DNA from: Barthelona sp. PCE
Taxonomy: Eukaryota
Direction of reading: 5' to 3'
Length of the DNA stretch: 64,000 nucleotides
Assembly (NCBI GenBank): GCA_040285745.1
Contig: JAUFOR010000002.1
Coordinates: 558,001-622,000, forward strand
The stretch's first letter is position 1. The number at the start of each line of letters is the position of its first letter. Position numbers and translations under genes: made by a program. The notes under the pieces are model-generated. The model did no database searches, was not told where the DNA came from, and saw nothing but the letters and a program-made list of their open reading frames with translations. Shown here one piece after another: positions 1 to 64,000 of this stretch.

Positions 1-3000
1 AGCATCTAGTTGACAAGAAGCAATACCGAATAGTGGTGTCTCATTCAAGAACTCATCAGTGACTTCATCAACAGAAATAAGAGGAGCATCACGAAGGAAA
101 ACGTTTGTGTAACGAGAAGAAACGCAAACAGCTTTGTAAAAACCAAAATCTATGGATCCATCTAATTGGAAACGGGAACATGGGTTCTCTCCAAGACAAA
201 GATGTAAGTTATGAGCATACAGGAATGCTCGTGCAGCAAAGAATGCTAAATCAGGCTTAATTGAAACAATAAGAAGAACACAGACGAAAAGAGGTAGATC
301 CTTCAACTCATCCGGCATTTCAGCCAGATCAATCCACTCAGCATTGAGCCAGTGGTCAATAAGGCCATCTTCGATTGCATCAAACACTGATGAATCAACC
401 ATATCCTTTAGATAAGTGGTCATCATATCAAAACCATCAGGAGCTTGAAGCAGACTGTGGAAAAGATCAAGCTCCTCTTCTGCGATAAGGTATAAGTTGG
501 TACAGAACTTGAGAGCAAATACCATGCGCTGATGAATTGAAGGAATACGTGTAAACATATTTTCTATAAATGTATTAAGCATTGAAACACGAATAGTTGA
601 ATCAAGAACCACCTTCCCTTCAGGCATCTCTTTGAAAGCATCCAAAATGATCTTATAAACGCCCTTAAGGTTTGGTATAAGATAGAACATCTTAGAACGG
701 TTCATAACATGAACTAAAGCCTTCAAACCACTACCTACAATATGTGCATAATACTTGTATCTGCGAATTACACGGTTCTTAACAGCCAACAGATACGCCT
801 TTGCAAATGCTTGACTATCACGACAATCACTCAGTTTCTTGCACTTCTCGGAGAAAACTGAAAGCGTCTTCTCAAGCATTTCCACGTTAAGCTGGCGTGA
901 TGCACTTACAACATACTGTAATGCCTCACGCTCCAGACGTGTCTCTTCACGAGCCGCATTAAAGATAACTGCAAACAGATTTTGAGCAATACCATACAAA
1001 TCAGGATCATGATGAGAACATAGATCAAAACAGACAACCTCAATCAGACTATCGAGCTCACAGTCCATGTTAATGAATGGGAAATCCGACAAACCACTGC
1101 TTAAAAACGATGTATGAGTCAATGGTTGAACGCATTGAATGATAACCTTGCAGTCTGCAACGAAATCAAAACGATTGTCACCAACCATCAGTCTATATGT
1201 CCTGTTCTTAATGACATGCAGTATATCCAGAATAATTGGTGCCAGTGATATGAGAAGATCAATATCTTTGATGACAGTAACCTTATGTTTGCAAACTGAG
1301 TTTATGAGTGCATCTCGCTGTTCGTTAACAGAAGAATACTTATACAATCCAATGTAATTCACATCAGTAAACAATGAATTAATTAGTTTCTCTGAGAAAT
1401 CAAAGGGATCAAAGATTGAAATCACACGTTCACCATAAAACGTTGAAATGAATGGAGAGAACTCCTCTAATTGAAGCAATAATGGCGACAAAAAAGGTGT
1501 CTCAGTAAAGAAACGGTTAAATAATTCAGCTACTCTTTTTGGTTCTGCTATTTGCTTCATATCCAACTTTTCTGTATTTCGAGTAGTTGAAACCATAGGT
1601 ACTGAAGTAATACTACGCTCAGTGGGTAAGGAACGTTGAGTTTTGCTACCACGACTAGTTGCAATATTGTCTCTTATACCCTCACCATCAAATAACTGAT
1701 CCATCTCCTCTGCAAGATCTATCGACTCCATAACTTCAACTGAATCATCGAATTGGATGCCACCAAGCTTTGTAGTATGCACATGTGTGTAAACTTCTGT
1801 GATAACTTCAAGAGAAAGGGGATACTGAACTTCATTGGGTTGAGGAACAAAAGCATCAAGAATATATTCGCGTATAACTTCGATGTTTAGCTGGAGTGCA
1901 TGCTTGAATGCCTTGTCGGAGTGAATAGCTGCTGAGTCAGATGCGACAATAAGCTGTTTTGACACCAAATCATTAAGACATGAGTGGAATAACTCAACAG
2001 AACTATCAATATCCAAACATGTTATAAGTGGCATCATGGCCACCAAAGCTGCGTGTAATAGATACTCAGGAGTCGTCTGCATACGTTTAGGCTTCTCCTC
2101 TTCAACTGGCTCAATGGAATTAACCATTTTGGCAGGGGTGGCGAATGATGTATCAACAATAAACGGTGTGCTGGGATCTGAGGCTGTTTCGGATAACGAC
2201 GTGGGATCACTCATGGTATTCGGACCAGCAGCAGACCACATACTTGATGGTGTATCCGGTACATCCTTTCGATCCACCTCCGGACAGATGTTACGGAATA
2301 GAGCTAGATAATCAAGCAACTTCTCCAGCAACATTAAGTTGGATCGCGTCTCAGACATCTCGTGATGCATCAAAGCAACATAATGGTAGTTCTTAACGAG
2401 TGCATCTGAGTGCATTTTGAGACGTTGAGTGTTTGATTCAATGGCTTGAGTGTTAGTCTGACTACGGGAATTCATCATATCACGATCACGAGTTGCCTCA
2501 TGATGAGTTAGTAATGCCTTCTCATGATTTTGAGTCATTTGCGCCCATTGAAGTGCACTACGAGCATATCTTCCCAATAATGGACAGAAAGAACGAGTTA
2601 ACATTGGCCCATCAAAATCTAGAGCATCCAACTTAGAAAGCAATTGTTCAATAAGAATGATTGGAAGTGTTGCTCCAAATGACACCAGAGACTCTACAAA
2701 ATGATCTATACGGATAATCATATTACGTAAATCCTTAAAGGCTGCGTTCTGAGAAAACTTACCTTCAACAATTGAAATGATGATACATGATAACTCATCA
2801 AGATGTTGGTTTTCACCTGAAAGCAAAAGCATTTCAAATGAATCTCGCTCGCCCAAATTATGCAATTCAGCGACAACAAGGTTGAACACTTCCTTTGCAT
2901 TGTTGAGCTCTTCTGAACATTCATCAAGTTGACTTTGTGCTCGATTATATTCTGCTTCAGAATTTTTGATATCTGTTTGGAACTTAACACTCTCTTCTTG

Positions 3001-6000
3001 TAAGGCATCCTTCCGTTGATGTTCTTCTCTCAACTTCTTGATATTCTTATCGAGCTCACGCTGTGTCTTCTCCAAAGTCATTGAGTAGTGTGTTAAATCC
3101 CGGTGACAAAGATTCATTGCTGTTTCTATCCAACGATAGTAACTCAACAATCCACGGGTCAGTTGGGTTTTCTCCTCAGTCATTGAGCGGTTGTAAAGTG
3201 CCAAATTAAAGAAGTTCTCAACAGTATGATTGAAGAACTGTTGCAATCCCAACGCATCAAATGTACCTGCCGTCACTGTACCAAAGGCCCATTGAGGCTG
3301 GAAGCTAAGACGGTTAGTATCAGGCATAATGATCTGTGCCTGAATGCGCTCGGTGAGTTTGATAAATGTATTAGCAAAGAAGTGACTGAAATCCTCACGC
3401 TGACGTGAGTTAACAATATGTGCCATCTTCTTAAAGTCCATTAATGATCTATGTAAGATTCTAGACAAACCTTGCTGGGCTACAGGAGAAAGAGACAGAC
3501 GATATTGTCGATCAAGAATGATGATAAGATCTGATACCACTTGCACAAAATCGCTTTTAGAATACCCTTGATGTTGGACAACAACTGTACGAGCGAAAAT
3601 GGGGATAAGTTGCTTCATTGAATTGGATTCAATGAAGAGTGAAGGTGGTATAACATTAACAAATGTTAGATTCTTTGAAACACGTTCCTTAATAAAGTCA
3701 ACGGTGTTCATACCCAGAGGGGTATATCTCTCAGCCCAAGATGTGAGCTCTTCCCTCTGATCATCAGTAAACAACAATGATTGACTGATTAAAGCATTGA
3801 ATTTCGTATCGGGATGGAAGGAATCAAGTAACGCAGCCGTAAGTCGGTTGGAAAACAACGGCTCTTGTCCACATCTTAACCAGAAGAACTGATTCAAAAC
3901 AACAATAGTTGACTTACCGTTGATAAGAACATCCTTAACAATTTCAAACAATTGATTAGTATCACCTAACTCAAGTTTGATGAGATGAAGGCGTTTCTTG
4001 TTGATATTAACAAACATACTGATCACAAATGATAAGAAATTCATTGCATCAAGCGAAATTGGTTTGATGAGAGTTAAGTGAAGATTGGGAGTATTTAATA
4101 CAATGCTCATAGATAATAAGAAAAGCATTTCACTTGGTGCTAAAGAGATTAATTTTTGAGGAGAATACTCATGTAATGCTCTGAACAAACGGAAACGAAG
4201 AAGATCATCGCGGGCTACCAAAACAAAATCACCACAATAAATATCATCATTAATCATCTTCTGATGTGACTGTGACTTGGCATCAAGTTCCATTGCTGTC
4301 TTGATATTAATAACACATAGAGTATCGTAAGAAGGGAGATGTTGAATAATATCACCGGAGTAGAAATGTGTGATTGCCTGTTCAATAAGGTTATTGGCAA
4401 ACATCAGCTCTCGACTAGACTGAAGGCGAGAAAGCCAAATAACCCTCAATAAGAATATGAAGAATGAAGCTAATGATGGGCCGAACATTGCTGGATTAGG
4501 TTTATGATGAACCATAACCGAAGCAAACAACCAAATGTGCTTCTCTGAGAAAGCATATGTTGGTGAAGCAACACTTTGTTTCAAGCCAGTCTTGAACTTA
4601 ACAAGTAAGAACTTAAACACTTCAAACGTTGTTCTAATGATTGAAACATGAGCAGAATCAGTTACACCCCACTTATTAACCAAGAATTGAACAGCTCTGT
4701 CAATTAACATAGCATGGGTAACATGAGGAAAGACTGTTGTGAAGAAACCGTCCAAATGTGAAACGAAACTGTGTAAATCATCACTGATTGGTTTTGAAAT
4801 TGGCATATCAAAATGTCCAATGGCACAGAAACTGGTACGCTCAAACCTAATATTCAAATTATCTTTGGGAAGATTCAAAACGTTGGAATTGGAAACGTTT
4901 TGAATGAGTAAGAGTACATCACTGGTTGCAAACTGAATGTTGTCAAAAATAATCCAGTAATGTTGTTTCTGTGATGCAGGGGCAATAAGATTACGCGACC
5001 AGTGAGGAATAAAGGTGGATAATGCTTGTTGAAGATCATATGCAGTTGTTGAAGGATAAATATCAAATCTGAACCTTAAAACCTCAACGTCTGCCTTTGC
5101 AAAGACTTCATCAATGAGTTTCAATGAATGAATGCGACTATCATAATTCGCAAAGAATAATCGATACGTTTTACCATCTTTGATAGGATGACGTTCTATA
5201 GCATCAGGTTCTGAGAAAAATATCTCAAAAATGTGCTCATACAGCATCTTTTCGTTTGGATGAAGTCCGGGTTCACCAATCTTAATGTAACTTTTCTCAA
5301 GATTATTCATCTCTACACCTTCCAGAATAACCTGATCAGATATGTCACGAGCACTGTCCATCTCACGGGCAGATTTGCGATGAGAACTCTTACGTCCACT
5401 GAGCTTGAGAGAAACATGTCCCATAGAATGCCCAGATCGAGATGTCATCTCCTCATTGACCAACAACGATGCACTAAGTCCTGATACCAACATGTTATCA
5501 ACACCAGTGTTAGCAGCCTGACCTTCAACTGCTATTTCGTACTTTTTAATAAATGAACGAACAGAATTTGAAATAGAGCTCTTGTTCACGCCCATCCTAT
5601 GACCATAGACATACATTAACCAAACAACAGCTTGTAATTTGTTAGGATGATCACGCAACTTATCCAAAAGTGTCCAAATGTTGTGCAAACGAGAGGAAGG
5701 AGGGAGAATGAATGATGTAAAAGGATTATAAAGATGTGATGCCTTTTGAAACATAGAAACTAAACTATTGATACCAACTCCAATTGCATCTGACTTCCCG
5801 AATCGCAATGAGAGATCTGACATTTCAACATGGTTCAACGCTCCAATCATTACACCATCAGAGATTTTTGCACCTTGTGACTCTGTAAAAGTGTAGACTG
5901 GATCCATGAATATGACTTCCTGATTAGCAATGAAGGGATATGAAGGAATATCACGGTCTGGTTCAGGGATCAATCTTGTGTTGATTTTAATACCTGAAAA

Positions 6001-9000
6001 CTTAGTGTGAAGCTTAATGCTATCCGACAAGCGGTTAACGCTGTTGACCGCAACAGGGCTGTGATTGGTGAGAATTGAAACAAATTTGACATTGACTTCA
6101 CAGCGGAAATAAAAACAATTACTAACAGCATAATTAATTGAATCCTTAAATACTGTAAGGAATGTTGTTGGAGCATCACAACAATAAACCACAACCAAAA
6201 CATTTGGTAAATCAACTAAAGTATCAACAAAACCCATTTCACGGACCTCTTCATTGATTGCTGATGCAATTCTGAATGATTCGTTCTTGGCATGAAGGAC
6301 AACTTCACCGTCAGATCCTAATTCGTTACTATTGAGGATCTCATGTTTGATTACTAGCGGGTGTTCATCATTTTGATGATAGTCACTCAGGTAGCGAGAA
6401 TACAATTGAATCACTGAATTACGAACGTCTACAAGACTGGATGTGTATGTGTACAAAACAACCATATCATTAAAGTGCAACTTAGAAGAAAATTTAATCA
6501 TAAAGTTAAGTAGACGGAAATTTTCATACAAATCAGTATTCAGAACCATATTCGTCCAAAAATTGAATCCTGGTTGCATTTTATAATTCTCAATGTTCTG
6601 ATAATATGGCGCAAAGTTCTCAAGAACACTTAATATTGACTTAATGTCAAAGAGTGAATGACGGAAAACATTGTGAGCCAACTGTGTGAAGTTATTCAAT
6701 GAAGCAGCGTCTTCCAAAAATTGGAATAAAACATATGCAAAAACACGCTTAACATACACAAACTGCACATCAGGAGAGCTGGAAGCAACACCTGTGGTTA
6801 CACTACATACGTGTTTAAATAAAGTGATTGTTCCTGCCATAATACGTCGAAGATTGTTACTGTTAAAGAACACAAGGATACCGTAAGCACGCAATAACCA
6901 ATAAATCTGATCCAAAAGAAGTGATACTTGATGAATAAAGCCATAAGTAAAGGGAATCACTTCCAAATATGGATACAAATCAAGTAAAAGATATAACAAA
7001 GAAGAACCACTGTGATTAAAGTGTGTGTCTAAGTTAATTGCTACGTAATCATCCTCTGGTAATACAAAGTTCGGGGTGTCACAACAGAAAACTGTACGAC
7101 AGTCGCTACCGTGAAACAAACTACTTACAAGACCTTGAGCAATTACAGGTAACTTATGGAAGTGCTTAAAACATGCAATGGTACCAGTCTTATACGCAGA
7201 AGGGATAAAAGGTCTGAGACGATCCAAAAATTCATCTAACAATAACTCACCATTCAGATTAGTAAATTCTTGAGCTAATGAAACACAATCAAAGATGTAA
7301 AACGGAGACATGCAGTAAAACAGAAAAGCAATACGCAGCTCTGGTAATATATTAATCATATCACCGTGTAACAGCACAATTCGTTTCCAAGAAAACGTTT
7401 TCCACATCATACGCATGACCTTGAACAAATCAGGAGTGAGAACAGGAGCAATGAGATTGGCAGTAATTGTGTGAGGGTGTTTAAGCTCAACACCATCAAT
7501 CACAATCAGAGAATCGGCCCATTTATAGGAAATTTCATTGATAAAGAACTCACCAGGCTTAATTGCCTCTGCGTTATTGCGAACAGGAGTAATAAGCTTG
7601 TGCTCTGTTGTGAGACTCATATCAACGCTGGATTCAGGAATTACAAAATCTCTTGTCATTGTGCTGGAGAAATCTAATGGACGACATGGAAGATCAGACT
7701 GATACTTACGGTCAAAATCTGAAGGATATCTCATGTCGACAGCAGAAAACTCACCAAGATAGGGAGTGATAATGCGTCGATAATGAGCATAAATACTACC
7801 ATCATCAATAACGTATATTGATGATAATTTAAGCTTGATTTTGTCATATAAAAACTTAATCTTCGCTCTGTACACCTTAGGCTCATCATTTGTTGTTATG
7901 TGCTTGAGATAATGTTGCAAATGGAAACGACACATGTAAATAGGATGGATTATACCATCAAAACTCTCAAGTTTCTCCCAAAAGTCTTCAACAGTCATCA
8001 CTAACATATCTGGATTGATCTTAATAAATTCTTGCCATTCATTTCGCACCCAACGTACAAATGCACTCATGAAACCACCAAAGAATCGTTCAACTGTATC
8101 CATTGGGAATATAGCTTGGGGAGCATCAAATGGAACAAGAATATTAGCCTGATCGATAAGATGAGTAATGTAATCTCCTTCAACCTCAAAACCGTTCGAA
8201 TTCGGACCTAACTGACAGTAAGTATGCTGAATAGCAAAATTCTCGGCAGAGACTCGTGAAAACAGATCTGGATGCACACGAAGTTTTTGAACAAGGATCG
8301 TAGACGTAGCCATCGACATGCTGCTTACATAACCAAGATAGACAGCACGTGAAACCCACTCTGGTTGGAGGTGAGGAACAATCTTTTTAACAAGAGAAAC
8401 ACTGTCGTCGTACAACTGACGTGCTTCTTCAATGATGTTCTGCTCAGCAGAATCCAGTATACAACGGAACTTTTGACACTTTGATTGGAAGTTCAAAAAA
8501 CGCACATGAACATCTGCAATATCTCTGTAAAGCTTATTATTTTCAAGGTTATACTTTGAATACTCGTATGAACAGAAGAATAACGTCTCCCAAATGGCGC
8601 TAGTGTTAAAAAGAATAACAAGCCAACGTCTAATTTGCTGCAACGAGATGGACCATGAACGCATACGACCTGCCAAACGAGAACTGGATAGAGAGAGTGC
8701 TTGGGCAATTGATTCAAGCGAAGAATTCAGTTTTTCAAATATTGGAAGTCTTCGACATACAACCTCACCTTCACATCCTTTCAAAAGCTCTGGGAAATGG
8801 AGCGCTTGTGCCCATGGTGAAGACTTAAATTCAAAATCTGACATAAAACTCAGATCAGAGAAGTAAGGAAGGTTGAACAAAAGCATGTGTTCACGTGTGG
8901 GATCATTGATAAGTAAATGTGGAACACGGTCGGCAAAAGCATCTCTAAACAGACACTTATCACGACAATCAAGTGCAACTGAAGATAAACTTATTTGTTT

Positions 9001-12000
9001 CAACAACCAATCACTCTCAAGTGAAGAGAGAATAACACCAGCTGTCTCCTCATCCTTTGCTTCCTGGATAATTTCCTTCAACCTGATGAATCCGCTTTCA
9101 TTATCAAAGAATGTCAACAGTAAAGTAATCACTGAGAATGACATTTGATTAGAGAAGTGAGATCCTGCAGAATTAGAGAGAAGTTGCCAATAATAATCAC
9201 TAAAACTACGCTTTTTCAAATTGATAAAAGCATTAAGCAATCTGAGTAACTCTTGAAGGTTATTTTTAAAGTAACCAGCTACATTTTGAACATTTTCACT
9301 CATCTCTTCCAGAGAATCAATGCAATCTTCAATGAACTCAATGTGATCCTTCAGATTCACCTCTTCAAATGAGATACTCTCAAACTCTTCACTTTCTGAG
9401 ATCATGGCCTCAAATAGATTCCACATGCGATCGTATTCACTTAACATATCTTGTGCAGCTTCTATGGTTACAAGTTGAAGTGATTTTGTGCTGATGAGTC
9501 GAAGATACCCTGAAATATCAACTCTTCTACTAGCCAATGACTCAGCTTCTGACAGCAGTTCGGTGAGAAGAGTACGTGCAGCGGTTACACCCTCATTGAA
9601 CTCTGTAGAGAAAATTGGACACTTAACGTTACCAAATGGTTCAAGTTCAAACACTCTATTTGAGAACTGCTCCAGCTGACTGTTCAACTCTATAACATTT
9701 GCTTCGACCTTTTGCACGAATGATCCCATAGATCTGGACACCTGCGTCTGAACAACCTGAATAGTGTTGTCTAATTGCGTTGTAAGACGCTCAGCACCAA
9801 CAATACACTTGTTTGCATGATTAACAGTGTCTTGTTCACCTTGCAATGAAGAGTGGTGCTCGAACAATTGTACAAGTTCAGTACAAAACTCAATGGTCGA
9901 CTTTAACCGCTTCTCGTTGAGTTTAAGGTCTCTGATACGACGTGTGAGATCCTGCAACGTTATTATACGTTGATCACCATCCGTCTTTTCCAGAGAACGT
10001 CGCATATCGTTGATCTGTTCGAGCTGATATGTTAAGTAATCATAAATATGCGTCGTGATGATACTAAGAGTGTTGGAAAGAAGTTTACGTAACTTGAACA
10101 CTACACCACTGAACTTTGCCTGCATACTGTCTTTGAATGCAGAAAGATCGTAAGTAACAAACATTATCACATCGTTATTTGTGATGTTGTACACAAGATC
10201 TGAAACTTGTTCAAGTAGGTCAAGCTTCGGTTCAAGCTGCTTAAAAAACTTCTCGCGATTGGCGACAACCTTAAACTTACTGAGTCTTCCACTTGTACCG
10301 TCAGACTTGCGCTCAATATCATCTACAACGCTCGCAATAGTATCCAACTTCAAAGTTTGTTGTAGCTTAACGCTATCAAACAAAACTCCGAATGTACTAT
10401 ACTTGTCAGAGATATATTCAAGCATCAGCTGTGCAAAATTGGCAATATTCGAATAAACACGACGTATTAGGGCATTGAGGGATGTGTTATTCCTCACTAA
10501 CATTATAACTGAATTACTTTCAATCTTATCCTCTTCTTCTTCAACAAGTTCAAATGCCTCATCATTAATACGTGGTGTTTTGAGTTCATATTCATCAAAA
10601 TGACCATCTTCACCAACAAGAGAACGGGGAACTTTGAGAACTGCAAACGAACGCAGCATGAGAGTTAACATTGTATCAACAAACACATCCAACTTAATCT
10701 TTGGATTGTCAACAACAGGTTTGCGATGCAAAATCGAATAGACTGTGAATGAATCCTCGCTCATTTCATATTCTACCTCACTGAATCCTACTGAGGCCAT
10801 AGATTTGCTGGACATCAAAACATCAGGCTTTGACTTCTCCAGGAGAGACAAAACACTTCCACCAACATGACTGTCGGGAATTGTGAAAATAAACTCACCT
10901 CGAAGGAATAGCTTACCAATTAGGAAAGTACCAGACTCTTGAGTATCAAGGAACGAGTGAAATTGTTGAAGAGTTATTGTCAAAAGTTCTGTGACCTTTC
11001 TAACCAAAAGGTCTTGTAGATATTGAAGGAAATCAAGCCAATAGTTATCTCCCTGTGTTAAGAACAAGATCTTACGAGCATTTTCAACCAACTCGCAAAG
11101 TTTAGCATTAAAATCCTCAAACATATCTTGCAAATGATGGAAATGACTTACATTGGCGTTTAAAATTTCATTCAAATCAGAACTTAGTGCTAATATGAAT
11201 ATACGATTGTCCTCACTGAGATTATCAAAAAATTTCTCAATGAAACGAATTACAGTGAAAAGAGCTTCAGCCTTCTTAGCCAAAACATCGATTGTAGTGT
11301 CAAACAAAGTACAGAAAGTGAGTGAACCTTGTGCCTGCCAAACAATATCGTTACATGCACTAAAAACACTTGTATTGGTCTTGTTAAGCTCATCCATCAG
11401 CAAATTTTCTAGTACTCTAACAAGATCAGGCAATATACAATTATATTTCCTGCATGATAAAGAAAGAACTGAACTGACATCATGAAACTGTTTAAAGAAC
11501 TTGGCAGTACGACTAACAATTGACGGAACACGTGAGTAAATCTGTGCACCAATGTTAACACCGTTCTTATGAACAACCAAATTTTCCAATAGTGATACAA
11601 ACTTGTGAGTGTGATAGAAAATAGTGCTTGCATTATCATCACAATTGATACATATCATACTGTGATTCTTACACAATAAAGGAGAAGAATAAAATTTCCT
11701 AATGACGTTCTCATTTGAGGTAAGATAATCTGTAAAGAGCTGAATGAATGTCAGCTGAAGATCAGCTGCCAATTCCATCTGTGAACGCAGACATCTGTTG
11801 ATTTCATCATAAAATACCAAAGGTACAACTGCACTGTCAATGATCAAATCGGCAGATTTCAAACTCTCTGCTGAATTCACATAAGGGGCTAGATCAACAG
11901 CCAGTTTCTTTAACTCATCACGAGTAGGAATCTCGTCCGTTGTGTGGGTTGATAGATATGACATATCAAGTTGTGAGAATGTATCTTCATAATCCATAAG

Positions 12001-13902
12001 AAGAGCATAAAGACGAATAAGTGCAGAAAAAACCTTAGGATCAGTCTGAACTAACGAGTCAAAAACCTCATCATTAATAGGTTGATCGTTCGAAACCGTA
12101 CAGTTCGGAATAATGGGCTCATACAAAACAAATGAAGAAGACTCTACGTTGAGCAATTTGACAGCTTTCTTCAACATTAAATGTGAAGAATGAAGAGAAA
12201 CAGCAAATATACTCAATGCCTTAACTGTCTGGAAGAAAATAAGACGAGAAACCAAATAATATGGTTTGGAATGAAGGAGTACTTGTACTGTACTGATGAA
12301 CTGGAAATTTAATCGACGCGAATTGTATTCACTCAGACGATCATGAATATGAGAGCAAATAGCAAGGTCAATATGAATGATCTCCTTTCGAAGTTCACTG
12401 AATGGAACGTTAAAAGTATCCAGATTAAAACGAACAAAGGTTGAAGTTGGACTGATTCCGTATAATTTCTTCAAAAAAGTAACTAAATTAAGTTTGTAAC
12501 TGTCCAGTAACTGATTATACTGAATGTTCCACTCGTTGTAGTTCAAGTTCATGCCTCGGAATGTTAAGTTACGGAAGGTACTGAACTCCAAGAATCGTAG
12601 TAGCAACTCTTCAGTTGCTGCACAACGATCAACAAAGTTGTTAAGGTTGCCAAACGCATCAACCGAGCGCAATCGAACCCAGGCGCTATCTTGTGATGTG
12701 CGTTCATTCCTGTAACGGAAAAAAGATTGTCTTAGAAAATTGCAAATACCAATAGTTGTACGAATACGGGCAACTATATTGATTGCATTGTCAGTGAACG
12801 TGTTGAATACTTCGTTATTCAAACGAAGAGAATCACGTGAGTGAACATCAACAGTGAAAAAAGACTGCGGGTCGAGGTTGCAGTCTTCCTCAAGATACTG
12901 AAGCGATTTGTCGATGGTCTGTGAAGCGACACTGCTCAAAATAATATTTAAATTGTGTTCGGAAGCGTAAACTGGTAAGTTAAGGAATACTAAATCGATT
13001 GACTCAAAAATACAACTTAAAACCTTACATAAACCTTGAAATTCATCGGCTGTGGATGTCTCTAAATCTTTAAAGAAAGGACTGACAAATTTTAGGAAGT
13101 GATTTACCTTATCTACCTCAGAAAAAAAATCTGAAAGTTCTCTGACCTTATGTTTGATTTTCTGAATAAGATTAGCATCAATACTCTCTACATGCTTCAT
13201 AAACTTAACAAATATTGGATCTCTAATACCACGTAAAACTTCCTTAACTAAAAGATATCTAGTATTCCAAAATCTACATTCGTCAGTGGGAATATCTATG
13301 GTATGTTCCTTCTTTAATAAATTGGAAACAAAATCGAAAAGTCTATTGGCATAATTTAAAAGTTGTTCTGCTTCTAATGACGTAACTTCTGCTGCAAGAA
13401 CAATATCTATAATATCATCGCTTAAATTTTGTTGAAAACTAGATTGTTTCTGACCGGTTTTTTGGCGGTCTTGATTGTTTTCAAAGAATTTTGAAAAATT
13501 TTCATTGCTTACATTGTCTAATTTTAATAAACCTTGATTAAAAATGAATTTGATCAAAGAATTAGTCGAATTCTCAATAACAGGAACGAAAAAGACAATC
13601 AGTTCTTCAATACTGCTTAAGATTTCAGGGACATTTAACTCAAAATCAATGGGTTTAATAATGATTTCAAAATCAGTCTCATCTACATTTGGAAAATCAA
13701 ATTGTAGTTCAATAGTATCTGAAGTGGGGTGTATACAAAATATTGATCTTGCTGATTCATCAAACAAGAATGAAGCAAAACTGGCCAAAAGACCACCTTC
13801 AAGTTCGGGATCAACATTGATCTCACTTAAACGGGGAGATACTGTTAATACGCGGGATAAAACTCTTTGAAATGCTTGTTTTTGTACCTTTAATGATAAC
13901 AT
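1..13902 (-). CDS. Divergent dynein heavy chain-like protein (3'-partial, >=4634 aa in window), AAA nucleotide motifs degenerate
   Basis: ATG at 13902-13900, preceded by an in-frame TAA at 13914-13912. The ORF track lists no stop-terminated ORF in this minus frame and every segment I translated by hand is open, so the frame appears open to position 1. Dynein-like blocks in order: DHC_N1 (PTDECRFWNTRY; EVDKVNHFLKFVSPFFKDLE; AFGNLNNFVDRC), DHC_N2 (EYDRMWNLF...LKKRSFSDYYWQLLSNSAG), AAA1 (APVLTPDLFKVM...LHGDMINILPE...YIFDC...ACFKHFHKL), AAA4 (PNLHLTLIKPISLD...RVSKNLTFV), stalk coiled coils (~3200-2300), AAA5-like (ISIFDPFDF). Confidence 0.85.
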   Translation of the reverse strand, partial: MLSLKVQKQAFQRVLSRVLTVSPRLSEINVDPELEGGLLASFASFLFDESARSIFCIHPTSDTIELQFDFPNVDETDFEIIIKPIDFELNVPEILSSIEELIVFFVPVIENSTNSLIKFIFNQGLLKLDNVSNENFSKFFENNQDRQKTGQKQSSFQQNLSDDIIDIVLAAEVTSLEAEQLLNYANRLFDFVSNLLKKEHTIDIPTDECRFWNTRYLLVKEVLRGIRDPIFVKFMKHVESIDANLIQKIKHKVRELSDFFSEVDKVNHFLKFVSPFFKDLETSTADEFQGLCKVLSCIFESIDLVFLNLPVYASEHNLNIILSSVASQTIDKSLQYLEEDCNLDPQSFFTVDVHSRDSLRLNNEVFNTFTDNAINIVARIRTTIGICNFLRQSFFRYRNERTSQDSAWVRLRSVDAFGNLNNFVDRCAATEELLLRFLEFSTFRNLTFRGMNLNYNEWNIQYNQLLDSYKLNLVTFLKKLYGISPTSTFVRFNLDTFNVPFSELRKEIIHIDLAICSHIHDRLSEYNSRRLNFQFISTVQVLLHSKPYYLVSRLIFFQTVKALSIFAVSLHSSHLMLKKAVKLLNVESSSFVLYEPIIPNCTVSNDQPINDEVFDSLVQTDPKVFSALIRLYALLMDYEDTFSQLDMSYLSTHTTDEIPTRDELKKLAVDLAPYVNSAESLKSADLIIDSAVVPLVFYDEINRCLRSQMELAADLQLTFIQLFTDYLTSNENVIRKFYSSPLLCKNHSMICINCDDNASTIFYHTHKFVSLLENLVVHKNGVNIGAQIYSRVPSIVSRTAKFFKQFHDVSSVLSLSCRKYNCILPDLVRVLENLLMDELNKTNTSVFSACNDIVWQAQGSLTFCTLFDTTIDVLAKKAEALFTVIRFIEKFFDNLSEDNRIFILALSSDLNEILNANVSHFHHLQDMFEDFNAKLCELVENARKILFLTQGDNYWLDFLQYLQDLLVRKVTELLTITLQQFHSFLDTQESGTFLIGKLFLRGEFIFTIPDSHVGGSVLSLLEKSKPDVLMSSKSMASVGFSEVEYEMSEDSFTVYSILHRKPVVDNPKIKLDVFVDTMLTLMLRSFAVLKVPRSLVGEDGHFDEYELKTPRINDEAFELVEEEEDKIESNSVIMLVRNNTSLNALIRRVYSNIANFAQLMLEYISDKYSTFGVLFDSVKLQQTLKLDTIASVVDDIERKSDGTSGRLSKFKVVANREKFFKQLEPKLDLLEQVSDLVYNITNNDVIMFVTYDLSAFKDSMQAKFSGVVFKLRKLLSNTLSIITTHIYDYLTYQLEQINDMRRSLEKTDGDQRIITLQDLTRRIRDLKLNEKRLKSTIEFCTELVQLFEHHSSLQGEQDTVNHANKCIVGAERLTTQLDNTIQVVQTQVSRSMGSFVQKVEANVIELNSQLEQFSNRVFELEPFGNVKCPIFSTEFNEGVTAARTLLTELLSEAESLASRRVDISGYLRLISTKSLQLVTIEAAQDMLSEYDRMWNLFEAMISESEEFESISFEEVNLKDHIEFIEDCIDSLEEMSENVQNVAGYFKNNLQELLRLLNAFINLKKRSFSDYYWQLLSNSAGSHFSNQMSFSVITLLLTFFDNESGFIRLKEIIQEAKDEETAGVILSSLESDWLLKQISLSSVALDCRDKCLFRDAFADRVPHLLINDPTREHMLLFNLPYFSDLSFMSDFEFKSSPWAQALHFPELLKGCEGEVVCRRLPIFEKLNSSLESIAQALSLSSSRLAGRMRSWSISLQQIRRWLVILFNTSAIWETLFFCSYEYSKYNLENNKLYRDIADVHVRFLNFQSKCQKFRCILDSAEQNIIEEARQLYDDSVSLVKKIVPHLQPEWVSRAVYLGYVSSMSMATSTILVQKLRVHPDLFSRVSAENFAIQHTYCQLGPNSNGFEVEGDYITHLIDQANILVPFDAPQAIFPMDTVERFFGGFMSAFVRWVRNEWQEFIKINPDMLVMTVEDFWEKLESFDGIIHPIYMCRFHLQHYLKHITTNDEPKVYRAKIKFLYDKIKLKLSSIYVIDDGSIYAHYRRIITPYLGEFSAVDMRYPSDFDRKYQSDLPCRPLDFSSTMTRDFVIPESSVDMSLTTEHKLITPVRNNAEAIKPGEFFINEISYKWADSLIVIDGVELKHPHTITANLIAPVLTPDLFKVMRMMWKTFSWKRIVLLHGDMINILPELRIAFLFYCMSPFYIFDCVSLAQEFTNLNGELLLDEFLDRLRPFIPSAYKTGTIACFKHFHKLPVIAQGLVSSLFHGSDCRTVFCCDTPNFVLPEDDYVAINLDTHFNHSGSSLLYLLLDLYPYLEVIPFTYGFIHQVSLLLDQIYWLLRAYGILVFFNSNNLRRIMAGTITLFKHVCSVTTGVASSSPDVQFVYVKRVFAYVLFQFLEDAASLNNFTQLAHNVFRHSLFDIKSILSVLENFAPYYQNIENYKMQPGFNFWTNMVLNTDLYENFRLLNFMIKFSSKLHFNDMVVLYTYTSSLVDVRNSVIQLYSRYLSDYHQNDEHPLVIKHEILNSNELGSDGEVVLHAKNESFRIASAINEEVREMGFVDTLVDLPNVLVVVYCCDAPTTFLTVFKDSINYAVSNCFYFRCEVNVKFVSILTNHSPVAVNSVNRLSDSIKLHTKFSGIKINTRLIPEPDRDIPSYPFIANQEVIFMDPVYTFTESQGAKISDGVMIGALNHVEMSDLSLRFGKSDAIGVGINSLVSMFQKASHLYNPFTSFILPPSSRLHNIWTLLDKLRDHPNKLQAVVWLMYVYGHRMGVNKSSISNSVRSFIKKYEIAVEGQAANTGVDNMLVSGLSASLLVNEEMTSRSGHSMGHVSLKLSGRKSSHRKSAREMDSARDISDQVILEGVEMNNLEKSYIKIGEPGLHPNEKMLYEHIFEIFFSEPDAIERHPIKDGKTYRLFFANYDSRIHSLKLIDEVFAKADVEVLRFRFDIYPSTTAYDLQQALSTFIPHWSRNLIAPASQKQHYWIIFDNIQFATSDVLLLIQNVSNSNVLNLPKDNLNIRFERTSFCAIGHFDMPISKPISDDLHSFVSHLDGFFTTVFPHVTHAMLIDRAVQFLVNKWGVTDSAHVSIIRTTFEVFKFLLVKFKTGLKQSVASPTYAFSEKHIWLFASVMVHHKPNPAMFGPSLASFFIFLLRVIWLSRLQSSRELMFANNLIEQAITHFYSGDIIQHLPSYDTLCVINIKTAMELDAKSQSHQKMINDDIYCGDFVLVARDDLLRFRLFRALHEYSPQKLISLAPSEMLFLLSMSIVLNTPNLHLTLIKPISLDAMNFLSFVISMFVNINKKRLHLIKLELGDTNQLFEIVKDVLINGKSTIVVLNQFFWLRCGQEPLFSNRLTAALLDSFHPDTKFNALISQSLLFTDDQREELTSWAERYTPLGMNTVDFIKERVSKNLTFVNVIPPSLFIESNSMKQLIPIFARTVVVQHQGYSKSDFVQVVSDLIIILDRQYRLSLSPVAQQGLSRILHRSLMDFKKMAHIVNSRQREDFSHFFANTFIKLTERIQAQIIMPDTNRLSFQPQWAFGTVTAGTFDALGLQQFFNHTVENFFNLALYNRSMTEEKTQLTRGLLSYYRWIETAMNLCHRDLTHYSMTLEKTQRELDKNIKKLREEHQRKDALQEESVKFQTDIKNSEAEYNRAQSQLDECSEELNNAKEVFNLVVAELHNLGERDSFEMLLLSGENQHLDELSCIIISIVEGKFSQNAAFKDLRNMIIRIDHFVESLVSFGATLPIILIEQLLSKLDALDFDGPMLTRSFCPLLGRYARSALQWAQMTQNHEKALLTHHEATRDRDMMNSRSQTNTQAIESNTQRLKMHSDALVKNYHYVALMHHEMSETRSNLMLLEKLLDYLALFRNICPEVDRKDVPDTPSSMWSAAGPNTMSDPTSLSETASDPSTPFIVDTSFATPAKMVNSIEPVEEEKPKRMQTTPEYLLHAALVAMMPLITCLDIDSSVELFHSCLNDLVSKQLIVASDSAAIHSDKAFKHALQLNIEVIREYILDAFVPQPNEVQYPLSLEVITEVYTHVHTTKLGGIQFDDSVEVMESIDLAEEMDQLFDGEGIRDNIATSRGSKTQRSLPTERSITSVPMVSTTRNTEKLDMKQIAEPKRVAELFNRFFTETPFLSPLLLQLEEFSPFISTFYGERVISIFDPFDFSEKLINSLFTDVNYIGLYKYSSVNEQRDALINSVCKHKVTVIKDIDLLISLAPIILDILHVIKNRTYRLMVGDNRFDFVADCKVIIQCVQPLTHTSFLSSGLSDFPFINMDCELDSLIEVVCFDLCSHHDPDLYGIAQNLFAVIFNAAREETRLEREALQYVVSASRQLNVEMLEKTLSVFSEKCKKLSDCRDSQAFAKAYLLAVKNRVIRRYKYYAHIVGSGLKALVHVMNRSKMFYLIPNLKGVYKIILDAFKEMPEGKVVLDSTIRVSMLNTFIENMFTRIPSIHQRMVFALKFCTNLYLIAEEELDLFHSLLQAPDGFDMMTTYLKDMVDSSVFDAIEDGLIDHWLNAEWIDLAEMPDELKDLPLFVCVLLIVSIKPDLAFFAARAFLYAHNLHLCLGENPCSRFQLDGSIDFGFYKAVCVSSRYTNVFLRDAPLISVDEVTDEFLNETPLFGIASCQLDA

Positions 13903-14291
13903 AGGGTAAAATTACAGTGTTTTTAAAAAGGTCTTATGCTTATTTGTAAATATTGAGGTATATAACCGGAAAATAATATCTCTAGTGCAGTTTTACGTGC
14001 AAAAATTCAATACAAATATGTTCACTCGTTGAAAACGATGAAAATAGAAAAACACATTTTTACCTGAGATTTCCTACTGAATTCAATAGATTTACTGTAT
14101 GTATGCTTCATGTTTGACCGCAGTTACAAATAACAAAAACTCTTTAAAGGACAAATTGGAAAAATTGAGAAAAAATGTTCCTATATCATTAAACTGCACC
14201 AATACATGATAAACGACTTGAAAACTTGTTTATATCAAGACAAAATGTTTTAAAAAACAAAAATTAAACTTAGGGATTGATGAAATAAACA

Positions 14292-15035
14292 TTACTCTGA
14301 TAAACAGAACATAAAAAACTCTTCATCGCATTTGATTGATACTTGTGATTCAATATTTTCGTTACTAGAACTAAAAAATTGTAAAAAATCACACAAAAAA
14401 GTGCCATCATACTTAAAACCATATAACTGGCATTTTGACGGTCTAAAACAACATACACCACATTTAATACCTAATTTCGACAGTGTAAATGTGTGTTCTA
14501 CTCCTTTTCTGCACACAAATATATAATTTGAATTGCTAAATAACACAATATGATGTAAATTTTCAAAATCATTCAATATTCTGAATGCAGCAGATATATT
14601 CGCCAATGTCTGATCAAATCGGCCATATTCAAAGTTGTAAATGTAAAAAACGGTTGAATCAGAAGCAAAATATTGCAGGCACTTATAAAGATCATTTTCA
14701 TCTTGATTCGGAAGGCTTATTACTTCCCCTTTATACCGTTCAAGGTTAAGAAGTGTTGCTGAATCCAAATCTCCAACAACAAAGTCGATTAGATTACATA
14801 AGTCAGTTCTTTCAGTAAATACACGATTTAATGCTCCGTCTAGGCATATTACACTATCTGATACCTGGATTACAGAGTCTAATATGGATGAAACTAATTC
14901 TCCTGGCGAATTCGTAAGTACACAACGTACTCCAACAGAGTCTGGATCTTTATCTGCAAAAGTTCGCAGAATAGGAAGTTGGTCGAAACATAGCATCAAT
15001 AAACCAATAGAAAAAGCAAGAAAATGCAGCAACAT
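14292..15035 (-). CDS. TPK1: Thiamine pyrophosphokinase
   Basis: Motifs CLDGALNRV, VVGDLDS, QDENDLYKCL, GRFDQTLANI, LYGFKY and SSSNE match the TPK family. The start may be the second Met (MLCFDQ). Confidence 0.85.
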   Translation of the reverse strand: MLLHFLAFSIGLLMLCFDQLPILRTFADKDPDSVGVRCVLTNSPGELVSSILDSVIQVSDSVICLDGALNRVFTERTDLCNLIDFVVGDLDSATLLNLERYKGEVISLPNQDENDLYKCLQYFASDSTVFYIYNFEYGRFDQTLANISAAFRILNDFENLHHIVLFSNSNYIFVCRKGVEHTFTLSKLGIKCGVCCFRPSKCQLYGFKYDGTFLCDFLQFFSSSNENIESQVSIKCDEEFFMFCLSE

Positions 15036-15195
15036 GTAATGAGGGTTATATAATCACATACTCTACATTTACTAAGTATAATCTGACTTTTGCGGTAAAT
15101 AATCGTTCCTGTGAACATAGGAACAGTCAAAATATTTAGCTTAAAATTTTGTGTTTGTTTCACAAAAATCTTCATTTTCACTTTGAATAGTTTAT

Positions 15196-15534
15196 ATGAC
15201 TGTCAACCGGAAGAAATTTGACCTTTTTGGGCAATCTAATGGGCAGGAAGAGGATGAATTCGAAATCCTTGATGAAGAAGTTGATGAATTAGGGGTAAGA
15301 ATTAATAGAATACATGATATGTCCACAGGTATGAGTGTGGATATCAATCTACTTGAGAATGAGGTCAACAAAACGTCAGATAAAGTGAACGATTTAACAG
15401 GTGTTGTTGTTCAAGCGGCAGATCGTTTTGATCGTGTAGCAAAGAGGTGTGGGTGTTCACTAACGTGTCTAATGATCCTTGTATTTCTTGGAATTTACTT
15501 CTTTTTGTACTTTTTGTACAAATTTTTACGATAA
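15196..15534 (+). CDS. Qc-SNARE, Bet1-like
   Basis: 112 aa with a single heptad SNARE-like motif (DEEVDELGVRINRIHDMSTGMSVDINLLENEV...) followed by a C-terminal transmembrane anchor. Confidence 0.7.
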   Translation: MTVNRKKFDLFGQSNGQEEDEFEILDEEVDELGVRINRIHDMSTGMSVDINLLENEVNKTSDKVNDLTGVVVQAADRFDRVAKRCGCSLTCLMILVFLGIYFFLYFLYKFLR

Positions 15535-15880
15535 AATGATGTTATTATCAAATGACAAATTTTTTTCTTCTAGCATTACCTAATTATACATTGTTTAATG
15601 TTTTATATTCAATATAGAGTTTTTCAACATGTTAAATACATCATATAACGGTTTATGTACACAAATCCTGTTAATATTTTTTTTGATATTCAACCATTAG
15701 TGACAATAGTTATTAACAAAAAGTATAGTACAATAGTTATTACATATAAACAACATTCAATACATTAAATAAAGATTTTGAAGCAATAAAAATACAACCA
15801 GAAAAAGTGCTTTACTCATTCTAAACAGAAATGTGAATCATTGGATAATCAGCGCTAAAAAGCTTCGTGTAGCTGATTGT

Positions 15881-16262
15881 CTAACGACGCTTGGCCTCAG
15901 ACTCGGATTCGAGAAGACAGAGGACGTCACCGACTCTGCAAGGGCCCTTGACGTTTCTAGTGATGACACGCTCGCTATCGTTAAAGCGAACACGTACCTG
16001 CTGAATACCACCGCGAGTACCGGTCCTGTTGAGCAGTTCCGTGACGGTTGCGAACTTGGGTTCCATTTCCTAAGAGTTAGAGCGTCGAACTTCGCCTTAT
16101 GTCCGAACTAAAAACTGTTCCTAGGGTGAATAACATCCTAAATGTATGTACAACCAAGAAAAAAAAAAGAACTGGCTATGAGCATATTTTCCACATGTAA
16201 CTCCCCTGCTACGAGCTGCCTCGTAATTGAGCATCTAGTTCAGCATTAGAAATGCATACCAT
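15881..16262 (-). CDS. RPS28: 40S ribosomal protein S28 (eS28); exon 1 = ATG 16262-16260, exon 2 = 16069-15881
   Basis: [15 protein letters not shown]...[23 protein letters not shown] is the eS28 signature. The upstream ATG is followed directly by a GTATGC donor; splicing gives MEMEPKFA... Confidence 0.93.
16070..16259 (-). other. Spliceosomal intron (190 nt) in RPS28
   Basis: Minus strand reads ATG|GTATGC ... CTCTAACTCTTAG|GAAATGGAA: GT-AG ends, with branch point CTAAC followed by 4 nt and then the AG. Confidence 0.8.
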
Positions 16263-16833
16263 TTTTATATAAAGGTGTTTGAAGAAAAAGGAAGTTTTTG
16301 GAAGCTCAAAGCTGTTTCGTAGAACTTTTCTTACAATACATGTTGAGATATACCTTCTAGTTGCTGAGATAATAAACCAACAGAGACCATTTACCTACAA
16401 AAAGAATTTTCACCACTTTCATTCCTTTGTTACATCCATATTACACAGTGCCTTCGCTGCAATATTGAACGAATGTTCAACTGTATTTCATTCAGTGCGA
16501 TAATATTACTTTTATGACTTGATTTCAGCTATTTGGGCTCAGTATCTTTACATGCAGTATGTATGGGGTAATTAACGGAACATGGGCAAATTTCTGTTTA
16601 TTTGCATGTTTTACTTTTATAAAACACCTTTTGATGAATTATCGAGGTAAAATAATCCATGAATACTTTTCCAAGTGGTAGAATTAGTGCTATATGGTCA
16701 AAAAGGTCTACCATATTTGTAAGTAAACAGTAAAAACTGTAAACGATTTTTTTTCGCATTCAATTCTTCAAAGTAATTTACTACTTTAAAACACACCTAT
16801 TCATTGTTGTAACATCATAAAAGTATATTTAAT

Positions 16834-17187
16834 ATGACTACACGAGAAAATTGTCAAAAAATGCTTGACGGAATTGAGGAGCAACTTCATTCGGGTAAAA
16901 CAAAGATATTTGGTCAGACAACAAAGAACGTTATGAAGAATCTTGACGTTATTAGACAGGCACAGGTTGATTTTGCCTTTAGTCAACTCGAAGTTGAGCT
17001 TAGCTTCCCCAATGTTCAAGAATCTCAAGCAAAAGATGATATTCTTAAGGAATCGCAGCATCTTATGCTTCAACAAACATTCCATGATTTCCAGCATCAG
17101 CTCCACCAAAACTCAGTCGACTCCTTGATGTTAATTGGTCAAAAGGTTCAGGAGCTTGAGCAACAGCTTATCCATCCTACACATTAG
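16834..17187 (+). CDS. CCDC28-like (DUF4061) small coiled-coil protein
   Basis: EQLHSGKTKIFG...LDVIRQAQVDFAF resembles the CCDC28 motif DFHSGKLQAFG...EHVREMQEKLA, from memory. Confidence 0.55.
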   Translation: MTTRENCQKMLDGIEEQLHSGKTKIFGQTTKNVMKNLDVIRQAQVDFAFSQLEVELSFPNVQESQAKDDILKESQHLMLQQTFHDFQHQLHQNSVDSLMLIGQKVQELEQQLIHPTH

Positions 17188-17384
17188 ACCTTGTGAATTT
17201 AGATTTATTTGTTCTTTTAGAGGTTTCTATTAATTATTTTCCTCATATTAATTTATGTGCTGTAATTTCTGGGTAAAAACCATGCAAAAAGCGTGTTGTG
17301 GATCAATCATTATTTCAGATGACTTGTGTAAATAGAAAACACTGTTTTTTTTTATTTTTCCCTTTTCACTGGTTCTATCCTTTT

Positions 17385-19466
17385 ATGTCCATAGAAACAT
17401 CTTCCCTGCCAAGGGTAACTGTGATAGACCAAGCCAGAAACCAGCTGCTGAACTCTAACATGTTGAATCCAAAAAGTGAAGCTGAAAGAACGAACGAAGA
17501 AGCAAAATCCGAAATTGATGTTCCTTCGGTGCAGAAAGTAGCCGTACCCAAGCCAAAATCGAAAAAAAAGCGTGGCGCACAATACCACAAACCCAGTATT
17601 TGCCCTAATCATCGCCCTGCATCATTAATATTTACCACCGACGTTCCATCTGAATATCCAAACGGATTCAAACCCCCAAGTCCACCTAAATTCTTCTACA
17701 ATTTGAGCTCACATAATATTAATTGTATCAAAAACGCTATGCGTAAAGCAGGTGCTAGACGTACTCACTCTGATGATTACAACTTCTTATGGGCCAAAAC
17801 GCAACCCAATTCTTTGTACAAACTTCTAAACAGATTTCAACGTATCAATCACTTTCCTTCAATGTTTGAGCTTGGTAGAAAGGATCGTATGTATAAGAAC
17901 ATAAGCAAGCAACAGAGAATTTTTCCTCATGACTATGATTTCGTCCCAAAAACTTTTGTATTACCCAGTGAAGAACGTTTTTTAAGATCTTATGCCATTG
18001 ATAATCCTGGAAAATGTTTCATCTACAAACCTGCAGCAAGCGCATGTGGACGTAATATTCGTGTTGTGAAGAACATTATCAACAAGATGCCTTCTAAAGG
18101 TGTTGTTAGTGAATATATTTCCAACCCTAAACTGATAAATGGATACAAATTTGATCTTAGAATATACGTAGTCATGACCTCTGTGCTTCCCCTGCGAGTG
18201 TATATCTTTGAGAATGGTCTGGTACGTTTTGCAACCAAAAAATATTCAAAAGCCAAATTAAACTCAAGATATGCTCATTTGACAAATTTTAGCATCAATA
18301 AGAAGAATTCAAGCTTCGTTAGCAATGATGATGGAGATATGATGTCTCAAGAGGGTTCAAAGTGGTCCCTACGTGCACTTCGTAAATATTGGGAGGATCA
18401 CGGTTGGGATTTCAATATTCTTTGGGAGGATATCAAAGCTGTGATAATCAAAACTCTCATCAGTGTACAATCTTCTGTGGCGAATGCAACACGTATGGTG
18501 TCACAAAATACCAATATGTGTTTTGATTTATTAGGATTTGACGTTCTCATTGATCGTAACAACAAACCTTGGCTCATTGAGGTTAATACCATGCCTTCAC
18601 TCAGTAGTAGCAGTAAGCTTGATAAGCTCATTAAAACAAAACTGATTACAGATATGTATAACTTACTATGGCTCGTTCCTTACAGCAGAAAGGCTCTGCA
18701 GCGCGAGCATGAAGATATTCAACACATGCGTATTTTGGGAACAAGCCCTCCCCCAGAAAGTAACTCCATTCTAGAGAAGAGAATGAAGCCTCAAATGCTT
18801 AACAAAACGGAAAAACAACTTATTCTTGAACTTGAGGATGAGTGGAATAATCTAGGAGGGTTTGAAGTCTTATTTCCGCATCCGGACACATACCATCTTT
18901 TTACTCGGTTTTTTGAAACTCATTCACATTTTAATGAGTTAATTTGGAAATGGGTGGATGCAAGGAGTAAGTATAATGATATACCTAATACTTTGGAAAG
19001 TATTCTGTATCGTCCTGTTTCTTCAGCAAGTACCCGCTCATTGTCTAGATGTTCATCTCGTTCTTCATCACGTTTGGGATCACGTGAGTCGTTAGATAAG
19101 GTAAAAAAGAAGCCCAGACCTAGAACAAGTCAACCTGGTATACCCAGACGTAACCGCACCACAAAGGTATCAATGAATCTTCGATCACAATCAAGCTTAG
19201 GAAACCGCACTCGTTCCCGTATCCATGATTCTATCGACTCATCGGAGAATGAAGATGTTGAGATGAACAAATCAATAATCTCAAAAACAAATAATATTCA
19301 GTCAACAGAAGATCTATTGGTTTCATTAACAACAAATATAAGACGTAAGCCACCTAAGAGATTGGTGTCAAATGTTATTACAAGTCCTCGAAAAACGCGT
19401 AGACTTTCACAACAAAGATCCACAAATCGAAATGCTGATATTTTTATTAGAAGCCGTGGTTTTTAG
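17385..19466 (+). CDS. Tubulin polyglutamylase, TTLL4/TTLL5-like
   Basis: TTL-domain motifs QRINHFP, ELGRKDRM, FVPKTFVLP, YKPAASACGRNI, KFDLRIYV, GLVRFAT, HLTNFSINK, LGFDVLID and WLIEVNTMPS. Start placed at ATG 17385. Confidence 0.9.
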   Translation: MSIETSSLPRVTVIDQARNQLLNSNMLNPKSEAERTNEEAKSEIDVPSVQKVAVPKPKSKKKRGAQYHKPSICPNHRPASLIFTTDVPSEYPNGFKPPSPPKFFYNLSSHNINCIKNAMRKAGARRTHSDDYNFLWAKTQPNSLYKLLNRFQRINHFPSMFELGRKDRMYKNISKQQRIFPHDYDFVPKTFVLPSEERFLRSYAIDNPGKCFIYKPAASACGRNIRVVKNIINKMPSKGVVSEYISNPKLINGYKFDLRIYVVMTSVLPLRVYIFENGLVRFATKKYSKAKLNSRYAHLTNFSINKKNSSFVSNDDGDMMSQEGSKWSLRALRKYWEDHGWDFNILWEDIKAVIIKTLISVQSSVANATRMVSQNTNMCFDLLGFDVLIDRNNKPWLIEVNTMPSLSSSSKLDKLIKTKLITDMYNLLWLVPYSRKALQREHEDIQHMRILGTSPPPESNSILEKRMKPQMLNKTEKQLILELEDEWNNLGGFEVLFPHPDTYHLFTRFFETHSHFNELIWKWVDARSKYNDIPNTLESILYRPVSSASTRSLSRCSSRSSSRLGSRESLDKVKKKPRPRTSQPGIPRRNRTTKVSMNLRSQSSLGNRTRSRIHDSIDSSENEDVEMNKSIISKTNNIQSTEDLLVSLTTNIRRKPPKRLVSNVITSPRKTRRLSQQRSTNRNADIFIRSRGF

Positions 19467-22400
19467 TCTGTTTTGTTCAAATTTTTAAACGCACAGATTG
19501 CAAATAGATCACTGGAAATATAACCAACTTCAATCTTACATTCTGCACAACTTAGTATATGGCCATCAGATGTAGGTACATCCATTAAACTGGGTACCAC
19601 ATTGAGAACATCTTCTTTTGAGTCCATCATATACCATTCTCTTAAACTGGCATATCGACACCTGTCCAAACATGGAATAATAAAATCTATCTCAGGTGTG
19701 TATGATTGCGGTTCCTCATCCTCTACTATTGTTGCATAACTGACGGTATGACTCAACGTTGTCTTACTTCTTGTGTGACTTGTATTGGTTGCTGTGTTTG
19801 TAGTTGAATCATATCTTCGATTACGGTGATGCTTCGTACAACAGCATGCTATTACTGATGATGTGAGCTTTGTAGTGTGTCCACAAAGGCAAACTAGTGG
19901 CTTTGGTACAATGCGCTTCCTCACAACCTTAACTACATGCTGAAAACTTGACAATGGTGAGAGTGCCGGACATACTTGTCGAAGTCGACATAGCATTTCA
20001 TATACATCACCTTCATTACCTTTAGTATAGTACAAAAGGCGAAGAATGGAAATGGTTGTACTAACATCATTGTCTTCTATAGTAATCCAAATTGTTTTAT
20101 CAACAATCTTTGCTGCCTTCACCAATCGAGTAATACGTTTCAAATGTTTCAGTTTCGAATACTGAGATAGCTCAACTGCATGTAAAACATTGTGTTCAAA
20201 CAACTGAATAGAAGATGGCTGCGATGTACTGAGTATGAACGTCTGCTGAAAAGGTACAGGACCCCACTCCAACATCTCAGGTAGATTGTCAACAATAGCC
20301 ACTGGTGTTGCATTGATACATGGATCTTCCTTGGTGAACACAATACGCTCGTATGTTGTTCGTGTTCTCAAAATGGACTCGAGAGTAATCTCAACTCTTA
20401 AAGCAACATCACGCATTATTGGTCTCTTGAGCGGATTAACGTTCAGGATGAAGTCCAACAGTCCGAGAATTGGTGGCGGTAATGTTGCTCGTTGCTCGTC
20501 GCTGAGAATAGTTGAGTCTTTCTGAACACACGAATACATATGACTGACATCGTTGGGATCAAACAAAAAATTACCTGTAAAGAGTTCATAAAGTAGTAAA
20601 CCAATGGACCATACGTCTGCTGCAAGAGGTGATGGTCTATGAAGTCGATCGAATGTTTCAGCACGTTGTTCGGAGAAAATACTGTTGCTGAACAACATTT
20701 CCGGAGATCTGATCACCTCTGTACCTCGGTTTCGCTTAAAAAATTCATCATCATCGATCGCACTAACTGGCAATGCCTCACCAAAGTCTCCAATTGCCAT
20801 TGTAAAACACAGATCATCCACTTTTGCGTTAAATAAATCCTCGTCACTTACCGAAGCAGGTGCTGAAATTAATATATTATCAAGTTTAAGGTCAAAATGT
20901 ACCAAACCGCGCTCGGCAATTGTACAACATTGCATGACAATATGGTAAAAAATGCGAAGCAACAAAAGAAAGCTGGGATTCTCCGCACGTTGACGCCAAT
21001 GATGTAATGACGTTCTATATTGTTCAATAACGATACATATACGTTCCTGGTGGATACCAAAATCATACAAGTGTGTGCATGGTATATCAGCCCGTTCATC
21101 TCTTCCATAATGCTTGTATTGGTCCATAGCCTTTAATAAACCAACAATTTCACCGAAAGCACGAGCGAAAACTGCTGACCCGCCAAAGATAGACTGGTTC
21201 GACAACTTTACGCACACATTACGAGTTGATCCAGCAGCATTCGGACAAGAAAAGACAGCACCATATCCACCTTCGCCTATCTTGATCAAATCATCACTAA
21301 TAGGAAACGTCAGCATTGCAGGACACACCAACCTCAGCAAAACAATTGCACCAATATTGCGCTGTGAAATAAACTCACCACATAAACGAGAAACGATATT
21401 CGAGTGTTGTGGATCTTGGAAGTGTTGTACTAAAACTGATACAATGTCGCACTGTAAGCGAGCTTCGTTGATTTCCTCAACGAAATTGCTTTCTAATGTT
21501 CCATGACTGGTAATAAGAACACGAAATATGATCTTTAAGATTGCAAAATAAATACTAGTATGCTGACAGATACCTGAGCAAGTACAAGTGCAAACTTTTG
21601 AAGGATTAAAGCTGGATTTTGACATTGGAGGAGTCTCACTTGATGAAAGAACATTTAAAGACTGAGACTGAAGCTTACTTTTCTTCTTAACAAAAGAATC
21701 ATCCTTCTTAATATTCATAAACATTGAATTAGACATGAATGATCCCTCTGCCAATGTGATCGAAGGTATGAATGCAGGATTGACTATCGGCTCAGGCGGG
21801 AGCAATCCATCATCTGAGTCACTGCTCAATTCAAAATCACTTTCTTCCTCTTCAGAATAAGTGAAAGTACTCTGTAAATTTGATGTATTAACCGGTGCTA
21901 AAATAGATGCAAATGCGTCAAGAATATTAAACTGCATAAAAAATGGAATTACATCCTTTCTACAACTGTCTAAAAGCGAAATAACTAAATGCGATAATGC
22001 AAGAAGGTTATGAGTTACCTTTGACATGGGTCTAAAACACCACTCCTCCAATACTGAGATATAAAGTTGTAACTGACTGGGAATTGCCTTCAGTGCAAGA
22101 TCGTCCTTCAAAAGTGGAGGAACAGAAAGAAAAGCGAGGTTTTGAAAGGATGCTAGATCTTTAAGGAATGAATAGTCCATCACAGTGAAATTATCACTCG
22201 AAATATAAGTTCTAAACCCAAAAGATAATCTGCGTACTGTTTGAGATCGCTTACCAGAAAAGAAAGCGCGCTGAAGAAGTTTCAAAACCATATCATTCAA
22301 CCAATTCCTTGAATAAACATTAAAAATCATGTTACTGAACGATAAAGCACTATCACGGTGAATCACATACGTTGGTGAATGTAATGATCTGAAAATAAGA

Positions 22401-23317
22401 TTGCAACCACTGTTTAAAAGTCGAACAATCGCTGAGGTACCCCTATGTTGAGGATTGAAATCTTTCAAACGAGAAATAATACATTTCTCCCAGTCATCTA
22501 CGGATGCTCCTGTTGATGAGTTTGATAAAAATGAAACTATATTCGTTAACAGAGTACTATCTCTAATATTATTTAAAAAAATGGTAATAATATCACAAAA
22601 GATGTCAAAAACTGTGTTACAGCTTCGTTCACATGTCACAATAGCGCTCTTTATATCAAGCAGCAAAGGAAAAATTAATCTACACGCCAACGGTAACACT
22701 TGACTCTTGCTAGCTGCACTTAAAAAGTCAACAAGAAACCGTAGGTATGGCTCACAGCTCTTGATAAATGAGTCTGTGTTGGTTAGATCAAGTAAATGAC
22801 GTGAAATCTTTGATATTATTTTGAACTGAATGTGCAATTGCTTACATGTAACTTTAAACAATGTATTCACTGCAATACTTCTCGCACGTCTTTCAAACTC
22901 ACCCTTTTGTTTGTAAATACGTAAACATAAATAAAAAATTGAATGATAAAGACTACGAGTCAGAATAGGATTTAATCGACTTGAAGTCTCCCATAACAAC
23001 TCAAGTTGAAGTATTAGAGTATTTGAATCGATTTTAGCACTTGGTACTGTTGATGGTGAATCGAAAAACCCTTCATCAAAAAGATTTAAAAGTTCCATTG
23101 CAAGGAAACGTTTTGCTGTACCAATTCCCGCAAGAGATGCAATGATTTGAAGCTCGTTATCGGTGTCCCTATTCTTCTCAAGCAGCTCTCTTCTTGACGA
23201 ACGACTTCTGAGCGTTGACATTGGGCTGGTCATATTCGTAAGCTCTAAACTGAGTGTCGGAATCACAGATCCGCTGAAGCGTCCGGAGCCCGGAGCCTTG
23301 GGAATCGCTGGGAGCAT
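19463..23317 (-). CDS. Ser/Thr protein kinase with long N-terminal helical region and C-terminal degenerate DSP-like and Cys-rich regions
   Basis: GEGGYGAV, VCVK, HFDLKLDNILI, GDFG, GTEVIRSPE and DVWSIGLLLYELFTG are all present. Confidence 0.9.
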   Translation of the reverse strand: MLPAIPKAPGSGRFSGSVIPTLSLELTNMTSPMSTLRSRSSRRELLEKNRDTDNELQIIASLAGIGTAKRFLAMELLNLFDEGFFDSPSTVPSAKIDSNTLILQLELLWETSSRLNPILTRSLYHSIFYLCLRIYKQKGEFERRARSIAVNTLFKVTCKQLHIQFKIISKISRHLLDLTNTDSFIKSCEPYLRFLVDFLSAASKSQVLPLACRLIFPLLLDIKSAIVTCERSCNTVFDIFCDIITIFLNNIRDSTLLTNIVSFLSNSSTGASVDDWEKCIISRLKDFNPQHRGTSAIVRLLNSGCNLIFRSLHSPTYVIHRDSALSFSNMIFNVYSRNWLNDMVLKLLQRAFFSGKRSQTVRRLSFGFRTYISSDNFTVMDYSFLKDLASFQNLAFLSVPPLLKDDLALKAIPSQLQLYISVLEEWCFRPMSKVTHNLLALSHLVISLLDSCRKDVIPFFMQFNILDAFASILAPVNTSNLQSTFTYSEEEESDFELSSDSDDGLLPPEPIVNPAFIPSITLAEGSFMSNSMFMNIKKDDSFVKKKSKLQSQSLNVLSSSETPPMSKSSFNPSKVCTCTCSGICQHTSIYFAILKIIFRVLITSHGTLESNFVEEINEARLQCDIVSVLVQHFQDPQHSNIVSRLCGEFISQRNIGAIVLLRLVCPAMLTFPISDDLIKIGEGGYGAVFSCPNAAGSTRNVCVKLSNQSIFGGSAVFARAFGEIVGLLKAMDQYKHYGRDERADIPCTHLYDFGIHQERICIVIEQYRTSLHHWRQRAENPSFLLLLRIFYHIVMQCCTIAERGLVHFDLKLDNILISAPASVSDEDLFNAKVDDLCFTMAIGDFGEALPVSAIDDDEFFKRNRGTEVIRSPEMLFSNSIFSEQRAETFDRLHRPSPLAADVWSIGLLLYELFTGNFLFDPNDVSHMYSCVQKDSTILSDEQRATLPPPILGLLDFILNVNPLKRPIMRDVALRVEITLESILRTRTTYERIVFTKEDPCINATPVAIVDNLPEMLEWGPVPFQQTFILSTSQPSSIQLFEHNVLHAVELSQYSKLKHLKRITRLVKAAKIVDKTIWITIEDNDVSTTISILRLLYYTKGNEGDVYEMLCRLRQVCPALSPLSSFQHVVKVVRKRIVPKPLVCLCGHTTKLTSSVIACCCTKHHRNRRYDSTTNTATNTSHTRSKTTLSHTVSYATIVEDEEPQSYTPEIDFIIPCLDRCRYASLREWYMMDSKEDVLNVVPSLMDVPTSDGHILSCAECKIEVGYISSDLFAICAFKNLNKTD

Positions 23318-23414
23318 ATGAACAAAACCCTAAAAACAACAAAGGTCTTGAAAAGTGGAAAAAAATGAATACGCAATTATTGACGTTTACATCTGGACAA
23401 ACACGCCTCTTGTT

Positions 23415-24839
23415 TTATTGAACCTCTTCTTTTGGAACAAAATGATGCCTAGGACCAAATGAAAAATTCTTCTCATTCAATCGTGTCAACTCAGAACGAA
23501 CACTACATACTTCATTTATGTTCTTGCTATGCAGCTTATCACCGCAAAAGTGACACACTAAATCTAAATCTTTTTGCTTCTCTTTCAAACTTTGAATTTC
23601 CATCCTACAACGTTCATTTTCTTCAATAGATGCATTCATCTCTCGCTTTACGTCATCTAATAGCCGTTCATAGTCATGTTTAACTTCATCTATTTGATTT
23701 TTATACTTCTTAATCATAATAACACTCTGTTCCTTCTCATCAAAAGAAGTTTCCCATTCTTTTAAAACATCTTTAACTTCTGCCATCGCTGGCTGTTCGA
23801 TTTCTGGGAGTTCTAACTTCAATATAGAATCTAATTGCTTATACAATGCTTCAAAATTTCGAATAAATTCGACAATACTTAAGTCATCGATTTTTACCTT
23901 TTGCAATAACTGATCTAATCTCTTTTGCAGTATAATCATGTTATTATCAATGCTCAGTGAGGTGAATCTGATTTGATTGTTGAGATTATCAATTATCCTC
24001 TCAACAATAATCTGATTTCCCAACTCAATATCATACTTCTTATCCAATATCTTCCTTTTAATGTTCTTTAGTTGATTAATGTTGTGAATAATAGATTGCT
24101 TCTTCTTTGGAAGTTCATTATGAATCAAAAAATCAATCTTGCTTCTGTACAATTTCTCTGCTTCTGTCAGAGTTAAAATACTGTGATTGTCATGCAGAGA
24201 TGTTCCAATGCATGATTCACATACAAATATCTGACAATCTTCACAAAAATGTGTCACAAATATATCTGAATGAATCATACAACGTATCCTATACAATTCA
24301 GCCATTTCTATTCCAAAAATCTTATGATTAGAGAACGATGGGATACTATGGATGGTACTTGAACAATCTACACACAATTTAAGCTGACAAGAGTCACAGT
24401 ATTGAACTGCTCTTGCTGATACCTTAGAACAACTTTCACATATATCAAAAGTCTCTGGTGTACCCTTCAAATCCACTAAAGGGGTTGTGTTTGGTGTGGG
24501 GGGAAGCTCTTCCTTTGGTGATTCAACTTCAGGAACTTCAACTGCCAATGATTCTTCTTCTTCACTAGAACGTCTGGATTTCTTACGTGAAGAACTTTCG
24601 CTTTTACGCGAACTTGATCCGGAACGTGAACTTGATCCAGAACGTGAACTGGAACTTGATGAAGAGCGAGAACTCTTCTTTCCTTTACGACTGGATGAAG
24701 ATGACTTCTTTGATCGGCTGGAGCTGCTGCTCTTCCTGCTCTTTGAACCCTCCTTGCTTGATGAATCCTCGTTGCTTGAAGAACGTTTCTTAGAACGTTT
24801 GCGCGATTCTGATTTCTCCCCTGATTTGCGTGAGGGCAT
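23415..24839 (-). CDS. B-box zinc finger coiled-coil protein (TRIM-like, no RING) with S/R/K-rich N-terminus
   Basis: Two B-boxes (CESC...YCDSCQLKLCVDC...H...H; CMIH...FCEDCQIFVCESC...HDNH) followed by coiled coil. Confidence 0.85.
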   Translation of the reverse strand: MPSRKSGEKSESRKRSKKRSSSNEDSSSKEGSKSRKSSSSSRSKKSSSSSRKGKKSSRSSSSSSSRSGSSSRSGSSSRKSESSSRKKSRRSSEEEESLAVEVPEVESPKEELPPTPNTTPLVDLKGTPETFDICESCSKVSARAVQYCDSCQLKLCVDCSSTIHSIPSFSNHKIFGIEMAELYRIRCMIHSDIFVTHFCEDCQIFVCESCIGTSLHDNHSILTLTEAEKLYRSKIDFLIHNELPKKKQSIIHNINQLKNIKRKILDKKYDIELGNQIIVERIIDNLNNQIRFTSLSIDNNMIILQKRLDQLLQKVKIDDLSIVEFIRNFEALYKQLDSILKLELPEIEQPAMAEVKDVLKEWETSFDEKEQSVIMIKKYKNQIDEVKHDYERLLDDVKREMNASIEENERCRMEIQSLKEKQKDLDLVCHFCGDKLHSKNINEVCSVRSELTRLNEKNFSFGPRHHFVPKEEVQ

Positions 24840-24953
24840 GTGTGAAAAGGTGAAAAATGCTGATAAAACTGTTCTTTAGAATACGAATGAGTTGAAAAAT
24901 CTGTTTTCGAGTTCTTTCCCTTTCTTTAACAATCATTTTGAGACCTATCCCGC

Positions 24954-25847
24954 ATGGATATCGATAAGGCTATCGAAACGGTACTTAAATGTGAGTGTCT
25001 ACCTCTTAATGAGTATAAACTGTTGCTGATGTATGTGAAGGAGATTTTCGCTCAGGAACCAAATATTCTTCATGTAACATCGCCGATTTCGGTGGTAGGT
25101 GACATCCATGGTCAATTTTTCGACTTATTGAAACTTTTTGAAGTTGGTGGTGAACTTCCTAACACAAAATACGTATTTCTTGGTGACTACGTCGACCGTG
25201 GGTACTATTCCATTCAGACCATAACATATTTACTGCTCTTAAAGGCAAAATACCCTTCAAGAATTACTCTCATCCGTGGTAATCACGAAAGTCGTGGAGT
25301 CACCTTCCTATATGGCTTCTACAAGGATATGGCCGATGAGTACGGAACTATTCAAGCCTGGCAGCTAACGATGGAAGTTTTCGATCATTTACCTGTGGGT
25401 GCATTGATAGATCAAACCAAGCTGTGTATTCACGGCGGTTTGTCCCCGGACGCCCCCACAATTGAAAGTTTACAGAACTGCTACAGAATTGATGAAATTC
25501 CAATTATAGGACCGTTAGCTGATGTTGCATGGTCTGATCCTGATGCTATATCAAGTGGATTCGCCAAGAGCGGAAGAGGTGCAGGTCACCTATTCGGTGA
25601 AAGTGAAGTCAATTGCTTTTGTCATGGAAACGATGTGGATATTATTATTAGAGCTCATCAAATGATGGATAAGGGCTTTAACTACCACTATGAATCGAAA
25701 AAATTGGTCACAGTATGGAGTGCTCCCAACTATTGTTATAGATATGGCAATGCAGCTTCAGTAATGGTTGTAGACAATCAAAACGTTCATTTCAAGGTGT
25801 TTACAGCTGTGCCTGCCAGTCAAAGAATGACTCCAGAAGCTAAATAG
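24954..25847 (+). CDS. PP2A-family (PP4/PP6-like) Ser/Thr phosphatase catalytic subunit
   Basis: GDIHGQ, GDYVDRG, RGNHE, HGGLSP, WSDP, RAHQ and WSAPNYCYR motifs. Confidence 0.93.
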   Translation: MDIDKAIETVLKCECLPLNEYKLLLMYVKEIFAQEPNILHVTSPISVVGDIHGQFFDLLKLFEVGGELPNTKYVFLGDYVDRGYYSIQTITYLLLLKAKYPSRITLIRGNHESRGVTFLYGFYKDMADEYGTIQAWQLTMEVFDHLPVGALIDQTKLCIHGGLSPDAPTIESLQNCYRIDEIPIIGPLADVAWSDPDAISSGFAKSGRGAGHLFGESEVNCFCHGNDVDIIIRAHQMMDKGFNYHYESKKLVTVWSAPNYCYRYGNAASVMVVDNQNVHFKVFTAVPASQRMTPEAK

Positions 25848-25928
25848 TGTTTAATGAATAAAACAAGGATGTTATGTTAAATTTGAGGAAATTGTAACTT
25901 GCTACTTGATGTTATTTCACTTCTTTCA

Positions 25929-26897
25929 ATGGATATAGTTGGTAAACATCTTCATCACCCAGTTTTTTGGGCTTTAAAAGCTGGTATTGGCGCTGTATTA
26001 GCACTTTGGTTTGACCTTGTTTTGAGTAATCCAGATCACATTTCCAGTGTGTTTATATGTTGCCTTGCAACAAGTCCTCTTATATCTGTGGGCATTTCTC
26101 GATCAAGAACAATCATGATTGGTGCTTTCATTGGTGCCTTTTTTACAGCTCCATTTTTGTGGTATTCTGTGAATCACTTCATCGTCATTCCCATTGCTGT
26201 TTTGTTAGTTGTTTATATTGGAGCTAGATTCATTCAATACATCGACTATGGAGCGATAGCATTCTCGCCCATTTTCCTTTACTATGTCCAGTTCGATAAC
26301 CCACTAAATACACTCCGTATCCGTGTATTGGCCCCTGCTATTGGTTGTTTTTCAAGTCTTCTGGTCACTTTCTTTGTTTCGTTTTTCGTTGCAGAAGATA
26401 TGTACAAGAAGCGGTTCACAAGCATGCTAAACGGCATTGTCGATGACATCGTGAAGCATGTTGAGACCAAAAAAGCACTGTCACATGTCACCCTTCACAT
26501 TCATCACACATCAATCAACCACTTAGTTAACGAACTTATTCTAGGTTATAAGGAAGGTAAAGTACGGAAGCGTATTTTCAGACATGATCTTGATGGTGTA
26601 GCCACCCGTTTGCTCGAATATTGTTATGCTTTGAGTCATTTTCTAAATGTTATTGGACGGGAAGATTTGAGTATTATTGATGATGAACTTCAGAAAAGCA
26701 TTTTAGATATTCTTGAAATGAAAAAAGCACCTGATTCAAACTTTAAGAGTCAGTGGGAATACGTGATACACGATAGTTTATTAATTGTTTATGACAGTTT
26801 AATCACTTGCAACGATAAGTATACCGAAGATAATCCATACAGAACAAAACTACATACCGTAATGGACCACGTTCATGTTGTTGAAAACCTAGTTTGA
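25929..26897 (+). CDS. FUSC / aromatic acid exporter (ArAE)-like membrane protein
   Basis: About five N-terminal TM segments with the pattern WALKAGIGAVLALWF...CCLATSP...GISRSRTIMIGAFIGA, then a soluble helical C-terminal domain. Confidence 0.6.
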   Translation: MDIVGKHLHHPVFWALKAGIGAVLALWFDLVLSNPDHISSVFICCLATSPLISVGISRSRTIMIGAFIGAFFTAPFLWYSVNHFIVIPIAVLLVVYIGARFIQYIDYGAIAFSPIFLYYVQFDNPLNTLRIRVLAPAIGCFSSLLVTFFVSFFVAEDMYKKRFTSMLNGIVDDIVKHVETKKALSHVTLHIHHTSINHLVNELILGYKEGKVRKRIFRHDLDGVATRLLEYCYALSHFLNVIGREDLSIIDDELQKSILDILEMKKAPDSNFKSQWEYVIHDSLLIVYDSLITCNDKYTEDNPYRTKLHTVMDHVHVVENLV

Positions 26898-28676
26898 GAT
26901 GGATAATACAACACGTTTACCACTCTGATCAGTATGTATTATTGATTGATCAATCAAATACTCGATTATTTCATCAAAATTGCTCACTATATATTTGTGA
27001 AGATAAGTTGGTTGTAAATCAATTAACGTATTCCTTAAAGTACTCAATAAAATTCTATTCTTTTCACTTCTCTTTATGATCTTAACCACATAAGAGATTA
27101 AAAATTGATCTTTTCTATTCCAATTATTCACATTTTCCAATCCTTTGTAAAAAAACGAATCAAATATTGAATCTATATAAGGATTAAATGCATTAGTATC
27201 AACACAAATGCTACTATTAAACACATACTTATAGTTTCTAATCTCTAAAATGTTCTTATCAATCATGATATCAAGAAATAAAGAAAAATAGCTTGGATAT
27301 GATGATAACATAGTGGAAACAACATCCTTTGCAACAGAATTTCTTACCATACATAAAATATAAAGTTGAAATGTTGATAAAACAATTGAGCAGTTGGAGA
27401 GTCGAATTGATACCCTTGAAAACGGAGATATCTTTATAGAAACATCATCGTTGGATGGAAATGATTGAGTAAATGTTCTTTGTATGACCAAAGGAAATTC
27501 TGACAAAGGAATACAATGCAAATTGTTCCCATAGCCAAGAAAAGAAATTGAAAATTGATTAGAAGTAGGGCAGTTAAGATATGCATCAAAGAAATAAGCA
27601 CAAACAAAAATGTTCACATTACTTAAAACAAACTTTGAGAAATGCATCTTTGGGAAATCGAGCTGATTACCTATTAATATGGAAATTATCAATTTAAGCA
27701 ATTCAATACGGTTATTGAATATCATCAGAGAACTAAACAACCCAAAAGAAACATCAAATAATAATATATCAGATTGAGAAAAAAAATATTGAACAAATCT
27801 CTTCATGAATGTTTTAGTTACCTTGCGATGGTCCCAAAGTTTAAATTCTTCGAAAAATCTTGCAATAAATGACTTATAATCATAAGGAATATCATAAAAT
27901 TCTGCCTTCTGACAAAATACAAGAATATTATCCATATTCAACGTGGATGATTGATTGTTTGGTTGTTTTGGTTGTAATTTCGCGGTTATACAAGGGAATA
28001 TTTGTTGAAAATCTGAATATACAATGGTAATACTTTGAATTAATTCAAATACAGCCTTGTTCTTTAATATTAAATCATTCATATCATTAAAAAACAATTC
28101 CTTAACATAGAATTCGGCATTAGTTGAAAGCTTAGCCAATGAACGTAAGAAATAGTTGCAAGTCAATAAAAAGTGATCAAACATCAACTTTCCTGCTTCA
28201 GACATTGAAGTTTGCAGTCTGAAGTCTACTGCTACAAGACAATCAGAGATCCTTGACCTAAAAAGTGCAATGGAACTCTGTGTAAGAGCTTGTGTTGAAA
28301 AAAACTCATTCAACACCTTGTAAAGTGCACTGCAAAGGGTACAACGAAGAGTCTGCATTTGTGCGGTGGATTCGTTCCATTTAAAACGATACATATCAAA
28401 TACAACCTGACATCTATCATAAAATTTGGTGAGTGTCGTTTCTGCTTCTAAGATCCCTTTGTTTTCAACAAATATACCCAGAATCGTGGACAAAGTCTGA
28501 GCACTAATGCGTTTCTTTCCAGTAAAAAAAAAAGAATAAAATGCATTATTAAGGTTCAATAGAACCTTTTCTTCATCTTTCTCACGTAAACCTCGATGAT
28601 ACGGCCTTCTAGACCACATATCAAAGAAACAAAACAATAGATAGGGGAAATAATTCGTTTTAACATATATTCTCAT
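26889..28676 (-). CDS. Highly divergent cullin-like protein
   Basis: C-terminal KDQFLISYVVKIIK...IIEYLIDQSIIHTD resembles the cullin neddylation winged helix; IVLSTFQLYIL resembles the cullin VSTxQxxIL motif. The start may be 28619. Confidence 0.55.
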   Translation of the reverse strand: MRIYVKTNYFPYLLFCFFDMWSRRPYHRGLREKDEEKVLLNLNNAFYSFFFTGKKRISAQTLSTILGIFVENKGILEAETTLTKFYDRCQVVFDMYRFKWNESTAQMQTLRCTLCSALYKVLNEFFSTQALTQSSIALFRSRISDCLVAVDFRLQTSMSEAGKLMFDHFLLTCNYFLRSLAKLSTNAEFYVKELFFNDMNDLILKNKAVFELIQSITIVYSDFQQIFPCITAKLQPKQPNNQSSTLNMDNILVFCQKAEFYDIPYDYKSFIARFFEEFKLWDHRKVTKTFMKRFVQYFFSQSDILLFDVSFGLFSSLMIFNNRIELLKLIISILIGNQLDFPKMHFSKFVLSNVNIFVCAYFFDAYLNCPTSNQFSISFLGYGNNLHCIPLSEFPLVIQRTFTQSFPSNDDVSIKISPFSRVSIRLSNCSIVLSTFQLYILCMVRNSVAKDVVSTMLSSYPSYFSLFLDIMIDKNILEIRNYKYVFNSSICVDTNAFNPYIDSIFDSFFYKGLENVNNWNRKDQFLISYVVKIIKRSEKNRILLSTLRNTLIDLQPTYLHKYIVSNFDEIIEYLIDQSIIHTDQSGKRVVLSISN

Positions 28677-28714
28677 TTACACATCAATACTATTGCATTA
28701 ATCTCGATCATTGG

Positions 28715-31700
28715 ATGCTCTCGAATCTATTATTGGAGAGAAACCCTGATGCAAGAGACAATTTCACCGAGCTATTTAGGAATAAGTTTGCAACAGTGTT
28801 AGGACGAAGTGCTGCCGATAAAATGTTTGAAGACGACCTTTTCATAAATAATCTTCGTAATTTTGCCTTAGATGGTGCTAGAATTGGATTATTTATTTCC
28901 ATTCTACGTACAGGAGGATTTCGTAATACTACAATCACCTTCTACTTCTACAACGACATAAAAGAAGCATTGGATAACTTTGAATCTAACTTTGAAATGG
29001 TATTTCTGTTAAGATTAAGTACTGGTTTTGCGATTAGCACTTTTAACCCACATATGTTCATTCATGAACTTGTACATTTCCAATCAGGTGTTGTTACTTC
29101 GCTTTTTAAGGCTTTTTCACCACCTAAACAAGGAAAGGGAGGAAATATTTTGGAGAAAGCTCTTTCAGACTACATATCTTCATGTTATGCACTTATGCCG
29201 AGCGTCAGTGAGCTTCCCTTGCTTGATGTTCTTGAACACAATAGAGGGAACAATGCCCTCTTTATTTCTATAGGAAAACTTTGGATACTTTTACTACGTG
29301 ATACCATTTCCACTAAACGTAACATAACATATTTATCAGATGAAGTTAATTGGTGGGAAAACCGTGTAGAGTCACTAACAAAGTTGCTTAAGAATCTGAA
29401 AACTACCGATGTTAACCACATCTTAAAGAATGGTGAAAGTATCGAACCGCGATTAGTTGCAGAAATCCGTGCTCTTATTAAGAGCGTCTCTGATAGTCTT
29501 GTCATTGCTAAGTCAAATTCCAAGTTCCTTAACGTTGGTTTATTGTATTTCCAAGACCTTGAAAGCAATACAGATTTTTCAAAGACCGTGTACTTTCTTC
29601 GGGCAGTGTTTGAGGTGATAGACCAAATCATCACAAAGAGCCCTTACTACGGTACAGAAGAACATCTTGACTTGTTGTTAAGTTCAGTCGTTTCCAATGT
29701 TATATCCCATGTACGAAAGTATATCGACTCTGAGAATAACTTGTGCATTGATAGATTTATTAATGAGAAGAACGAATTCATTGCTGATTCATTGGACTTC
29801 TTCAAGGATCATGCATATGATTATTCTTGCAAATGCAGGATGTCGTTGGTTGTTTGTCGAGAAATGAAAAAATTATTTATGGATTACCGAAGTCAGCAGG
29901 ATGATGAGGAACATGAAGGTAACATCTGGAGTGCTGTTCAAACAATATCTTGTTTCAAAGAACTGGACTTCTGTATTGATCGATGCATGGACATGTACGA
30001 AGTTTTCTTGATCACAGCAGATGTGAACCTTCTACATTGTATTAGCTTTCCCCTTATTGTAACAAAAGAACCTGTTGAACAACAAAGAAAGACAGCGTTT
30101 GACGCGGATGAAGCTAGTGTAATTTTACATCGTGTTCCAGATACATATGTTGAATTCTTGTTGAGCTTTTTTGTAGAACTAAAAGAAATAATTCTTGATA
30201 ATTATGATGAAGAAAAATACAAAAGCAAATACAAAAATTTATTTGAAATTGAACGTTCACAATGGTCAAAATGTTTTTTTACATTTTCTCAGAAAATACA
30301 AATGTTAGAGATCAACCTAACTCCTTGTATTGATTACTTTTTGGGATCTGTTATGTATTTGGGTACAAAATTGGAACTTTTAAGTTTCTGCAGACCCTTT
30401 GTCCAGAACCCTCTATTGCAGTGTATGTCACGTGCAGTTCGTAAACACCTACTATTAACGTTACATGATTCGTTTTCGTATTCGTGTTTCTTATATAATC
30501 AAATTAAATTAATCATTCCTGGTGTGAGCCAGTCCGCTATTAAGCTTCCCAGTATATCTATACTCTTTGATCACCGCAACACTATTGCTAATGTGAAGAG
30601 CTGGGATTTGTTAGCATCTGATTCGAAACGCAAAACTTTTTCAACAGTTTTATCCAAGAGGAACATTGTCAGCTCTTCAGGATCATTTATGGGTGAGTTG
30701 GGTGAAGATGATGAGTCATATCAACACTATTGTGATATTTTTGACTTTCTCTATTCAATGTATAATCTTGTTGAAAAATTCATCTATGAATTAGAAAATA
30801 TAGGTGTTTCCCGTTTGGTAGAAGTAAGTGCTGTCACAGAAGATGACACCGTACTTGAAGACCCACCGGAGTTGGAAGAGTTATTACACCTTGATCCGTG
30901 CTCTTCAAAGATTGTTATCTCTGTCAGTTTATTACAGCGGTTGTTTAATCAGCAAATAGATTTCTTAGTATCTATTCGAACAGTTATCATTGAAAAAGTC
31001 ATGGCCTTTGTAGAGTCTGTTGTAGAAGATTTCGAATTCAAGTGGACGGACATTAGTATGTTCCTTTCTTCTTCTTTACTTCTTGAAGGCAGAGTACCTG
31101 GACAATACCTAATCAATGAGAACCTCTCACTGCAACATGTTATGAAGGTTGTTGGTGAATTACTACGTAGACTCGAGTGTTCATACATTAATTTTGATGA
31201 TAAGAATGTCCTTGATGTTGTTTATCGTGGTCTATCCAAGCGCATCCTTCGTATTCCAAAAGCGTTTTTGGTTTTTAAGGTTGTTTACTCATCGTTACAT
31301 TTCAGTCTAACTGCTTATGCATCAGTTATTAGTAAGCTAACGCTCACAATGAAGAAGCTCCTTCATCAAGATTTGGCAAAGGCTGAGAACGAGTTCCAAA
31401 CTGCCGTTACATCGCTGACCTGGAAGACGCATGCTTCATTTTCACATTGTAAGGTGCTTAGCACTCTGGTCAAATTTTTAAGGAAGAAGTCTGGTGCTTT
31501 GTTAAACGTCTTTGTTACCATCGAGGACTTCTTTAAATCACTCCAGAAACAACGTATCCAGATATTACCTGATGAATCAAGTGTATATCTGTTCCTTAAG
31601 AAGAACAACAGCATACACAACAAAATCGAAGAACAAATTGAGGTATTCAACGAAACACTGAGAAAGGAACTATTAGTTGCATATCACTCTTTGGCAATAG

Positions 31701-34700
31701 GTGATCACGATCCATTATGGCTTCAGTTCTTGGAAAGTGTATCGACGTCGGTTACATCACATATACATGACCTAATTATTAGTGAACTGGATTTATTCCG
31801 CCGTGTTGTCTTTGAAGAGACTGATTTCCTCATCATTGGCCGCACATCTTTGTTAGGTGATCGTATCGTCACGATACCCAGTTATAATCAGAGGATCAGT
31901 TCGTCAACATCAATTCTTCAACAGTTACTCTCCCATCCACGTGCCCCATTGCTTGATTTCCGCAACGAAAAGGCCATAAGCTTGGATTTCTTGGTGACTT
32001 TTCACATTCACTCTCTGTTACGTTTATTAGCCATCATCAACTTCCCTGATCTCAATTCTTTGAATGACGACCAGGAGCTCAAACTCCTGAACACACCCAG
32101 GCAGAGTACAGGAAAGAATACAACAGAGTATAACATGGATGAAAAGCCTCACGTATCCGAAGTTTTGAAATTCCTTTGTAATGATAAACAGATCAACATT
32201 ATTTGCAAGGATTTGATTGATTATGTTCGTGAACTGTCATTTGAGATGAATACAAACATAACTGATACATTTGCTGAGTTTGTCACAATCATTAACAGTA
32301 GTGACCGATCTCTTTTTTCGTCAGATTTCGATACTGCTTATGCAACACTTAATATGGATGAACGTTCTGAATTAACCAGCATTGACGAGCTTCTAACAAT
32401 GCTCCCCGCATTTAACTCAGCTCGTGCATCTATCACTTCCATTGAAAAAGTTTCAGAACGAGTTAACAGTATCCAACAGCTTTTCAAGCTCGGTTTTATT
32501 GTATTGAAGACAGATGATGTTATCCATGCATTGAAAACCAGACTGTCAAGGTTGAGTGTTAATCTAAAGGTAAAGGTGAAGAAGACAGTCCGCATCTTCT
32601 TTGATTTTCTCAACAACGTTATTGAGAATTATTTCTTTGATTTTAATCAACACTATCGTATTTTATCAAACGTTGGTATATCAGTAGAGCTCACAATGGA
32701 TATTGTAGAGAAGCCTATGAAGATACTCGAGTTATTCAGGGATGAAGTGAAAAATATCGAGGTCATACTGTCATCGTCTACCAAATTCATTGCATTCTTG
32801 AGCAACACTGAGCTCTTCAGTGCAGACAGTGAGATGATTGTCAAACTCAAAGATAAGACGCTGCTCATGTTGGATCGTTTGGGAACGTGTACAGATCTAT
32901 GTAACGATATGTTCCCAATGGTTCAGAAGCTCAGCACAAGTCTTCAGTCATCAATTTACACCCGTCTTGAAGAATTCAACGAAGTTGTCAGCGAATATCA
33001 AGGTGTTTTAGTACAAAAAATTCCTTTTGGCAGTGTTGTTGAATTTAAAGATGTACCTGCAGTTAGGAAAAACTGTAAGGAAGCATTGGCCAATATTGAA
33101 TCATTTAGCAAAACATTCTTGCACAAAACGAAACGTTTCCAACGAATCATTGATTATCTCAAGAATACTCACAAACTTTCACACTTTGAGTCTAATCTCG
33201 AGAACTTAGATACAATCAAGTTAACTATATCGGAATTCAAAGCGTTTTGGAAGACTGTGAATGACACTGCAGATACCATTGAGTTCTATCGCACGGCCAT
33301 GTTCAAAGATGTTGATCTAAATGAGTTGGAATCAACTTGTAATCGTCTTTTGCTTAGTGTTGAACATCTTGAAAATGTACGCTTTTATTGTGAAAACATT
33401 CCTAACTTCTTTGTTTGGACTGAAGAAATTCGTGTGTTATTAAGTGTATTCCCTTACCTCAAGCCATTGAACGAGGATTATTTCATCACATACCATTGGC
33501 GCCATCTTTCTAACTTGGTGGAAATGGAGCTGGATATCAAACGTGAATTCCCAATCCTAGAATTAAGTGTTCGTATTTTACGTTCTGTTGAAATATCTGA
33601 AGCACTTGCTCATATCTCACATGAGGCAAAGTTAGAGTCAGGTACATTAAAGGACATTGCAACACTTGAGAATCAATGGTTTTTTACAAAGTTTCAGCTG
33701 TCTACTTGTAACCTAACATATTCTAAATATTCTCCTCTGGGTAAACTGGAAAATGCACATAAGTTACCCAACCTCACCAATGATGACTTTAAGATGAACG
33801 GAAACATTGAGGAAGAGCAAGAAGAAGATCTTTCAGCATCTCCTCTTTTATCTAACATTACTTTTGATCATAAAGAAGATGCAACTCAAGTGTTTAAACA
33901 CTTCTATCTAACTGGAATCTCTAGTTATTGTGATTTTGAATATCATGAATCTCCATTCTTCAACACGCATCTTCTCAACATTTTTTCAGATGGTCTAGTA
34001 GCTGCTGCAAACAATTTACCTTTGTTCAAGCAGTTAGAAGATGCCTTCACAATCCTCAATAAGACCGCCCTGCAGACAACACCCCGTATGATGAATTCGC
34101 TAAAGCAATGGAAAGAACGCTTGTCAGCAATCCGTGAAGTTATTCGAAGATTATTTGTCCTTTCTTTTAAGATGGATGCAACAATTGCATTACTTGCCCT
34201 TTCCAACCCTATCAAAGAAGCAGAAGTTAACAATGAAAAGATTGTAGAGGTTTTCGAGGTTTTAGAACCTATTTTCGTTAACGATGTTCTCAATGACTAC
34301 TATGAGTTGTTACGTGCACTTGCCAGATGCGTATCTGTTCTTCTTGTTCTTGATAACGACAGTATGCTCAGGCACCTCGCCAGAGTAGAAGATAAATGTC
34401 ATAAATTCATCACAAATGTTGTCCCAACTGCTTTTGGTTATGAAGTTAACAACTGTCCCCGTCTTGGTTTTGTTGGTGTTTCTCACATCTGTGTCTTTGG
34501 AATCATTCTCATGAAAGTCATTGTACGCCGTGAAGGTCTCATTGCTGATGGTAATATGTCACAACTTAATACACCTTCAACTGTCAATTCAGCAGGTAGT
34601 GTTGGTTCTGAAACCAGTTATTTCAGCAGACTTACTGGTGAACGTCTTGCTTTAGATTGGATCATTTCGGCAGCATTTCCATCATGTTCAGGTGTTAAGA

Positions 34701-37700
34701 TCAGACACGATCACATTGTTGGCATGCTTGAAGCTTATTCTCCTTATGTTCTGAAGTTGAGTCCACCACTATCTTTACATGTAACCAGTTTCTCTAGTGT
34801 ACTGAATACTCTGGAATCCATCATGAATCTTTCTGTTTCTGGGTTGTATGAACGTGCAGCTGTGTTTGAACGACAAATCTTAGAGTCAAATACACTTGAC
34901 GCAGAAGAATTCATTACTACACTTTCTGAATTACCCATGTATGTGGCAAGAACTCTATTTGAATCTGTGCTACATCATATCTCAATTACAAAGCCTGCAA
35001 AATATGCTGAATTCGTTGTTGATTGTAAGAGTATTCTTGCTAAAGCTGATGATATTCGTTTCGAAATTGCAAACAGAGAATATGAATATTCAAAATTCTT
35101 TTTGCCTCACCAGATTTCTGCTGGAGTCATTGATCCCTTCTTTGTACGTAGTGTCATGGAAGGAGTTACTATGTCCATGGCGTTTAATGAAAAAAAGAAA
35201 GCCTCTGAAAACACCTCTGCTGAGAATCCTTCTTCAAAACACGAAGAAGGTTATTATGAAGGTTACAGTGGTGCTTCACGTGATTATGATCACCATAAGT
35301 ATGAGCTTGGTGGTATTTCTGAGCTTGGTGGTATTTCTGAGCTTGGTGGTATATCCGAACTTGGTGATATCTCTGAAATGGGTGGTATCTCTGAGGGTGC
35401 TATTAAAAGCAGAGAAAATTCTGTGAGAGAAATCTTAGCTATGGAAGTTAACGATGATGTGTTAGCTGATCTAAAGAGTAACGAACACCTTGTTGTCTCT
35501 ATCCCCTTCATTTATGATTTTACGACTGCTCAAATGACTGCTAACGATGAGGGATTGAAATGTACATTCTCATCACAGTTCATTAACAGCAAAGCTGTTC
35601 CTGTTTTGTATCCGGACCTAATTGACTGCTTACAATCTATCATCAGTTGTCTTAATGAGAGGATGGCAATGGCGTTGGTGGGAGCTGGTTGTGCATTTTC
35701 TGATGAAATTATTACTGCTTTTAGTGGTTATCTCATGCAACAGGTGCTTGTTGTCAACTGTGTTAACCTCACAAGCAACCTTAACTCATTGGAACTGTTT
35801 GAAGTAGGTCTGAACTTTAGATTCACTGCTGCAAAGGTTTCCAAAGCAACCATCATTCTTACTAACTATGAAACGTTACATCAGGCACATAGAAACATTA
35901 TTCACAAACTGTGGATGTCGTCCATGGTTAGCCTTTTGATCATTTCTAACCAGGTTGGGTATAAGGAGGTTCCTCTCTGCACCAAAGCACTTGTCCTTAA
36001 GCGAGACTTTGGTATTTATGGAACATTCCTCTATACAAACTTTCTATCCATCCTTCAGTTCCAAGAATACACATTCATTTCTGGCCTTGCATATTTATTA
36101 AGTGCAACTCTTAACCGTATCTTAAGCATTGGTCGTCAGATTGGATGGAAAGCAATCTTCAGACGCAAGTCTCTCAGGAGATTGTTAGCAGGAGCCAAGT
36201 TCCTTTACCATCGGGTCACCAAGGGTAAAACAATGAATGATGATGAGAAGTTTCAAACGTTCAGGGACTGTTCAGCGTTCATTCTTTTCAGGATGATTAA
36301 AGAAAATGCTCTTCCTCACACTTCACACTCCTACACCAACAGTGTCAACTCAGCCATTGAATTCCCAGGATTTGCGTACTCTGTTCTTATGCTTCTTGGC
36401 TCCAATTTCAGCGAATACCAAAAGATCAAATTCGGTGATAATTACGATGTCTACCGTGACAGTAGAGTCAATATCGAATGCGTTGACACATCCATTGTGT
36501 CACATATATTCATGTACGAATCTCTCCGTTATCAGTACGATAATTTCGTAATTTGCGGTTCTGAACATGGACCTTACAGTGTTTTCAAAAACTTGTTACA
36601 AGCTATCATCGACTATTCTAGCTCCCGTTATGGTAAGCGTGCGTATCTGAAGTACATTATTCTTACACCCAGTGTTTTTTCAACATTCAGTGATTTTAGA
36701 GAGCATGCTATTGCAATGATTCTTGATCTACTACGAGTTTTCAGCCTTGATATAGCGGACATGGAGAAAAAACCACGTCTTACAATCTTCCTTGGTATAG
36801 CTGGTGCCATCACAACATCATTATCTGATTTCTTGGTGGAGCTGCGTATTAATCTCATCCAGATTTATCGTCCAATGTTTCCCGATCTCTCATTACCGAA
36901 GTTTTATTGTTTCCTCAATTATGATACCTCACAAACTATCAACATAAATAGAAACATGTATTTCATTGAGCCATATCGCCAACTTGATCAACTTGCTGTT
37001 CAATCTAAAAGCTTTCAGCAGACAACATCATGGCATGATCTTTCTGCAGTTCAAGACTGGGGCTTCCTACTCTTTAATGACTATTATGTACCAACTACTG
37101 AGCATTCCATGAGTTATGCTATTCATCGTGGCAACTTCCCTCAGATTTCAGCTTCTTTGGGCGGTTCATCTGCTAGTGATGCTTTAGTTTGTCTTATGGC
37201 CAAGTTTATTGAGCAGAAACCAGATGCTTATCCGTCGATATTCTTGTTCTTCTTTGGATTAGAAAGCAGAATAGACTACATGTTCAGATTATACAACTCG
37301 TTCTCTCCACCACAAGCCCATGCACTTCAAATCCTTATTTGGTCAGTGTACCAGGCCTTGTATATTGGGTTGAGATCAGATTACCGTAACAGCCTCAATT
37401 CTTTCTTACGTCATTCAATTGCTGCTTATCTTGCCAACAAAACCACATCAGGATCTCAATTTTTTTCATTGGGAAGTGGTATCTTTACGAATAGATCTGG
37501 TGCTTCAGGAAAACAAGTAGGTTCAACAGCTCGTTTCTCAATGGGTGGTGGTTCCACTGTTCGTTCTGGTCAAACATCAGGTCGATCTTCTGCACGTTCA
37601 TTTGACCGCATTGGTGATATGATTGTCTCAAGTCTATACAAGTATATGGCATTTGATGTTGACAGTGGTGATGAAGAATGTCTTCGCTTATCTCCCACTG

Positions 37701-40700
37701 CAGTATTCCCTCTCATCACCAGTCGTTTACTGGGTGATTTGGATTTCAACATATGCAATGAACGTTTCCTACTTGTCAATTACAATCCTTACTATTGTGA
37801 TCATCCAATTGTCAAAGTGCTGAAAGAACGTGAGTTCGCTGTCAAACACTTTACGTATGAGATGCCTGAGTCCATTAGTATCAAGCAGCTTTCGAAAGAG
37901 ATCAGTGACTTACTGGAGCGTTGGAAACTCAGTGTAGTCAAACCTCTGGATATTAATGAGCGCATCGTCTTTACAGTAAGTCATATGGAGCGTGCGACAC
38001 GTAAATCATTGGATTTTATCAACAGTTTGTGCACAAACAAGAAATTCTTTGAGATGAATTCATCAATTAACGTTACTTTTGAACAAACATTCTTTGTTTT
38101 AACGGTAGATTGTTTTAATCATTCGTATACACATCATTCTAATGATATATCAAACCTCCCAACGAAGTTTTCTGGTTATTTCCCTATTGATTGCCGTCTG
38201 ATCGAGGTCCCGAATCGCAAAGACTTTGAAGTCGATCAGTTGGCGAACATGCTCAACATTACGCATAAGGAACCTGAATTCGAGTATCTAATGGTTGTTG
38301 TTGATTGTATTCACTACGTGCAGCGTGCACTATCCAAGCATTTATTGTCTGCATTGGGTTCTGAGCAGTTTAATTTCTCAAAAGAGCAGATACCCGATCT
38401 CCTAAAAGCGTTGGCGCAATTCAGACCGAACCCTAAGAAGTTTGGGCTCAGTATCCTCAGCTTCTTAGTCTTTTTGATCAAGGCATTTTGGATTTCACGT
38501 TGCAAGCTTGAGTCAGAATTATCATACGCTGTAGATCTCGTTGATGATGTGATTAAACATTATGTCCCTGCCGCTTTAGTTGTTGAAATGCTCAAGACCA
38601 ACGAGATTTTGTTTGTTCATAAAAACATTATTGATGTTCTTAATAGTTCTTCTTCAACAAAGACCCTATTCCATAACGAAGAAGTATTCGTTGGTGAATT
38701 CTATCTTGTCACAGATGTTGATCTCTACCGTCACCGTTCATTCCGCTTCCTATCAATTACTGATATGGATAACATACAGGCATTCCCAATGATTGCACTT
38801 CAACAAGTTACTATTGCTACAATGATAACATTCATTGACCATCAACACATTTCATTCATCAATGGCAGTGGTATTGATAAGTTCTCTATCCTCTCTAATT
38901 TCGTTAAGTATGTCTTTGTCGCGTTAGAGGGTGTGAAGCGTCCACAAGATTATACGGTGGAGTTTATCAAGATCGAGCTTGAACATATGTTGAATATTGA
39001 TGAATTGATTGTGCGAATTCTAAAGAAAATCATATTATCAAATGAGCGTTTGATATTACTGATCCCTAGTGATGTTTTGATTCAGCTACTGGACTATCAA
39101 GATGAAATGATTCATGCCTTCCTGTCACTAAGAGATCTATGTGACGGTTCCCATAATTATAACCGAATTTTCTTCAAGAACCATAAACTCAGCCATGAGT
39201 TCAGGGAAGAAGTTGATTTGTATCTTGATAACCATGGTGGGCATAAATTTTTCCTCAAAGCTCTTAAAAATATCAAACTGATATTTGGGCTTCATCCTCA
39301 AATGCTTGTTGATGACCGAATGCATGATATTCTAAAGCCATTTATTTCAACAAAGTTTACTATTTGTTCAACCAACTATGTTAATGATGATTTTGTTGTT
39401 AGCGCACAAGATCGTTTCATTCAACTCACTCTTCAGCATAAAAAGACTATCGAACGTGAGCTCATGGTTAAACAGCAGCACGAAGAAGAAAAGATACGGA
39501 AAAATTTCTTCAAGGGTGAAGTCAAGAAGAAACAGCATATGACTTTGGATCTCCGTAAAGTTTCAAGTGTATTGTCTACTTCTGAACGTGATTCCCTCAG
39601 TTACCACCTTGCTCCAATGTATGCTCGTTTTTCTGAGTATTTCTGCGTATTTGGTAAGCCATCCCTAAAGAAGGGTATTTCCATAATTCCAGAGTATGAT
39701 TACCGCTTCTGTATTCCGTTTATCGATTATCAACACCATGAACACTTTTATGGGCGGTATATTGAAGATGTTTTTAATATGATCTTGATGATGCGCAGAT
39801 TCTTTTCTAAGCGTTTGAATATAAGTAACATCTTGAATTCTTTCCTAGAATGGTGTCGAAATCTTCTATCAAAGAGTAGCCACCACCGTAATGAGCTCAA
39901 CACTAAGTTACAGTCACTCAATAACGAGGCTCATAACATCTTAACATCATTCGTAAAAGAAAAAGCACAACAAGACCAGCTCATAAAGAAAGATGAACAA
40001 CTGTCTGGTGCTGTCGGTGACTTACAGAAAAAGGCTGAAGAGGAACAAGGAAAATATGAATTCCGTGCTGCTTCATTCCACCGTGCTGCTTCAAAGTTCA
40101 AGAACATACCCCCAATCATCAACGATCTGGTTTCGTATCAGAAGCACCAGAAGAATGTGAGCTCAACAAAGCGTTCCGCCAAGTACAACATGATCGCCAC
40201 AGCATTCCGTCACATGATGCTCATGAACCAGTTCAACCCTACTATGGACATGATCATTTTTTGTTTCATGATGCTCATTGGCGAGGGACAAATTCATGAT
40301 GATATGCGTTCGATTTTTGACAAATTCAAGGGTTATATCACAAACCTTGATGATCTTAAAACGATTTTGAGCGATTTTGATATTCAACGTGTTAAACTCG
40401 ACGTTTATCTTTTTGTGAGGAAGTCCTTCAATGAACTAGTGTTTGGACCCGATGTAGAGCTCAATGTCATAATTACTGGTATTTATGAATGGGTACAATC
40501 ATTTATTGATATCAGAGATGTATTGGTAGAAGTGGAGATGTTGCGAAAGAAGTCAGATGATGCTCAGCGCGAGTTTAAAATGGGTGTTTCGAAAGCAAAA
40601 CACGCAAGTGATTTTGTTATTTCATCAACCAGTCGAATTGATCATCTGCAAGGACGTTTTGCTGAGATTACTTCAGACAAATCGAGCCTCACGTCAGAAA

Positions 40701-43700
40701 TTGATAATCATCAGCTTTATACCGAGAGTGTACGCAAACTCAGCGTGTTGCTTGGTAGTATTTCCATGAAACTGTCAGCCGAAGCACATGGTAACCAAAA
40801 GAATAGCCATTTGCGTGTGGTAAGTGCAAGTCCTATGCTTAATAAGACGAAGAGTAATAACAAACGTCAGTCATTCTCAAACTTTGGTGAAATTGGAACT
40901 CCCAAGGCAACTACTCCAAACAATAAGCACTATAACACTCCCAATCCTCTTGAAACTCCCATGAAATTAATAGAAAGGAAGGATTCAGAATCAAGCGCGC
41001 GTTCTTTGATCAACGTTACTCAGTATGATCGGTCAGAGTTAGAACCCCTTGCTTTGTCAGCACTCCTTTCTTCGTTATGGATCCTGGTACCTAGTCTAAA
41101 CCCGAACTTTCACATTTCATTTGCGCGTGAAACGATTGAAGATCTCAGTAACCGTGGTCTCATGAGTCAGTGCAACGTCACAGATGAGTTTGTGAATGAT
41201 CTGATCAGCTCAATCACAAACATCGTCAACCAAGAGATGCGTGAGGAGATTTCAAACTATCGACCTCTTTCTGATGTGTATCACATTGAGCTTGAGGATT
41301 TACAAGACTATATTGATGCAAACGCACTCATGACTAACACGACTGCAGATATCAAGGTCACTGTTCTTGAAGAAGAGGGTGAGTTTGACAGTGATTTTGA
41401 GGAATCATTCAATGGTTTGGATAAAGTCATCGAGGACATTGATATTAGCAACTCTGATAGTGTTGAATGCAAGTCTGATGCCAGCATGGAAGAACGCTCC
41501 ATGTCAATGTCGCATCGATCCATACCTTCCACAGTAATCAAGGAAAAGAGCAAGGTCTCACTCACCTCTGAATCATCAACTCTCTCCTTTGGTTTTTCGC
41601 TTAGCAATCTTGATATACCCAATGGAATCGCTGCTGTACAGAACCCAATCGAAACAATTCTCGAGTGTGAAATAGAAGAAAGGATGTCACAGTGGAACAC
41701 AGTCACAATGAGCGATGACGTCTTTGCATCATCTATTGTTACATACATTGACACACATCGTGTTTCAATGTTCTATGATCCTATGAAGGTTTTGGACAAA
41801 TATTTCCAGTTCTGCTTTGAAAAGACAAGTACTATCAGTATTTATGATCTCACAAAGGAACGCATCATTGAAGGATTGCGAAAGGGTGAACATATTCATG
41901 TACTATCAGTTAATCCTGAGACTGAAATTCCAGCTTCCACTATTCCTCTCATTCGTAAGATTTCACAACCGGGCAACTTCTTTGAGGCTGGAACCGAATC
42001 TTTCGTCATCCCTCTCAGTTTCCATCTGACTTTCAGACTTGATGTCCCGGTTTCGAGTCCAAAGTTAGCCATGTCTCCTTTAGCATTCCTGCCAGCTGTA
42101 TCTCTTACGTACTCGACTCAGTTCATATTTGATCATTTGAGATATGAACTCATCAAAGCAGCTGACGAAAAGGTCTTCAAATTACTTATTACACTCCGAC
42201 AGTACGTTGAGTTCACGGAGCTTAAGATTGAAGATATATCTAAACGTATAACTGCCTTGCTTTCATCAACACCGCGCAACATTGCCAAAATTGTTGAAAA
42301 TGATAGCATCAATTCGTTAGATGTACTACTTAAAGAACTCTCACATACGCAATCCGTCAAGATATCAAGCAGACAAATGATTCAAAGTATTGAAAATAAC
42401 GTTTTCGATGTTTTCAGTGATTTTTGTTCAACTATCGCTGATATAATCAGTTTTGCCCAAACTTTCGGTGAATTTTGTGGTATCAAATCACTTAATCTCG
42501 AATTACCATTCATTATTGAGAGATCCCTTGCAATACTTGAAGATCCCTCCCGCTCAATTGAGCTTATTGAAAGTATTGTGCGAGAAATCGCTTTTAGCAT
42601 TCCCTATTACAGTGATCGTTTCTTGCTTACAATGTTCCTGTGCATTCGCACCAAGTTCACAGATACAATGATCATCACTGCATACCATGATTTACTAACT
42701 GCGGAGGATGGTTTTAGTGTCATCCGTAACTCATTTCCAAACGTTTTCTCAGTCGATTTCTTTGCAAATATTCAGGCAAATCAGGAATCTTTGCAGAACT
42801 GGGTTAACAGCCCAGATCCGTTCAACACTCCCATATCCTTTGCTCCGAACATTGAACCGATTCATCGTGCTCTTCTATTGATGGCTATCAACAGATCTGG
42901 TTTCTTTGAGACCTTTATTCGAATCTGTGAACCGACAATTTTCCGAAATCTCATCAAGCCGATCTTGTGCAACAGCAATGATTTTATTGTTAACGGTGTT
43001 CAACCAAAGGCAGGTTTGGATATTTACTGCTATCTTCATGAAGAATTCCATTTCTTACCAAAAGAATTGGTTACACTTAAATGCGTTGATGGCTTCAATG
43101 ATGATTGGCTTAAACACGATATGGTTCGAATCGTTGACTACAGTGATAACTACAGTGAGTTAGTTAAATTCTTACTTAAGAAAAGACCTGAGCAGAAGGT
43201 ATACTTGTTTGTGTTTGATGAACAGCTCAATAAGTTGCCTAATTCTATTTTACGTAGAGCCAGCTTTGCCAATTCTTTCTCTCATGTGAAAACTAAAGCA
43301 TCATACTCTTACCTAGAAGCACCCATGGTGTACTTTTCGATTGTACAGTATCTTTTGCTGACGATTTATGAGAAGGAAAAGCCAATAGTCGGTAAGCATC
43401 GTCAATCATCGGACTGGAACACCATTAACGCTCTGATCTTAGTGCATAGCTACATGGATTTCGTAAGCTATTCAGGTGCATCGTTTGCTGTGCATCGAAT
43501 GCTTCGCCGTATCATCAAATATTGCTGTCATTCCGGTCTTGAAGGCGATGAACTGATTAACGGTTTGTTGGGCAAGCACTTTAATAATGGAAATAGCCAG
43601 TATAACTCAATTGATGGAAACTATATTCTTCTGTTAAAGACATTCCGTATCCAACTGCTGAAATTACACAATTTCACTGATTTGATCAGGTTGACTGATC

Positions 43701-44779
43701 TAGACGATCTGTGCCTTGACATCTTGCATATTTTCTTTAAGCTTGGTATGTTGGGACGGTACGATCCAATCACCAATATGTCGATCACAAAGGGTGTTGG
43801 TGAAAGTGAACAGCGACTTTCATTCATGTCCACGCCCACCAACGGTCTAACTCTATTCCCGGACAAGCTGCAAAAGATCACAGACACGCTATTACAGGCA
43901 GTGTCACATGATCTTCCACTAAAGAGCGATTCACCACTGTATATGGACATGTCTCCACAATCCACGATGATTTTAACACATGTGAAGCTGTTACAACGGC
44001 TTAAGAGCTCAATTCAAGAGGATTGCAACTTCATTATTACGACTTTACACGGTGAACTGTCTGGATCATCGTTAGTTTTCAAGACTCTTGCTCTCATGCT
44101 CATCAACGAGTTTATTCCTTATTCTTGGGCTTCCATCGCATATCCTTACTCTCAAGTACTGGGAAACCCTTCAGATAAGTATCCTCTTGCTTTGCTGAAG
44201 AAGGTTCCTATTTTTGAGTTCGCACGATGTATTGAGGCTCAATTCAAGTCTACACACATGCTTCTCACCAAGCTCCGCAAGAGCGCACTTAAGTTGGCGG
44301 ACATTTTCAACTCACATGTGTTCTATTGTCCTATCTTCCCGGCTTTCCATTACATTATCCAAACAACTGCACTGTATGCAGCAATGGAGAAAAAGTTCGA
44401 TAACTATTCAATCGTTGTTCATCCCAGTGATTTGGACATTGAATTTGATGCATTTGTATCCAAGGGAGTGTGTTCGAAGAGTATAATCAAGTGTTCCATG
44501 TTCCCAGTTCAGCATGCTCGCTTCCTTAACTATGAGAATAAGGATGAGCGCGCTATTGTTCAGTCCTTTGATAACATTGATTACGTTGAAAATGCAACGG
44601 TGCGTGTTGTTGAAACAAGTATCGCAAGACGTTCAGGATGGGTATCTTCATCGATGGGCGTGCTTGGTTACTATTTACCAAAATTCCTTGATCGCATTTA
44701 TCTCGGTGGTTTTTCTGTTGGTCATGAAGACATTAGTCTCATAGAAAACATCGTTATTGGTGACTTTAAGGTATTTTAA
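28715..44779 (+). CDS. Divergent dynein heavy chain-like protein (5354 aa), AAA nucleotide motifs degenerate
   Basis: DHC_N1-like (SDEVNWWENRVESL, AKSNSKFL, PYYGTEEHLDLLL), DHC_N2-like (LKPLNEDYFITYHWRHL, CPRLGFVG), AAA1-like (VPVLYPDLIDC...LVGAGCAFSDE...VLVVNC), AAA3-like (YVPTTEH), AAA4-like (HISFINGSGIDK), stalk with IYEWVQSF, AAA5-like (QWNTVTMSDD...RVSMFYDP). Confidence 0.85.
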   Translation: MLSNLLLERNPDARDNFTELFRNKFATVLGRSAADKMFEDDLFINNLRNFALDGARIGLFISILRTGGFRNTTITFYFYNDIKEALDNFESNFEMVFLLRLSTGFAISTFNPHMFIHELVHFQSGVVTSLFKAFSPPKQGKGGNILEKALSDYISSCYALMPSVSELPLLDVLEHNRGNNALFISIGKLWILLLRDTISTKRNITYLSDEVNWWENRVESLTKLLKNLKTTDVNHILKNGESIEPRLVAEIRALIKSVSDSLVIAKSNSKFLNVGLLYFQDLESNTDFSKTVYFLRAVFEVIDQIITKSPYYGTEEHLDLLLSSVVSNVISHVRKYIDSENNLCIDRFINEKNEFIADSLDFFKDHAYDYSCKCRMSLVVCREMKKLFMDYRSQQDDEEHEGNIWSAVQTISCFKELDFCIDRCMDMYEVFLITADVNLLHCISFPLIVTKEPVEQQRKTAFDADEASVILHRVPDTYVEFLLSFFVELKEIILDNYDEEKYKSKYKNLFEIERSQWSKCFFTFSQKIQMLEINLTPCIDYFLGSVMYLGTKLELLSFCRPFVQNPLLQCMSRAVRKHLLLTLHDSFSYSCFLYNQIKLIIPGVSQSAIKLPSISILFDHRNTIANVKSWDLLASDSKRKTFSTVLSKRNIVSSSGSFMGELGEDDESYQHYCDIFDFLYSMYNLVEKFIYELENIGVSRLVEVSAVTEDDTVLEDPPELEELLHLDPCSSKIVISVSLLQRLFNQQIDFLVSIRTVIIEKVMAFVESVVEDFEFKWTDISMFLSSSLLLEGRVPGQYLINENLSLQHVMKVVGELLRRLECSYINFDDKNVLDVVYRGLSKRILRIPKAFLVFKVVYSSLHFSLTAYASVISKLTLTMKKLLHQDLAKAENEFQTAVTSLTWKTHASFSHCKVLSTLVKFLRKKSGALLNVFVTIEDFFKSLQKQRIQILPDESSVYLFLKKNNSIHNKIEEQIEVFNETLRKELLVAYHSLAIGDHDPLWLQFLESVSTSVTSHIHDLIISELDLFRRVVFEETDFLIIGRTSLLGDRIVTIPSYNQRISSSTSILQQLLSHPRAPLLDFRNEKAISLDFLVTFHIHSLLRLLAIINFPDLNSLNDDQELKLLNTPRQSTGKNTTEYNMDEKPHVSEVLKFLCNDKQINIICKDLIDYVRELSFEMNTNITDTFAEFVTIINSSDRSLFSSDFDTAYATLNMDERSELTSIDELLTMLPAFNSARASITSIEKVSERVNSIQQLFKLGFIVLKTDDVIHALKTRLSRLSVNLKVKVKKTVRIFFDFLNNVIENYFFDFNQHYRILSNVGISVELTMDIVEKPMKILELFRDEVKNIEVILSSSTKFIAFLSNTELFSADSEMIVKLKDKTLLMLDRLGTCTDLCNDMFPMVQKLSTSLQSSIYTRLEEFNEVVSEYQGVLVQKIPFGSVVEFKDVPAVRKNCKEALANIESFSKTFLHKTKRFQRIIDYLKNTHKLSHFESNLENLDTIKLTISEFKAFWKTVNDTADTIEFYRTAMFKDVDLNELESTCNRLLLSVEHLENVRFYCENIPNFFVWTEEIRVLLSVFPYLKPLNEDYFITYHWRHLSNLVEMELDIKREFPILELSVRILRSVEISEALAHISHEAKLESGTLKDIATLENQWFFTKFQLSTCNLTYSKYSPLGKLENAHKLPNLTNDDFKMNGNIEEEQEEDLSASPLLSNITFDHKEDATQVFKHFYLTGISSYCDFEYHESPFFNTHLLNIFSDGLVAAANNLPLFKQLEDAFTILNKTALQTTPRMMNSLKQWKERLSAIREVIRRLFVLSFKMDATIALLALSNPIKEAEVNNEKIVEVFEVLEPIFVNDVLNDYYELLRALARCVSVLLVLDNDSMLRHLARVEDKCHKFITNVVPTAFGYEVNNCPRLGFVGVSHICVFGIILMKVIVRREGLIADGNMSQLNTPSTVNSAGSVGSETSYFSRLTGERLALDWIISAAFPSCSGVKIRHDHIVGMLEAYSPYVLKLSPPLSLHVTSFSSVLNTLESIMNLSVSGLYERAAVFERQILESNTLDAEEFITTLSELPMYVARTLFESVLHHISITKPAKYAEFVVDCKSILAKADDIRFEIANREYEYSKFFLPHQISAGVIDPFFVRSVMEGVTMSMAFNEKKKASENTSAENPSSKHEEGYYEGYSGASRDYDHHKYELGGISELGGISELGGISELGDISEMGGISEGAIKSRENSVREILAMEVNDDVLADLKSNEHLVVSIPFIYDFTTAQMTANDEGLKCTFSSQFINSKAVPVLYPDLIDCLQSIISCLNERMAMALVGAGCAFSDEIITAFSGYLMQQVLVVNCVNLTSNLNSLELFEVGLNFRFTAAKVSKATIILTNYETLHQAHRNIIHKLWMSSMVSLLIISNQVGYKEVPLCTKALVLKRDFGIYGTFLYTNFLSILQFQEYTFISGLAYLLSATLNRILSIGRQIGWKAIFRRKSLRRLLAGAKFLYHRVTKGKTMNDDEKFQTFRDCSAFILFRMIKENALPHTSHSYTNSVNSAIEFPGFAYSVLMLLGSNFSEYQKIKFGDNYDVYRDSRVNIECVDTSIVSHIFMYESLRYQYDNFVICGSEHGPYSVFKNLLQAIIDYSSSRYGKRAYLKYIILTPSVFSTFSDFREHAIAMILDLLRVFSLDIADMEKKPRLTIFLGIAGAITTSLSDFLVELRINLIQIYRPMFPDLSLPKFYCFLNYDTSQTININRNMYFIEPYRQLDQLAVQSKSFQQTTSWHDLSAVQDWGFLLFNDYYVPTTEHSMSYAIHRGNFPQISASLGGSSASDALVCLMAKFIEQKPDAYPSIFLFFFGLESRIDYMFRLYNSFSPPQAHALQILIWSVYQALYIGLRSDYRNSLNSFLRHSIAAYLANKTTSGSQFFSLGSGIFTNRSGASGKQVGSTARFSMGGGSTVRSGQTSGRSSARSFDRIGDMIVSSLYKYMAFDVDSGDEECLRLSPTAVFPLITSRLLGDLDFNICNERFLLVNYNPYYCDHPIVKVLKEREFAVKHFTYEMPESISIKQLSKEISDLLERWKLSVVKPLDINERIVFTVSHMERATRKSLDFINSLCTNKKFFEMNSSINVTFEQTFFVLTVDCFNHSYTHHSNDISNLPTKFSGYFPIDCRLIEVPNRKDFEVDQLANMLNITHKEPEFEYLMVVVDCIHYVQRALSKHLLSALGSEQFNFSKEQIPDLLKALAQFRPNPKKFGLSILSFLVFLIKAFWISRCKLESELSYAVDLVDDVIKHYVPAALVVEMLKTNEILFVHKNIIDVLNSSSSTKTLFHNEEVFVGEFYLVTDVDLYRHRSFRFLSITDMDNIQAFPMIALQQVTIATMITFIDHQHISFINGSGIDKFSILSNFVKYVFVALEGVKRPQDYTVEFIKIELEHMLNIDELIVRILKKIILSNERLILLIPSDVLIQLLDYQDEMIHAFLSLRDLCDGSHNYNRIFFKNHKLSHEFREEVDLYLDNHGGHKFFLKALKNIKLIFGLHPQMLVDDRMHDILKPFISTKFTICSTNYVNDDFVVSAQDRFIQLTLQHKKTIERELMVKQQHEEEKIRKNFFKGEVKKKQHMTLDLRKVSSVLSTSERDSLSYHLAPMYARFSEYFCVFGKPSLKKGISIIPEYDYRFCIPFIDYQHHEHFYGRYIEDVFNMILMMRRFFSKRLNISNILNSFLEWCRNLLSKSSHHRNELNTKLQSLNNEAHNILTSFVKEKAQQDQLIKKDEQLSGAVGDLQKKAEEEQGKYEFRAASFHRAASKFKNIPPIINDLVSYQKHQKNVSSTKRSAKYNMIATAFRHMMLMNQFNPTMDMIIFCFMMLIGEGQIHDDMRSIFDKFKGYITNLDDLKTILSDFDIQRVKLDVYLFVRKSFNELVFGPDVELNVIITGIYEWVQSFIDIRDVLVEVEMLRKKSDDAQREFKMGVSKAKHASDFVISSTSRIDHLQGRFAEITSDKSSLTSEIDNHQLYTESVRKLSVLLGSISMKLSAEAHGNQKNSHLRVVSASPMLNKTKSNNKRQSFSNFGEIGTPKATTPNNKHYNTPNPLETPMKLIERKDSESSARSLINVTQYDRSELEPLALSALLSSLWILVPSLNPNFHISFARETIEDLSNRGLMSQCNVTDEFVNDLISSITNIVNQEMREEISNYRPLSDVYHIELEDLQDYIDANALMTNTTADIKVTVLEEEGEFDSDFEESFNGLDKVIEDIDISNSDSVECKSDASMEERSMSMSHRSIPSTVIKEKSKVSLTSESSTLSFGFSLSNLDIPNGIAAVQNPIETILECEIEERMSQWNTVTMSDDVFASSIVTYIDTHRVSMFYDPMKVLDKYFQFCFEKTSTISIYDLTKERIIEGLRKGEHIHVLSVNPETEIPASTIPLIRKISQPGNFFEAGTESFVIPLSFHLTFRLDVPVSSPKLAMSPLAFLPAVSLTYSTQFIFDHLRYELIKAADEKVFKLLITLRQYVEFTELKIEDISKRITALLSSTPRNIAKIVENDSINSLDVLLKELSHTQSVKISSRQMIQSIENNVFDVFSDFCSTIADIISFAQTFGEFCGIKSLNLELPFIIERSLAILEDPSRSIELIESIVREIAFSIPYYSDRFLLTMFLCIRTKFTDTMIITAYHDLLTAEDGFSVIRNSFPNVFSVDFFANIQANQESLQNWVNSPDPFNTPISFAPNIEPIHRALLLMAINRSGFFETFIRICEPTIFRNLIKPILCNSNDFIVNGVQPKAGLDIYCYLHEEFHFLPKELVTLKCVDGFNDDWLKHDMVRIVDYSDNYSELVKFLLKKRPEQKVYLFVFDEQLNKLPNSILRRASFANSFSHVKTKASYSYLEAPMVYFSIVQYLLLTIYEKEKPIVGKHRQSSDWNTINALILVHSYMDFVSYSGASFAVHRMLRRIIKYCCHSGLEGDELINGLLGKHFNNGNSQYNSIDGNYILLLKTFRIQLLKLHNFTDLIRLTDLDDLCLDILHIFFKLGMLGRYDPITNMSITKGVGESEQRLSFMSTPTNGLTLFPDKLQKITDTLLQAVSHDLPLKSDSPLYMDMSPQSTMILTHVKLLQRLKSSIQEDCNFIITTLHGELSGSSLVFKTLALMLINEFIPYSWASIAYPYSQVLGNPSDKYPLALLKKVPIFEFARCIEAQFKSTHMLLTKLRKSALKLADIFNSHVFYCPIFPAFHYIIQTTALYAAMEKKFDNYSIVVHPSDLDIEFDAFVSKGVCSKSIIKCSMFPVQHARFLNYENKDERAIVQSFDNIDYVENATVRVVETSIARRSGWVSSSMGVLGYYLPKFLDRIYLGGFSVGHEDISLIENIVIGDFKVF
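35303..35392 (+). repeat. Five tandem 18-bp units encoding ELGGIS-type repeats
   Basis: gagcttggtggtatttct x2 followed by three diverged copies, inside the dynein-like CDS. Confidence 0.9.
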
Positions 44780-44808
44780 TTACCTATGTAAAAGTATCTA
44801 TTTATTAA

Positions 44809-47800
44809 TTACTCATGATTGTTGTTGAAATGGCTTCTTTGATCAGATAATTGTCTTCTGAACGTATCAATGCTATCTCTAATGCTATGTGCAAGTCCGG
44901 TACTCGATCTATCCGAGTGCAGACGCAATTTTGACATAATAACCGATTTATCGACAGTGTTTGTCTCTCCAAGGTCAATATACCGTAATGTGCTCGAGGG
45001 TTCCTCTTGAGCAAAAGTTATGTGATCAAGACTGTCGACAGACTCTGTGTCAACAGGAACAGGAACAGAAGCAGGCTTGGGAATGAAGTTAGTGTTTTGA
45101 AGTGCTGCAAAGTTAGCATTAGCTTCTAAGGAACGAATATGCATATTCTTCTCGTGCAACTCCTCTTTCAACATTGCAATTTTATGATCCTTATTCACAT
45201 AAATACTCGTAGCACTCGATAATTTATACTTTGCCTGACGCTCCTTCTTCTTCATCTCCTCCAACTCCAATTGTGTGCTGTTAAGACGTGCTTGAAGGCG
45301 GAGACGTTCTGTTAATAGGCTTTCCACATATTCTTGCGTTGATTGATAGCTTTCACCACTTGATACTGATGATTCTGGCTCAATAGTACGAGTTATGTTC
45401 TCATGTGCATAAACTTTGGGATTCTGCTGCTTAAGATGTTCTCTGCGCTTGTAAGGACTTTCAACTTGAGGATGAGGAAGCTTACGCTTAACTACAGACT
45501 TAACCTTGAAAAGACGTTTTAATGCCTTCTTCAATGAACGAACACTGTTAGGTTGATTCAAACTCATATCAAATGTGGTGCTACCCTCATTAATTTGAGA
45601 GGCCATTGTTCGTACTGTGCTCTGGTACGCCTCTAAATGACCCTTCGCTTTAATAGTCTCCTCGCGCTGATTGCAGATCCTCTTCTTAAGATGTTGAAGA
45701 ACTGCCCTAGCTTGCTCATAAGTATTTGAAGAGACTGGAAGACTCATATCCTTCGACACCTTCGCGAACACATTTCTCAACTTTGAGTGCTCCTTGTAAA
45801 CATCACTGGACAGTTCATCCTCTAAATCCTTCTTCTGCTTCAAAACATCATTATATTTCACCCGAAGAGATGAATGATCGGCTTTAAGCTTGCTGGTATT
45901 CTTGAGTAATGACTCAACATTCTTCTGCAATGTGTCCATCGATTCGTTGTGGATACCAATGAAGCGACGATACTCAGCATCCATTGAGATACGAAGATTC
46001 TCGACGTTATAAATCCAGTGGCTCTCCATTCCTCTCCTTTCCTCTTTGAGAGATTCATTTTCTTCCTTTAGCACTCTCTTTTCTTCAGAAGTCACACGTA
46101 AATCTTCAGTTATCGATTCCACCAAGTGTTCATAATGTGAAAACTTCTCCTCATCCTGGTCTCTCTTTGTGATCAAAAGAGCTGTGTTCTCCAACTGTGT
46201 TGCCTCAATAGAAGTAAGGTGCTCCCTTAGAAGAATCAGTTCACTGTTCAATAAATCGTTGGCTTCTTTCATGCGTGAATACTCTTTCTCGTTAGTCTCA
46301 TAATCCTCTATTCTATTCTTCAGCACTGTATTTTCCTCCTTTAGTTCAATACAGTATTCTGTTGCCTCCTTGAAACTAGTCTCAAGTGAATCAACAACAC
46401 TAAAAGCTTCTTGATACTCACGAATTTGTTGCTCAAGAAGCATAACTGTAACATCATCCTCTTCTTTTGCAGCGCGGAGCTCGATGATCTCTTCAGAGAC
46501 ACGAGAGTGGTCATCCTTGGAAGCAGCAATTGTGCGCTCGTACTCATCGATCTTGGCATTCAGCTCTGTGATCTGGTCGGGGAGAGGTGACAGTTCATCA
46601 ATGGTTTTCTCACATCGAGAGATCTCGGAAACAGCCTCCTCCATGCGCTTGGTGAGAGCCATGAGCTCTTCATCCTTGGCAGCAACATCATCGGCAGCCT
46701 TACTCTTTGCAGCGCGGAGCTCGATGATCTCTTCAGAGACACGAGAGTGGTCATCCTTGGAAGCAGCAATTGTGCGCTCGTACTCATCGATCTTGGCATT
46801 CAGCTCTGTGATCTGGTCGGGGAGAGGTGACAGTTCATCAATGGTTTTCTCACATCGAGAGATCTCGGAAACAGCCTCCTCCATGCGCTTGGTGAGAGCC
46901 ATGAGCTCTTCATCCTTGGCAGCAACATCATCGGCAGCCTTACTCTTTGCAGCGCGGAGCTCGATGATCTCTTCAGAGACACGAGAGTGGTCATCCTTGG
47001 AAGCAGCAATTGTGCGCTCGTACTCATCGATCTTGGCATTCAGCTCTGTGATCTGGTCGGGGAGAGGTGACAGTTCATCAATGGTTTTCTCACATCGAGA
47101 GATCTCGGAAACAGCCTCCTCCATGCGCTTGGTGAGAGCCATGAGCTCTTCATCCTTGGCAGCAACATCATCGGCAGCCTTACTCTTTGCAGCGCGGAGC
47201 TCGATGATCTCTTCAGAGACACGAGAGTGGTCATCCTTGGAAGCAGCAATTGTGCGCTCGTACTCATCGATCTTGGCATTCAGCTCTGTGATCTGGTCGG
47301 GGAGAGGTGACAGTTCATCAATGGTTTTCTCACATCGAGAGATCTCGGAAACAGCCTCCTCCATGCGCTTGGTGAGAGCCATGAGCTCTTCATCCTTGGC
47401 AGCAACATCATCGGCAGCCTTACTCTTTGCAGCGCGGAGCTCGATGATCTCTTCAGAGACACGAGAGTGGTCATCCTTGGAAGCAGCAATTGTGCGCTCG
47501 TACTCATCGATCTTGGCATTCAGCTCTGTGATCTGGTCGGGGAGAGGTGACAGTTCATCAATGGTTTTCTCACATCGAGAGATCTCGGAAACAGCCTCCT
47601 CCATGCGCTTGGTGAGAGCCATGAGCTCTGCATCCTTGGCAGCAACATCATCGGCAGCCTTACTCTTTGCAGCGCGGAGCTCGATGATCTCTTCAGAGAC
47701 ACGAGAGTGGTCATCCTTGGAAGCAGCAATTGTGCGCTCGTACTCATCGATCTTGGCATTCAGCTCTGTGATCTGGTCGGGGAGAGGTGACAGTTCATCA

Positions 47801-50800
47801 ATGGTTTTCTCACATCGAGAGATCTCGGAAACAGCCTCCTCCATGCGCTTGGTGAGAGCCATGAGCTCTTCATCCTTGGCAGCAACATCATCGGCAGCCT
47901 TACTCTTTGCAGCGCGGAGCTCGATGATCTCTTCAGAGACACGAGAGTGGTCATCCTTGGAAGCAGCAATTGTGCGCTCGTACTCATCGATCTTGGCATT
48001 CAGCTCTGTGATCTGGTCGGGGAGAGGTGACAGTTCATCAATGGTTTTCTCACATCGAGAGATCTCGGAAACAGCCTCCTCCATGCGCTTGGTGAGAGCC
48101 ATGAGCTCTGCATCCTTGGCAGCAACATCATCGGCAGCCTTACTCTTTGCAGCGCGGAGCTCGATGATCTCTTCAGAGACACGAGAGTGGTCATCCTTGG
48201 AAGCAGCAATTGTGCGCTCGTACTCATCGATCTTGGCATTCAGCTCTGTGATCTGGTCGGGGAGAGGTGACAGTTCATCAATGGTTTTCTCACATCGAGA
48301 GATCTCGGAAACAGCCTCCTCCATGCGCTTGGTGAGAGCCATGAGCTCTTCATCCTTGGCAGCAACATCATCGGCAGCCTTACTCTTTGCAGCGCGGAGC
48401 TCGATGATCTCTTCAGAGACACGAGAGTGGTCATCCTTGGAAGCAGCAATTGTGCGCTCGTACTCATCGATCTTGGCATTCAGCTCTGTGATCTGGTCGG
48501 GGAGAGGTGACAGTTCATCAATGGTTTTCTCACATCGAGAGATCTCGGAAACAGCCTCCTCCATGCGCTTGGTGAGAGCCATGAGCTCTTCATCCTTGGC
48601 AGCAACATCATCGGCAGCCTTACTCTTTGCAGCGCGGAGCTCGATGATCTCTTCAGAGACACGAGAGTGGTCATCCTTGGAAGCAGCAATTGTGCGCTCG
48701 TACTCATCGATCTTGGCATTCAGCTCTGTGATCTGGTCGGGGAGAGGTGACAGTTCATCAATGGTTTTCTCACATCGAGAGATCTCGGAAACAGCCTCCT
48801 CCATGCGCTTGGTGAGAGCCATGAGCTCTGCATCCTTGGCAGCAACATCATCGGCAGCCTTACTCTTTGCAGCGCGGAGCTCGATGATCTCTTCAGAGAC
48901 ACGAGAGTGGTCATCCTTGGAAGCAGCAATTGTGCGCTCGTACTCATCGATCTTGGCATTCAGCTCTGTGATCTGGTCGGGGAGAGGTGACAGTTCATCA
49001 ATGGTTTTCTCACATCGAGAGATCTCGGAAACAGCCTCCTCCATGCGCTTGGTGAGAGCCATGAGCTCTTCATCCTTGGCAGCAACATCATCGGCAGCCT
49101 TACTCTTTGCAGCGCGGAGCTCGATGATCTCTTCAGAGACACGAGAGTGGTCATCCTTGGAAGCAGCAATTGTGCGCTCGTACTCATCGATCTTGGCATT
49201 CAGCTCTGTGATCTGGTCGGGGAGAGGTGACAGTTCATCAATGGTTTTCTCACATCGAGAGATCTCGGAAACAGCCTCCTCCATGCGCTTGGTGAGAGCC
49301 ATGAGCTCTTCATCCTTGGCAGCAACATCATCGGCAGCCTTACTCTTTGCAGCGCGGAGCTCGATGATCTCTTCAGAGACACGAGAGTGGTCATCCTTGG
49401 AAGCAGCAATTGTGCGCTCGTACTCATCGATCTTGGCATTCAGCTCTGTGATCTGGTCGGGGAGAGGTGACAGTTCATCAATGGTTTTCTCACATCGAGA
49501 GATCTCGGAAACAGCCTCCTCCATGCGCTTGGTGAGAGCCATGAGCTCTTCATCCTTGGCAGCAACATCATCGGCAGCCTTACTCTTTGCAGCGCGGAGC
49601 TCGATGATCTCTTCAGAGACACGAGAGTGGTCATCCTTGGAAGCAGCAATTGTGCGCTCGTACTCATCGATCTTGGCATTCAGCTCTGTGATCTGGTCGG
49701 GGAGAGGTGACAGTTCATCAATGGTTTTCTCACATCGAGAGATCTCGGAAACAGCCTCCTCCATGCGCTTGGTGAGAGCCATGAGCTCTGCATCCTTGGC
49801 AGCAACATCATCGGCAGCCTTACTCTTTGCAGCGCGGAGCTCGATGATCTCTTCAGAGACACGAGAGTGGTCATCCTTGGAAGCAGCAATTGTGCGCTCG
49901 TACTCATCGATCTTGGCATTCAGCTCTGTGATCTGGTCGGGGAGAGGTGACAGTTCATCAATGGTTTTCTCACATCGAGAGATCTCGGAAACAGCCTCCT
50001 CCATGCGCTTGGTGAGAGCCATGAGCTCTTCATCCTTGGCAGCAACATCATCGGCAGCCTTACTCTTTGCAGCGCGGAGCTCGATGATCTCTTCAGAGAC
50101 ACGAGAGTGGTCATCCTTGGAAGCAGCAATTGTGCGCTCGTACTCATCGATCTTGGCATTCAGCTCTGTGATCTGGTCGGGGAGAGGTGACAGTTCATCA
50201 ATGGTTTTCTCACATCGAGAGATCTCGGAAACAGCCTCCTCCATGCGCTTGGTGAGAGCCATGAGCTCTTCATCCTTGGCAGCAACATCATCGGCAGCCT
50301 TACTCTTTGCAGCGCGGAGCTCGATGATCTCTTCAGAGACACGAGAGTGGTCATCCTTGGAAGCAGCAATTGTGCGCTCGTACTCATCGATCTTGGCATT
50401 CAGCTCTGTGATCTGGTCGGGGAGAGGTGACAGTTCATCAGCTTCGTTAGTTAAAATCTTCAACTTCTCCATCAACTCCCTTTTTTCTTCAACCAAGACA
50501 AAAACTTCCTGTTTATGATTATTCATCAATTCTTCCACTTGTAAAAACTCTTCATTCTTCTCCTTAAGCTCATTATAACGTTGTTCAACAATAATATATT
50601 CTTCAACAACTTCATTGTGTCGATCCTTAAAAGAATCTCGCTCATCTATTACTTTTTTTAAATCACTAGTTAACAATTCTACTCTTTTAATCAATTTGGA
50701 ATTTCTATCTTGATATAACGATAATGCATTCCGAATACCTTCTACATCAATACTCGCATTAGTTTTCTCCAAACTTTCAATCTTTCTCTTTGCAATATTA

Positions 50801-51384
50801 AGCTGGTTTTCAAGCATCTGTATAGACTGCATCAGCTCCTGTTGTTGCTTATGATGTTTGTTTTTAAGGTTTTGCGTATTCTTTGCATACGTGTCTTTCT
50901 CAATACGATATTGGAACTTAATGTTCTGCAATTCCTTAATTTGCTGTCGCAGTTTACGCATTTCTGCCTCATTACTTTGTTGATAGTTTGTGATTGCACC
51001 TTTCAACTCAACATTAGTTTCTTCAGTTTTCTCTAAAACAGCATCTGTGGGTGACATCTCAGGTTCTTTTGATTCTTTTGGTGTATTTGCCTCCACCTCT
51101 TGGTCTGTGGGGGGCCTTGATTTGTTAATAGATGCATCAGGAGCTACAGAAAAGAATTTTTCACTGGCTGAAGCTATTGGATCTGTTGCAAAAACTGGTT
51201 TCTTTTCAATTGTACGAGATGCAGGTGTTGAATTCCTTAGATTACCAAAAAATGCTGCCCCGCTACCCCTATCAGGTGCTGTATTCGGTAAAGAACCGGT
51301 AGGTTGTCTTCTAGCTCTTTTTTTGCTCCGCAACTTCTCAAACAACCTCTTTGGATCCTGTTCACGTGATTTTGGATTAATCAT
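44809..51384 (-). CDS. Long coiled-coil protein (2191 aa) with ~16.6 tandem 80-aa repeats
   Basis: Continuous ORF with E/K/L/A-rich heptad composition; repeat unit DELSPLPDQITELNAKIDEYERTIAASKDDHSRVSEEIIELRAAKSKAADDVAAKDEELMALTKRMEEAVSEISRCEKTI. Confidence 0.88.
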   Translation of the reverse strand: MINPKSREQDPKRLFEKLRSKKRARRQPTGSLPNTAPDRGSGAAFFGNLRNSTPASRTIEKKPVFATDPIASASEKFFSVAPDASINKSRPPTDQEVEANTPKESKEPEMSPTDAVLEKTEETNVELKGAITNYQQSNEAEMRKLRQQIKELQNIKFQYRIEKDTYAKNTQNLKNKHHKQQQELMQSIQMLENQLNIAKRKIESLEKTNASIDVEGIRNALSLYQDRNSKLIKRVELLTSDLKKVIDERDSFKDRHNEVVEEYIIVEQRYNELKEKNEEFLQVEELMNNHKQEVFVLVEEKRELMEKLKILTNEADELSPLPDQITELNAKIDEYERTIAASKDDHSRVSEEIIELRAAKSKAADDVAAKDEELMALTKRMEEAVSEISRCEKTIDELSPLPDQITELNAKIDEYERTIAASKDDHSRVSEEIIELRAAKSKAADDVAAKDEELMALTKRMEEAVSEISRCEKTIDELSPLPDQITELNAKIDEYERTIAASKDDHSRVSEEIIELRAAKSKAADDVAAKDAELMALTKRMEEAVSEISRCEKTIDELSPLPDQITELNAKIDEYERTIAASKDDHSRVSEEIIELRAAKSKAADDVAAKDEELMALTKRMEEAVSEISRCEKTIDELSPLPDQITELNAKIDEYERTIAASKDDHSRVSEEIIELRAAKSKAADDVAAKDEELMALTKRMEEAVSEISRCEKTIDELSPLPDQITELNAKIDEYERTIAASKDDHSRVSEEIIELRAAKSKAADDVAAKDEELMALTKRMEEAVSEISRCEKTIDELSPLPDQITELNAKIDEYERTIAASKDDHSRVSEEIIELRAAKSKAADDVAAKDAELMALTKRMEEAVSEISRCEKTIDELSPLPDQITELNAKIDEYERTIAASKDDHSRVSEEIIELRAAKSKAADDVAAKDEELMALTKRMEEAVSEISRCEKTIDELSPLPDQITELNAKIDEYERTIAASKDDHSRVSEEIIELRAAKSKAADDVAAKDEELMALTKRMEEAVSEISRCEKTIDELSPLPDQITELNAKIDEYERTIAASKDDHSRVSEEIIELRAAKSKAADDVAAKDAELMALTKRMEEAVSEISRCEKTIDELSPLPDQITELNAKIDEYERTIAASKDDHSRVSEEIIELRAAKSKAADDVAAKDEELMALTKRMEEAVSEISRCEKTIDELSPLPDQITELNAKIDEYERTIAASKDDHSRVSEEIIELRAAKSKAADDVAAKDAELMALTKRMEEAVSEISRCEKTIDELSPLPDQITELNAKIDEYERTIAASKDDHSRVSEEIIELRAAKSKAADDVAAKDEELMALTKRMEEAVSEISRCEKTIDELSPLPDQITELNAKIDEYERTIAASKDDHSRVSEEIIELRAAKSKAADDVAAKDEELMALTKRMEEAVSEISRCEKTIDELSPLPDQITELNAKIDEYERTIAASKDDHSRVSEEIIELRAAKSKAADDVAAKDEELMALTKRMEEAVSEISRCEKTIDELSPLPDQITELNAKIDEYERTIAASKDDHSRVSEEIIELRAAKSKAADDVAAKDEELMALTKRMEEAVSEISRCEKTIDELSPLPDQITELNAKIDEYERTIAASKDDHSRVSEEIIELRAAKEEDDVTVMLLEQQIREYQEAFSVVDSLETSFKEATEYCIELKEENTVLKNRIEDYETNEKEYSRMKEANDLLNSELILLREHLTSIEATQLENTALLITKRDQDEEKFSHYEHLVESITEDLRVTSEEKRVLKEENESLKEERRGMESHWIYNVENLRISMDAEYRRFIGIHNESMDTLQKNVESLLKNTSKLKADHSSLRVKYNDVLKQKKDLEDELSSDVYKEHSKLRNVFAKVSKDMSLPVSSNTYEQARAVLQHLKKRICNQREETIKAKGHLEAYQSTVRTMASQINEGSTTFDMSLNQPNSVRSLKKALKRLFKVKSVVKRKLPHPQVESPYKRREHLKQQNPKVYAHENITRTIEPESSVSSGESYQSTQEYVESLLTERLRLQARLNSTQLELEEMKKKERQAKYKLSSATSIYVNKDHKIAMLKEELHEKNMHIRSLEANANFAALQNTNFIPKPASVPVPVDTESVDSLDHITFAQEEPSSTLRYIDLGETNTVDKSVIMSKLRLHSDRSSTGLAHSIRDSIDTFRRQLSDQRSHFNNNHE
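46466..50440. repeat. 240-bp coding tandem repeat, ~16.6 copies
   Basis: The only difference I found between units is one T/G site (G at 47630, 48110, 48830, 49790), which changes DEE to DAE. Confidence 0.97.
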
Positions 51385-51440
51385 GAGAGGGAAAAATTGA
51401 AAAACAGCGTGTTAGTGCATTCTTCAACCTTCTCTTTTGA

Positions 51441-52697
51441 ATGACTATTAAATTACACCAGGTCGTTGGATGGGTCGCATTAGCGATAGTTTGGAACATT
51501 ATGAACACTTCGTTCTTTGCTACAGAGTTTGTCTATATTTTAGATGATTTTAACGTTACTGTTTATAGTAAGAGTGCATTGATTGCAACAATTATGGGTG
51601 CACTTCTTTTCCCTTCATTGGGTAAAGCAATGGATGAGAAGAAGAACGCATATGCTCTTCAAAATTTCAGTGTTTTTACGGGATGCGCACTTGCATTTTT
51701 AGTAGTTGTCCCCAAGGAGTCATTTGGAGTCCTTGCCAACAGTATAATTCTCATTACAACATATGTGTTAAGTATTTCTTTCCTCCGAATGAGTTTACTT
51801 TCAAATATTTCACTTCTAAGTCTATTTCCAAGTGAGTATAGGTTTAAAATCTCTCTTATAGGCAATTTTTCAGGTTTTACGTGTGCATTTTTAGTTTTTA
51901 AACTTTATCAGGTTTCTCACAATGGAAGTTTAGTTTTTCCATTGATTCAATGGTTAGGAAGCTTAAGTGCTTTGGAATACAGTATATTTACTATCAGTTT
52001 AGCTCTTTTCTTTGCGTTTTTTGTTCCAATGACACCTAGAACAAAGAAAAATCAGCATAATAGATCCTTTTTTCACTATTTTTTTAAAAATTTAGTTAAT
52101 CAACATAAGTTTTGGTCAAGCACTACTCCTTCCTCTACTAAAACATTCCTTCTATGTTATTTGTTCTATTCTGGTGCAGGATCAAACTTTTGTATTTTTA
52201 TCATCAAATATTTCAATGCAGTTTATGATACAAAACTTATAGAGGCTAGTTCTATCCAGCAAAGTATAATGTTTTTCCAGATCATGGGTACATTAGTAGG
52301 ATTATTGTTACAAAAATATTTTCAAAAATTAAAAAGGGCAAAGATTTTACTTCTGTTTTTAACAATCGCATACATTATTTGTTTTATTTCAATTGAATCT
52401 GTTAATAACAAAGCTCTTGTCAAATACTTTGGTTATTGTATTGCTTTTTGTTACAGTTGGAATGCATCAATTAGTAGAGGTTTTATTACTAAAGTTTGTC
52501 CCAGTGAATTGATGAATGAAAGTATGGGTTGGTACAGCTGCTTCACTTATCTCTCAATTACATTATGTTCATTGCTTTTTGTTATCTTTTCTGTTCGATT
52601 TATGCCAATTGTGTGTTCTCTTTTAGCAGTTCCGTCGTTTTACTTCTTTTTCAAGCTTGATTGTGTTGAGTCTGATGAGTATGTATCACTTGACTAG
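51441..52697 (+). CDS. MFS transporter, Atg22/UMF1-like
   Basis: About 11-12 hydrophobic segments; LGKAMDEKK (MFS motif A-like), FLLCYLFYSG and ISRGFITKVCPSELMNESMGWYS resemble the Atg22/UMF1 family. Confidence 0.7.
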   Translation: MTIKLHQVVGWVALAIVWNIMNTSFFATEFVYILDDFNVTVYSKSALIATIMGALLFPSLGKAMDEKKNAYALQNFSVFTGCALAFLVVVPKESFGVLANSIILITTYVLSISFLRMSLLSNISLLSLFPSEYRFKISLIGNFSGFTCAFLVFKLYQVSHNGSLVFPLIQWLGSLSALEYSIFTISLALFFAFFVPMTPRTKKNQHNRSFFHYFFKNLVNQHKFWSSTTPSSTKTFLLCYLFYSGAGSNFCIFIIKYFNAVYDTKLIEASSIQQSIMFFQIMGTLVGLLLQKYFQKLKRAKILLLFLTIAYIICFISIESVNNKALVKYFGYCIAFCYSWNASISRGFITKVCPSELMNESMGWYSCFTYLSITLCSLLFVIFSVRFMPIVCSLLAVPSFYFFFKLDCVESDEYVSLD

Positions 52698-53034
52698 TCT
52701 TTTTTCAATAAAGTGATTAATTGTCAAAAATATTTAATAACAAACATTTTCACACTATTCTTTGTATTAAATGAAGGTTTACCTTCGTAAAATTCAAAAA
52801 ATTGCAGTAATCTGTGCTCAAATTATATATACGAGTAAAATAAATTTTTTCTACACACTAATACTTATATATATAAATTTTTCAAGGTTTATTGATAATG
52901 GTATTGTTTTTTATCCGTTATTCTACAATTTATTTCTTTGTAATTCATGTTTTTGAAAAAAATCATTTTCCATTGGTCAACTTCAACATAGTTTTATTGA
53001 AGTACTTTGAAATAATTTATCTAATTAAAATGAT

Positions 53035-53230
53035 ACCTGACGCCGGCATTGCTCGTTGTGCTCACGCGGGAAGGCTCGCCTTCACGTGTAGAGGGTGTTT
53101 CGTCCGGGAAGTGGCCTAAAACCCCTTTTTTTTTTGAAAAGGGCAAGAAAAACCGTATCGGGTCCTACGGACACCCACTACACATGACTGTTCGCTTCGT
53201 CCCCCTCCGTGGTTTACTACCCCAAGTATA
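53035..53230 (+). ncRNA. Putative structured ncRNA (telomerase-RNA-like candidate)
   Basis: GC-rich island inside very AT-rich intergenic DNA. Long-range helix 53083-53103 / 53167-53186, hairpin GAAGG-CTCG-CCTTC, enclosed CCTAAAACCCCT, and U-rich/A-rich tracts able to form a pseudoknot. Strand and identity are uncertain. Confidence 0.4.
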
Positions 53231-53349
53231 AAGTCTGAAGGCTAGCACCTGTATGTTACCTATTACAAACACTAAAGGATGTTTCTCAATTCCAATTTCA
53301 AACGTGTGCGATTTATTAAGAACAGAGAGGTGCGAGAGAAAGAATGCTA

Positions 53350-54085
53350 TTAGACGGCGTAGATCATGCCAGCCGCTGAGTTGACGATGTATGTGTTTGA
53401 GAATGTACCATGCTTGAGGACAGAGCCGAGGGAGTACTCGACTGTGAGGCTTATCTGACAGTTGTTGATGTCAGAGACTGGAGAAACGTTGGCGATTACA
53501 GTTTTTGCCACAGAAGCGTTACACTCGTACATCCAGCCACAGGTGAGTTCCTCTACATTAACGCTGGCATCACGGATGTAGAAAGACTCGTCACCAGGAA
53601 CCTTAGTTTGAACGTAAGCCTCGATACGGACACCAAAGGAAAAGACGACCTGACCAAGTACGTTCTTGATCTCAATGCGGTCGCGCTTTGTCTTGAGCAT
53701 GCCGCCGTACAAGTCGAACAAGCCGAACCCGCTGCGAACACAGCTTGCAGAGCCGCCCTTTGAGCTTGAGACGGGACGACCCTTCTCAATGAGACCGTAG
53801 ATACGCTCTCCAAGAGAGATCATACCATCAATGTCCATGGATCCGGCTGAATTGCTGAATGCGGAGTTCTTGGCGCTGGGGACAAACTCATCAAAGTCGC
53901 TGAGGGACTCTACTGAGTCAATCATAAAGTAGCGAGGATCGTGTGCATCCATCGCTTTTTTCGGCTTGGATATCGCTTCTGCGTCTCGTGGGTCTGCCGC
54001 GAGATCCAGCTGTCTGTCTACGCGGCTGTCTGGCAATTGCTGCTGAGATAATCAGCGCAAAAAAGAGTATCTGAATGAGTTTCAT
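53350..54085 (-). pseudogene. Frameshifted copy of the secreted-protein gene at 57937-58671
   Basis: A6 instead of A5 in GCCGAAAAAAGCG shifts the signal-peptide frame to ...IQAEKSDGCTRSSLLYD*. This could be a homopolymer sequencing error. Confidence 0.6.
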
Positions 54086-54348
54086 CTTTGGTTGTGTGAT
54101 TTTGAGGAAAAAAAAGAAGGTGTACAGATGTAAACGGGTGAATAGGGTTGCAAAAGCAGATGCATTAATTGAGATTAGCTCCATAATTTGGTTTTGGTTA
54201 TATGATTTCGACGTCACCAAAGGGTGAATCCGCCGTGGCAGTGCATGTACTGGTAAGTCAGGTGCTTTATTTAGAGTGTGAGCGGAAATTGGGTTTCGTC
54301 GCACTATCCTGGAGTTATGGTGTGATCTTGGGGATTAGGTGCTTGGCT

Positions 54349-54368
54349 CCCACCCCGCCCCCGCCCCC
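54349..54368 (-). promoter_or_regulatory. G-quadruplex / GC-box element (left-arm copy)
   Basis: Complement of G5-C-G5-C-G4-T-G3. Confidence 0.55.
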
Positions 54369-54449
54369 GCACTCGCTGCGATTGGTTCATACGATGGGTT
54401 CTTGTTTTGTTTATTCATCCCTATCAATTGACAAAAGAAGATACAACCA

Positions 54450-55505
54450 ATGCAACGCTCGCCACCGACAATAAGACATCTTAAACTACCAAGTGATAAT
54501 ATTATCAAAGAAGAAATATTTGCAAATGTTGCAGAAAATGATTTTACAAAGCACGCAATTGATATTTTGCTTGCAACACGACATCAAGTAGTAGGTATAG
54601 TTACGGATCCCATTTACCCATACCCGTTGTATCAAGATGGTGAAAATGTAGTGGCTGTAGAGGATACTTTAAGTCCAGTCTCAAAGTTTGGAGGGGAGAA
54701 ACCGTTCATGTGTGAGGCATATCCCACATACCCAATGTATGAATGTGATGGGAGCACTAAACCATACCAATTTATCGGACAGGTTATGGTTAAAACACTT
54801 CCCGGTGGATTTATGCAGTTTCCAGATGATCTAGCAATGATTCAGATGTTCCTACCTTCACCTATGGATCTTGAAGGATATGATGATTTATTAATGCGCT
54901 TTCTATCCGATAATGATCTTTTATCCCCTATTGAAGATTTTGAGTATCCTTACATGGATAATGTTGAAAAGCATAACAAAAATGAGTTGAAGTATGTGAA
55001 GGAGTGGGTTGTGCATGATCAATTCGCATCTATTGGAGAAACAGGCATTCTTTACGATTACGGCTACGATGTTTTTGATAGAGGTCAGCGTAATCCTCCT
55101 TACAACGAAGTCAAGGACCTGTATCCATTGCTCGAATTAATTAATAAGCAGGTAGCAAATATTAGATTCATGGAAGAAGACAGTCTACCTATCATCCCAC
55201 GTGGACGCCCGCGTTGGTTTTCTACTGTTAGTAGGAATGATCAGACGCGTCTTTTCAGTCCATTAGGGAATTTTGCTCAAGAACCTGAAATTAAATTTAG
55301 TATCTTACCAAGATCTTTGCATCAAAAGAATATTAACAGATTTTTTATTACTCTAGATTGGTGTAGAGTCTTAGGAGGTCGTGAAGGAGGCTATATGTTT
55401 GGCGATGCAGGAGTTATGAATGTCGTTTTAAACACTGGTTCTATCAGATCTGTACTACAAAACCATGCAGGTTCTTGTTGGTCAGCTGATTGGGATTGTA
55501 GCTAA
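54450..55505 (+). CDS. DUF1963/YwqG-like protein
   Basis: SKFGGEKPF...PYQFIGQV...LP...IQMFL and C-terminal FITLD...MFGDAGVMNVVL...WDCS resemble the YwqG/DUF1963 pattern. Confidence 0.6.
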   Translation: MQRSPPTIRHLKLPSDNIIKEEIFANVAENDFTKHAIDILLATRHQVVGIVTDPIYPYPLYQDGENVVAVEDTLSPVSKFGGEKPFMCEAYPTYPMYECDGSTKPYQFIGQVMVKTLPGGFMQFPDDLAMIQMFLPSPMDLEGYDDLLMRFLSDNDLLSPIEDFEYPYMDNVEKHNKNELKYVKEWVVHDQFASIGETGILYDYGYDVFDRGQRNPPYNEVKDLYPLLELINKQVANIRFMEEDSLPIIPRGRPRWFSTVSRNDQTRLFSPLGNFAQEPEIKFSILPRSLHQKNINRFFITLDWCRVLGGREGGYMFGDAGVMNVVLNTGSIRSVLQNHAGSCWSADWDCS

Positions 55506-55541
55506 AACATAGTTGTAAAAAAAGCCATACTAAAAAGTTTA

Positions 55542-56216
55542 TTAGTTCTCATAAATGGAACCAGTTCTTCCATCCAAACGGAAGGTGCTGGAGTAAGAAC
55601 CATCCTTTAAGAGGGTGGAAACGTGGTAATCAAAGATCATCTGGGCTTCACAAACAGGTGTTGCGCTATTTCCGGTGTTAATAACACTGTTCTTGACTGC
55701 AGCCTTACAGGTATAACCCCAGGCACACTCAAAAGAGCTCATGCGAACAGCGGCATCCTTGATAAAGTATCCAGCGTGCTCATCGGTCTGGAGGTTGTAG
55801 TAACCCTCAATTCTAAGATCAAACTTAGCAACAGTAAGGGAGTACAGATTCTTAAAGACAATAGAAGTCCTTCCACTTGTTCTTCTGGCACCGAACAGGC
55901 TCCAAATGTCATCCTTCAGATGAGGAGGAACACATGAAATTGAACCGAGCTTAGACTCAGTAACGGGCTTTCCTTTCTCAATAATTTCATAAACCTTCTC
56001 ACCGATAGCAATAACCTTACCCCAATCAACATTACGGGCAGGAGGGGGTGTTTGATCAGGACGGTAGACCTTGACAGTTTCAACTAAGGGTTCAGGAGTA
56101 TATGCATCCTCTGTGATAATATCGACTGAAGCGATAGTGAAGTATTTGGGGTCGTTCTCGTAAGAAGCAGCAGACGTCAGAACGAATATTAAGCAAATTA
56201 AAGCAAGTACTTTCAT
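55542..56216 (-). CDS. Secreted beta-rich protein, paralog of the inverted-repeat gene
   Basis: Signal peptide MKVLALICLIFVLTSA; shares DPxYF, GExxYxxIEKGxPV, SCV, KN, RIExY, IxDA, CxWxYxC and LKxG with 57937-58671. Confidence 0.85.
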   Translation of the reverse strand: MKVLALICLIFVLTSAASYENDPKYFTIASVDIITEDAYTPEPLVETVKVYRPDQTPPPARNVDWGKVIAIGEKVYEIIEKGKPVTESKLGSISCVPPHLKDDIWSLFGARRTSGRTSIVFKNLYSLTVAKFDLRIEGYYNLQTDEHAGYFIKDAAVRMSSFECAWGYTCKAAVKNSVINTGNSATPVCEAQMIFDYHVSTLLKDGSYSSTFRLDGRTGSIYEN

Positions 56217-56551
56217 GATAAAGTTATTTTAACAAAATACGGGATTCAGCTCATATTGATCTGCTTAACTGCTTGGCTCTTTGAAATAAAGACAGTTGTG
56301 ATCTTTGGAATTCCGTGAAAAGCCTGCTAAGCATTGTTTTTTATTTATTCATGTTTTTTGCATATTACAAGAATAAATATGTTAATTATACTGTTTAATA
56401 TGAAATAATATCGATAGTTTATTAATATCTAAACAGTATTAAATGCTTGTGCTTGGTGGAAAAAAATCGCAGGCAAATCTGCTTTTGGCTCTTTTATTCT
56501 CTGTGCTGGTAATAAAGGAATTGATCTTTGGAGCACACTTTACACAATTAT

Positions 56552-57544
56552 CTATTCAAACATGAGCCCATGCTCCTTACAAACCTTTTCTAAATCTTCA
56601 ATTCTCTTATCTTTTAATGATAAAAGACCTTGCAATCGACGGATTTCACTCTGAAATACATTGTGTTGACCCGGACTGACTTTATGTACTGGTTTCCTTC
56701 TTCTTTTAGGTGGAGATGCAGTCTCTCCCGTTAAAATCGAATGCAATTGATCTTTACGTGGCTCAAGAGACATAAGTTCATTTTCATTCATTGAATCAAG
56801 TCGATCTAAAGGTTTCAACTGTTTAAGACTGTTTTCACCCAATATAATGCTCTCCAGATTCTCAGTGGTTGCTACAATAGACAAACTTGTACTCCTTGAC
56901 TTCTTTTTAAATGCCTGATCAGGAGTACTTTTGTTGATCGAAAAGTTTCTAACAATTCCTTCAAGCTGTTCTACTTTACGCTGAAGTTTTGCCTTCTCAA
57001 CATCATTTTTTTGTTGATCTGCACACAATTCAAAAATTCGTTGATCACGTTCGTTGCAGGCATTACGTAGCTTTTTTGATTTTTCAGCCAACTTGCTCAA
57101 TTCTGAGCTCAACATGTCATATTGCTGTGATATTCGATCTGTCTCTAGTCTTCTGGCCTCTGCAAGCTGTGAGAGCGTTGTAACATTCGTAGTTGTTAAA
57201 TTTGTGGTCTCCAAACGACGAACAACTTCTGTTATTGGCAATACCTCTTGTTTGGTCATTTGTTGATACAACCTTTCATTCTCTTCAATGATGTTATCAT
57301 AATCTGTGCACATTTCATGGAGATTAGTCTCTTCATCATCAAAAAGTGTCAAAGCTTTTGATAGAATATCAATAATTTCTTCAACTTTTGGTAAGGCTGC
57401 TTCTGTGATACCACCCATCTGTCTTGTAACGTCCAATGAGCGAGATCCTTCATCTACTAATGACTTAATAAATAAAAGGAGTTCAATAATTGTGTTATCC
57501 CCTTGAATGCTGTTAATATCGTCATCTATGCTCCCCAAATCCAT
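56552..57544 (-). CDS. Hypothetical coiled-coil protein
   Basis: 330-aa ORF with heptad-rich segments; no family recognised. Confidence 0.75.
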   Translation of the reverse strand: MDLGSIDDDINSIQGDNTIIELLLFIKSLVDEGSRSLDVTRQMGGITEAALPKVEEIIDILSKALTLFDDEETNLHEMCTDYDNIIEENERLYQQMTKQEVLPITEVVRRLETTNLTTTNVTTLSQLAEARRLETDRISQQYDMLSSELSKLAEKSKKLRNACNERDQRIFELCADQQKNDVEKAKLQRKVEQLEGIVRNFSINKSTPDQAFKKKSRSTSLSIVATTENLESIILGENSLKQLKPLDRLDSMNENELMSLEPRKDQLHSILTGETASPPKRRRKPVHKVSPGQHNVFQSEIRRLQGLLSLKDKRIEDLEKVCKEHGLMFE

Positions 57545-57653
57545 TTATATGGTTGATCTTGACACGAAATATGGTAAGTGTGTTTGAAAAAGGTGCAAGC
57601 TGCAAAATCAAATTTGTTCACGATTGTTCGTATGAACCAATCGCAGCGAGTGC

Positions 57654-57673
57654 GGGGGCGGGGGCGGGGTGGG
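57654..57673 (+). promoter_or_regulatory. G-quadruplex / GC-box element with nearby CCAAT
   Basis: GGGGGCGGGGGCGGGGTGGG: four G-runs with 1-nt loops; CCAAT at 57637-57641. Confidence 0.55.
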
Positions 57674-57936
57674 AGCCAAGCACCTAATCCCCAAGATCAC
57701 ACCATAACTCCAGGATAGTGCGACGAAACCCAATTTCCGCTCACACTCTAAATAAAGCACCTGACTTACCAGTACATGCACTGCCACGGCGGATTCACCC
57801 TTTGGTGACGTCGAAATCATATAACCAAAACCAAATTATGGAGCTAATCTCAATTAATGCATCTGCTTTTGCAACCCTATTCACCCGTTTACATCTGTAC
57901 ACCTTCTTTTTTTTCCTCAAAATCACACAACCAAAG

Positions 57937-58671
57937 ATGAAACTCATTCAGATACTCTTTTTTGCGCTGATTATCTCAGCAGCAATTGCCAGACAGCCGC
58001 GTAGACAGACAGCTGGATCTCGCGGCAGACCCACGAGACGCAGAAGCGATATCCAAGCCGAAAAAGCGATGGATGCACACGATCCTCGCTACTTTATGAT
58101 TGACTCAGTAGAGTCCCTCAGCGACTTTGATGAGTTTGTCCCCAGCGCCAAGAACTCCGCATTCAGCAATTCAGCCGGATCCATGGACATTGATGGTATG
58201 ATCTCTCTTGGAGAGCGTATCTACGGTCTCATTGAGAAGGGTCGTCCCGTCTCAAGCTCAAAGGGCGGCTCTGCAAGCTGTGTTCGCAGCGGGTTCGGCT
58301 TGTTCGACTTGTACGGCGGCATGCTCAAGACAAAGCGCGACCGCATTGAGATCAAGAACGTACTTGGTCAGGTCGTCTTTTCCTTTGGTGTCCGTATCGA
58401 GGCTTACGTTCAAACTAAGGTTCCTGGTGACGAGTCTTTCTACATCCGTGATGCCAGCGTTAATGTAGAGGAACTCACCTGTGGCTGGATGTACGAGTGT
58501 AACGCTTCTGTGGCAAAAACTGTAATCGCCAACGTTTCTCCAGTCTCTGACATCAACAACTGTCAGATAAGCCTCACAGTCGAGTACTCCCTCGGCTCTG
58601 TCCTCAAGCATGGTACATTCTCAAACACATACATCGTCAACTCAGCGGCTGGCATGATCTACGCCGTCTAA
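57937..58671 (+). CDS. Secreted beta-rich protein (244 aa), intact copy
   Basis: Signal peptide MKLIQILFFALIISAAIA, an Arg-rich linker, then a domain shared with 55542-56216. The ORF track's upstream extension is probably not coding. Confidence 0.85.
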   Translation: MKLIQILFFALIISAAIARQPRRQTAGSRGRPTRRRSDIQAEKAMDAHDPRYFMIDSVESLSDFDEFVPSAKNSAFSNSAGSMDIDGMISLGERIYGLIEKGRPVSSSKGGSASCVRSGFGLFDLYGGMLKTKRDRIEIKNVLGQVVFSFGVRIEAYVQTKVPGDESFYIRDASVNVEELTCGWMYECNASVAKTVIANVSPVSDINNCQISLTVEYSLGSVLKHGTFSNTYIVNSAAGMIYAV

Positions 58672-59001
58672 TAGCATTCTTTCTCTCGCACCTCTCTGTT
58701 CTTAATAAATCGCACACTTTTTAGTATTTTTTTTCTTTTGATTCTCTGAATAATTAGGTGTAATCATTGGTATGTTACCAAATTATTGTTAAGATATGCT
58801 TGAAAATAACGAGTGCATGATAAATTTGCACATTCCGCCCTATTACATAATTGAGGGTATATTTGTCGTTGAATTCTCATAAATTAGATAGTAATGATCT
58901 CCAACAGTTAGTTGATACAGTATTAAGAATATTCCATTCGATTTCACTCTTATTACCCTTTCGTATTATTCAGTCACATACGGGCTTCGAACAATCACAG
59001 C

Positions 59002-61422
59002 ATGATCAATACTGGGTTGGACACACTGTCAGGTCGCAATTTATGTATGTTTTGCAGAGAAATTCAAAGGAATACTTACTCACATTCAGGTAATGGTCAG
59101 ACGTTTCAAAGCACATATCTAGAACACATCAGGGGTCAACCTTCAAGAAGCTTATTGTCGCAACTGGATTCACAAATATCAAACACCACCCTTTCAATCA
59201 AATTATCCAAGCAGTTGGTGAGTAAGGAGGCTATATATCCAGTCATTGAGGCCATTGGTATGAACCCCATTATAAAGTCACTTGATATTTCCTCAAACAG
59301 CCTAACAACTGATGCGCTTAACAATTTATTTGAGGTTTTACATATGAACACATGTGAAAACATATCGCTGAACCTGTCTTCCGTGGGGATGACTAATGAT
59401 AGCGGACTCAATCTTTGCGAATTGTTACGTAAAAGACCTTTGTTAGTTTCTAAACTAACAATGGGTAATAATGATCTTACAGCATCTTTTTGGTCAGAAT
59501 TTATCGCTCTTCTCCCATCTACACGTATCACGGACCTCGATATCAGTAATAATTCATTGAAGGACATGATTGGTGTTAAACTTGTTCGTTGTTTTGTGGA
59601 AACCTCCATTCAAACCATCAATATGCGCCATTGTGACCTGGGCTTCCGCTCCGGCCAGGCATTGCTTGAGTGTCTACGTGGCCATCGATTGATTACGTCT
59701 CTGGATCTTCAAGACAACAAGATCGGATCTTCTTTTCTGAGATTGATTGAACGTCAGGTGAGTGAGAACCTGAGATCTGACGAAGTTGTTCCCGAGCCTA
59801 TCTCTTCTATCGATAAGGAGTTGGGTGCTATTAATGTTGTTACCCCTCTTACGAAATTAGCTTCTTTAGAGTTGCAATCTGAAAAGATAGAGAGTCCTCT
59901 CAAGTCTAGAAACCTTGACAACGTACTTCTAACACAGTCTTCAATTCGTAACAACGTTTTGGCTGGTTCTCCAGAGAAAAAGCAGGTGAAGGCCAAAAGT
60001 ATTAGCGTTCTGGGTGTTGACTGGCATTCGTTGGATTTTTCAAACTTGCGCAGCAATGTTGCACGTGTTCTCAGCGATGATAGGAAGGACTTGAACGCAA
60101 AGATTCGTGGATTAACCACACATTTTCATGAGGCGATGAAGTACCTTGAGAAGTACACTGTTTCTCTTCAGAAAATGGAAAATGAGGCAAACAGAGTATG
60201 TACATTGTACGATGAGCAGCAGAACACATTACAGGATGAGAAGAATAGCATTGATCGAATTAAAGTGAGCTATAATATGCGTCTTACAGAAGTTGAAAAT
60301 CTTAACTTAGAACGAGAACAATTAATTGAGAGGATTAATTATGTCGAGCACAGCAACGAGAATTTCGAGAAGCAGGTACAGGAGTACGAGAATATGTGTA
60401 ACAATCTTGCCAAGGAAAACTCTGAGCTTATTGACCGTGTTAATGTTTTTGAAGGCAGTGACGATAATGTTCTTGTGTTAAAGGGTGAGAATGAGTCACT
60501 ATTGGCTGAGAACGCAAAGCTGAGCAACCAGAACGGTGCATTACACGGAGATTTGAACAGTTTAGTTGTAATGAACGAGAAGTTGAGGCAGTCATTGCGT
60601 CAGAAGCATGAGAAATTGAAAACGTTCAAGCAGAGTAATACTGAGAAGTTGAATGAGGTTGAGAACAACTTTATTTCAGCTCAGAATGAGATTGCTTCTC
60701 AGAAGAAACAAATTCATGATCTTACAATAGCTGAATCAAAGGCTATTAAGTTCAAAAAGCGTGTATTAGCTGATATGAAGCAGATAAATGCTGCTAACAA
60801 GACGCTAACAGATGAAAATGGAATTCTAAAATCTCGTGTAGCTAGTTTGGAGAAGAATTTGAACGAAACAGTAACTGAGCTCAATGTGTTAAAGAAAGAA
60901 CATCAGACATTTAAATTACATGAAACAGAGCGATTTGATAAGAAAATTCGTGATCTTACCAATGAAAAGGATGTTTTACAAACTGAGTTGAATGAAAAAA
61001 GCGAAAGTTTAAGTAATTTATCAGAAGAGATGGTTGAAGAAAGAAAACGTTATATATCATCAACAGCACAGATTGAAGCACTTGAATCTTCTATTAAGAA
61101 GTTGAATAATTCAAAAAAATCATTGTTGAAAGATATTGAGACACTTGAGAATAATGTAGAACAGCAAAAACATGCATATACTGTTGAAATGAAGAAGTTA
61201 AGTAACGATATTGATGAAATTAAGCTCGACAACGAGCGTTTAGAAAGAAAGAATAACAGTTTTTCGAGTGAAATCGAAGATTTGCATAGAGAGAATTCTA
61301 ATTTATCAAAAACAGCTAGAAAAGCAGAACAGTTAAGTAGAGAACTCATTGAGACCAAGCAGGTGTTGGCACAATGTTACGCAGCTTTACAGGATGATGA
61401 TGAAGAGGAAGAAAACAAATAA
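59002..61422 (+). CDS. RNI-like leucine-rich repeat plus coiled-coil protein
   Basis: LxxLDISxNxL repeats (IKSLDISSNSL, ITDLDISNNSL, ITSLDLQDNKIG) followed by a long coiled coil; probable 45-nt intron at 59045-59089. Confidence 0.85.
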   Translation: MINTGLDTLSGRNLCMFCREIQRNTYSHSGNGQTFQSTYLEHIRGQPSRSLLSQLDSQISNTTLSIKLSKQLVSKEAIYPVIEAIGMNPIIKSLDISSNSLTTDALNNLFEVLHMNTCENISLNLSSVGMTNDSGLNLCELLRKRPLLVSKLTMGNNDLTASFWSEFIALLPSTRITDLDISNNSLKDMIGVKLVRCFVETSIQTINMRHCDLGFRSGQALLECLRGHRLITSLDLQDNKIGSSFLRLIERQVSENLRSDEVVPEPISSIDKELGAINVVTPLTKLASLELQSEKIESPLKSRNLDNVLLTQSSIRNNVLAGSPEKKQVKAKSISVLGVDWHSLDFSNLRSNVARVLSDDRKDLNAKIRGLTTHFHEAMKYLEKYTVSLQKMENEANRVCTLYDEQQNTLQDEKNSIDRIKVSYNMRLTEVENLNLEREQLIERINYVEHSNENFEKQVQEYENMCNNLAKENSELIDRVNVFEGSDDNVLVLKGENESLLAENAKLSNQNGALHGDLNSLVVMNEKLRQSLRQKHEKLKTFKQSNTEKLNEVENNFISAQNEIASQKKQIHDLTIAESKAIKFKKRVLADMKQINAANKTLTDENGILKSRVASLEKNLNETVTELNVLKKEHQTFKLHETERFDKKIRDLTNEKDVLQTELNEKSESLSNLSEEMVEERKRYISSTAQIEALESSIKKLNNSKKSLLKDIETLENNVEQQKHAYTVEMKKLSNDIDEIKLDNERLERKNNSFSSEIEDLHRENSNLSKTARKAEQLSRELIETKQVLAQCYAALQDDDEEEENK
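59045..59089 (+). other. Probable 45-nt in-frame spliceosomal intron
   Basis: GTATGT...TTACTCACATTCAG has the same donor type and the same branch-to-AG spacing (CTCAC-N4-AG) as the RPS28 intron. Confidence 0.6.
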
Positions 61423-61468
61423 ATGATTTGAAGTGTTGATGTGGTGTGTCTGATACATGGATATATTC

Positions 61469-61771
61469 TTACAAAATGACAGGGATATCCGCGGATATAT
61501 CTAATCCGATGTCCTGTAACTTGGCACGCATCTCTGTGTATTCCTGCATAAGCATTTCTCTCAGTTTGCTTCTACGCTGTGTAAGACGCTTGTTAGCAAT
61601 CTTTTCTTGCTCGATTACTGAGTTCAGGCGATTTGCTTGGGATGTAAGCATGCGTTTTGTGGAGGTAGCATACCAGTTTGTCGTAACAGCGGATTTCTCC
61701 ATTTTCTGTCTGTCTATATCCCTGTCGTGATAGTAATAGTCACGTTCTATGGACTTTTTGTAGGATTGCAT
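61469..61771 (-). CDS. CFAP141-like small axonemal helical protein
   Basis: EQEKIANKRLTQRRSKLREMLMQEYTEMRAKLQDIGL resembles the CFAP141 C-terminus (from memory); size of about 100 aa fits. Confidence 0.5.
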   Translation of the reverse strand: MQSYKKSIERDYYYHDRDIDRQKMEKSAVTTNWYATSTKRMLTSQANRLNSVIEQEKIANKRLTQRRSKLREMLMQEYTEMRAKLQDIGLDISADIPVIL

Positions 61772-61826
61772 TTGAAAAAGAGGTGATTGTTTGAATTACA
61801 CTTTTTTACCGCATAATATTATCCCA

Positions 61827-63881
61827 ATGCAGGATAATCCAAACACAGGGCTTGGCAACCTTCTCGATGAGGTGCAAAATATACGCACTGTGCTACATGT
61901 TTCGAAAGTGCGCAGCGATTTGCAGCAGCAGTTCAAAACTAGAGCTTTTATTTCACAAACTATGTCTCTCCAAGAGCAGCAGAAGGCGCTTGATCAACAG
62001 CAAAGTCATGTACAGCATAATTTGGTTGATAAGTTGAAGGAAGTTGAACAGAAGACTGTTAACGAGCTTAAGGACTGGAGGACATCACAGATGAATCGCT
62101 CTAAGCAGCGTATTGAGGATACAATTCAAAAAGCTCTTAGCAGAGGCATGCAAACATTTGATAATGTTGAAAGAGATTATAATATTAAACTCAACGCTAT
62201 CAAGCAAGACATTCATGAGAAGCGCCTTAAGGACGCCCAGAACCGCAAGAACATGAGTTATAGTTCCCAAAAAGCAGAAGAATTACGTCAAAAAGCAAAA
62301 GAAACAGCAAAAGAGAAGGCAATGATTCGCGTTAAGACCAGAGAGGTGTTAAAACTGCTGGATGAGCGCGAGGCCAAGAAGAGAAAGCACACAACCCTGA
62401 TCCAGGATAAAAAATTGAAGATCCAGCAGAATCTCCAAGTTTTGAAGAAGAATTGGAAAAAATCCATTATGGAAAGATTGAACATTTATTTCATGAAGAA
62501 ATACTTGCAGTTGCGCATAGAAACGTACAATGCATACGTTAAGAATGGAGAGAATGGACTGTGGAACTTTGAAGAGAAGGAAATATGGAAAATTGTAACT
62601 GGTGACGGAAGCTGGACAGAAGATCAATGGAGTGAGCTTCAGCTCAACATTGATTTTGCGCTTGAGGACTATGATACCATCATAGAGCGTAACGAGGAGC
62701 TATTTAACCTAGAGAGAGAGGAGAAAGGAAAGGAAATGCCGGATTTGTCTAAAGTTACAGCACCTATTTGTGCTCGTGATGAGGAATCCCCCTCAACAGT
62801 TGAGATACCGAAGCCAATAATACCAGCCATAACAACAGTTAACCCCACAACTACCGATCCGATGCTCTATGTTTTGAAGGAGGGATTACTCACCCTGGAT
62901 GACGTCCGCAAGCAGAGACTAGCGTTACTGAATGAGATGTTGATTGAGAGCAGATCAAAGATGCATATTAGATGTTACAATGATGTATTAGAAGAGACAG
63001 AACGTCGAAAGAGACAAATAGCACATGAGCATCATTTGATGCTTAAGGAGGATGAGTATTCCCGTAAATGTCAGGACATTGGTCTTTGGAGAGAGCAGGA
63101 GGAGCAACTCAAGATGTGGAGAGAGGATCGTGTACGTCAGAGCATAGAGTCCCAAGATATGTTGCGATCCTTTGATTCCTCGGCCTTGGGCGACTCTGGA
63201 TTGATGAGCGTCTTGAATAACTTAGAGGAGTCTGCTAAACAGAAGTGGATTATTAAGGAGGAAAGGAGAAAGATGGAGAGACAACGTCAACTGTTACAAG
63301 AAAGAGCTCAGATTGAGGCAGAGCTCGCCAAGCGATTGGAAGCACACAAGTCGATAAGTAAGCAAATGGGAATTGTTGTGGAGGACACAAGCGAGGAAGC
63401 ACAGAACTTCATCAAACAGGATCTGAGTGAAAACTTAGAGACGAATGAATTGGCAGATCAGCGCCGGAAGGAAGAAGAAGAGGTTGAGCGTCTAAGTCGT
63501 AGAAATATGAGACAAGAAGAGCGTAGGAAGAGGGAAGCGGTAACCCGTATGCGTGCTTTATTGTTGAGTGGTGGTCAGTTTATCAAACATGGTCGCCGTG
63601 GTAGACCACATCCTCGTTATGTTGTGCTTGGTGATGACATGGCCACAGTTTTTTGGAGAGATCCCAAGAAGAGCAAGTTCAAGAATTCAATGCACATAGC
63701 AGAGATAACAGATGTTGTTCCTGGAAAGCAGACTGCTGTTTTTGAGAGATCTGACGTTGAACCAGGATTGTGTTTTTCTTTGGTCGGCATTGACAGAACA
63801 CTTGATTTACAATGTGAGACGATTGATGAGAGAGATATGTGGGTCGGTGCATTCCAATACTTGATTACAGGTAATGAATAA
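61827..63881 (+). CDS. Coiled-coil protein with C-terminal PH domain
   Basis: LLSGGQFIKHGRRGRPHPRYV...VPGKQTAVF...CFSLV...RTLDLQC...ERDMWV is a PLC/Mcp5-type PH domain. Start placed at ATG 61827. Confidence 0.85.
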   Translation: MQDNPNTGLGNLLDEVQNIRTVLHVSKVRSDLQQQFKTRAFISQTMSLQEQQKALDQQQSHVQHNLVDKLKEVEQKTVNELKDWRTSQMNRSKQRIEDTIQKALSRGMQTFDNVERDYNIKLNAIKQDIHEKRLKDAQNRKNMSYSSQKAEELRQKAKETAKEKAMIRVKTREVLKLLDEREAKKRKHTTLIQDKKLKIQQNLQVLKKNWKKSIMERLNIYFMKKYLQLRIETYNAYVKNGENGLWNFEEKEIWKIVTGDGSWTEDQWSELQLNIDFALEDYDTIIERNEELFNLEREEKGKEMPDLSKVTAPICARDEESPSTVEIPKPIIPAITTVNPTTTDPMLYVLKEGLLTLDDVRKQRLALLNEMLIESRSKMHIRCYNDVLEETERRKRQIAHEHHLMLKEDEYSRKCQDIGLWREQEEQLKMWREDRVRQSIESQDMLRSFDSSALGDSGLMSVLNNLEESAKQKWIIKEERRKMERQRQLLQERAQIEAELAKRLEAHKSISKQMGIVVEDTSEEAQNFIKQDLSENLETNELADQRRKEEEEVERLSRRNMRQEERRKREAVTRMRALLLSGGQFIKHGRRGRPHPRYVVLGDDMATVFWRDPKKSKFKNSMHIAEITDVVPGKQTAVFERSDVEPGLCFSLVGIDRTLDLQCETIDERDMWVGAFQYLITGNE

Positions 63882-64000
63882 AGAATAGAAAATGTTTGAA
63901 ATTGATTATAAATTGAAATTTTCTTTGAGCAAATCTGAAGCGTTACAGCTTATTGTGTGTTATCTAAGTCCGTTTTTGCGTACTCGAAGGTTAAAATAAG

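Follow-up and report, generated by a model that had tools for sequence, protein, structure and literature searches.

Two divergent dynein heavy chain relatives without detectable P-loops, probable pseudo-dyneins of Barthelona sp. PCE

Non-motile and orphan heavy chains

An ATP-driven ring is the defining feature of dynein, and the dynein tail, with its DHC_N1 domain, is the part used for heavy-chain association and docking. To our knowledge non-motile heavy chains (DNAHX and possibly DNHD1) have been recognized recently, in animals only, and with nucleotide sites that are partly intact. DNAHX is a non-motile subfamily of an animal clade, a duplicate of the outer-arm alpha chain that is reported absent from protists, and it has been proposed as an inhibitory or packaging partner that pairs with another heavy chain (PMC11785096). 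Its AAA1 has a T to V change in Walker A, with Walker B present and ATP still bound, and an insert in the AAA4 small domain locks the pre-powerstroke state (PMC11785096). DNHD1 is an aberrant heavy chain that carries disordered inserts, and its AAA1 is poorly conserved and without the catalytic Walker B residues (PMC11785096); a survey of orphan heavy chains places it in Kollmar class 11, as an animal orphan earlier labelled a ‘ghost gene’ (PMC5100056). The survey also reports 75 unclassified orphan heavy chains, diplomonad, parabasalid and apicomplexan ones among them, argues that they are bona fide genes, and notes that its analysis did not extend to ATP-hydrolysis sites (PMC5100056). A literature search on inactive or divergent dynein-like heavy chains (“pseudo-dynein”) yielded no paper under such names.

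We describe here two genes, P0001 and P0002, from a 64,000-nucleotide stretch of the Barthelona sp. PCE genome (contig JAUFOR010000002.1, positions 558,001 to 622,000), the whole of which was analysed and is called the window below. The initial annotation had taken DNHD1 as the nearest precedent for this pair; it is no longer the only one, and DNAHX is closer in concept. Like DNAHX (5272 aa), P0002 (5354 aa) is full-length and unusually long, with many disordered inserts, a degenerate AAA1 and a kept tail. Unlike DNAHX, which we compare by description rather than by sequence, P0001 and P0002 lack any Walker A, have the Walker B acids replaced and a motor invisible to Pfam, comprise two apparently dead paralogues, and would be of independent origin. 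DNHD1, also compared by description only, differs from these protist genes in being an animal gene on which ciliogenesis depends. The protist orphan heavy chains, set beside our pair by description and not by sequence, likewise have diverged motors, and their tails align to known classes (PMC5100056).

Reading frames, paralogy and database searches

P0001 occupies positions 1..13902 of the minus strand, with its start codon at 13902 and 4634 aa in the window; its C-terminus lies beyond window position 1, and comparison with P0002 puts the part past the edge at roughly the last 550–700 aa. P0002 (28715..44779, plus strand) is a complete dynein-heavy-chain-like ORF of 5354 aa. Both are giant, intronless and real genes, since their sense frames contain no internal stop (0 in 4634 and in 5354 codons), against 214–570 stops in each of the other five frames, where the longest open stretch is at most 180 codons, and since their codon usage is native (correlation with five neighbour genes r = 0.92 for P0001 and 0.89 for P0002; shifted-frame control 0.43 and 0.48). 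The two ORFs first called from sequence are thereby borne out in coordinates, open sense frames and codon usage. Genetic code table 6 was considered and rejected: reading through TAA/TAG upstream adds only 51 and 94 codons, and the table is also unneeded, the standard code leaving both frames without internal stop. An 18-bp tandem repeat of 5.2 copies, with GGISEL units, lies at 35302..35395 (plus) in an insert of P0002 before AAA1. Scans of the window for tRNAs and Rfam families gave no match.

The two proteins are collinear paralogues of about 20% identity by BLASTP. Their HSPs pair residues 206–435, 783–1917, 2152–2433 and 2756–3733 of P0001 with 208–432, 831–2006, 2295–2568 and 2871–3879 of P0002, at 19–24% identity and with E down to 9e-29; collinearity spans about 4000 aa. 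Phylogeny with outer-arm, I1 and other heavy chains had been suggested as a check. In a tail tree with 34 canonical chains P0001 and P0002 group together as sisters, with branch lengths of 2.05 and 2.23 substitutions per site, and the pair falls outside every sampled group, including outer-arm and I1; the branches are long enough for long-branch attraction to be possible, so that the pair cannot be assigned to a class. Divergence between the two is saturated. The frames are clearly kept open by selection, because they remain open and collinear despite more than 2 substitutions per site, and for the same reason both genes are presumably functional. It is most improbable that the two are ‘ghost genes’ left without function by old duplications and now under neutral drift. 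Such remnants would account for the extreme divergence, the low-complexity inserts and the orthologue that our searches did not find; however, the stop-free frames run for 13.9 kb and 16 kb in a setting where other frames hold hundreds of stops, codon usage is native, and collinearity over some 4000 aa at this distance is incompatible with neutral decay.

A search with the P0002 tail against 1.84 billion representative proteins gave only 5 matches, all weak and all DHC_N1-bearing dynein fragments, and the DHC_N1 tail was the sole part of P0002 matched in that library. Among 2987 candidates from a homologue search with P0002 residues 1–5000, none reached E ≤ 1e-3; a metagenome scan with the alignment of the pair over AAA3 to stalk gave 254 pattern matches, of which 0 were confirmed. 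Phmmer and hmmsearch against PDB sequences, run with P0001, with P0002 residues 2001–5354 and with pair profiles A2 and A4, found no dynein. Neither an orthologue nor any other specific relative of either gene was found in the protein-library, homologue and metagenome searches, and searches of the protein collection gave no version of P0001 or P0002 and no protein spanning residues 1–1200 of P0002. An exact look-up there likewise missed P0002, although it did find neighbouring genes from the same record.

Tail, linker, stalk and C-terminal domain

The DHC_N1 tail is significant in both proteins by Pfam (PF08385, cut-off 28.3 bits), as the initial annotation had anticipated: it covers residues 195–543 of P0001 (12274..13320, minus; E 1.5e-17, 63.9 bits) and 190–568 of P0002 (29282..30418, plus; E 2.6e-26, 92.8 bits). 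We also built a custom HMM from 24 canonical heavy chains and scored it against 22 shuffled or reversed sequences as controls. It gave 43.2 and 69.7 for the two tails, and full-sequence scores of 132 and 110, where no control exceeded -4.5; its matches run collinearly through tail, distal tail/linker, stalk and C-terminus. By these profiles the tails are of dynein ancestry. The nearest sequence matches of the pair, weak as they are, are axonemal heavy chains of the two-headed outer-arm and I1/f types.

The distal tail and the start of the linker follow in both. In P0001 they take up residues 792–988 and 1136–1634 (9001..11529, minus; HMM positions 675–1398), where the custom HMM scores 28.1 and 36.3 and the best of the 22 controls -2.6; in P0002 a single match of score 59.7 covers residues 852–1660 (31268..33694, plus; HMM positions 687–1401). 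Pfam DHC_N2 gave no match at E ≤ 10, the custom HMM carrying the linker signal to positions 1398–1401. A further linker segment of P0002 (residues 1794–1897; with the NCPRLGFVG that follows, 34094..34477, plus) scores 29.9 by hhalign, against at most 23 for shuffles, and 37 of its 77 best pair-HMM matches, placed on 99 canonical heavy chains, fall in the matching canonical bin. The claim that the FPRFYF block has been replaced similarly in the two proteins agrees with these alignments: NCPRLGFVG (residues 1913–1921 of P0002, plus) occupies the canonical FPRFYF place, and RAVYLGYVS (residues 1852–1860 of P0001; 8323..8349, minus) is placed at the equivalent position through the paralogue alignment.

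The stalk of P0001 (residues 3571–3866; 2305..3192, minus) is predicted as an antiparallel coiled coil with a helical tip, and that of P0002, with the predicted microtubule-binding-domain (MTBD) region, covers residues 3734–4000 (39914..40714, plus). The custom HMM scores them 17.7 and 12.4, against at most -2.6 for controls. For P0002, hhalign gives the stalk/MTBD a probability of 57–66%, E 5e-5 to 1e-4 and a score of 41.5 against at most 21.8 for shuffles, and 53 of 84 best pair-HMM matches lie in the right bins. The AF2 model of the P0001 stalk is a hairpin of two helices, 17–133 and 213–313 (117 and 101 residues), with pLDDT > 90. Foldseek places it beside dynein stalks: of its nine matches at E ≤ 1e-3, eight come from dynein entries or are axoneme-entry chains as long as a heavy chain. 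VIA-align scores dynein stalks and generic coiled-coil hairpins equally, hairpin geometry alone being unspecific. Taken with the profile matches, the model indicates an antiparallel coiled-coil stalk with a putative microtubule-binding tip in both proteins.

An insert rich in TP/SP had been reported directly after the stalk, and it recurs on counting: a stretch of 91 aa has 4 (P0001) or 5 (P0002) [ST]P, where the average over the protein is about 0.5 per 90 aa. In P0001 it runs between the stalk end and the presumed AAA5 start (residues 3879–3935; 2098..2268, minus) and is predicted to be disordered in the AF2 model; in P0002 it has the same place (residues 4037–4090; 40823..40984, plus). We speculate that this loop, common to both, may be a phosphoregulatory site.

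A C-terminal-domain match, including PYSWASIAYPY, was found in P0002 by Pfam Dynein_C, the custom HMM and hhalign (residues 5078–5150; 43946..44164, plus). The Pfam match (E 1.3e-3, 18.5 bits) is under the cut-off of 25.7; hhalign aligns 55 columns at 31% identity, P..W...AYP among them, with a score of 28.1 against at most 22.5 for shuffles. Dynein_C was assessed for P0002 alone, the corresponding part of P0001 lying outside the window. The top four hhalign matches (linker, AAA3, stalk/MTBD and C-terminus) are collinear. Together these matches support the derivation of both P0001 and P0002 from dynein heavy chains.

The AAA region, its nucleotide sites and the proposed role

Between linker and stalk the signal is much fainter. 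The domain order first proposed, namely tail (DHC_N1), linker (DHC_N2), AAA1-4, stalk and AAA5, stands for the tail by Pfam; DHC_N2, AAA_6, AAA_5, AAA_7, AAA_8, MT and AAA_9 gave no Pfam match at E ≤ 10 in either protein, so the profile checks suggested for DHC_N2, AAA_6, MT and AAA_9 failed. Module HMMs for AAA1-AAA4 did not rise above 25 shuffles each, pair-HMMs for AAA1 and AAA2 were without positional signal on the 99 canonical chains, and hhalign scores for AAA2-AAA5 lay inside the shuffled range; the AAA3 pair-HMM showed a weak pile-up (17 of 59 best matches at the right place). Nor did the structure prediction suggested for the ring give a ring model: AF2 of P0001 residues 2080–3279 (AAA1-AAA3; a 2-row alignment) had a mean pLDDT of 30.4 and is unusable. 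In the ESM Atlas all 10 of 10 neighbours of the middle regions of both proteins are dynein motor clusters (scores 0.91 and 0.94; 200 and 210 of 256 features), those of the linker-stalk region being AAA_7/AAA_8/DYN_lid clusters, with a P0001 recognition value (2165) under the 2300 mark. We infer the DHC_N2, AAA1-4 and AAA5 assignments from collinear anchors, spacing and embedding similarity.

A different reading of the same stretch is that the tail alone, perhaps with the stalk, is dynein-derived, and that the 1500–1800 aa from linker to stalk are a replaced or collapsed helical scaffold with no AAA+ ring. The profile methods that missed AAA1, AAA2 and AAA4 and the unusable AF2 model are in its favour; yet the order of the anchors and the lengths between them fit a full heavy chain, AAA1 motif remnants stand at exact spacing, weak in-register AAA3 matches arise independently from P0001 and P0002, and the embedding neighbours are dynein motor clusters. 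On this evidence we consider such a scaffold unlikely.

Canonical heavy chains have GPAGTGKT and CFDEFNR in 99 of 99 cases, and 1–4 strict Walker A motifs per chain. The pattern [AG]xxxxGK[ST] occurs zero times in P0001 (4634 aa) and P0002 (5354 aa), and there is no G..G.G-type P-loop in them either. Shuffles of the two proteins also lack any P-loop in 84–92% of cases; since most random sequences of this size are without one, the argument from P-loop loss depends on the homology being real. At AAA1 of P0001 the presumed Walker A remnant is GDMINILP (residues 2180–2187; 7342..7365, minus), with Leu/Pro at the Lys/Thr places, and hmmalign puts CFKHFHK (residues 2244–2250; 7153..7173, minus) at the place of CFDEFNR, by a local and weak match (score 3.6–4.3) in which the Walker B Asp-Glu becomes Lys-His. 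In P0002 the Walker A remnant would be GAGCAFSD (residues 2323–2330; 35681..35704, plus), with Ser/Asp at the Lys/Thr places; its register comes from a 7-column hhalign match of residues 2343–2349 with 1935–1941 of P0008, with which hmmalign and spacing agree. Around these remnants the Pro-23-Gly-25-(N/D)-Cys spacing is ungapped as in canonical rows, and the Glu at +8 is kept. ILTNYETL (residues 2381–2388 of P0002; 35855..35878, plus) is presumed to be the Walker B remnant from the alignment of the initial annotation, the tools leaving it unplaced. At AAA3 the Walker A place is probably taken by NYNPYYCD in P0002 (residues 3022–3029; 37778..37801, plus), whose register follows an hhalign match of 3032–3087 with P0008 2562–2618 that scores not above shuffles, and, through the paralogue alignment, by NYDSRIHS in P0001 (residues 2919–2926; 5125..5148, minus), which has an in-register match of 2930–2987 with 2563–2621.

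Both AAA1 motifs said to be eroded are indeed absent from P0001 and P0002. The ATPase-inactive reading built on that erosion holds in that the AAA1 Walker residues are lost and the frames selected, and the loss appears broader than described, the P-loop being gone at every site; the sequences thus support a “motor-dead” reading extended to all nucleotide sites. We consider it very unlikely that these are instead working motors, the host's ordinary dyneins, whose nucleotide sites fast evolution has moved or made unrecognisable. The host is indeed long-branched; but the Walker A Lys-Ser/Thr is gone everywhere and at AAA1, where the canonical spacing is exactly kept, has given way to Leu/Pro or Ser/Asp, the canonical chains that keep both motifs unchanged come from very diverse eukaryotes, and other enzymes in the window retain strong family signatures. 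The Pfam matches of these neighbours (TTLL 8.7e-80, kinase 2.6e-17, phosphatase 6e-33) make the loss of signature specific to P0001 and P0002. The phosphatase, PP4/PP6-like, is 52–54% identical to its best non-self matches, in keeping with a fast-evolving, long-branch organism. With canonical two-headed axonemal chains (outer arm, I1/f) the pair shares domain order, spacing and the DHC_N1 tail, unlike them in lacking Walker A and in its branch lengths, which exceed 2 substitutions per site.

The most probable reading is that P0001 and P0002 are full-length dynein relatives without P-loops, static “pseudo-dyneins” whose role is structural or regulatory rather than motor. They would be old paralogues from a dynein heavy chain, with tails most like the two-headed axonemal type, and both would keep the heavy-chain layout at near-canonical spacing (DHC_N1 tail, linker, an AAA1-AAA4 region of about 1500–1800 aa, stalk and post-stalk region), P0002 additionally keeping the C-terminal domain. 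Dynein-like ATP binding and hydrolysis would be impossible, and with them stepping. Most likely the tails build the proteins into a dynein-like complex on a microtubule structure, either as a pair or together with active heavy chains, where the frozen ring and stalk may form a static arm acting as cross-link, spacer or brake; alternatively the frozen arm could have the inhibitory or packaging function suggested for DNAHX.

Should the latter be their chief role, the two would be non-motile chains of a chaperone- or packaging-like kind, keeping active heavy chains paired in an inhibited, phi-like state while they are transported. The DHC_N1 tail is the best-kept part, and in DNAHX there is a dead chain that pairs with another heavy chain (PMC11785096); however, DNAHX retains ATP binding at AAA1 and a defined, locked state, whereas P0001 and P0002 are without a nucleotide site, and here there are two dead paralogues. 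A chiefly packaging role therefore seems quite unlikely. More specifically, and tentatively, the static pseudo-dyneins may be an independently evolved, protist-specific, nucleotide-free heavy-chain pair that forms a static two-headed microtubule cross-bridge or brake, and this could be the first loss of all four P-loops in a chain whose tail, linker, ring-sized body, stalk and C-terminal domain are still maintained by selection.

If this is true, motor activity was lost on more than one occasion among dyneins, and the pair would be the most extreme natural “apo-dynein” in which to consider the roles of ring, linker and stalk without nucleotide. Dynein inventories based on family models would miss such genes, Pfam here detecting just the tail. 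The dynein architecture would then be reusable as a pure scaffold.

Two giant reading frames and their neighborhood

The window uses the standard genetic code and has very high gene density; none of the genes examined gives any indication of introns. The dynein-heavy-chain-like frame P0001 runs on the minus strand from 13902 down past position 1, with 4634 codons inside the window and its C-terminus outside, and its counterpart P0002 occupies 28715-44779 on the plus strand (5354 codons). Both sense frames are free of internal stops; the other five frames of the same DNA hold 214-570 stops each, with open stretches of at most 180 codons, and the lengths of P0001 and P0002 are far beyond chance. 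Their codon usage correlates with that of five neighboring genes at r = 0.92 and 0.89, versus 0.43 and 0.48 in a shifted frame. The two giant ORFs of the initial annotation are therefore real, and both reading frames have been maintained long-term.

The two genes are divergently oriented, 14.8 kb apart, with at least seven ORFs between them. Five of these match Pfam families: thiamin pyrophosphokinase, a tubulin-tyrosine-ligase-like (TTLL) enzyme (17298-19466, plus; Pfam TTL, 8.7e-80), a protein kinase, a B-box protein and a PP4/PP6-like phosphatase (24954-25847, plus). Another encodes a putative membrane protein whose sole Pfam match lies under the curated cut-off, and a 595-aa ORF has no Pfam family match. 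The TTLL gene would be in keeping with modified, stable microtubules in this organism, though it is no proof of them; its enzyme may have a bearing on how microtubules are modified in structures shared with P0001 and P0002. The TTLL and kinase genes overlap by 4 bp at their convergent ends (19463-19466), the divergent starts of the 595-aa ORF and P0002 are 38 bp apart (28677-28714), and 29 bp (44780-44808) separate P0002 from the next, convergent gene; such short spacers and overlap indicate a very compact genome.

The gene at 44809-51384 (minus), where GC (0.45-0.46) is above that of the rest of the window, encodes a coiled-coil protein of 2191 aa that has numerous weak matches to coiled-coil Pfam families. 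Opposite it, a 1344-aa ORF (46484-50518, plus) is open, probably as a by-product of the repetitive codon make-up of the coiled-coil gene. Three ORFs lie in a 3.2-kb segment between the copies of a perfect inverted repeat of about 1.1 kb (53300-54394 and 57628-58721), whose 661- and 438-nt arms, each 100% complementary, meet with a one-base offset. An intact 317-aa ORF (57718-58671, plus) is present in the right copy, and in the left copy this ORF is split into 128 aa and 228 aa, as expected from a 1-nt indel; the repeat stems from recent duplication or gene conversion, unless it is an artefact of assembly. A small family of ~220-aa proteins (53350-54036, minus; 55542-56216, minus; 57718-58671, plus), with hydrophobic, signal-peptide-like N-termini and common blocks such as DP.YF.I.SV, matches no Pfam family, and possibly represents lineage-specific secreted or surface proteins.

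Dynein ancestry and paralogy

Pfam DHC_N1 is found in both tails well over its curated cut-off (P0001, E 1.5e-17; P0002, E 2.6e-26). Searched in full with HMMER against 1.84 billion representatives, P0002 residues 1-1200 matched only five proteins (E 5e-5 to 4e-4), all canonical heavy-chain fragments with strong DHC_N1. One of these fragments seeded a set of 312 full-length canonical chains (E <= 1e-20); the 120 matches listed are, by source names, of outer-arm and I1/f types. A custom HMM from 24 of these chains, run unfiltered, scored P0001 and P0002 at 110 and 132 bits, and none of 22 shuffled or reversed controls exceeded -4.5. Its domain matches are collinear, covering the tail (HMM 203-431), the distal tail to linker start (675-1401), the stalk (3029-3322; scores 17.7 and 12.4, best control domain -2.6) and, in P0002, a C-terminal segment (4233-4304).

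When the alignment of the pair was compared with the canonical alignment by hhalign, with the canonical chain P0008 as coordinate reference, the first four matches were collinear: linker (P0002 1794-1902 on P0008 1526-1626; score 29.9, shuffles <= 23), AAA3 (3034-3291 on 2565-2819; score inside the shuffled range), stalk and MTBD (3745-3990 on 3190-3423; probability 57%, E 1e-4, score 41.5, shuffles <= 21.8) and C-terminus (5091-5150 on 4383-4437; 31% identity, score 28.1, shuffles <= 22.5). Linker, stalk and C-terminus thus exceed column-shuffled controls. The C-terminal match includes a P..W...AYP motif, whose stricter form P..W...[AS][YF]PS occurs in 44 of 99 canonical chains. Conversely, HMMs of the paralogue pair placed their best matches on these 99 chains in the correct 100-residue bins in 37/77 cases for the linker and 53/84 for the stalk.

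For the middle 2000 residues of each protein, the best ten ESM Atlas rows were all dynein motor clusters (AAA_7, AAA_8, DYN_lid, MT, AAA_9), with neighbor scores of 0.91 and 0.94 and 200 and 210 of 256 features shared; the recognition value for P0001 is under the tool's mark. AlphaFold2 modeled the P0001 stalk (3560-3930) at mean pLDDT 69, as two long helices (model residues 17-133 and 213-313, mostly pLDDT >90) joined by a low-confidence helical tip. Foldseek with this model gave nine PDB matches at E <= 1e-3, eight being dynein entries or heavy-chain-length chains in axoneme entries (among them 8ptk, 9e5c, 5ayh, "entire dynein stalk region", 9y6s and 9fqr) and the ninth MukB. Tail and stalk descend from a dynein heavy chain, and the linker and the C-terminus of P0002 probably do so as well.

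BLASTP between the two proteins gives four significant collinear HSPs at 19-24% identity (E down to 9e-29), pairing P0001 206-435, 783-1917, 2152-2433 and 2756-3733 with P0002 208-432, 831-2006, 2295-2568 and 2871-3879; judged from these alignments, they are paralogues. In a tail-region FastTree with 34 canonical chains they are sisters outside every sampled heavy-chain group, with branch lengths of 2.23 and 2.05 substitutions per site, too long for a safe class assignment.

Two further features noted in the initial annotation hold up. FPRF[YF]F, present in 79/99 canonical chains, is replaced at the matching place by RAVYLGYVS in P0001 and NCPRLGFVG in P0002. Directly past the stalk, from the end of its second helix to an L..AA..S...P segment corresponding to the canonical AAA5 start, both carry an [ST]P-rich stretch (4 and 5 [ST]P in 91 residues, versus ~0.5 per 90 elsewhere), predicted disordered in the P0001 stalk model. 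In P0002, an insert preceding AAA1 also contains an 18-bp tandem repeat (35302-35395, plus; 5.2 copies, 86% matches) that codes for GGISEL units and is likely a length-polymorphic site.

Nucleotide sites and the putative AAA+ ring

P-loops are wholly absent from both proteins: [AG]xxxxGK[ST], G..G.G and G.G..G occur nowhere, and the few relaxed matches sit in low-complexity or unrelated contexts. GPAGTGKT and CFDEFNR are present in 99/99 canonical chains, which carry three strict Walker A motifs in 66 cases, two in 23, four in 9 and one in 1. A short hhalign match (P0002 2343-2349 on P0008 1935-1941) and hmmalign set the AAA1 register; reading without gaps, P0001, P0002 and canonical chains share the Pro of (T/Y)P(L/D), followed 23 residues later by a Gly, and, from that Gly, Glu at +8 and (N/D)-Cys at +25/+26. 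GPAGTGKT is thereby replaced by GDMINILP in P0001 (2180-2187) and GAGCAFSD in P0002 (2323-2330), the Walker A Lys/Thr pair being Leu/Pro and Ser/Asp, respectively. CFKHFHK of P0001 was set on CFDEFNR by hmmalign at a weak score, and ILTNYETL was placed as the P0002 counterpart by eye only, as in the initial annotation. At AAA3, weak in-register matches arise independently from each paralogue directly past the P-loop (P0002 3032-3087 and P0001 2930-2987 on P0008 ~2562-2621), placing NYNPYYCD (P0002) and NYDSRIHS (P0001) at GSAGTGKT; at AAA4, IPSDVLIQ and NQFFWLRC were set at GVGGSGKQ by eye only. The loss is not a genome-wide blur, since the TTLL, kinase and phosphatase genes of the same window match their Pfam families strongly (8.7e-80, 2.6e-17 and 6e-33). 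The proposal of a motor-dead dynein is thus supported, and broadened from AAA1 to every site.

The motor has diverged past family-model detection. Even with the threshold relaxed to E <= 10, Pfam yields no match to DHC_N2, AAA_6, AAA_5, AAA_7, AAA_8, MT or AAA_9, and no dynein emerged from PDB sequences searched with phmmer or with pair profiles. Single-module HMMs for AAA1-AAA4 scored no higher than 25 shuffles each, hhalign scores for AAA2-AAA5 fell inside the shuffled range, and on the 99 canonical chains pair-HMMs of AAA1 and AAA2 had no positional preference and that of AAA3 a weak one (17/59). For P0001 2080-3279 (AAA1-AAA3), AlphaFold2 with a two-row alignment reached pLDDT 30.4, too low for a usable ring model. 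Of the dynein domain order first read from these frames, tail and stalk stand and the linker is probable; the ring we infer, rather than demonstrate, from collinear flanking anchors, canonical spacing, embeddings and local remnants.

Relatives and proposed role

No orthologue was found by a word-seeded protein search with P0002 1-5000, a full HMMER search with its tail or a metagenome scan; the exact P0002 sequence is absent from the protein collection searched, and two neighboring genes are present. The phosphatase is only 52-54% identical to its best non-self matches, a spread over unrelated supergroups that takes in Anaeramoeba, plants, fungi, Gregarina and Cryptosporidium. This marks the host as a long-branch eukaryote, with no sequences from a close relative among those in the collection.

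Heavy chains that are non-motile have been recognized as a category only very recently. According to PMC11785096, DNAHX derives from the outer-arm alpha chain and is confined to animals; it has 5272 aa, with inserts and degenerate AAA1 motifs, is reported absent from protists, and DNHD1 is suggested as analogous. DNAHX retains ATP binding and Walker B and is proposed to form a pair with a second heavy chain (PMC11785096), whereas P0001 and P0002 lack any P-loop. The 75 "orphan" heavy chains of Kollmar (2016; PMC5100056), including diplomonad, parabasalid and Plasmodium sequences, have retained tails and divergent motors and are argued to be real genes; their ATP sites are stated as not analysed. 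In our literature searches, no heavy chain devoid of every P-loop came up. The pair is more extreme than known non-motile chains: it apparently arose independently, neither copy retains a working motor site and every nucleotide site is erased.

P0001 and P0002 are very probably selected, dynein-derived proteins without dynein-type ATP sites; that they also have a static structural or regulatory role is a somewhat less secure, though still favored, statement. They would be unable to run the dynein ATPase cycle. In dyneins, partner chains bind to the tail, which also docks the complex (see also PMC5100056). The tail is the best-kept part of P0001 and P0002, which are for this reason most likely components of a dynein-like particle sitting on a microtubule-based structure, perhaps paired with each other. 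There, a nucleotide-free ring with linker and stalk could act as a fixed arm, serving as cross-link, spacer or brake; alternatively, the two proteins may be inhibitory partners of active chains.

What the first reader, a model, noticed from the sequence alone, without database searches (positions are those of the whole stretch)
7153..7460. AAA1 of the first dynein-like gene has lost both Walker A and Walker B
Minus-strand translation gives APVLTPDLFKVMRMMWKTFSWKRIVLLHGDMINILPELRIAFLFYCMSPFYIFDC, colinear with canonical RLVITPLTDRC...GPAGTGKTE...VVFNC. Downstream, KTGTIACFKHFHKL aligns to QSGAWGCFDEFNRL, so the catalytic DE has become KH. The AAA4 P-loop position reads HLTLIKPISLDA. The gene is absent from the ORF track because it has no stop in the window.
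Basis: partly seen in the sequence, partly recalled or inferred. Interest (0 to 1): 0.72.

Follow-up and report, generated by a model that had tools for sequence, protein, structure and literature searches.

The report
Dynein-like giant genes without ATP sites
A protist genome carries two intact, giant genes that keep the overall layout of the dynein motor protein but have lost every recognisable ATP-binding motif, so they probably act as non-moving scaffolds rather than motors.

Summary
The minus-strand frame 1..13902 is one stop-free ORF of 4634 codons that runs off the window. All three quoted strings are present. Neither this protein nor its full-length model has a G....GK[ST] motif.

It is a real dynein heavy chain derivative. 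Pfam finds the tail (DHC_N1) and the linker (DHC_N2). Profile-profile comparison with 16 canonical dyneins fetched here gives a colinear series of matches: linker, AAA1 (weak), AAA3, AAA4, stalk/MTBD, AAA5 and the C-terminal domain.

- Walker A GPAGTGKT aligns to GDMINILP (Lys to Leu, Thr to Pro).
- Walker B DE aligns to KH.
- The sensor-1 Asn aligns to Thr.
- The AAA3 and AAA4 P-loops are also degenerate.

The only relative found is a 5103-aa Barthelona protein (31% identity), which shares these changes. The dead AAA1 core is among the top 1% most conserved stretches between the two. A second, distant paralogue (28715..44779) is equally P-loop-free.

My reading is a selected, non-motile "pseudo-dynein". 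It resembles the animal DNAHX and DNHD1 cases, but it is in a protist and is more extreme. The AAA1 similarity alone is statistically weak, and there are no expression or localisation data.

The parts
1..13902 (-). Gene 1: a dynein-heavy-chain-like ORF of 4634 codons, open at its 3' end. The full-length gene model P0002 adds 554 aa beyond the window. The likely true start is the ATG at 13902.
   Evidence: no stop; full-length model and Barthelona relative; C-terminal remainder.
12274..13320 (-). Tail, Pfam DHC_N1 (aa 195-543).
   Evidence: E 1.5e-17, 63.9 bits against a cut-off of 28.3.
8992..9459 (-). Linker, Pfam DHC_N2 (aa 1482-1637, profile positions 3-161 of 403).
   Evidence: E 1.6e-10, 40.9 bits against a cut-off of 31.9; hhalign P 3.7e-07 to the canonical linker.
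6994..7449 (-). AAA1-equivalent core (aa 2152-2303), comprising the pre-Walker-A helix, beta1, the former P-loop, beta2, the Walker B strand and the sensor-1 strand.
   Evidence: register; 7 of 300 shuffles reach the real score; 55% and 53% identity to Barthelona against 31% overall; AAA+ fold in a model that leans on canonical sequences.
7342..7365 (-). Walker A position of AAA1. It reads GDMINILP (aa 2180-2187) where canonical dyneins read GPAGTGKT: Lys to Leu2186 and Thr to Pro2187.
7150..7173 (-). Walker B position of AAA1. It reads CFKHFHKL (aa 2244-2251) where canonical dyneins read CFDEFNRI: Asp to Lys2246 and Glu to His2247.
   Evidence: (best HMMER stretch).
7066..7086 (-). Sensor-1 strand of AAA1. 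It reads CCDTPNF where canonical dyneins read (V/I)TMNPGY, so Asn becomes Thr. The following AGR is deleted.
4939..5190 (-). AAA3-equivalent nucleotide site. HPIKDGKT (nt 5167-5190) sits at the P-loop position. It is a vestigial GKT that is not conserved in the relatives. WIIFDN (nt 4939-4956) sits at Walker B.
   Evidence: hhalign E 0.0014, 342 columns; (dynein AAA_7 clusters, score 0.92-0.94).
4048..4080 (-). AAA4 P-loop position. It reads HLTLIKPISLD opposite canonical LVGVGGSGkqSL.
   Evidence: hhalign E 0.003, 244 columns.
2086..3195 (-). Stalk coiled coil with an MTBD-like globular insert (about aa 3570-3939).
   Evidence: hhalign probability 82%, E 1.1e-05, 332 columns against the canonical stalk/MTBD.
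28715..44779 (+). Gene 2: a second dynein-like ORF of 5354 aa and a distant paralogue of gene 1. Its AAA1 Walker A position reads GAGCAFSD (nt 35681-35704) and its Walker B position reads ILTNYETL (nt 35855-35878).
   Evidence: ORF; DHC_N1 E 1e-25, Dynein_C E 0.0015; DHC_N2 E 1.2e-04, below the cut-off; BLASTP to gene 1: E 1e-28, 20-21% identity over more than 1000 aa; no Walker A.

Best explanation
Gene 1 encodes an intact dynein heavy chain paralogue that is under selection and has become a pseudo-ATPase. Gene 2 is the same in a more diverged form. The protein keeps the dynein parts in the canonical order: tail, linker, a ring of AAA-like modules, an antiparallel stalk with a microtubule-binding-domain-like insert, and a C-terminal domain.

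The main catalytic site, AAA1, has no phosphate-binding loop. The Walker A Lys is now Leu and the Thr is now Pro. The Walker B Asp-Glu pair is now Lys-His. The sensor-1 Asn is now Thr. The P-loops of AAA3 and AAA4 are also gone. The protein therefore cannot run the ATP-driven linker swing.

Inferred, not shown: it most likely works as a non-motile dynein. It would be a static or regulatory microtubule-associated strut that uses the retained tail to dock, and perhaps to pair with a second heavy chain. It would use the stalk to contact a microtubule, probably in the flagellar apparatus. The strong conservation of the rebuilt AAA1 core suggests that this part now has a structural role, such as holding the ring and linker in one fixed conformation.
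For: Shown:
- The ORF is intact: 4634 codons, 0 stops.
- Pfam finds DHC_N1 and DHC_N2 above their cut-offs.
- In the hhalign scan of 40 overlapping 300-column chunks against a profile of 16 canonical dyneins, 14 of 40 chunks had P < 0.05. All 14 fall in the canonical domain order: tail coiled coil, linker, AAA3, AAA4, stalk, AAA5, AAA5 extension.
- In the first run of that scan, the 14 of 34 scored chunks with score >= 25 gave Spearman 0.99 (p 6.5e-12). Reversed-sequence controls gave 4 of 40 at >= 25, with a maximum of 28.6.
- Focused hhalign gives AAA3 E 0.0014, AAA4 E 0.003 and stalk/MTBD E 1.1e-05.
- The AAA3-4 region hits dynein AAA_7/AAA_8 clusters at 0.92-0.94 in the protein atlas.
- hhalign and MAFFT find the same AAA1 register.
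- There is no Walker A in P0002, P0003 or P0004, against 2-4 in each of 8 of 8 listed canonical controls.
- A 5103-aa Barthelona protein is 31% identical along its length and shares the same substitutions.
- The two 60-aa windows over the dead AAA1 core are 55% and 53% identical, within the top 0.9% of all windows.

From the literature:
- Non-motile dynein heavy chains exist. For DNAHX and DNHD1 I read the outline with abstract, section 6 (identification and phylogeny), section 10 (the AAA1 site) and section 12 (Discussion) of 10.1101/2025.01.18.633724.
Against: - The AAA1 similarity is not significant on its own. hhalign gives E 0.16 and P 0.1 in the scan.
- With a canonical AAA1 HMM, 82 of 500 shuffles matched or beat the real P0002 segment, 23 of 500 for P0003 and 13 of 500 for P0004.
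- AAA2 was not detected (E 0.44).
- Pfam sees none of the dynein AAA families. HMMER against PDB sequences finds no dynein.
- The unbiased AlphaFold run failed with mean pLDDT 32.8. The confident model (pLDDT 80-92 over the core) used an alignment containing 16 canonical dyneins, so it is not an independent test.
- Gene 1 keeps a GKT at the AAA3 P-loop position and an FDN at Walker B, so residual nucleotide binding there is not excluded.
- There is no evidence on expression, localisation, partners or microtubule binding.
- Only two species carry gene 1 in the databases searched, and no relative of gene 2 was found.
Confidence: 0.75

Rival explanations
1. It is a decaying 'ghost' dynein gene. 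On this view it is a duplicate that has lost function and is on its way to becoming a pseudogene, and the loss of motifs is simply drift.
For: All nucleotide motifs are lost. Divergence is extreme, so Pfam and HMMER fail on the ring. DNHD1 has been described this way in the literature (passages of PMC8754002).
Against: Gene 1 has 13.9 kb and gene 2 has 16 kb without a single stop. A full-length relative is retained in Barthelona at only 31% identity. The 'dead' AAA1 core is in the top 0.9% of conserved windows. Kollmar 2016 argues that such aberrant dyneins are bona fide genes (passages of PMC5100056).
Confidence: 0.03
2. It is still a nucleotide-dependent machine that uses a non-canonical or surviving site. 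One candidate is the AAA3 remnant in gene 1 (HPIKDGKT plus IIFDN). Another is an unrecognised site in the poorly aligned AAA2.
For: hhalign puts GKT of gene 1 opposite the AAA3 GtGKT and IIFDN opposite viFvDD. A Gly-rich FGKSDA / FGGGEV / LGGSSA stretch lies near the expected AAA2 P-loop. DNAHX keeps ATP bound at a degenerate AAA1 (section 10 of the preprint).
Against: The GKT is not conserved. Barthelona has NGKP, and gene 2 has a deletion there. No strict or relaxed Walker A exists in any of the three proteins. The second Walker B acid is missing. The AAA2 alignment is at noise level (E 0.44).
Confidence: 0.1
3. Only the tail and linker derive from dynein. On this view the region after the linker is unrelated sequence, so 'AAA1' as such does not exist and the quoted similarity is chance.
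For: Local AAA1 scores are within the range of shuffles under HMMER. The protein atlas gave no usable hit for aa 1900-2900. A profile of this region found only itself and Barthelona among 1.84 billion representatives, plus one 300-aa hit at E 8.7e-04 that looks unrelated.
Against: Matches resume downstream in the right order: AAA3, AAA4, stalk, AAA5 and Dynein_C. The spacing leaves room for AAA1 and AAA2. The best whole-profile hit of both chunks covering the region falls inside canonical AAA1. hhalign and MAFFT agree on the register, with Pro58, Gly81 and Cys107 invariant across 19 sequences. For each of the three divergent proteins, the top HMMER stretch lands on the P-loop block or the Walker B block.
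Confidence: 0.06

Closest known systems
[quoted passage not shown] I read the outline with abstract, section 6 (identification and phylogeny), section 10 (the AAA1 site) and section 12 (Discussion).
   Same: Both are dynein heavy chains of unusual length: 5272 aa for DNAHX, against about 5188 and 5354 aa here. Both keep the overall dynein architecture with insertions. Both have poorly conserved AAA1 catalytic motifs and are interpreted as non-motile.
   Different: DNAHX keeps a P-loop, with only Thr changed to Val, and keeps a Walker B. It still holds ATP. Here the whole P-loop and both Walker B acids are replaced, and AAA3 and AAA4 are degenerate too. The authors report DNAHX as absent from protists and derived from the outer-arm alpha chain.
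DNHD1, also known as dynein class 11 or the 'ghost' or orphan dynein (passages of PMC8754002, passages of PMC5100056, and the DNAHX preprint discussion).
   Same: It is an aberrant dynein heavy chain whose AAA1 lacks the catalytic Walker B residues, according to the preprint. It was once thought to be a relic. Kollmar argues such aberrant dyneins are bona fide genes, and the preprint's discussion cites genetic studies for a role of DNHD1 in ciliogenesis.
   Different: Relatedness to DNHD1 was not tested here. From memory, DNHD1 is still recognised by the Pfam dynein AAA families, whereas these proteins are not. The organism here is a metamonad-like protist.
Canonical dynein heavy chains, represented by the 16 metagenomic ORFs fetched here. 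One example is L070, 4535 aa, with the complete Pfam dynein domain set.
   Same: The domain order is the same: DHC_N1, DHC_N2, the AAA modules, stalk/MTBD and the C-terminal domain. The tail profile scores best against two long-tailed ORFs, L007 (E 7e-15) and L070 (E 6e-10).
   Different: Identity to the canonical sequences in AAA1 is 12-18%. These proteins have no Walker A or Walker B, while the canonical ORFs have 2-4 strict P-loops. They are about 600-800 aa longer.

Membership tests
Dynein heavy chain (DHC) superfamily | N-terminal tail domain (Pfam DHC_N1) | tested here: met
   gene 1 scores E 1.5e-17, 63.9 bits (cut-off 28.3); gene 2 scores E 1e-25, 90.9 bits.
Dynein heavy chain (DHC) superfamily | Linker (Pfam DHC_N2) immediately before the ring | tested here: met
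   gene 1 scores E 1.6e-10, 40.9 bits (cut-off 31.9) when scanned as a 400-aa piece; hhalign P 3.7e-07. Gene 2 reaches only 21.5 bits, below the cut-off.
Dynein heavy chain (DHC) superfamily | Six AAA+ modules in one chain, in canonical order | tested here: inconclusive
   hhalign finds AAA3 (E 0.0014), AAA4 (E 0.003) and AAA5 with its extension (P 6e-04 and 0.0018) in order. AAA1 is weak (E 0.16; 7 of 300 shuffles). AAA2 is not detected (E 0.44). No Pfam AAA_6, AAA_7, AAA_8 or AAA_9 hit appears. The atlas supports AAA3-4.
Dynein heavy chain (DHC) superfamily | Coiled-coil stalk with a microtubule-binding domain between AAA4 and AAA5 | tested here: met
   hhalign probability 82%, E 1.1e-05, 332 aligned columns, including the globular insert. 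Coiled-coil composition may inflate part of the score.
Dynein heavy chain (DHC) superfamily | Catalytic AAA1 with Walker A GxxxxGK[ST] and Walker B hhhhDE | tested here: not met
   no Walker A anywhere in the proteins. GDMINILP sits at Walker A and CFKHFHKL at Walker B. This fails the test for being an active motor dynein. It does not fail descent from dyneins.
AAA+ fold at the AAA1-equivalent region | Alpha/beta core with beta1 to beta5 plus a helical lid | tested here: inconclusive
DNAHX subfamily (non-motile dyneins of animals) | Sequence relatedness to DNAHX and descent from the outer-arm alpha heavy chain | not tested
The authors report DNAHX as absent from protists, so I treat this as analogy, not membership.
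DNAHX subfamily (non-motile dyneins of animals) | Degenerate AAA1 motifs and extended length | tested here: met
   The lengths are about 5188 aa and 5354 aa. Walker A, Walker B and sensor-1 are all replaced.
DNHD1 / dynein class 11 | Orthology to DNHD1 | not tested
   No DNHD1 sequence was available. The exhaustive profile search of the AAA1-2 region returned no animal protein.

The most novel reading that the evidence does not exclude
These two genes could define a protist lineage of fully nucleotide-free dyneins that arose independently of animal DNAHX and DNHD1. In this reading the ring has lost all four P-loops yet is conserved. The two paralogues would pair through their DHC_N1 tails into a two-headed, permanently static 'dynein'. 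That complex would serve as a structural cross-link or a conformational template in the flagellar apparatus of barthelonid-like metamonads. This would show that the dynein ring has a selectable function that does not depend on ATP at all.
Probability: 0.35. Interest if true: 0.78.

Novelty: new variant of a known kind. Interest (0 to 1): 0.62.

Why it matters
Dynein is defined as an ATP-driven motor, and AAA1 is the site that drives it. Non-motile heavy chains were first characterised structurally in animals in 2025 (DNAHX). The authors of that work stated that DNAHX is absent from protists.

A conserved pair of dynein-derived giants in a deep-branching anaerobic flagellate, with no P-loop left in any module, would show three things:
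- Motor-to-scaffold conversion of dynein has happened more than once.
- The conversion can go much further than in DNAHX.
- The rebuilt AAA1 core is itself under selection.

It also offers a natural ATP-free dynein ring for structural study. There is a practical point too. Pfam and HMMER recognise only the tail and linker, so such genes are annotated as hypothetical and would be missed in dynein inventories.

Tried and rejected
- phmmer of the whole protein against PDB sequences found no dynein. The only hit was an ArgJ chain at E 0.71.
- A 3-sequence profile against PDB sequences also found no dynein, only chance hits at E >= 0.1.
- The exhaustive profile search of aa 1900-2900 against 1.84 billion representatives returned 3 proteins at E <= 0.001: the protein itself, Barthelona P0003, and a 300-aa protein at E 8.7e-04 that looks unrelated.
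- The search for homologous proteins on the tail-linker region returned only the query. On gene 2 residues 2250-3450 it returned nothing among 4161 candidates.
- The protein atlas gave no usable hit for aa 1900-2900.
- AlphaFold with the 3-sequence alignment gave mean pLDDT 32.8, so I did not take it to a fold search.
- A canonical AAA1 HMM against real and shuffled segments showed no significant excess.
- Sequencing runs: none was listed, and no RNA holder was listed.
- I did not use complex prediction, because heterodimerisation is only an inference here.
- I did not place these proteins in a named dynein class, because the canonical ORFs I fetched carry no class labels.
- I considered an alternative genetic code or a frameshift hiding a P-loop, and rejected both. 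The frame is continuous, and the Barthelona protein shows the same residues.
- Literature searches for this kind of protein in protists found only the DNAHX preprint and one unrelated paper. The metamonad genome paper PMC11316075 has 0 occurrences of 'dynein' in its main text. I did not look at its supplements, or at those of Kollmar 2016, which list the orphan diplomonad dyneins.
Full report
**What is in the sequence.** The minus strand from 13902 down to base 1 is one open frame of 4634 codons. It begins with ATG and is still open where the window ends, and a script counted no stop in it.
- The AAA1 string is aa 2152-2206 (nt 7285-7449).
- KTGTIACFKHFHKL is aa 2238-2251 (nt 7150-7191), which begins 3 nt outside the stated start.
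- HLTLIKPISLDA is aa 3275-3286 (nt 4045-4080).

The window is eukaryotic and gene-dense, with long uninterrupted ORFs. These include a TTL-family tubulin ligase, kinases, a B-box protein and a PP1-like phosphatase. A second giant ORF of 5354 aa lies at 28715..44779 on the plus strand.

**Relatives.** A word-indexed search of 5.8 billion proteins with aa 1900-2900 found two proteins. One is the window's own full-length gene model (P0002, 5235 aa). The other is a 5103-aa hypothetical protein of Barthelona sp. PCE (P0003, 31% identity, 100% coverage). An exhaustive HMMER profile search of 1.84 billion representatives with this region returned the same two, plus one 300-aa protein at E 8.7e-04 that looks unrelated. 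Gene 2 is a distant paralogue of gene 1 (BLASTP E 1e-28, 20-21% identity over more than 1000 residues). No relative of gene 2 was found, not even its own product.

**Is it a dynein?** Several lines of evidence bear on this.
- Pfam sees the tail (DHC_N1) in both genes: E 1.5e-17 in gene 1 and E 1e-25 in gene 2.
- Pfam sees the linker (DHC_N2, E 1.6e-10, above its cut-off) in gene 1 when the protein is scanned in pieces.
- In gene 2, DHC_N2 (E 1.2e-04) and Dynein_C (E 0.0017) are below their cut-offs.
- No dynein AAA family is reported. HMMER against all PDB sequences finds no dynein.

To go further I needed canonical dyneins. A scan of metagenome contigs with a pattern for the AAA1 P-loop gave 119 loci. 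Sixteen of them carry dynein ORFs of 3300-4535 aa. One of these, L070, has the complete Pfam dynein domain set.

I cut the alignment of the three divergent proteins into 40 overlapping 300-column chunks and aligned each with hhalign against the 16-sequence profile. Fourteen of the 40 chunks had P < 0.05, and all 14 fall in the canonical order:
- tail coiled coil and linker (P down to 3.7e-07)
- AAA3 (0.007 and 0.014)
- AAA4 (0.025)
- stalk (6e-05, 1e-04 and 0.041)
- AAA5 (6e-04 and 0.024)
- AAA5 extension (0.0018 and 0.016)

In the first run of this scan, 6 of 40 chunks crashed. The 14 of 34 scored chunks with score >= 25 gave Spearman 0.99 (p 6.5e-12). Reversed sequences gave only 4 of 40 chunks at >= 25, with a maximum of 28.6.

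Focused alignments gave E 0.0014 for AAA3, E 0.003 for AAA4 and E 1.1e-05 (probability 82%) for the stalk with its MTBD-like insert. The protein-language-model atlas put aa 2853-3603 next to dynein AAA_7/AAA_8 clusters (0.92-0.94, 180-189 of 256 shared features). The same atlas gave nothing usable for aa 1900-2900.

The tail profile scores best against two long-tailed ORFs, L007 (E 7e-15) and L070 (E 6e-10). It scores only weakly against ORFs that I recognise from memory as cytoplasmic-dynein-like. The fetched ORFs carry no class labels, so I do not name a class.

**AAA1.** This is the weakest link statistically and the point of the finding.
The score is only E 0.16.
- In the whole-protein scan, the two chunks covering it both have their best hit inside canonical AAA1 (P 0.1 and 0.25).
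- Seven of 300 column shuffles reach the real score.
- With a plain canonical AAA1 HMM, the real segments do not beat shuffles: 82, 23 and 13 of 500 shuffles reach the real score for P0002, P0003 and P0004. Even so, their best stretches land on the Walker B block or the P-loop block.
- MAFFT, given the three divergent segments and 16 canonical ones, produced the same register without gaps across the P-loop. Pro58, Gly81 and Cys107 are invariant in all 19 sequences.

In that register the catalytic positions read as follows:

| Position | Canonical | Gene 1 | Barthelona | Gene 2 |
|---|---|---|---|---|
| Walker A | GPAGTGKT | GDMINILP (Lys to Leu2186, Thr to Pro2187; nt 7342-7365) | GEMAHMLP | GAGCAFSD |
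| Walker B | CFDEFNRI | CFKHFHKL (Asp to Lys2246, Glu to His2247; nt 7150-7173) | CFNHFNVL | ILTNYETL |
| Sensor-1 | TMNPGY | CDTPNF, with the following AGR deleted | | |

An Arg in the lid region that I take to be sensor-2 (from memory) is retained.

Whatever the register, none of the three proteins has a strict or relaxed Walker A anywhere. The 8 of 8 canonical ORFs listed as controls have 2-4 each.

**Other nucleotide sites.**
- At AAA3, gene 1 has HPIKDGKT opposite the P-loop and IIFDN opposite Walker B. Barthelona has NDMDNGKP and LVFEN. Gene 2 has a deletion and FTVSH. The GKT in gene 1 therefore looks like a vestige.
Gene 2 keeps INGSGIDK.
- AAA2 could not be aligned (E 0.44).

**Structure.**
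- AlphaFold on aa 1900-2900 with the 3-sequence alignment failed (mean pLDDT 32.8).
- With alignment A2, which contains 16 canonical dyneins, the AAA1 segment folds with pLDDT 80-92 over residues 60-190. It is an alpha/beta core whose strands fall on RIVLL, YIFDC, IACFK, RTVFCC and VAINL. The helix starts directly at Gly81, with no loop where the P-loop should be.
- Because the alignment carries the canonical signal, this is a threading-like result and not an independent proof.

**Selection.** Both giant frames are intact, and the Barthelona protein is full length at 31% identity. Over 60-aa windows, the two windows covering the dead AAA1 core are 55% and 53% identical. Only 0.9% of all windows are as conserved. 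A decaying gene would not look like this.

**Interpretation.** The shown facts are dynein descent, intact frames, loss of all recognisable P-loops and of the AAA1 Walker B, and conservation of the remodelled core. From these I infer that the protein cannot perform the ATP-driven cycle and acts as a non-motile dynein. It would dock through its tail and contact a microtubule through its retained stalk/MTBD, probably in the flagellar apparatus. The two paralogues may pair, but nothing here tests that.

The closest published analogue is DNAHX, a non-motile heavy chain of 5272 aa found by cryo-EM in sea urchin sperm. It has a degenerate AAA1 that is still ATP-bound, and its authors report it as absent from protists. 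The same preprint notes that DNHD1 lacks the catalytic Walker B residues. I read its outline with abstract and its sections 6, 10 and 12. Kollmar 2016 describes aberrant and orphan dyneins, including diplomonad ones, as bona fide genes with conserved tails (passages). Its supplementary sequence sets were not examined and could contain relatives. The metamonad genome paper that includes Barthelona does not mention dynein in its main text. My searches for non-motile or degenerate dyneins found nothing else relevant.

**Verdict.** The thing is a new and more extreme protist variant of the recently recognised non-motile dyneins. The remaining doubts are:
- the residue-level register at AAA1, which rests on weak local statistics
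- the undetected AAA2
- possible residual nucleotide binding at AAA3 of gene 1
- the complete lack of expression and localisation data (no sequencing run was listed)

Noticed in passing
window 13902-15035 (minus strand), and about aa 300 of gene 1: The public gene model P0002 seems chimeric. Its first ~90 residues look like the upstream thiamin pyrophosphokinase gene (ORF 14292-15035, Pfam TPK_catalytic). It also drops 14 residues as an intron, although the Barthelona protein keeps the homologous stretch. The true start is probably the ATG at 13902, which matches the Barthelona N-terminus.
   Followed up: partly
window 46466-50440: A 240-bp tandem repeat of 16.6 copies at 99% matches lies inside the 2191-aa coiled-coil ORF on the minus strand (44809-51384). 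It probably explains the local rise in GC to about 45% and the 1344-aa antisense ORF.
   Followed up: partly
window 35302-35395: An 18-bp repeat of 5.2 copies encodes a GGISEL peptide repeat in gene 2. It lies about 100 residues upstream of gene 2's AAA1-equivalent P-loop position.
   Followed up: no
window 17298-19466 (+): A tubulin-tyrosine-ligase-family gene (Pfam TTL, E 8.7e-80) lies between the two dynein-like genes, so a tubulin-modifying enzyme sits next to two microtubule-related giants.
   Followed up: no
window 28715-44779 (+): The product of gene 2 was not found in either large protein database, not even as itself. It may be unannotated or split in the public gene set.
   Followed up: partly
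window 60001-64000: GC skew jumps to +0.21 and AT skew to +0.15 in the last 4 kb, where the rest of the window stays near zero.
   Followed up: no
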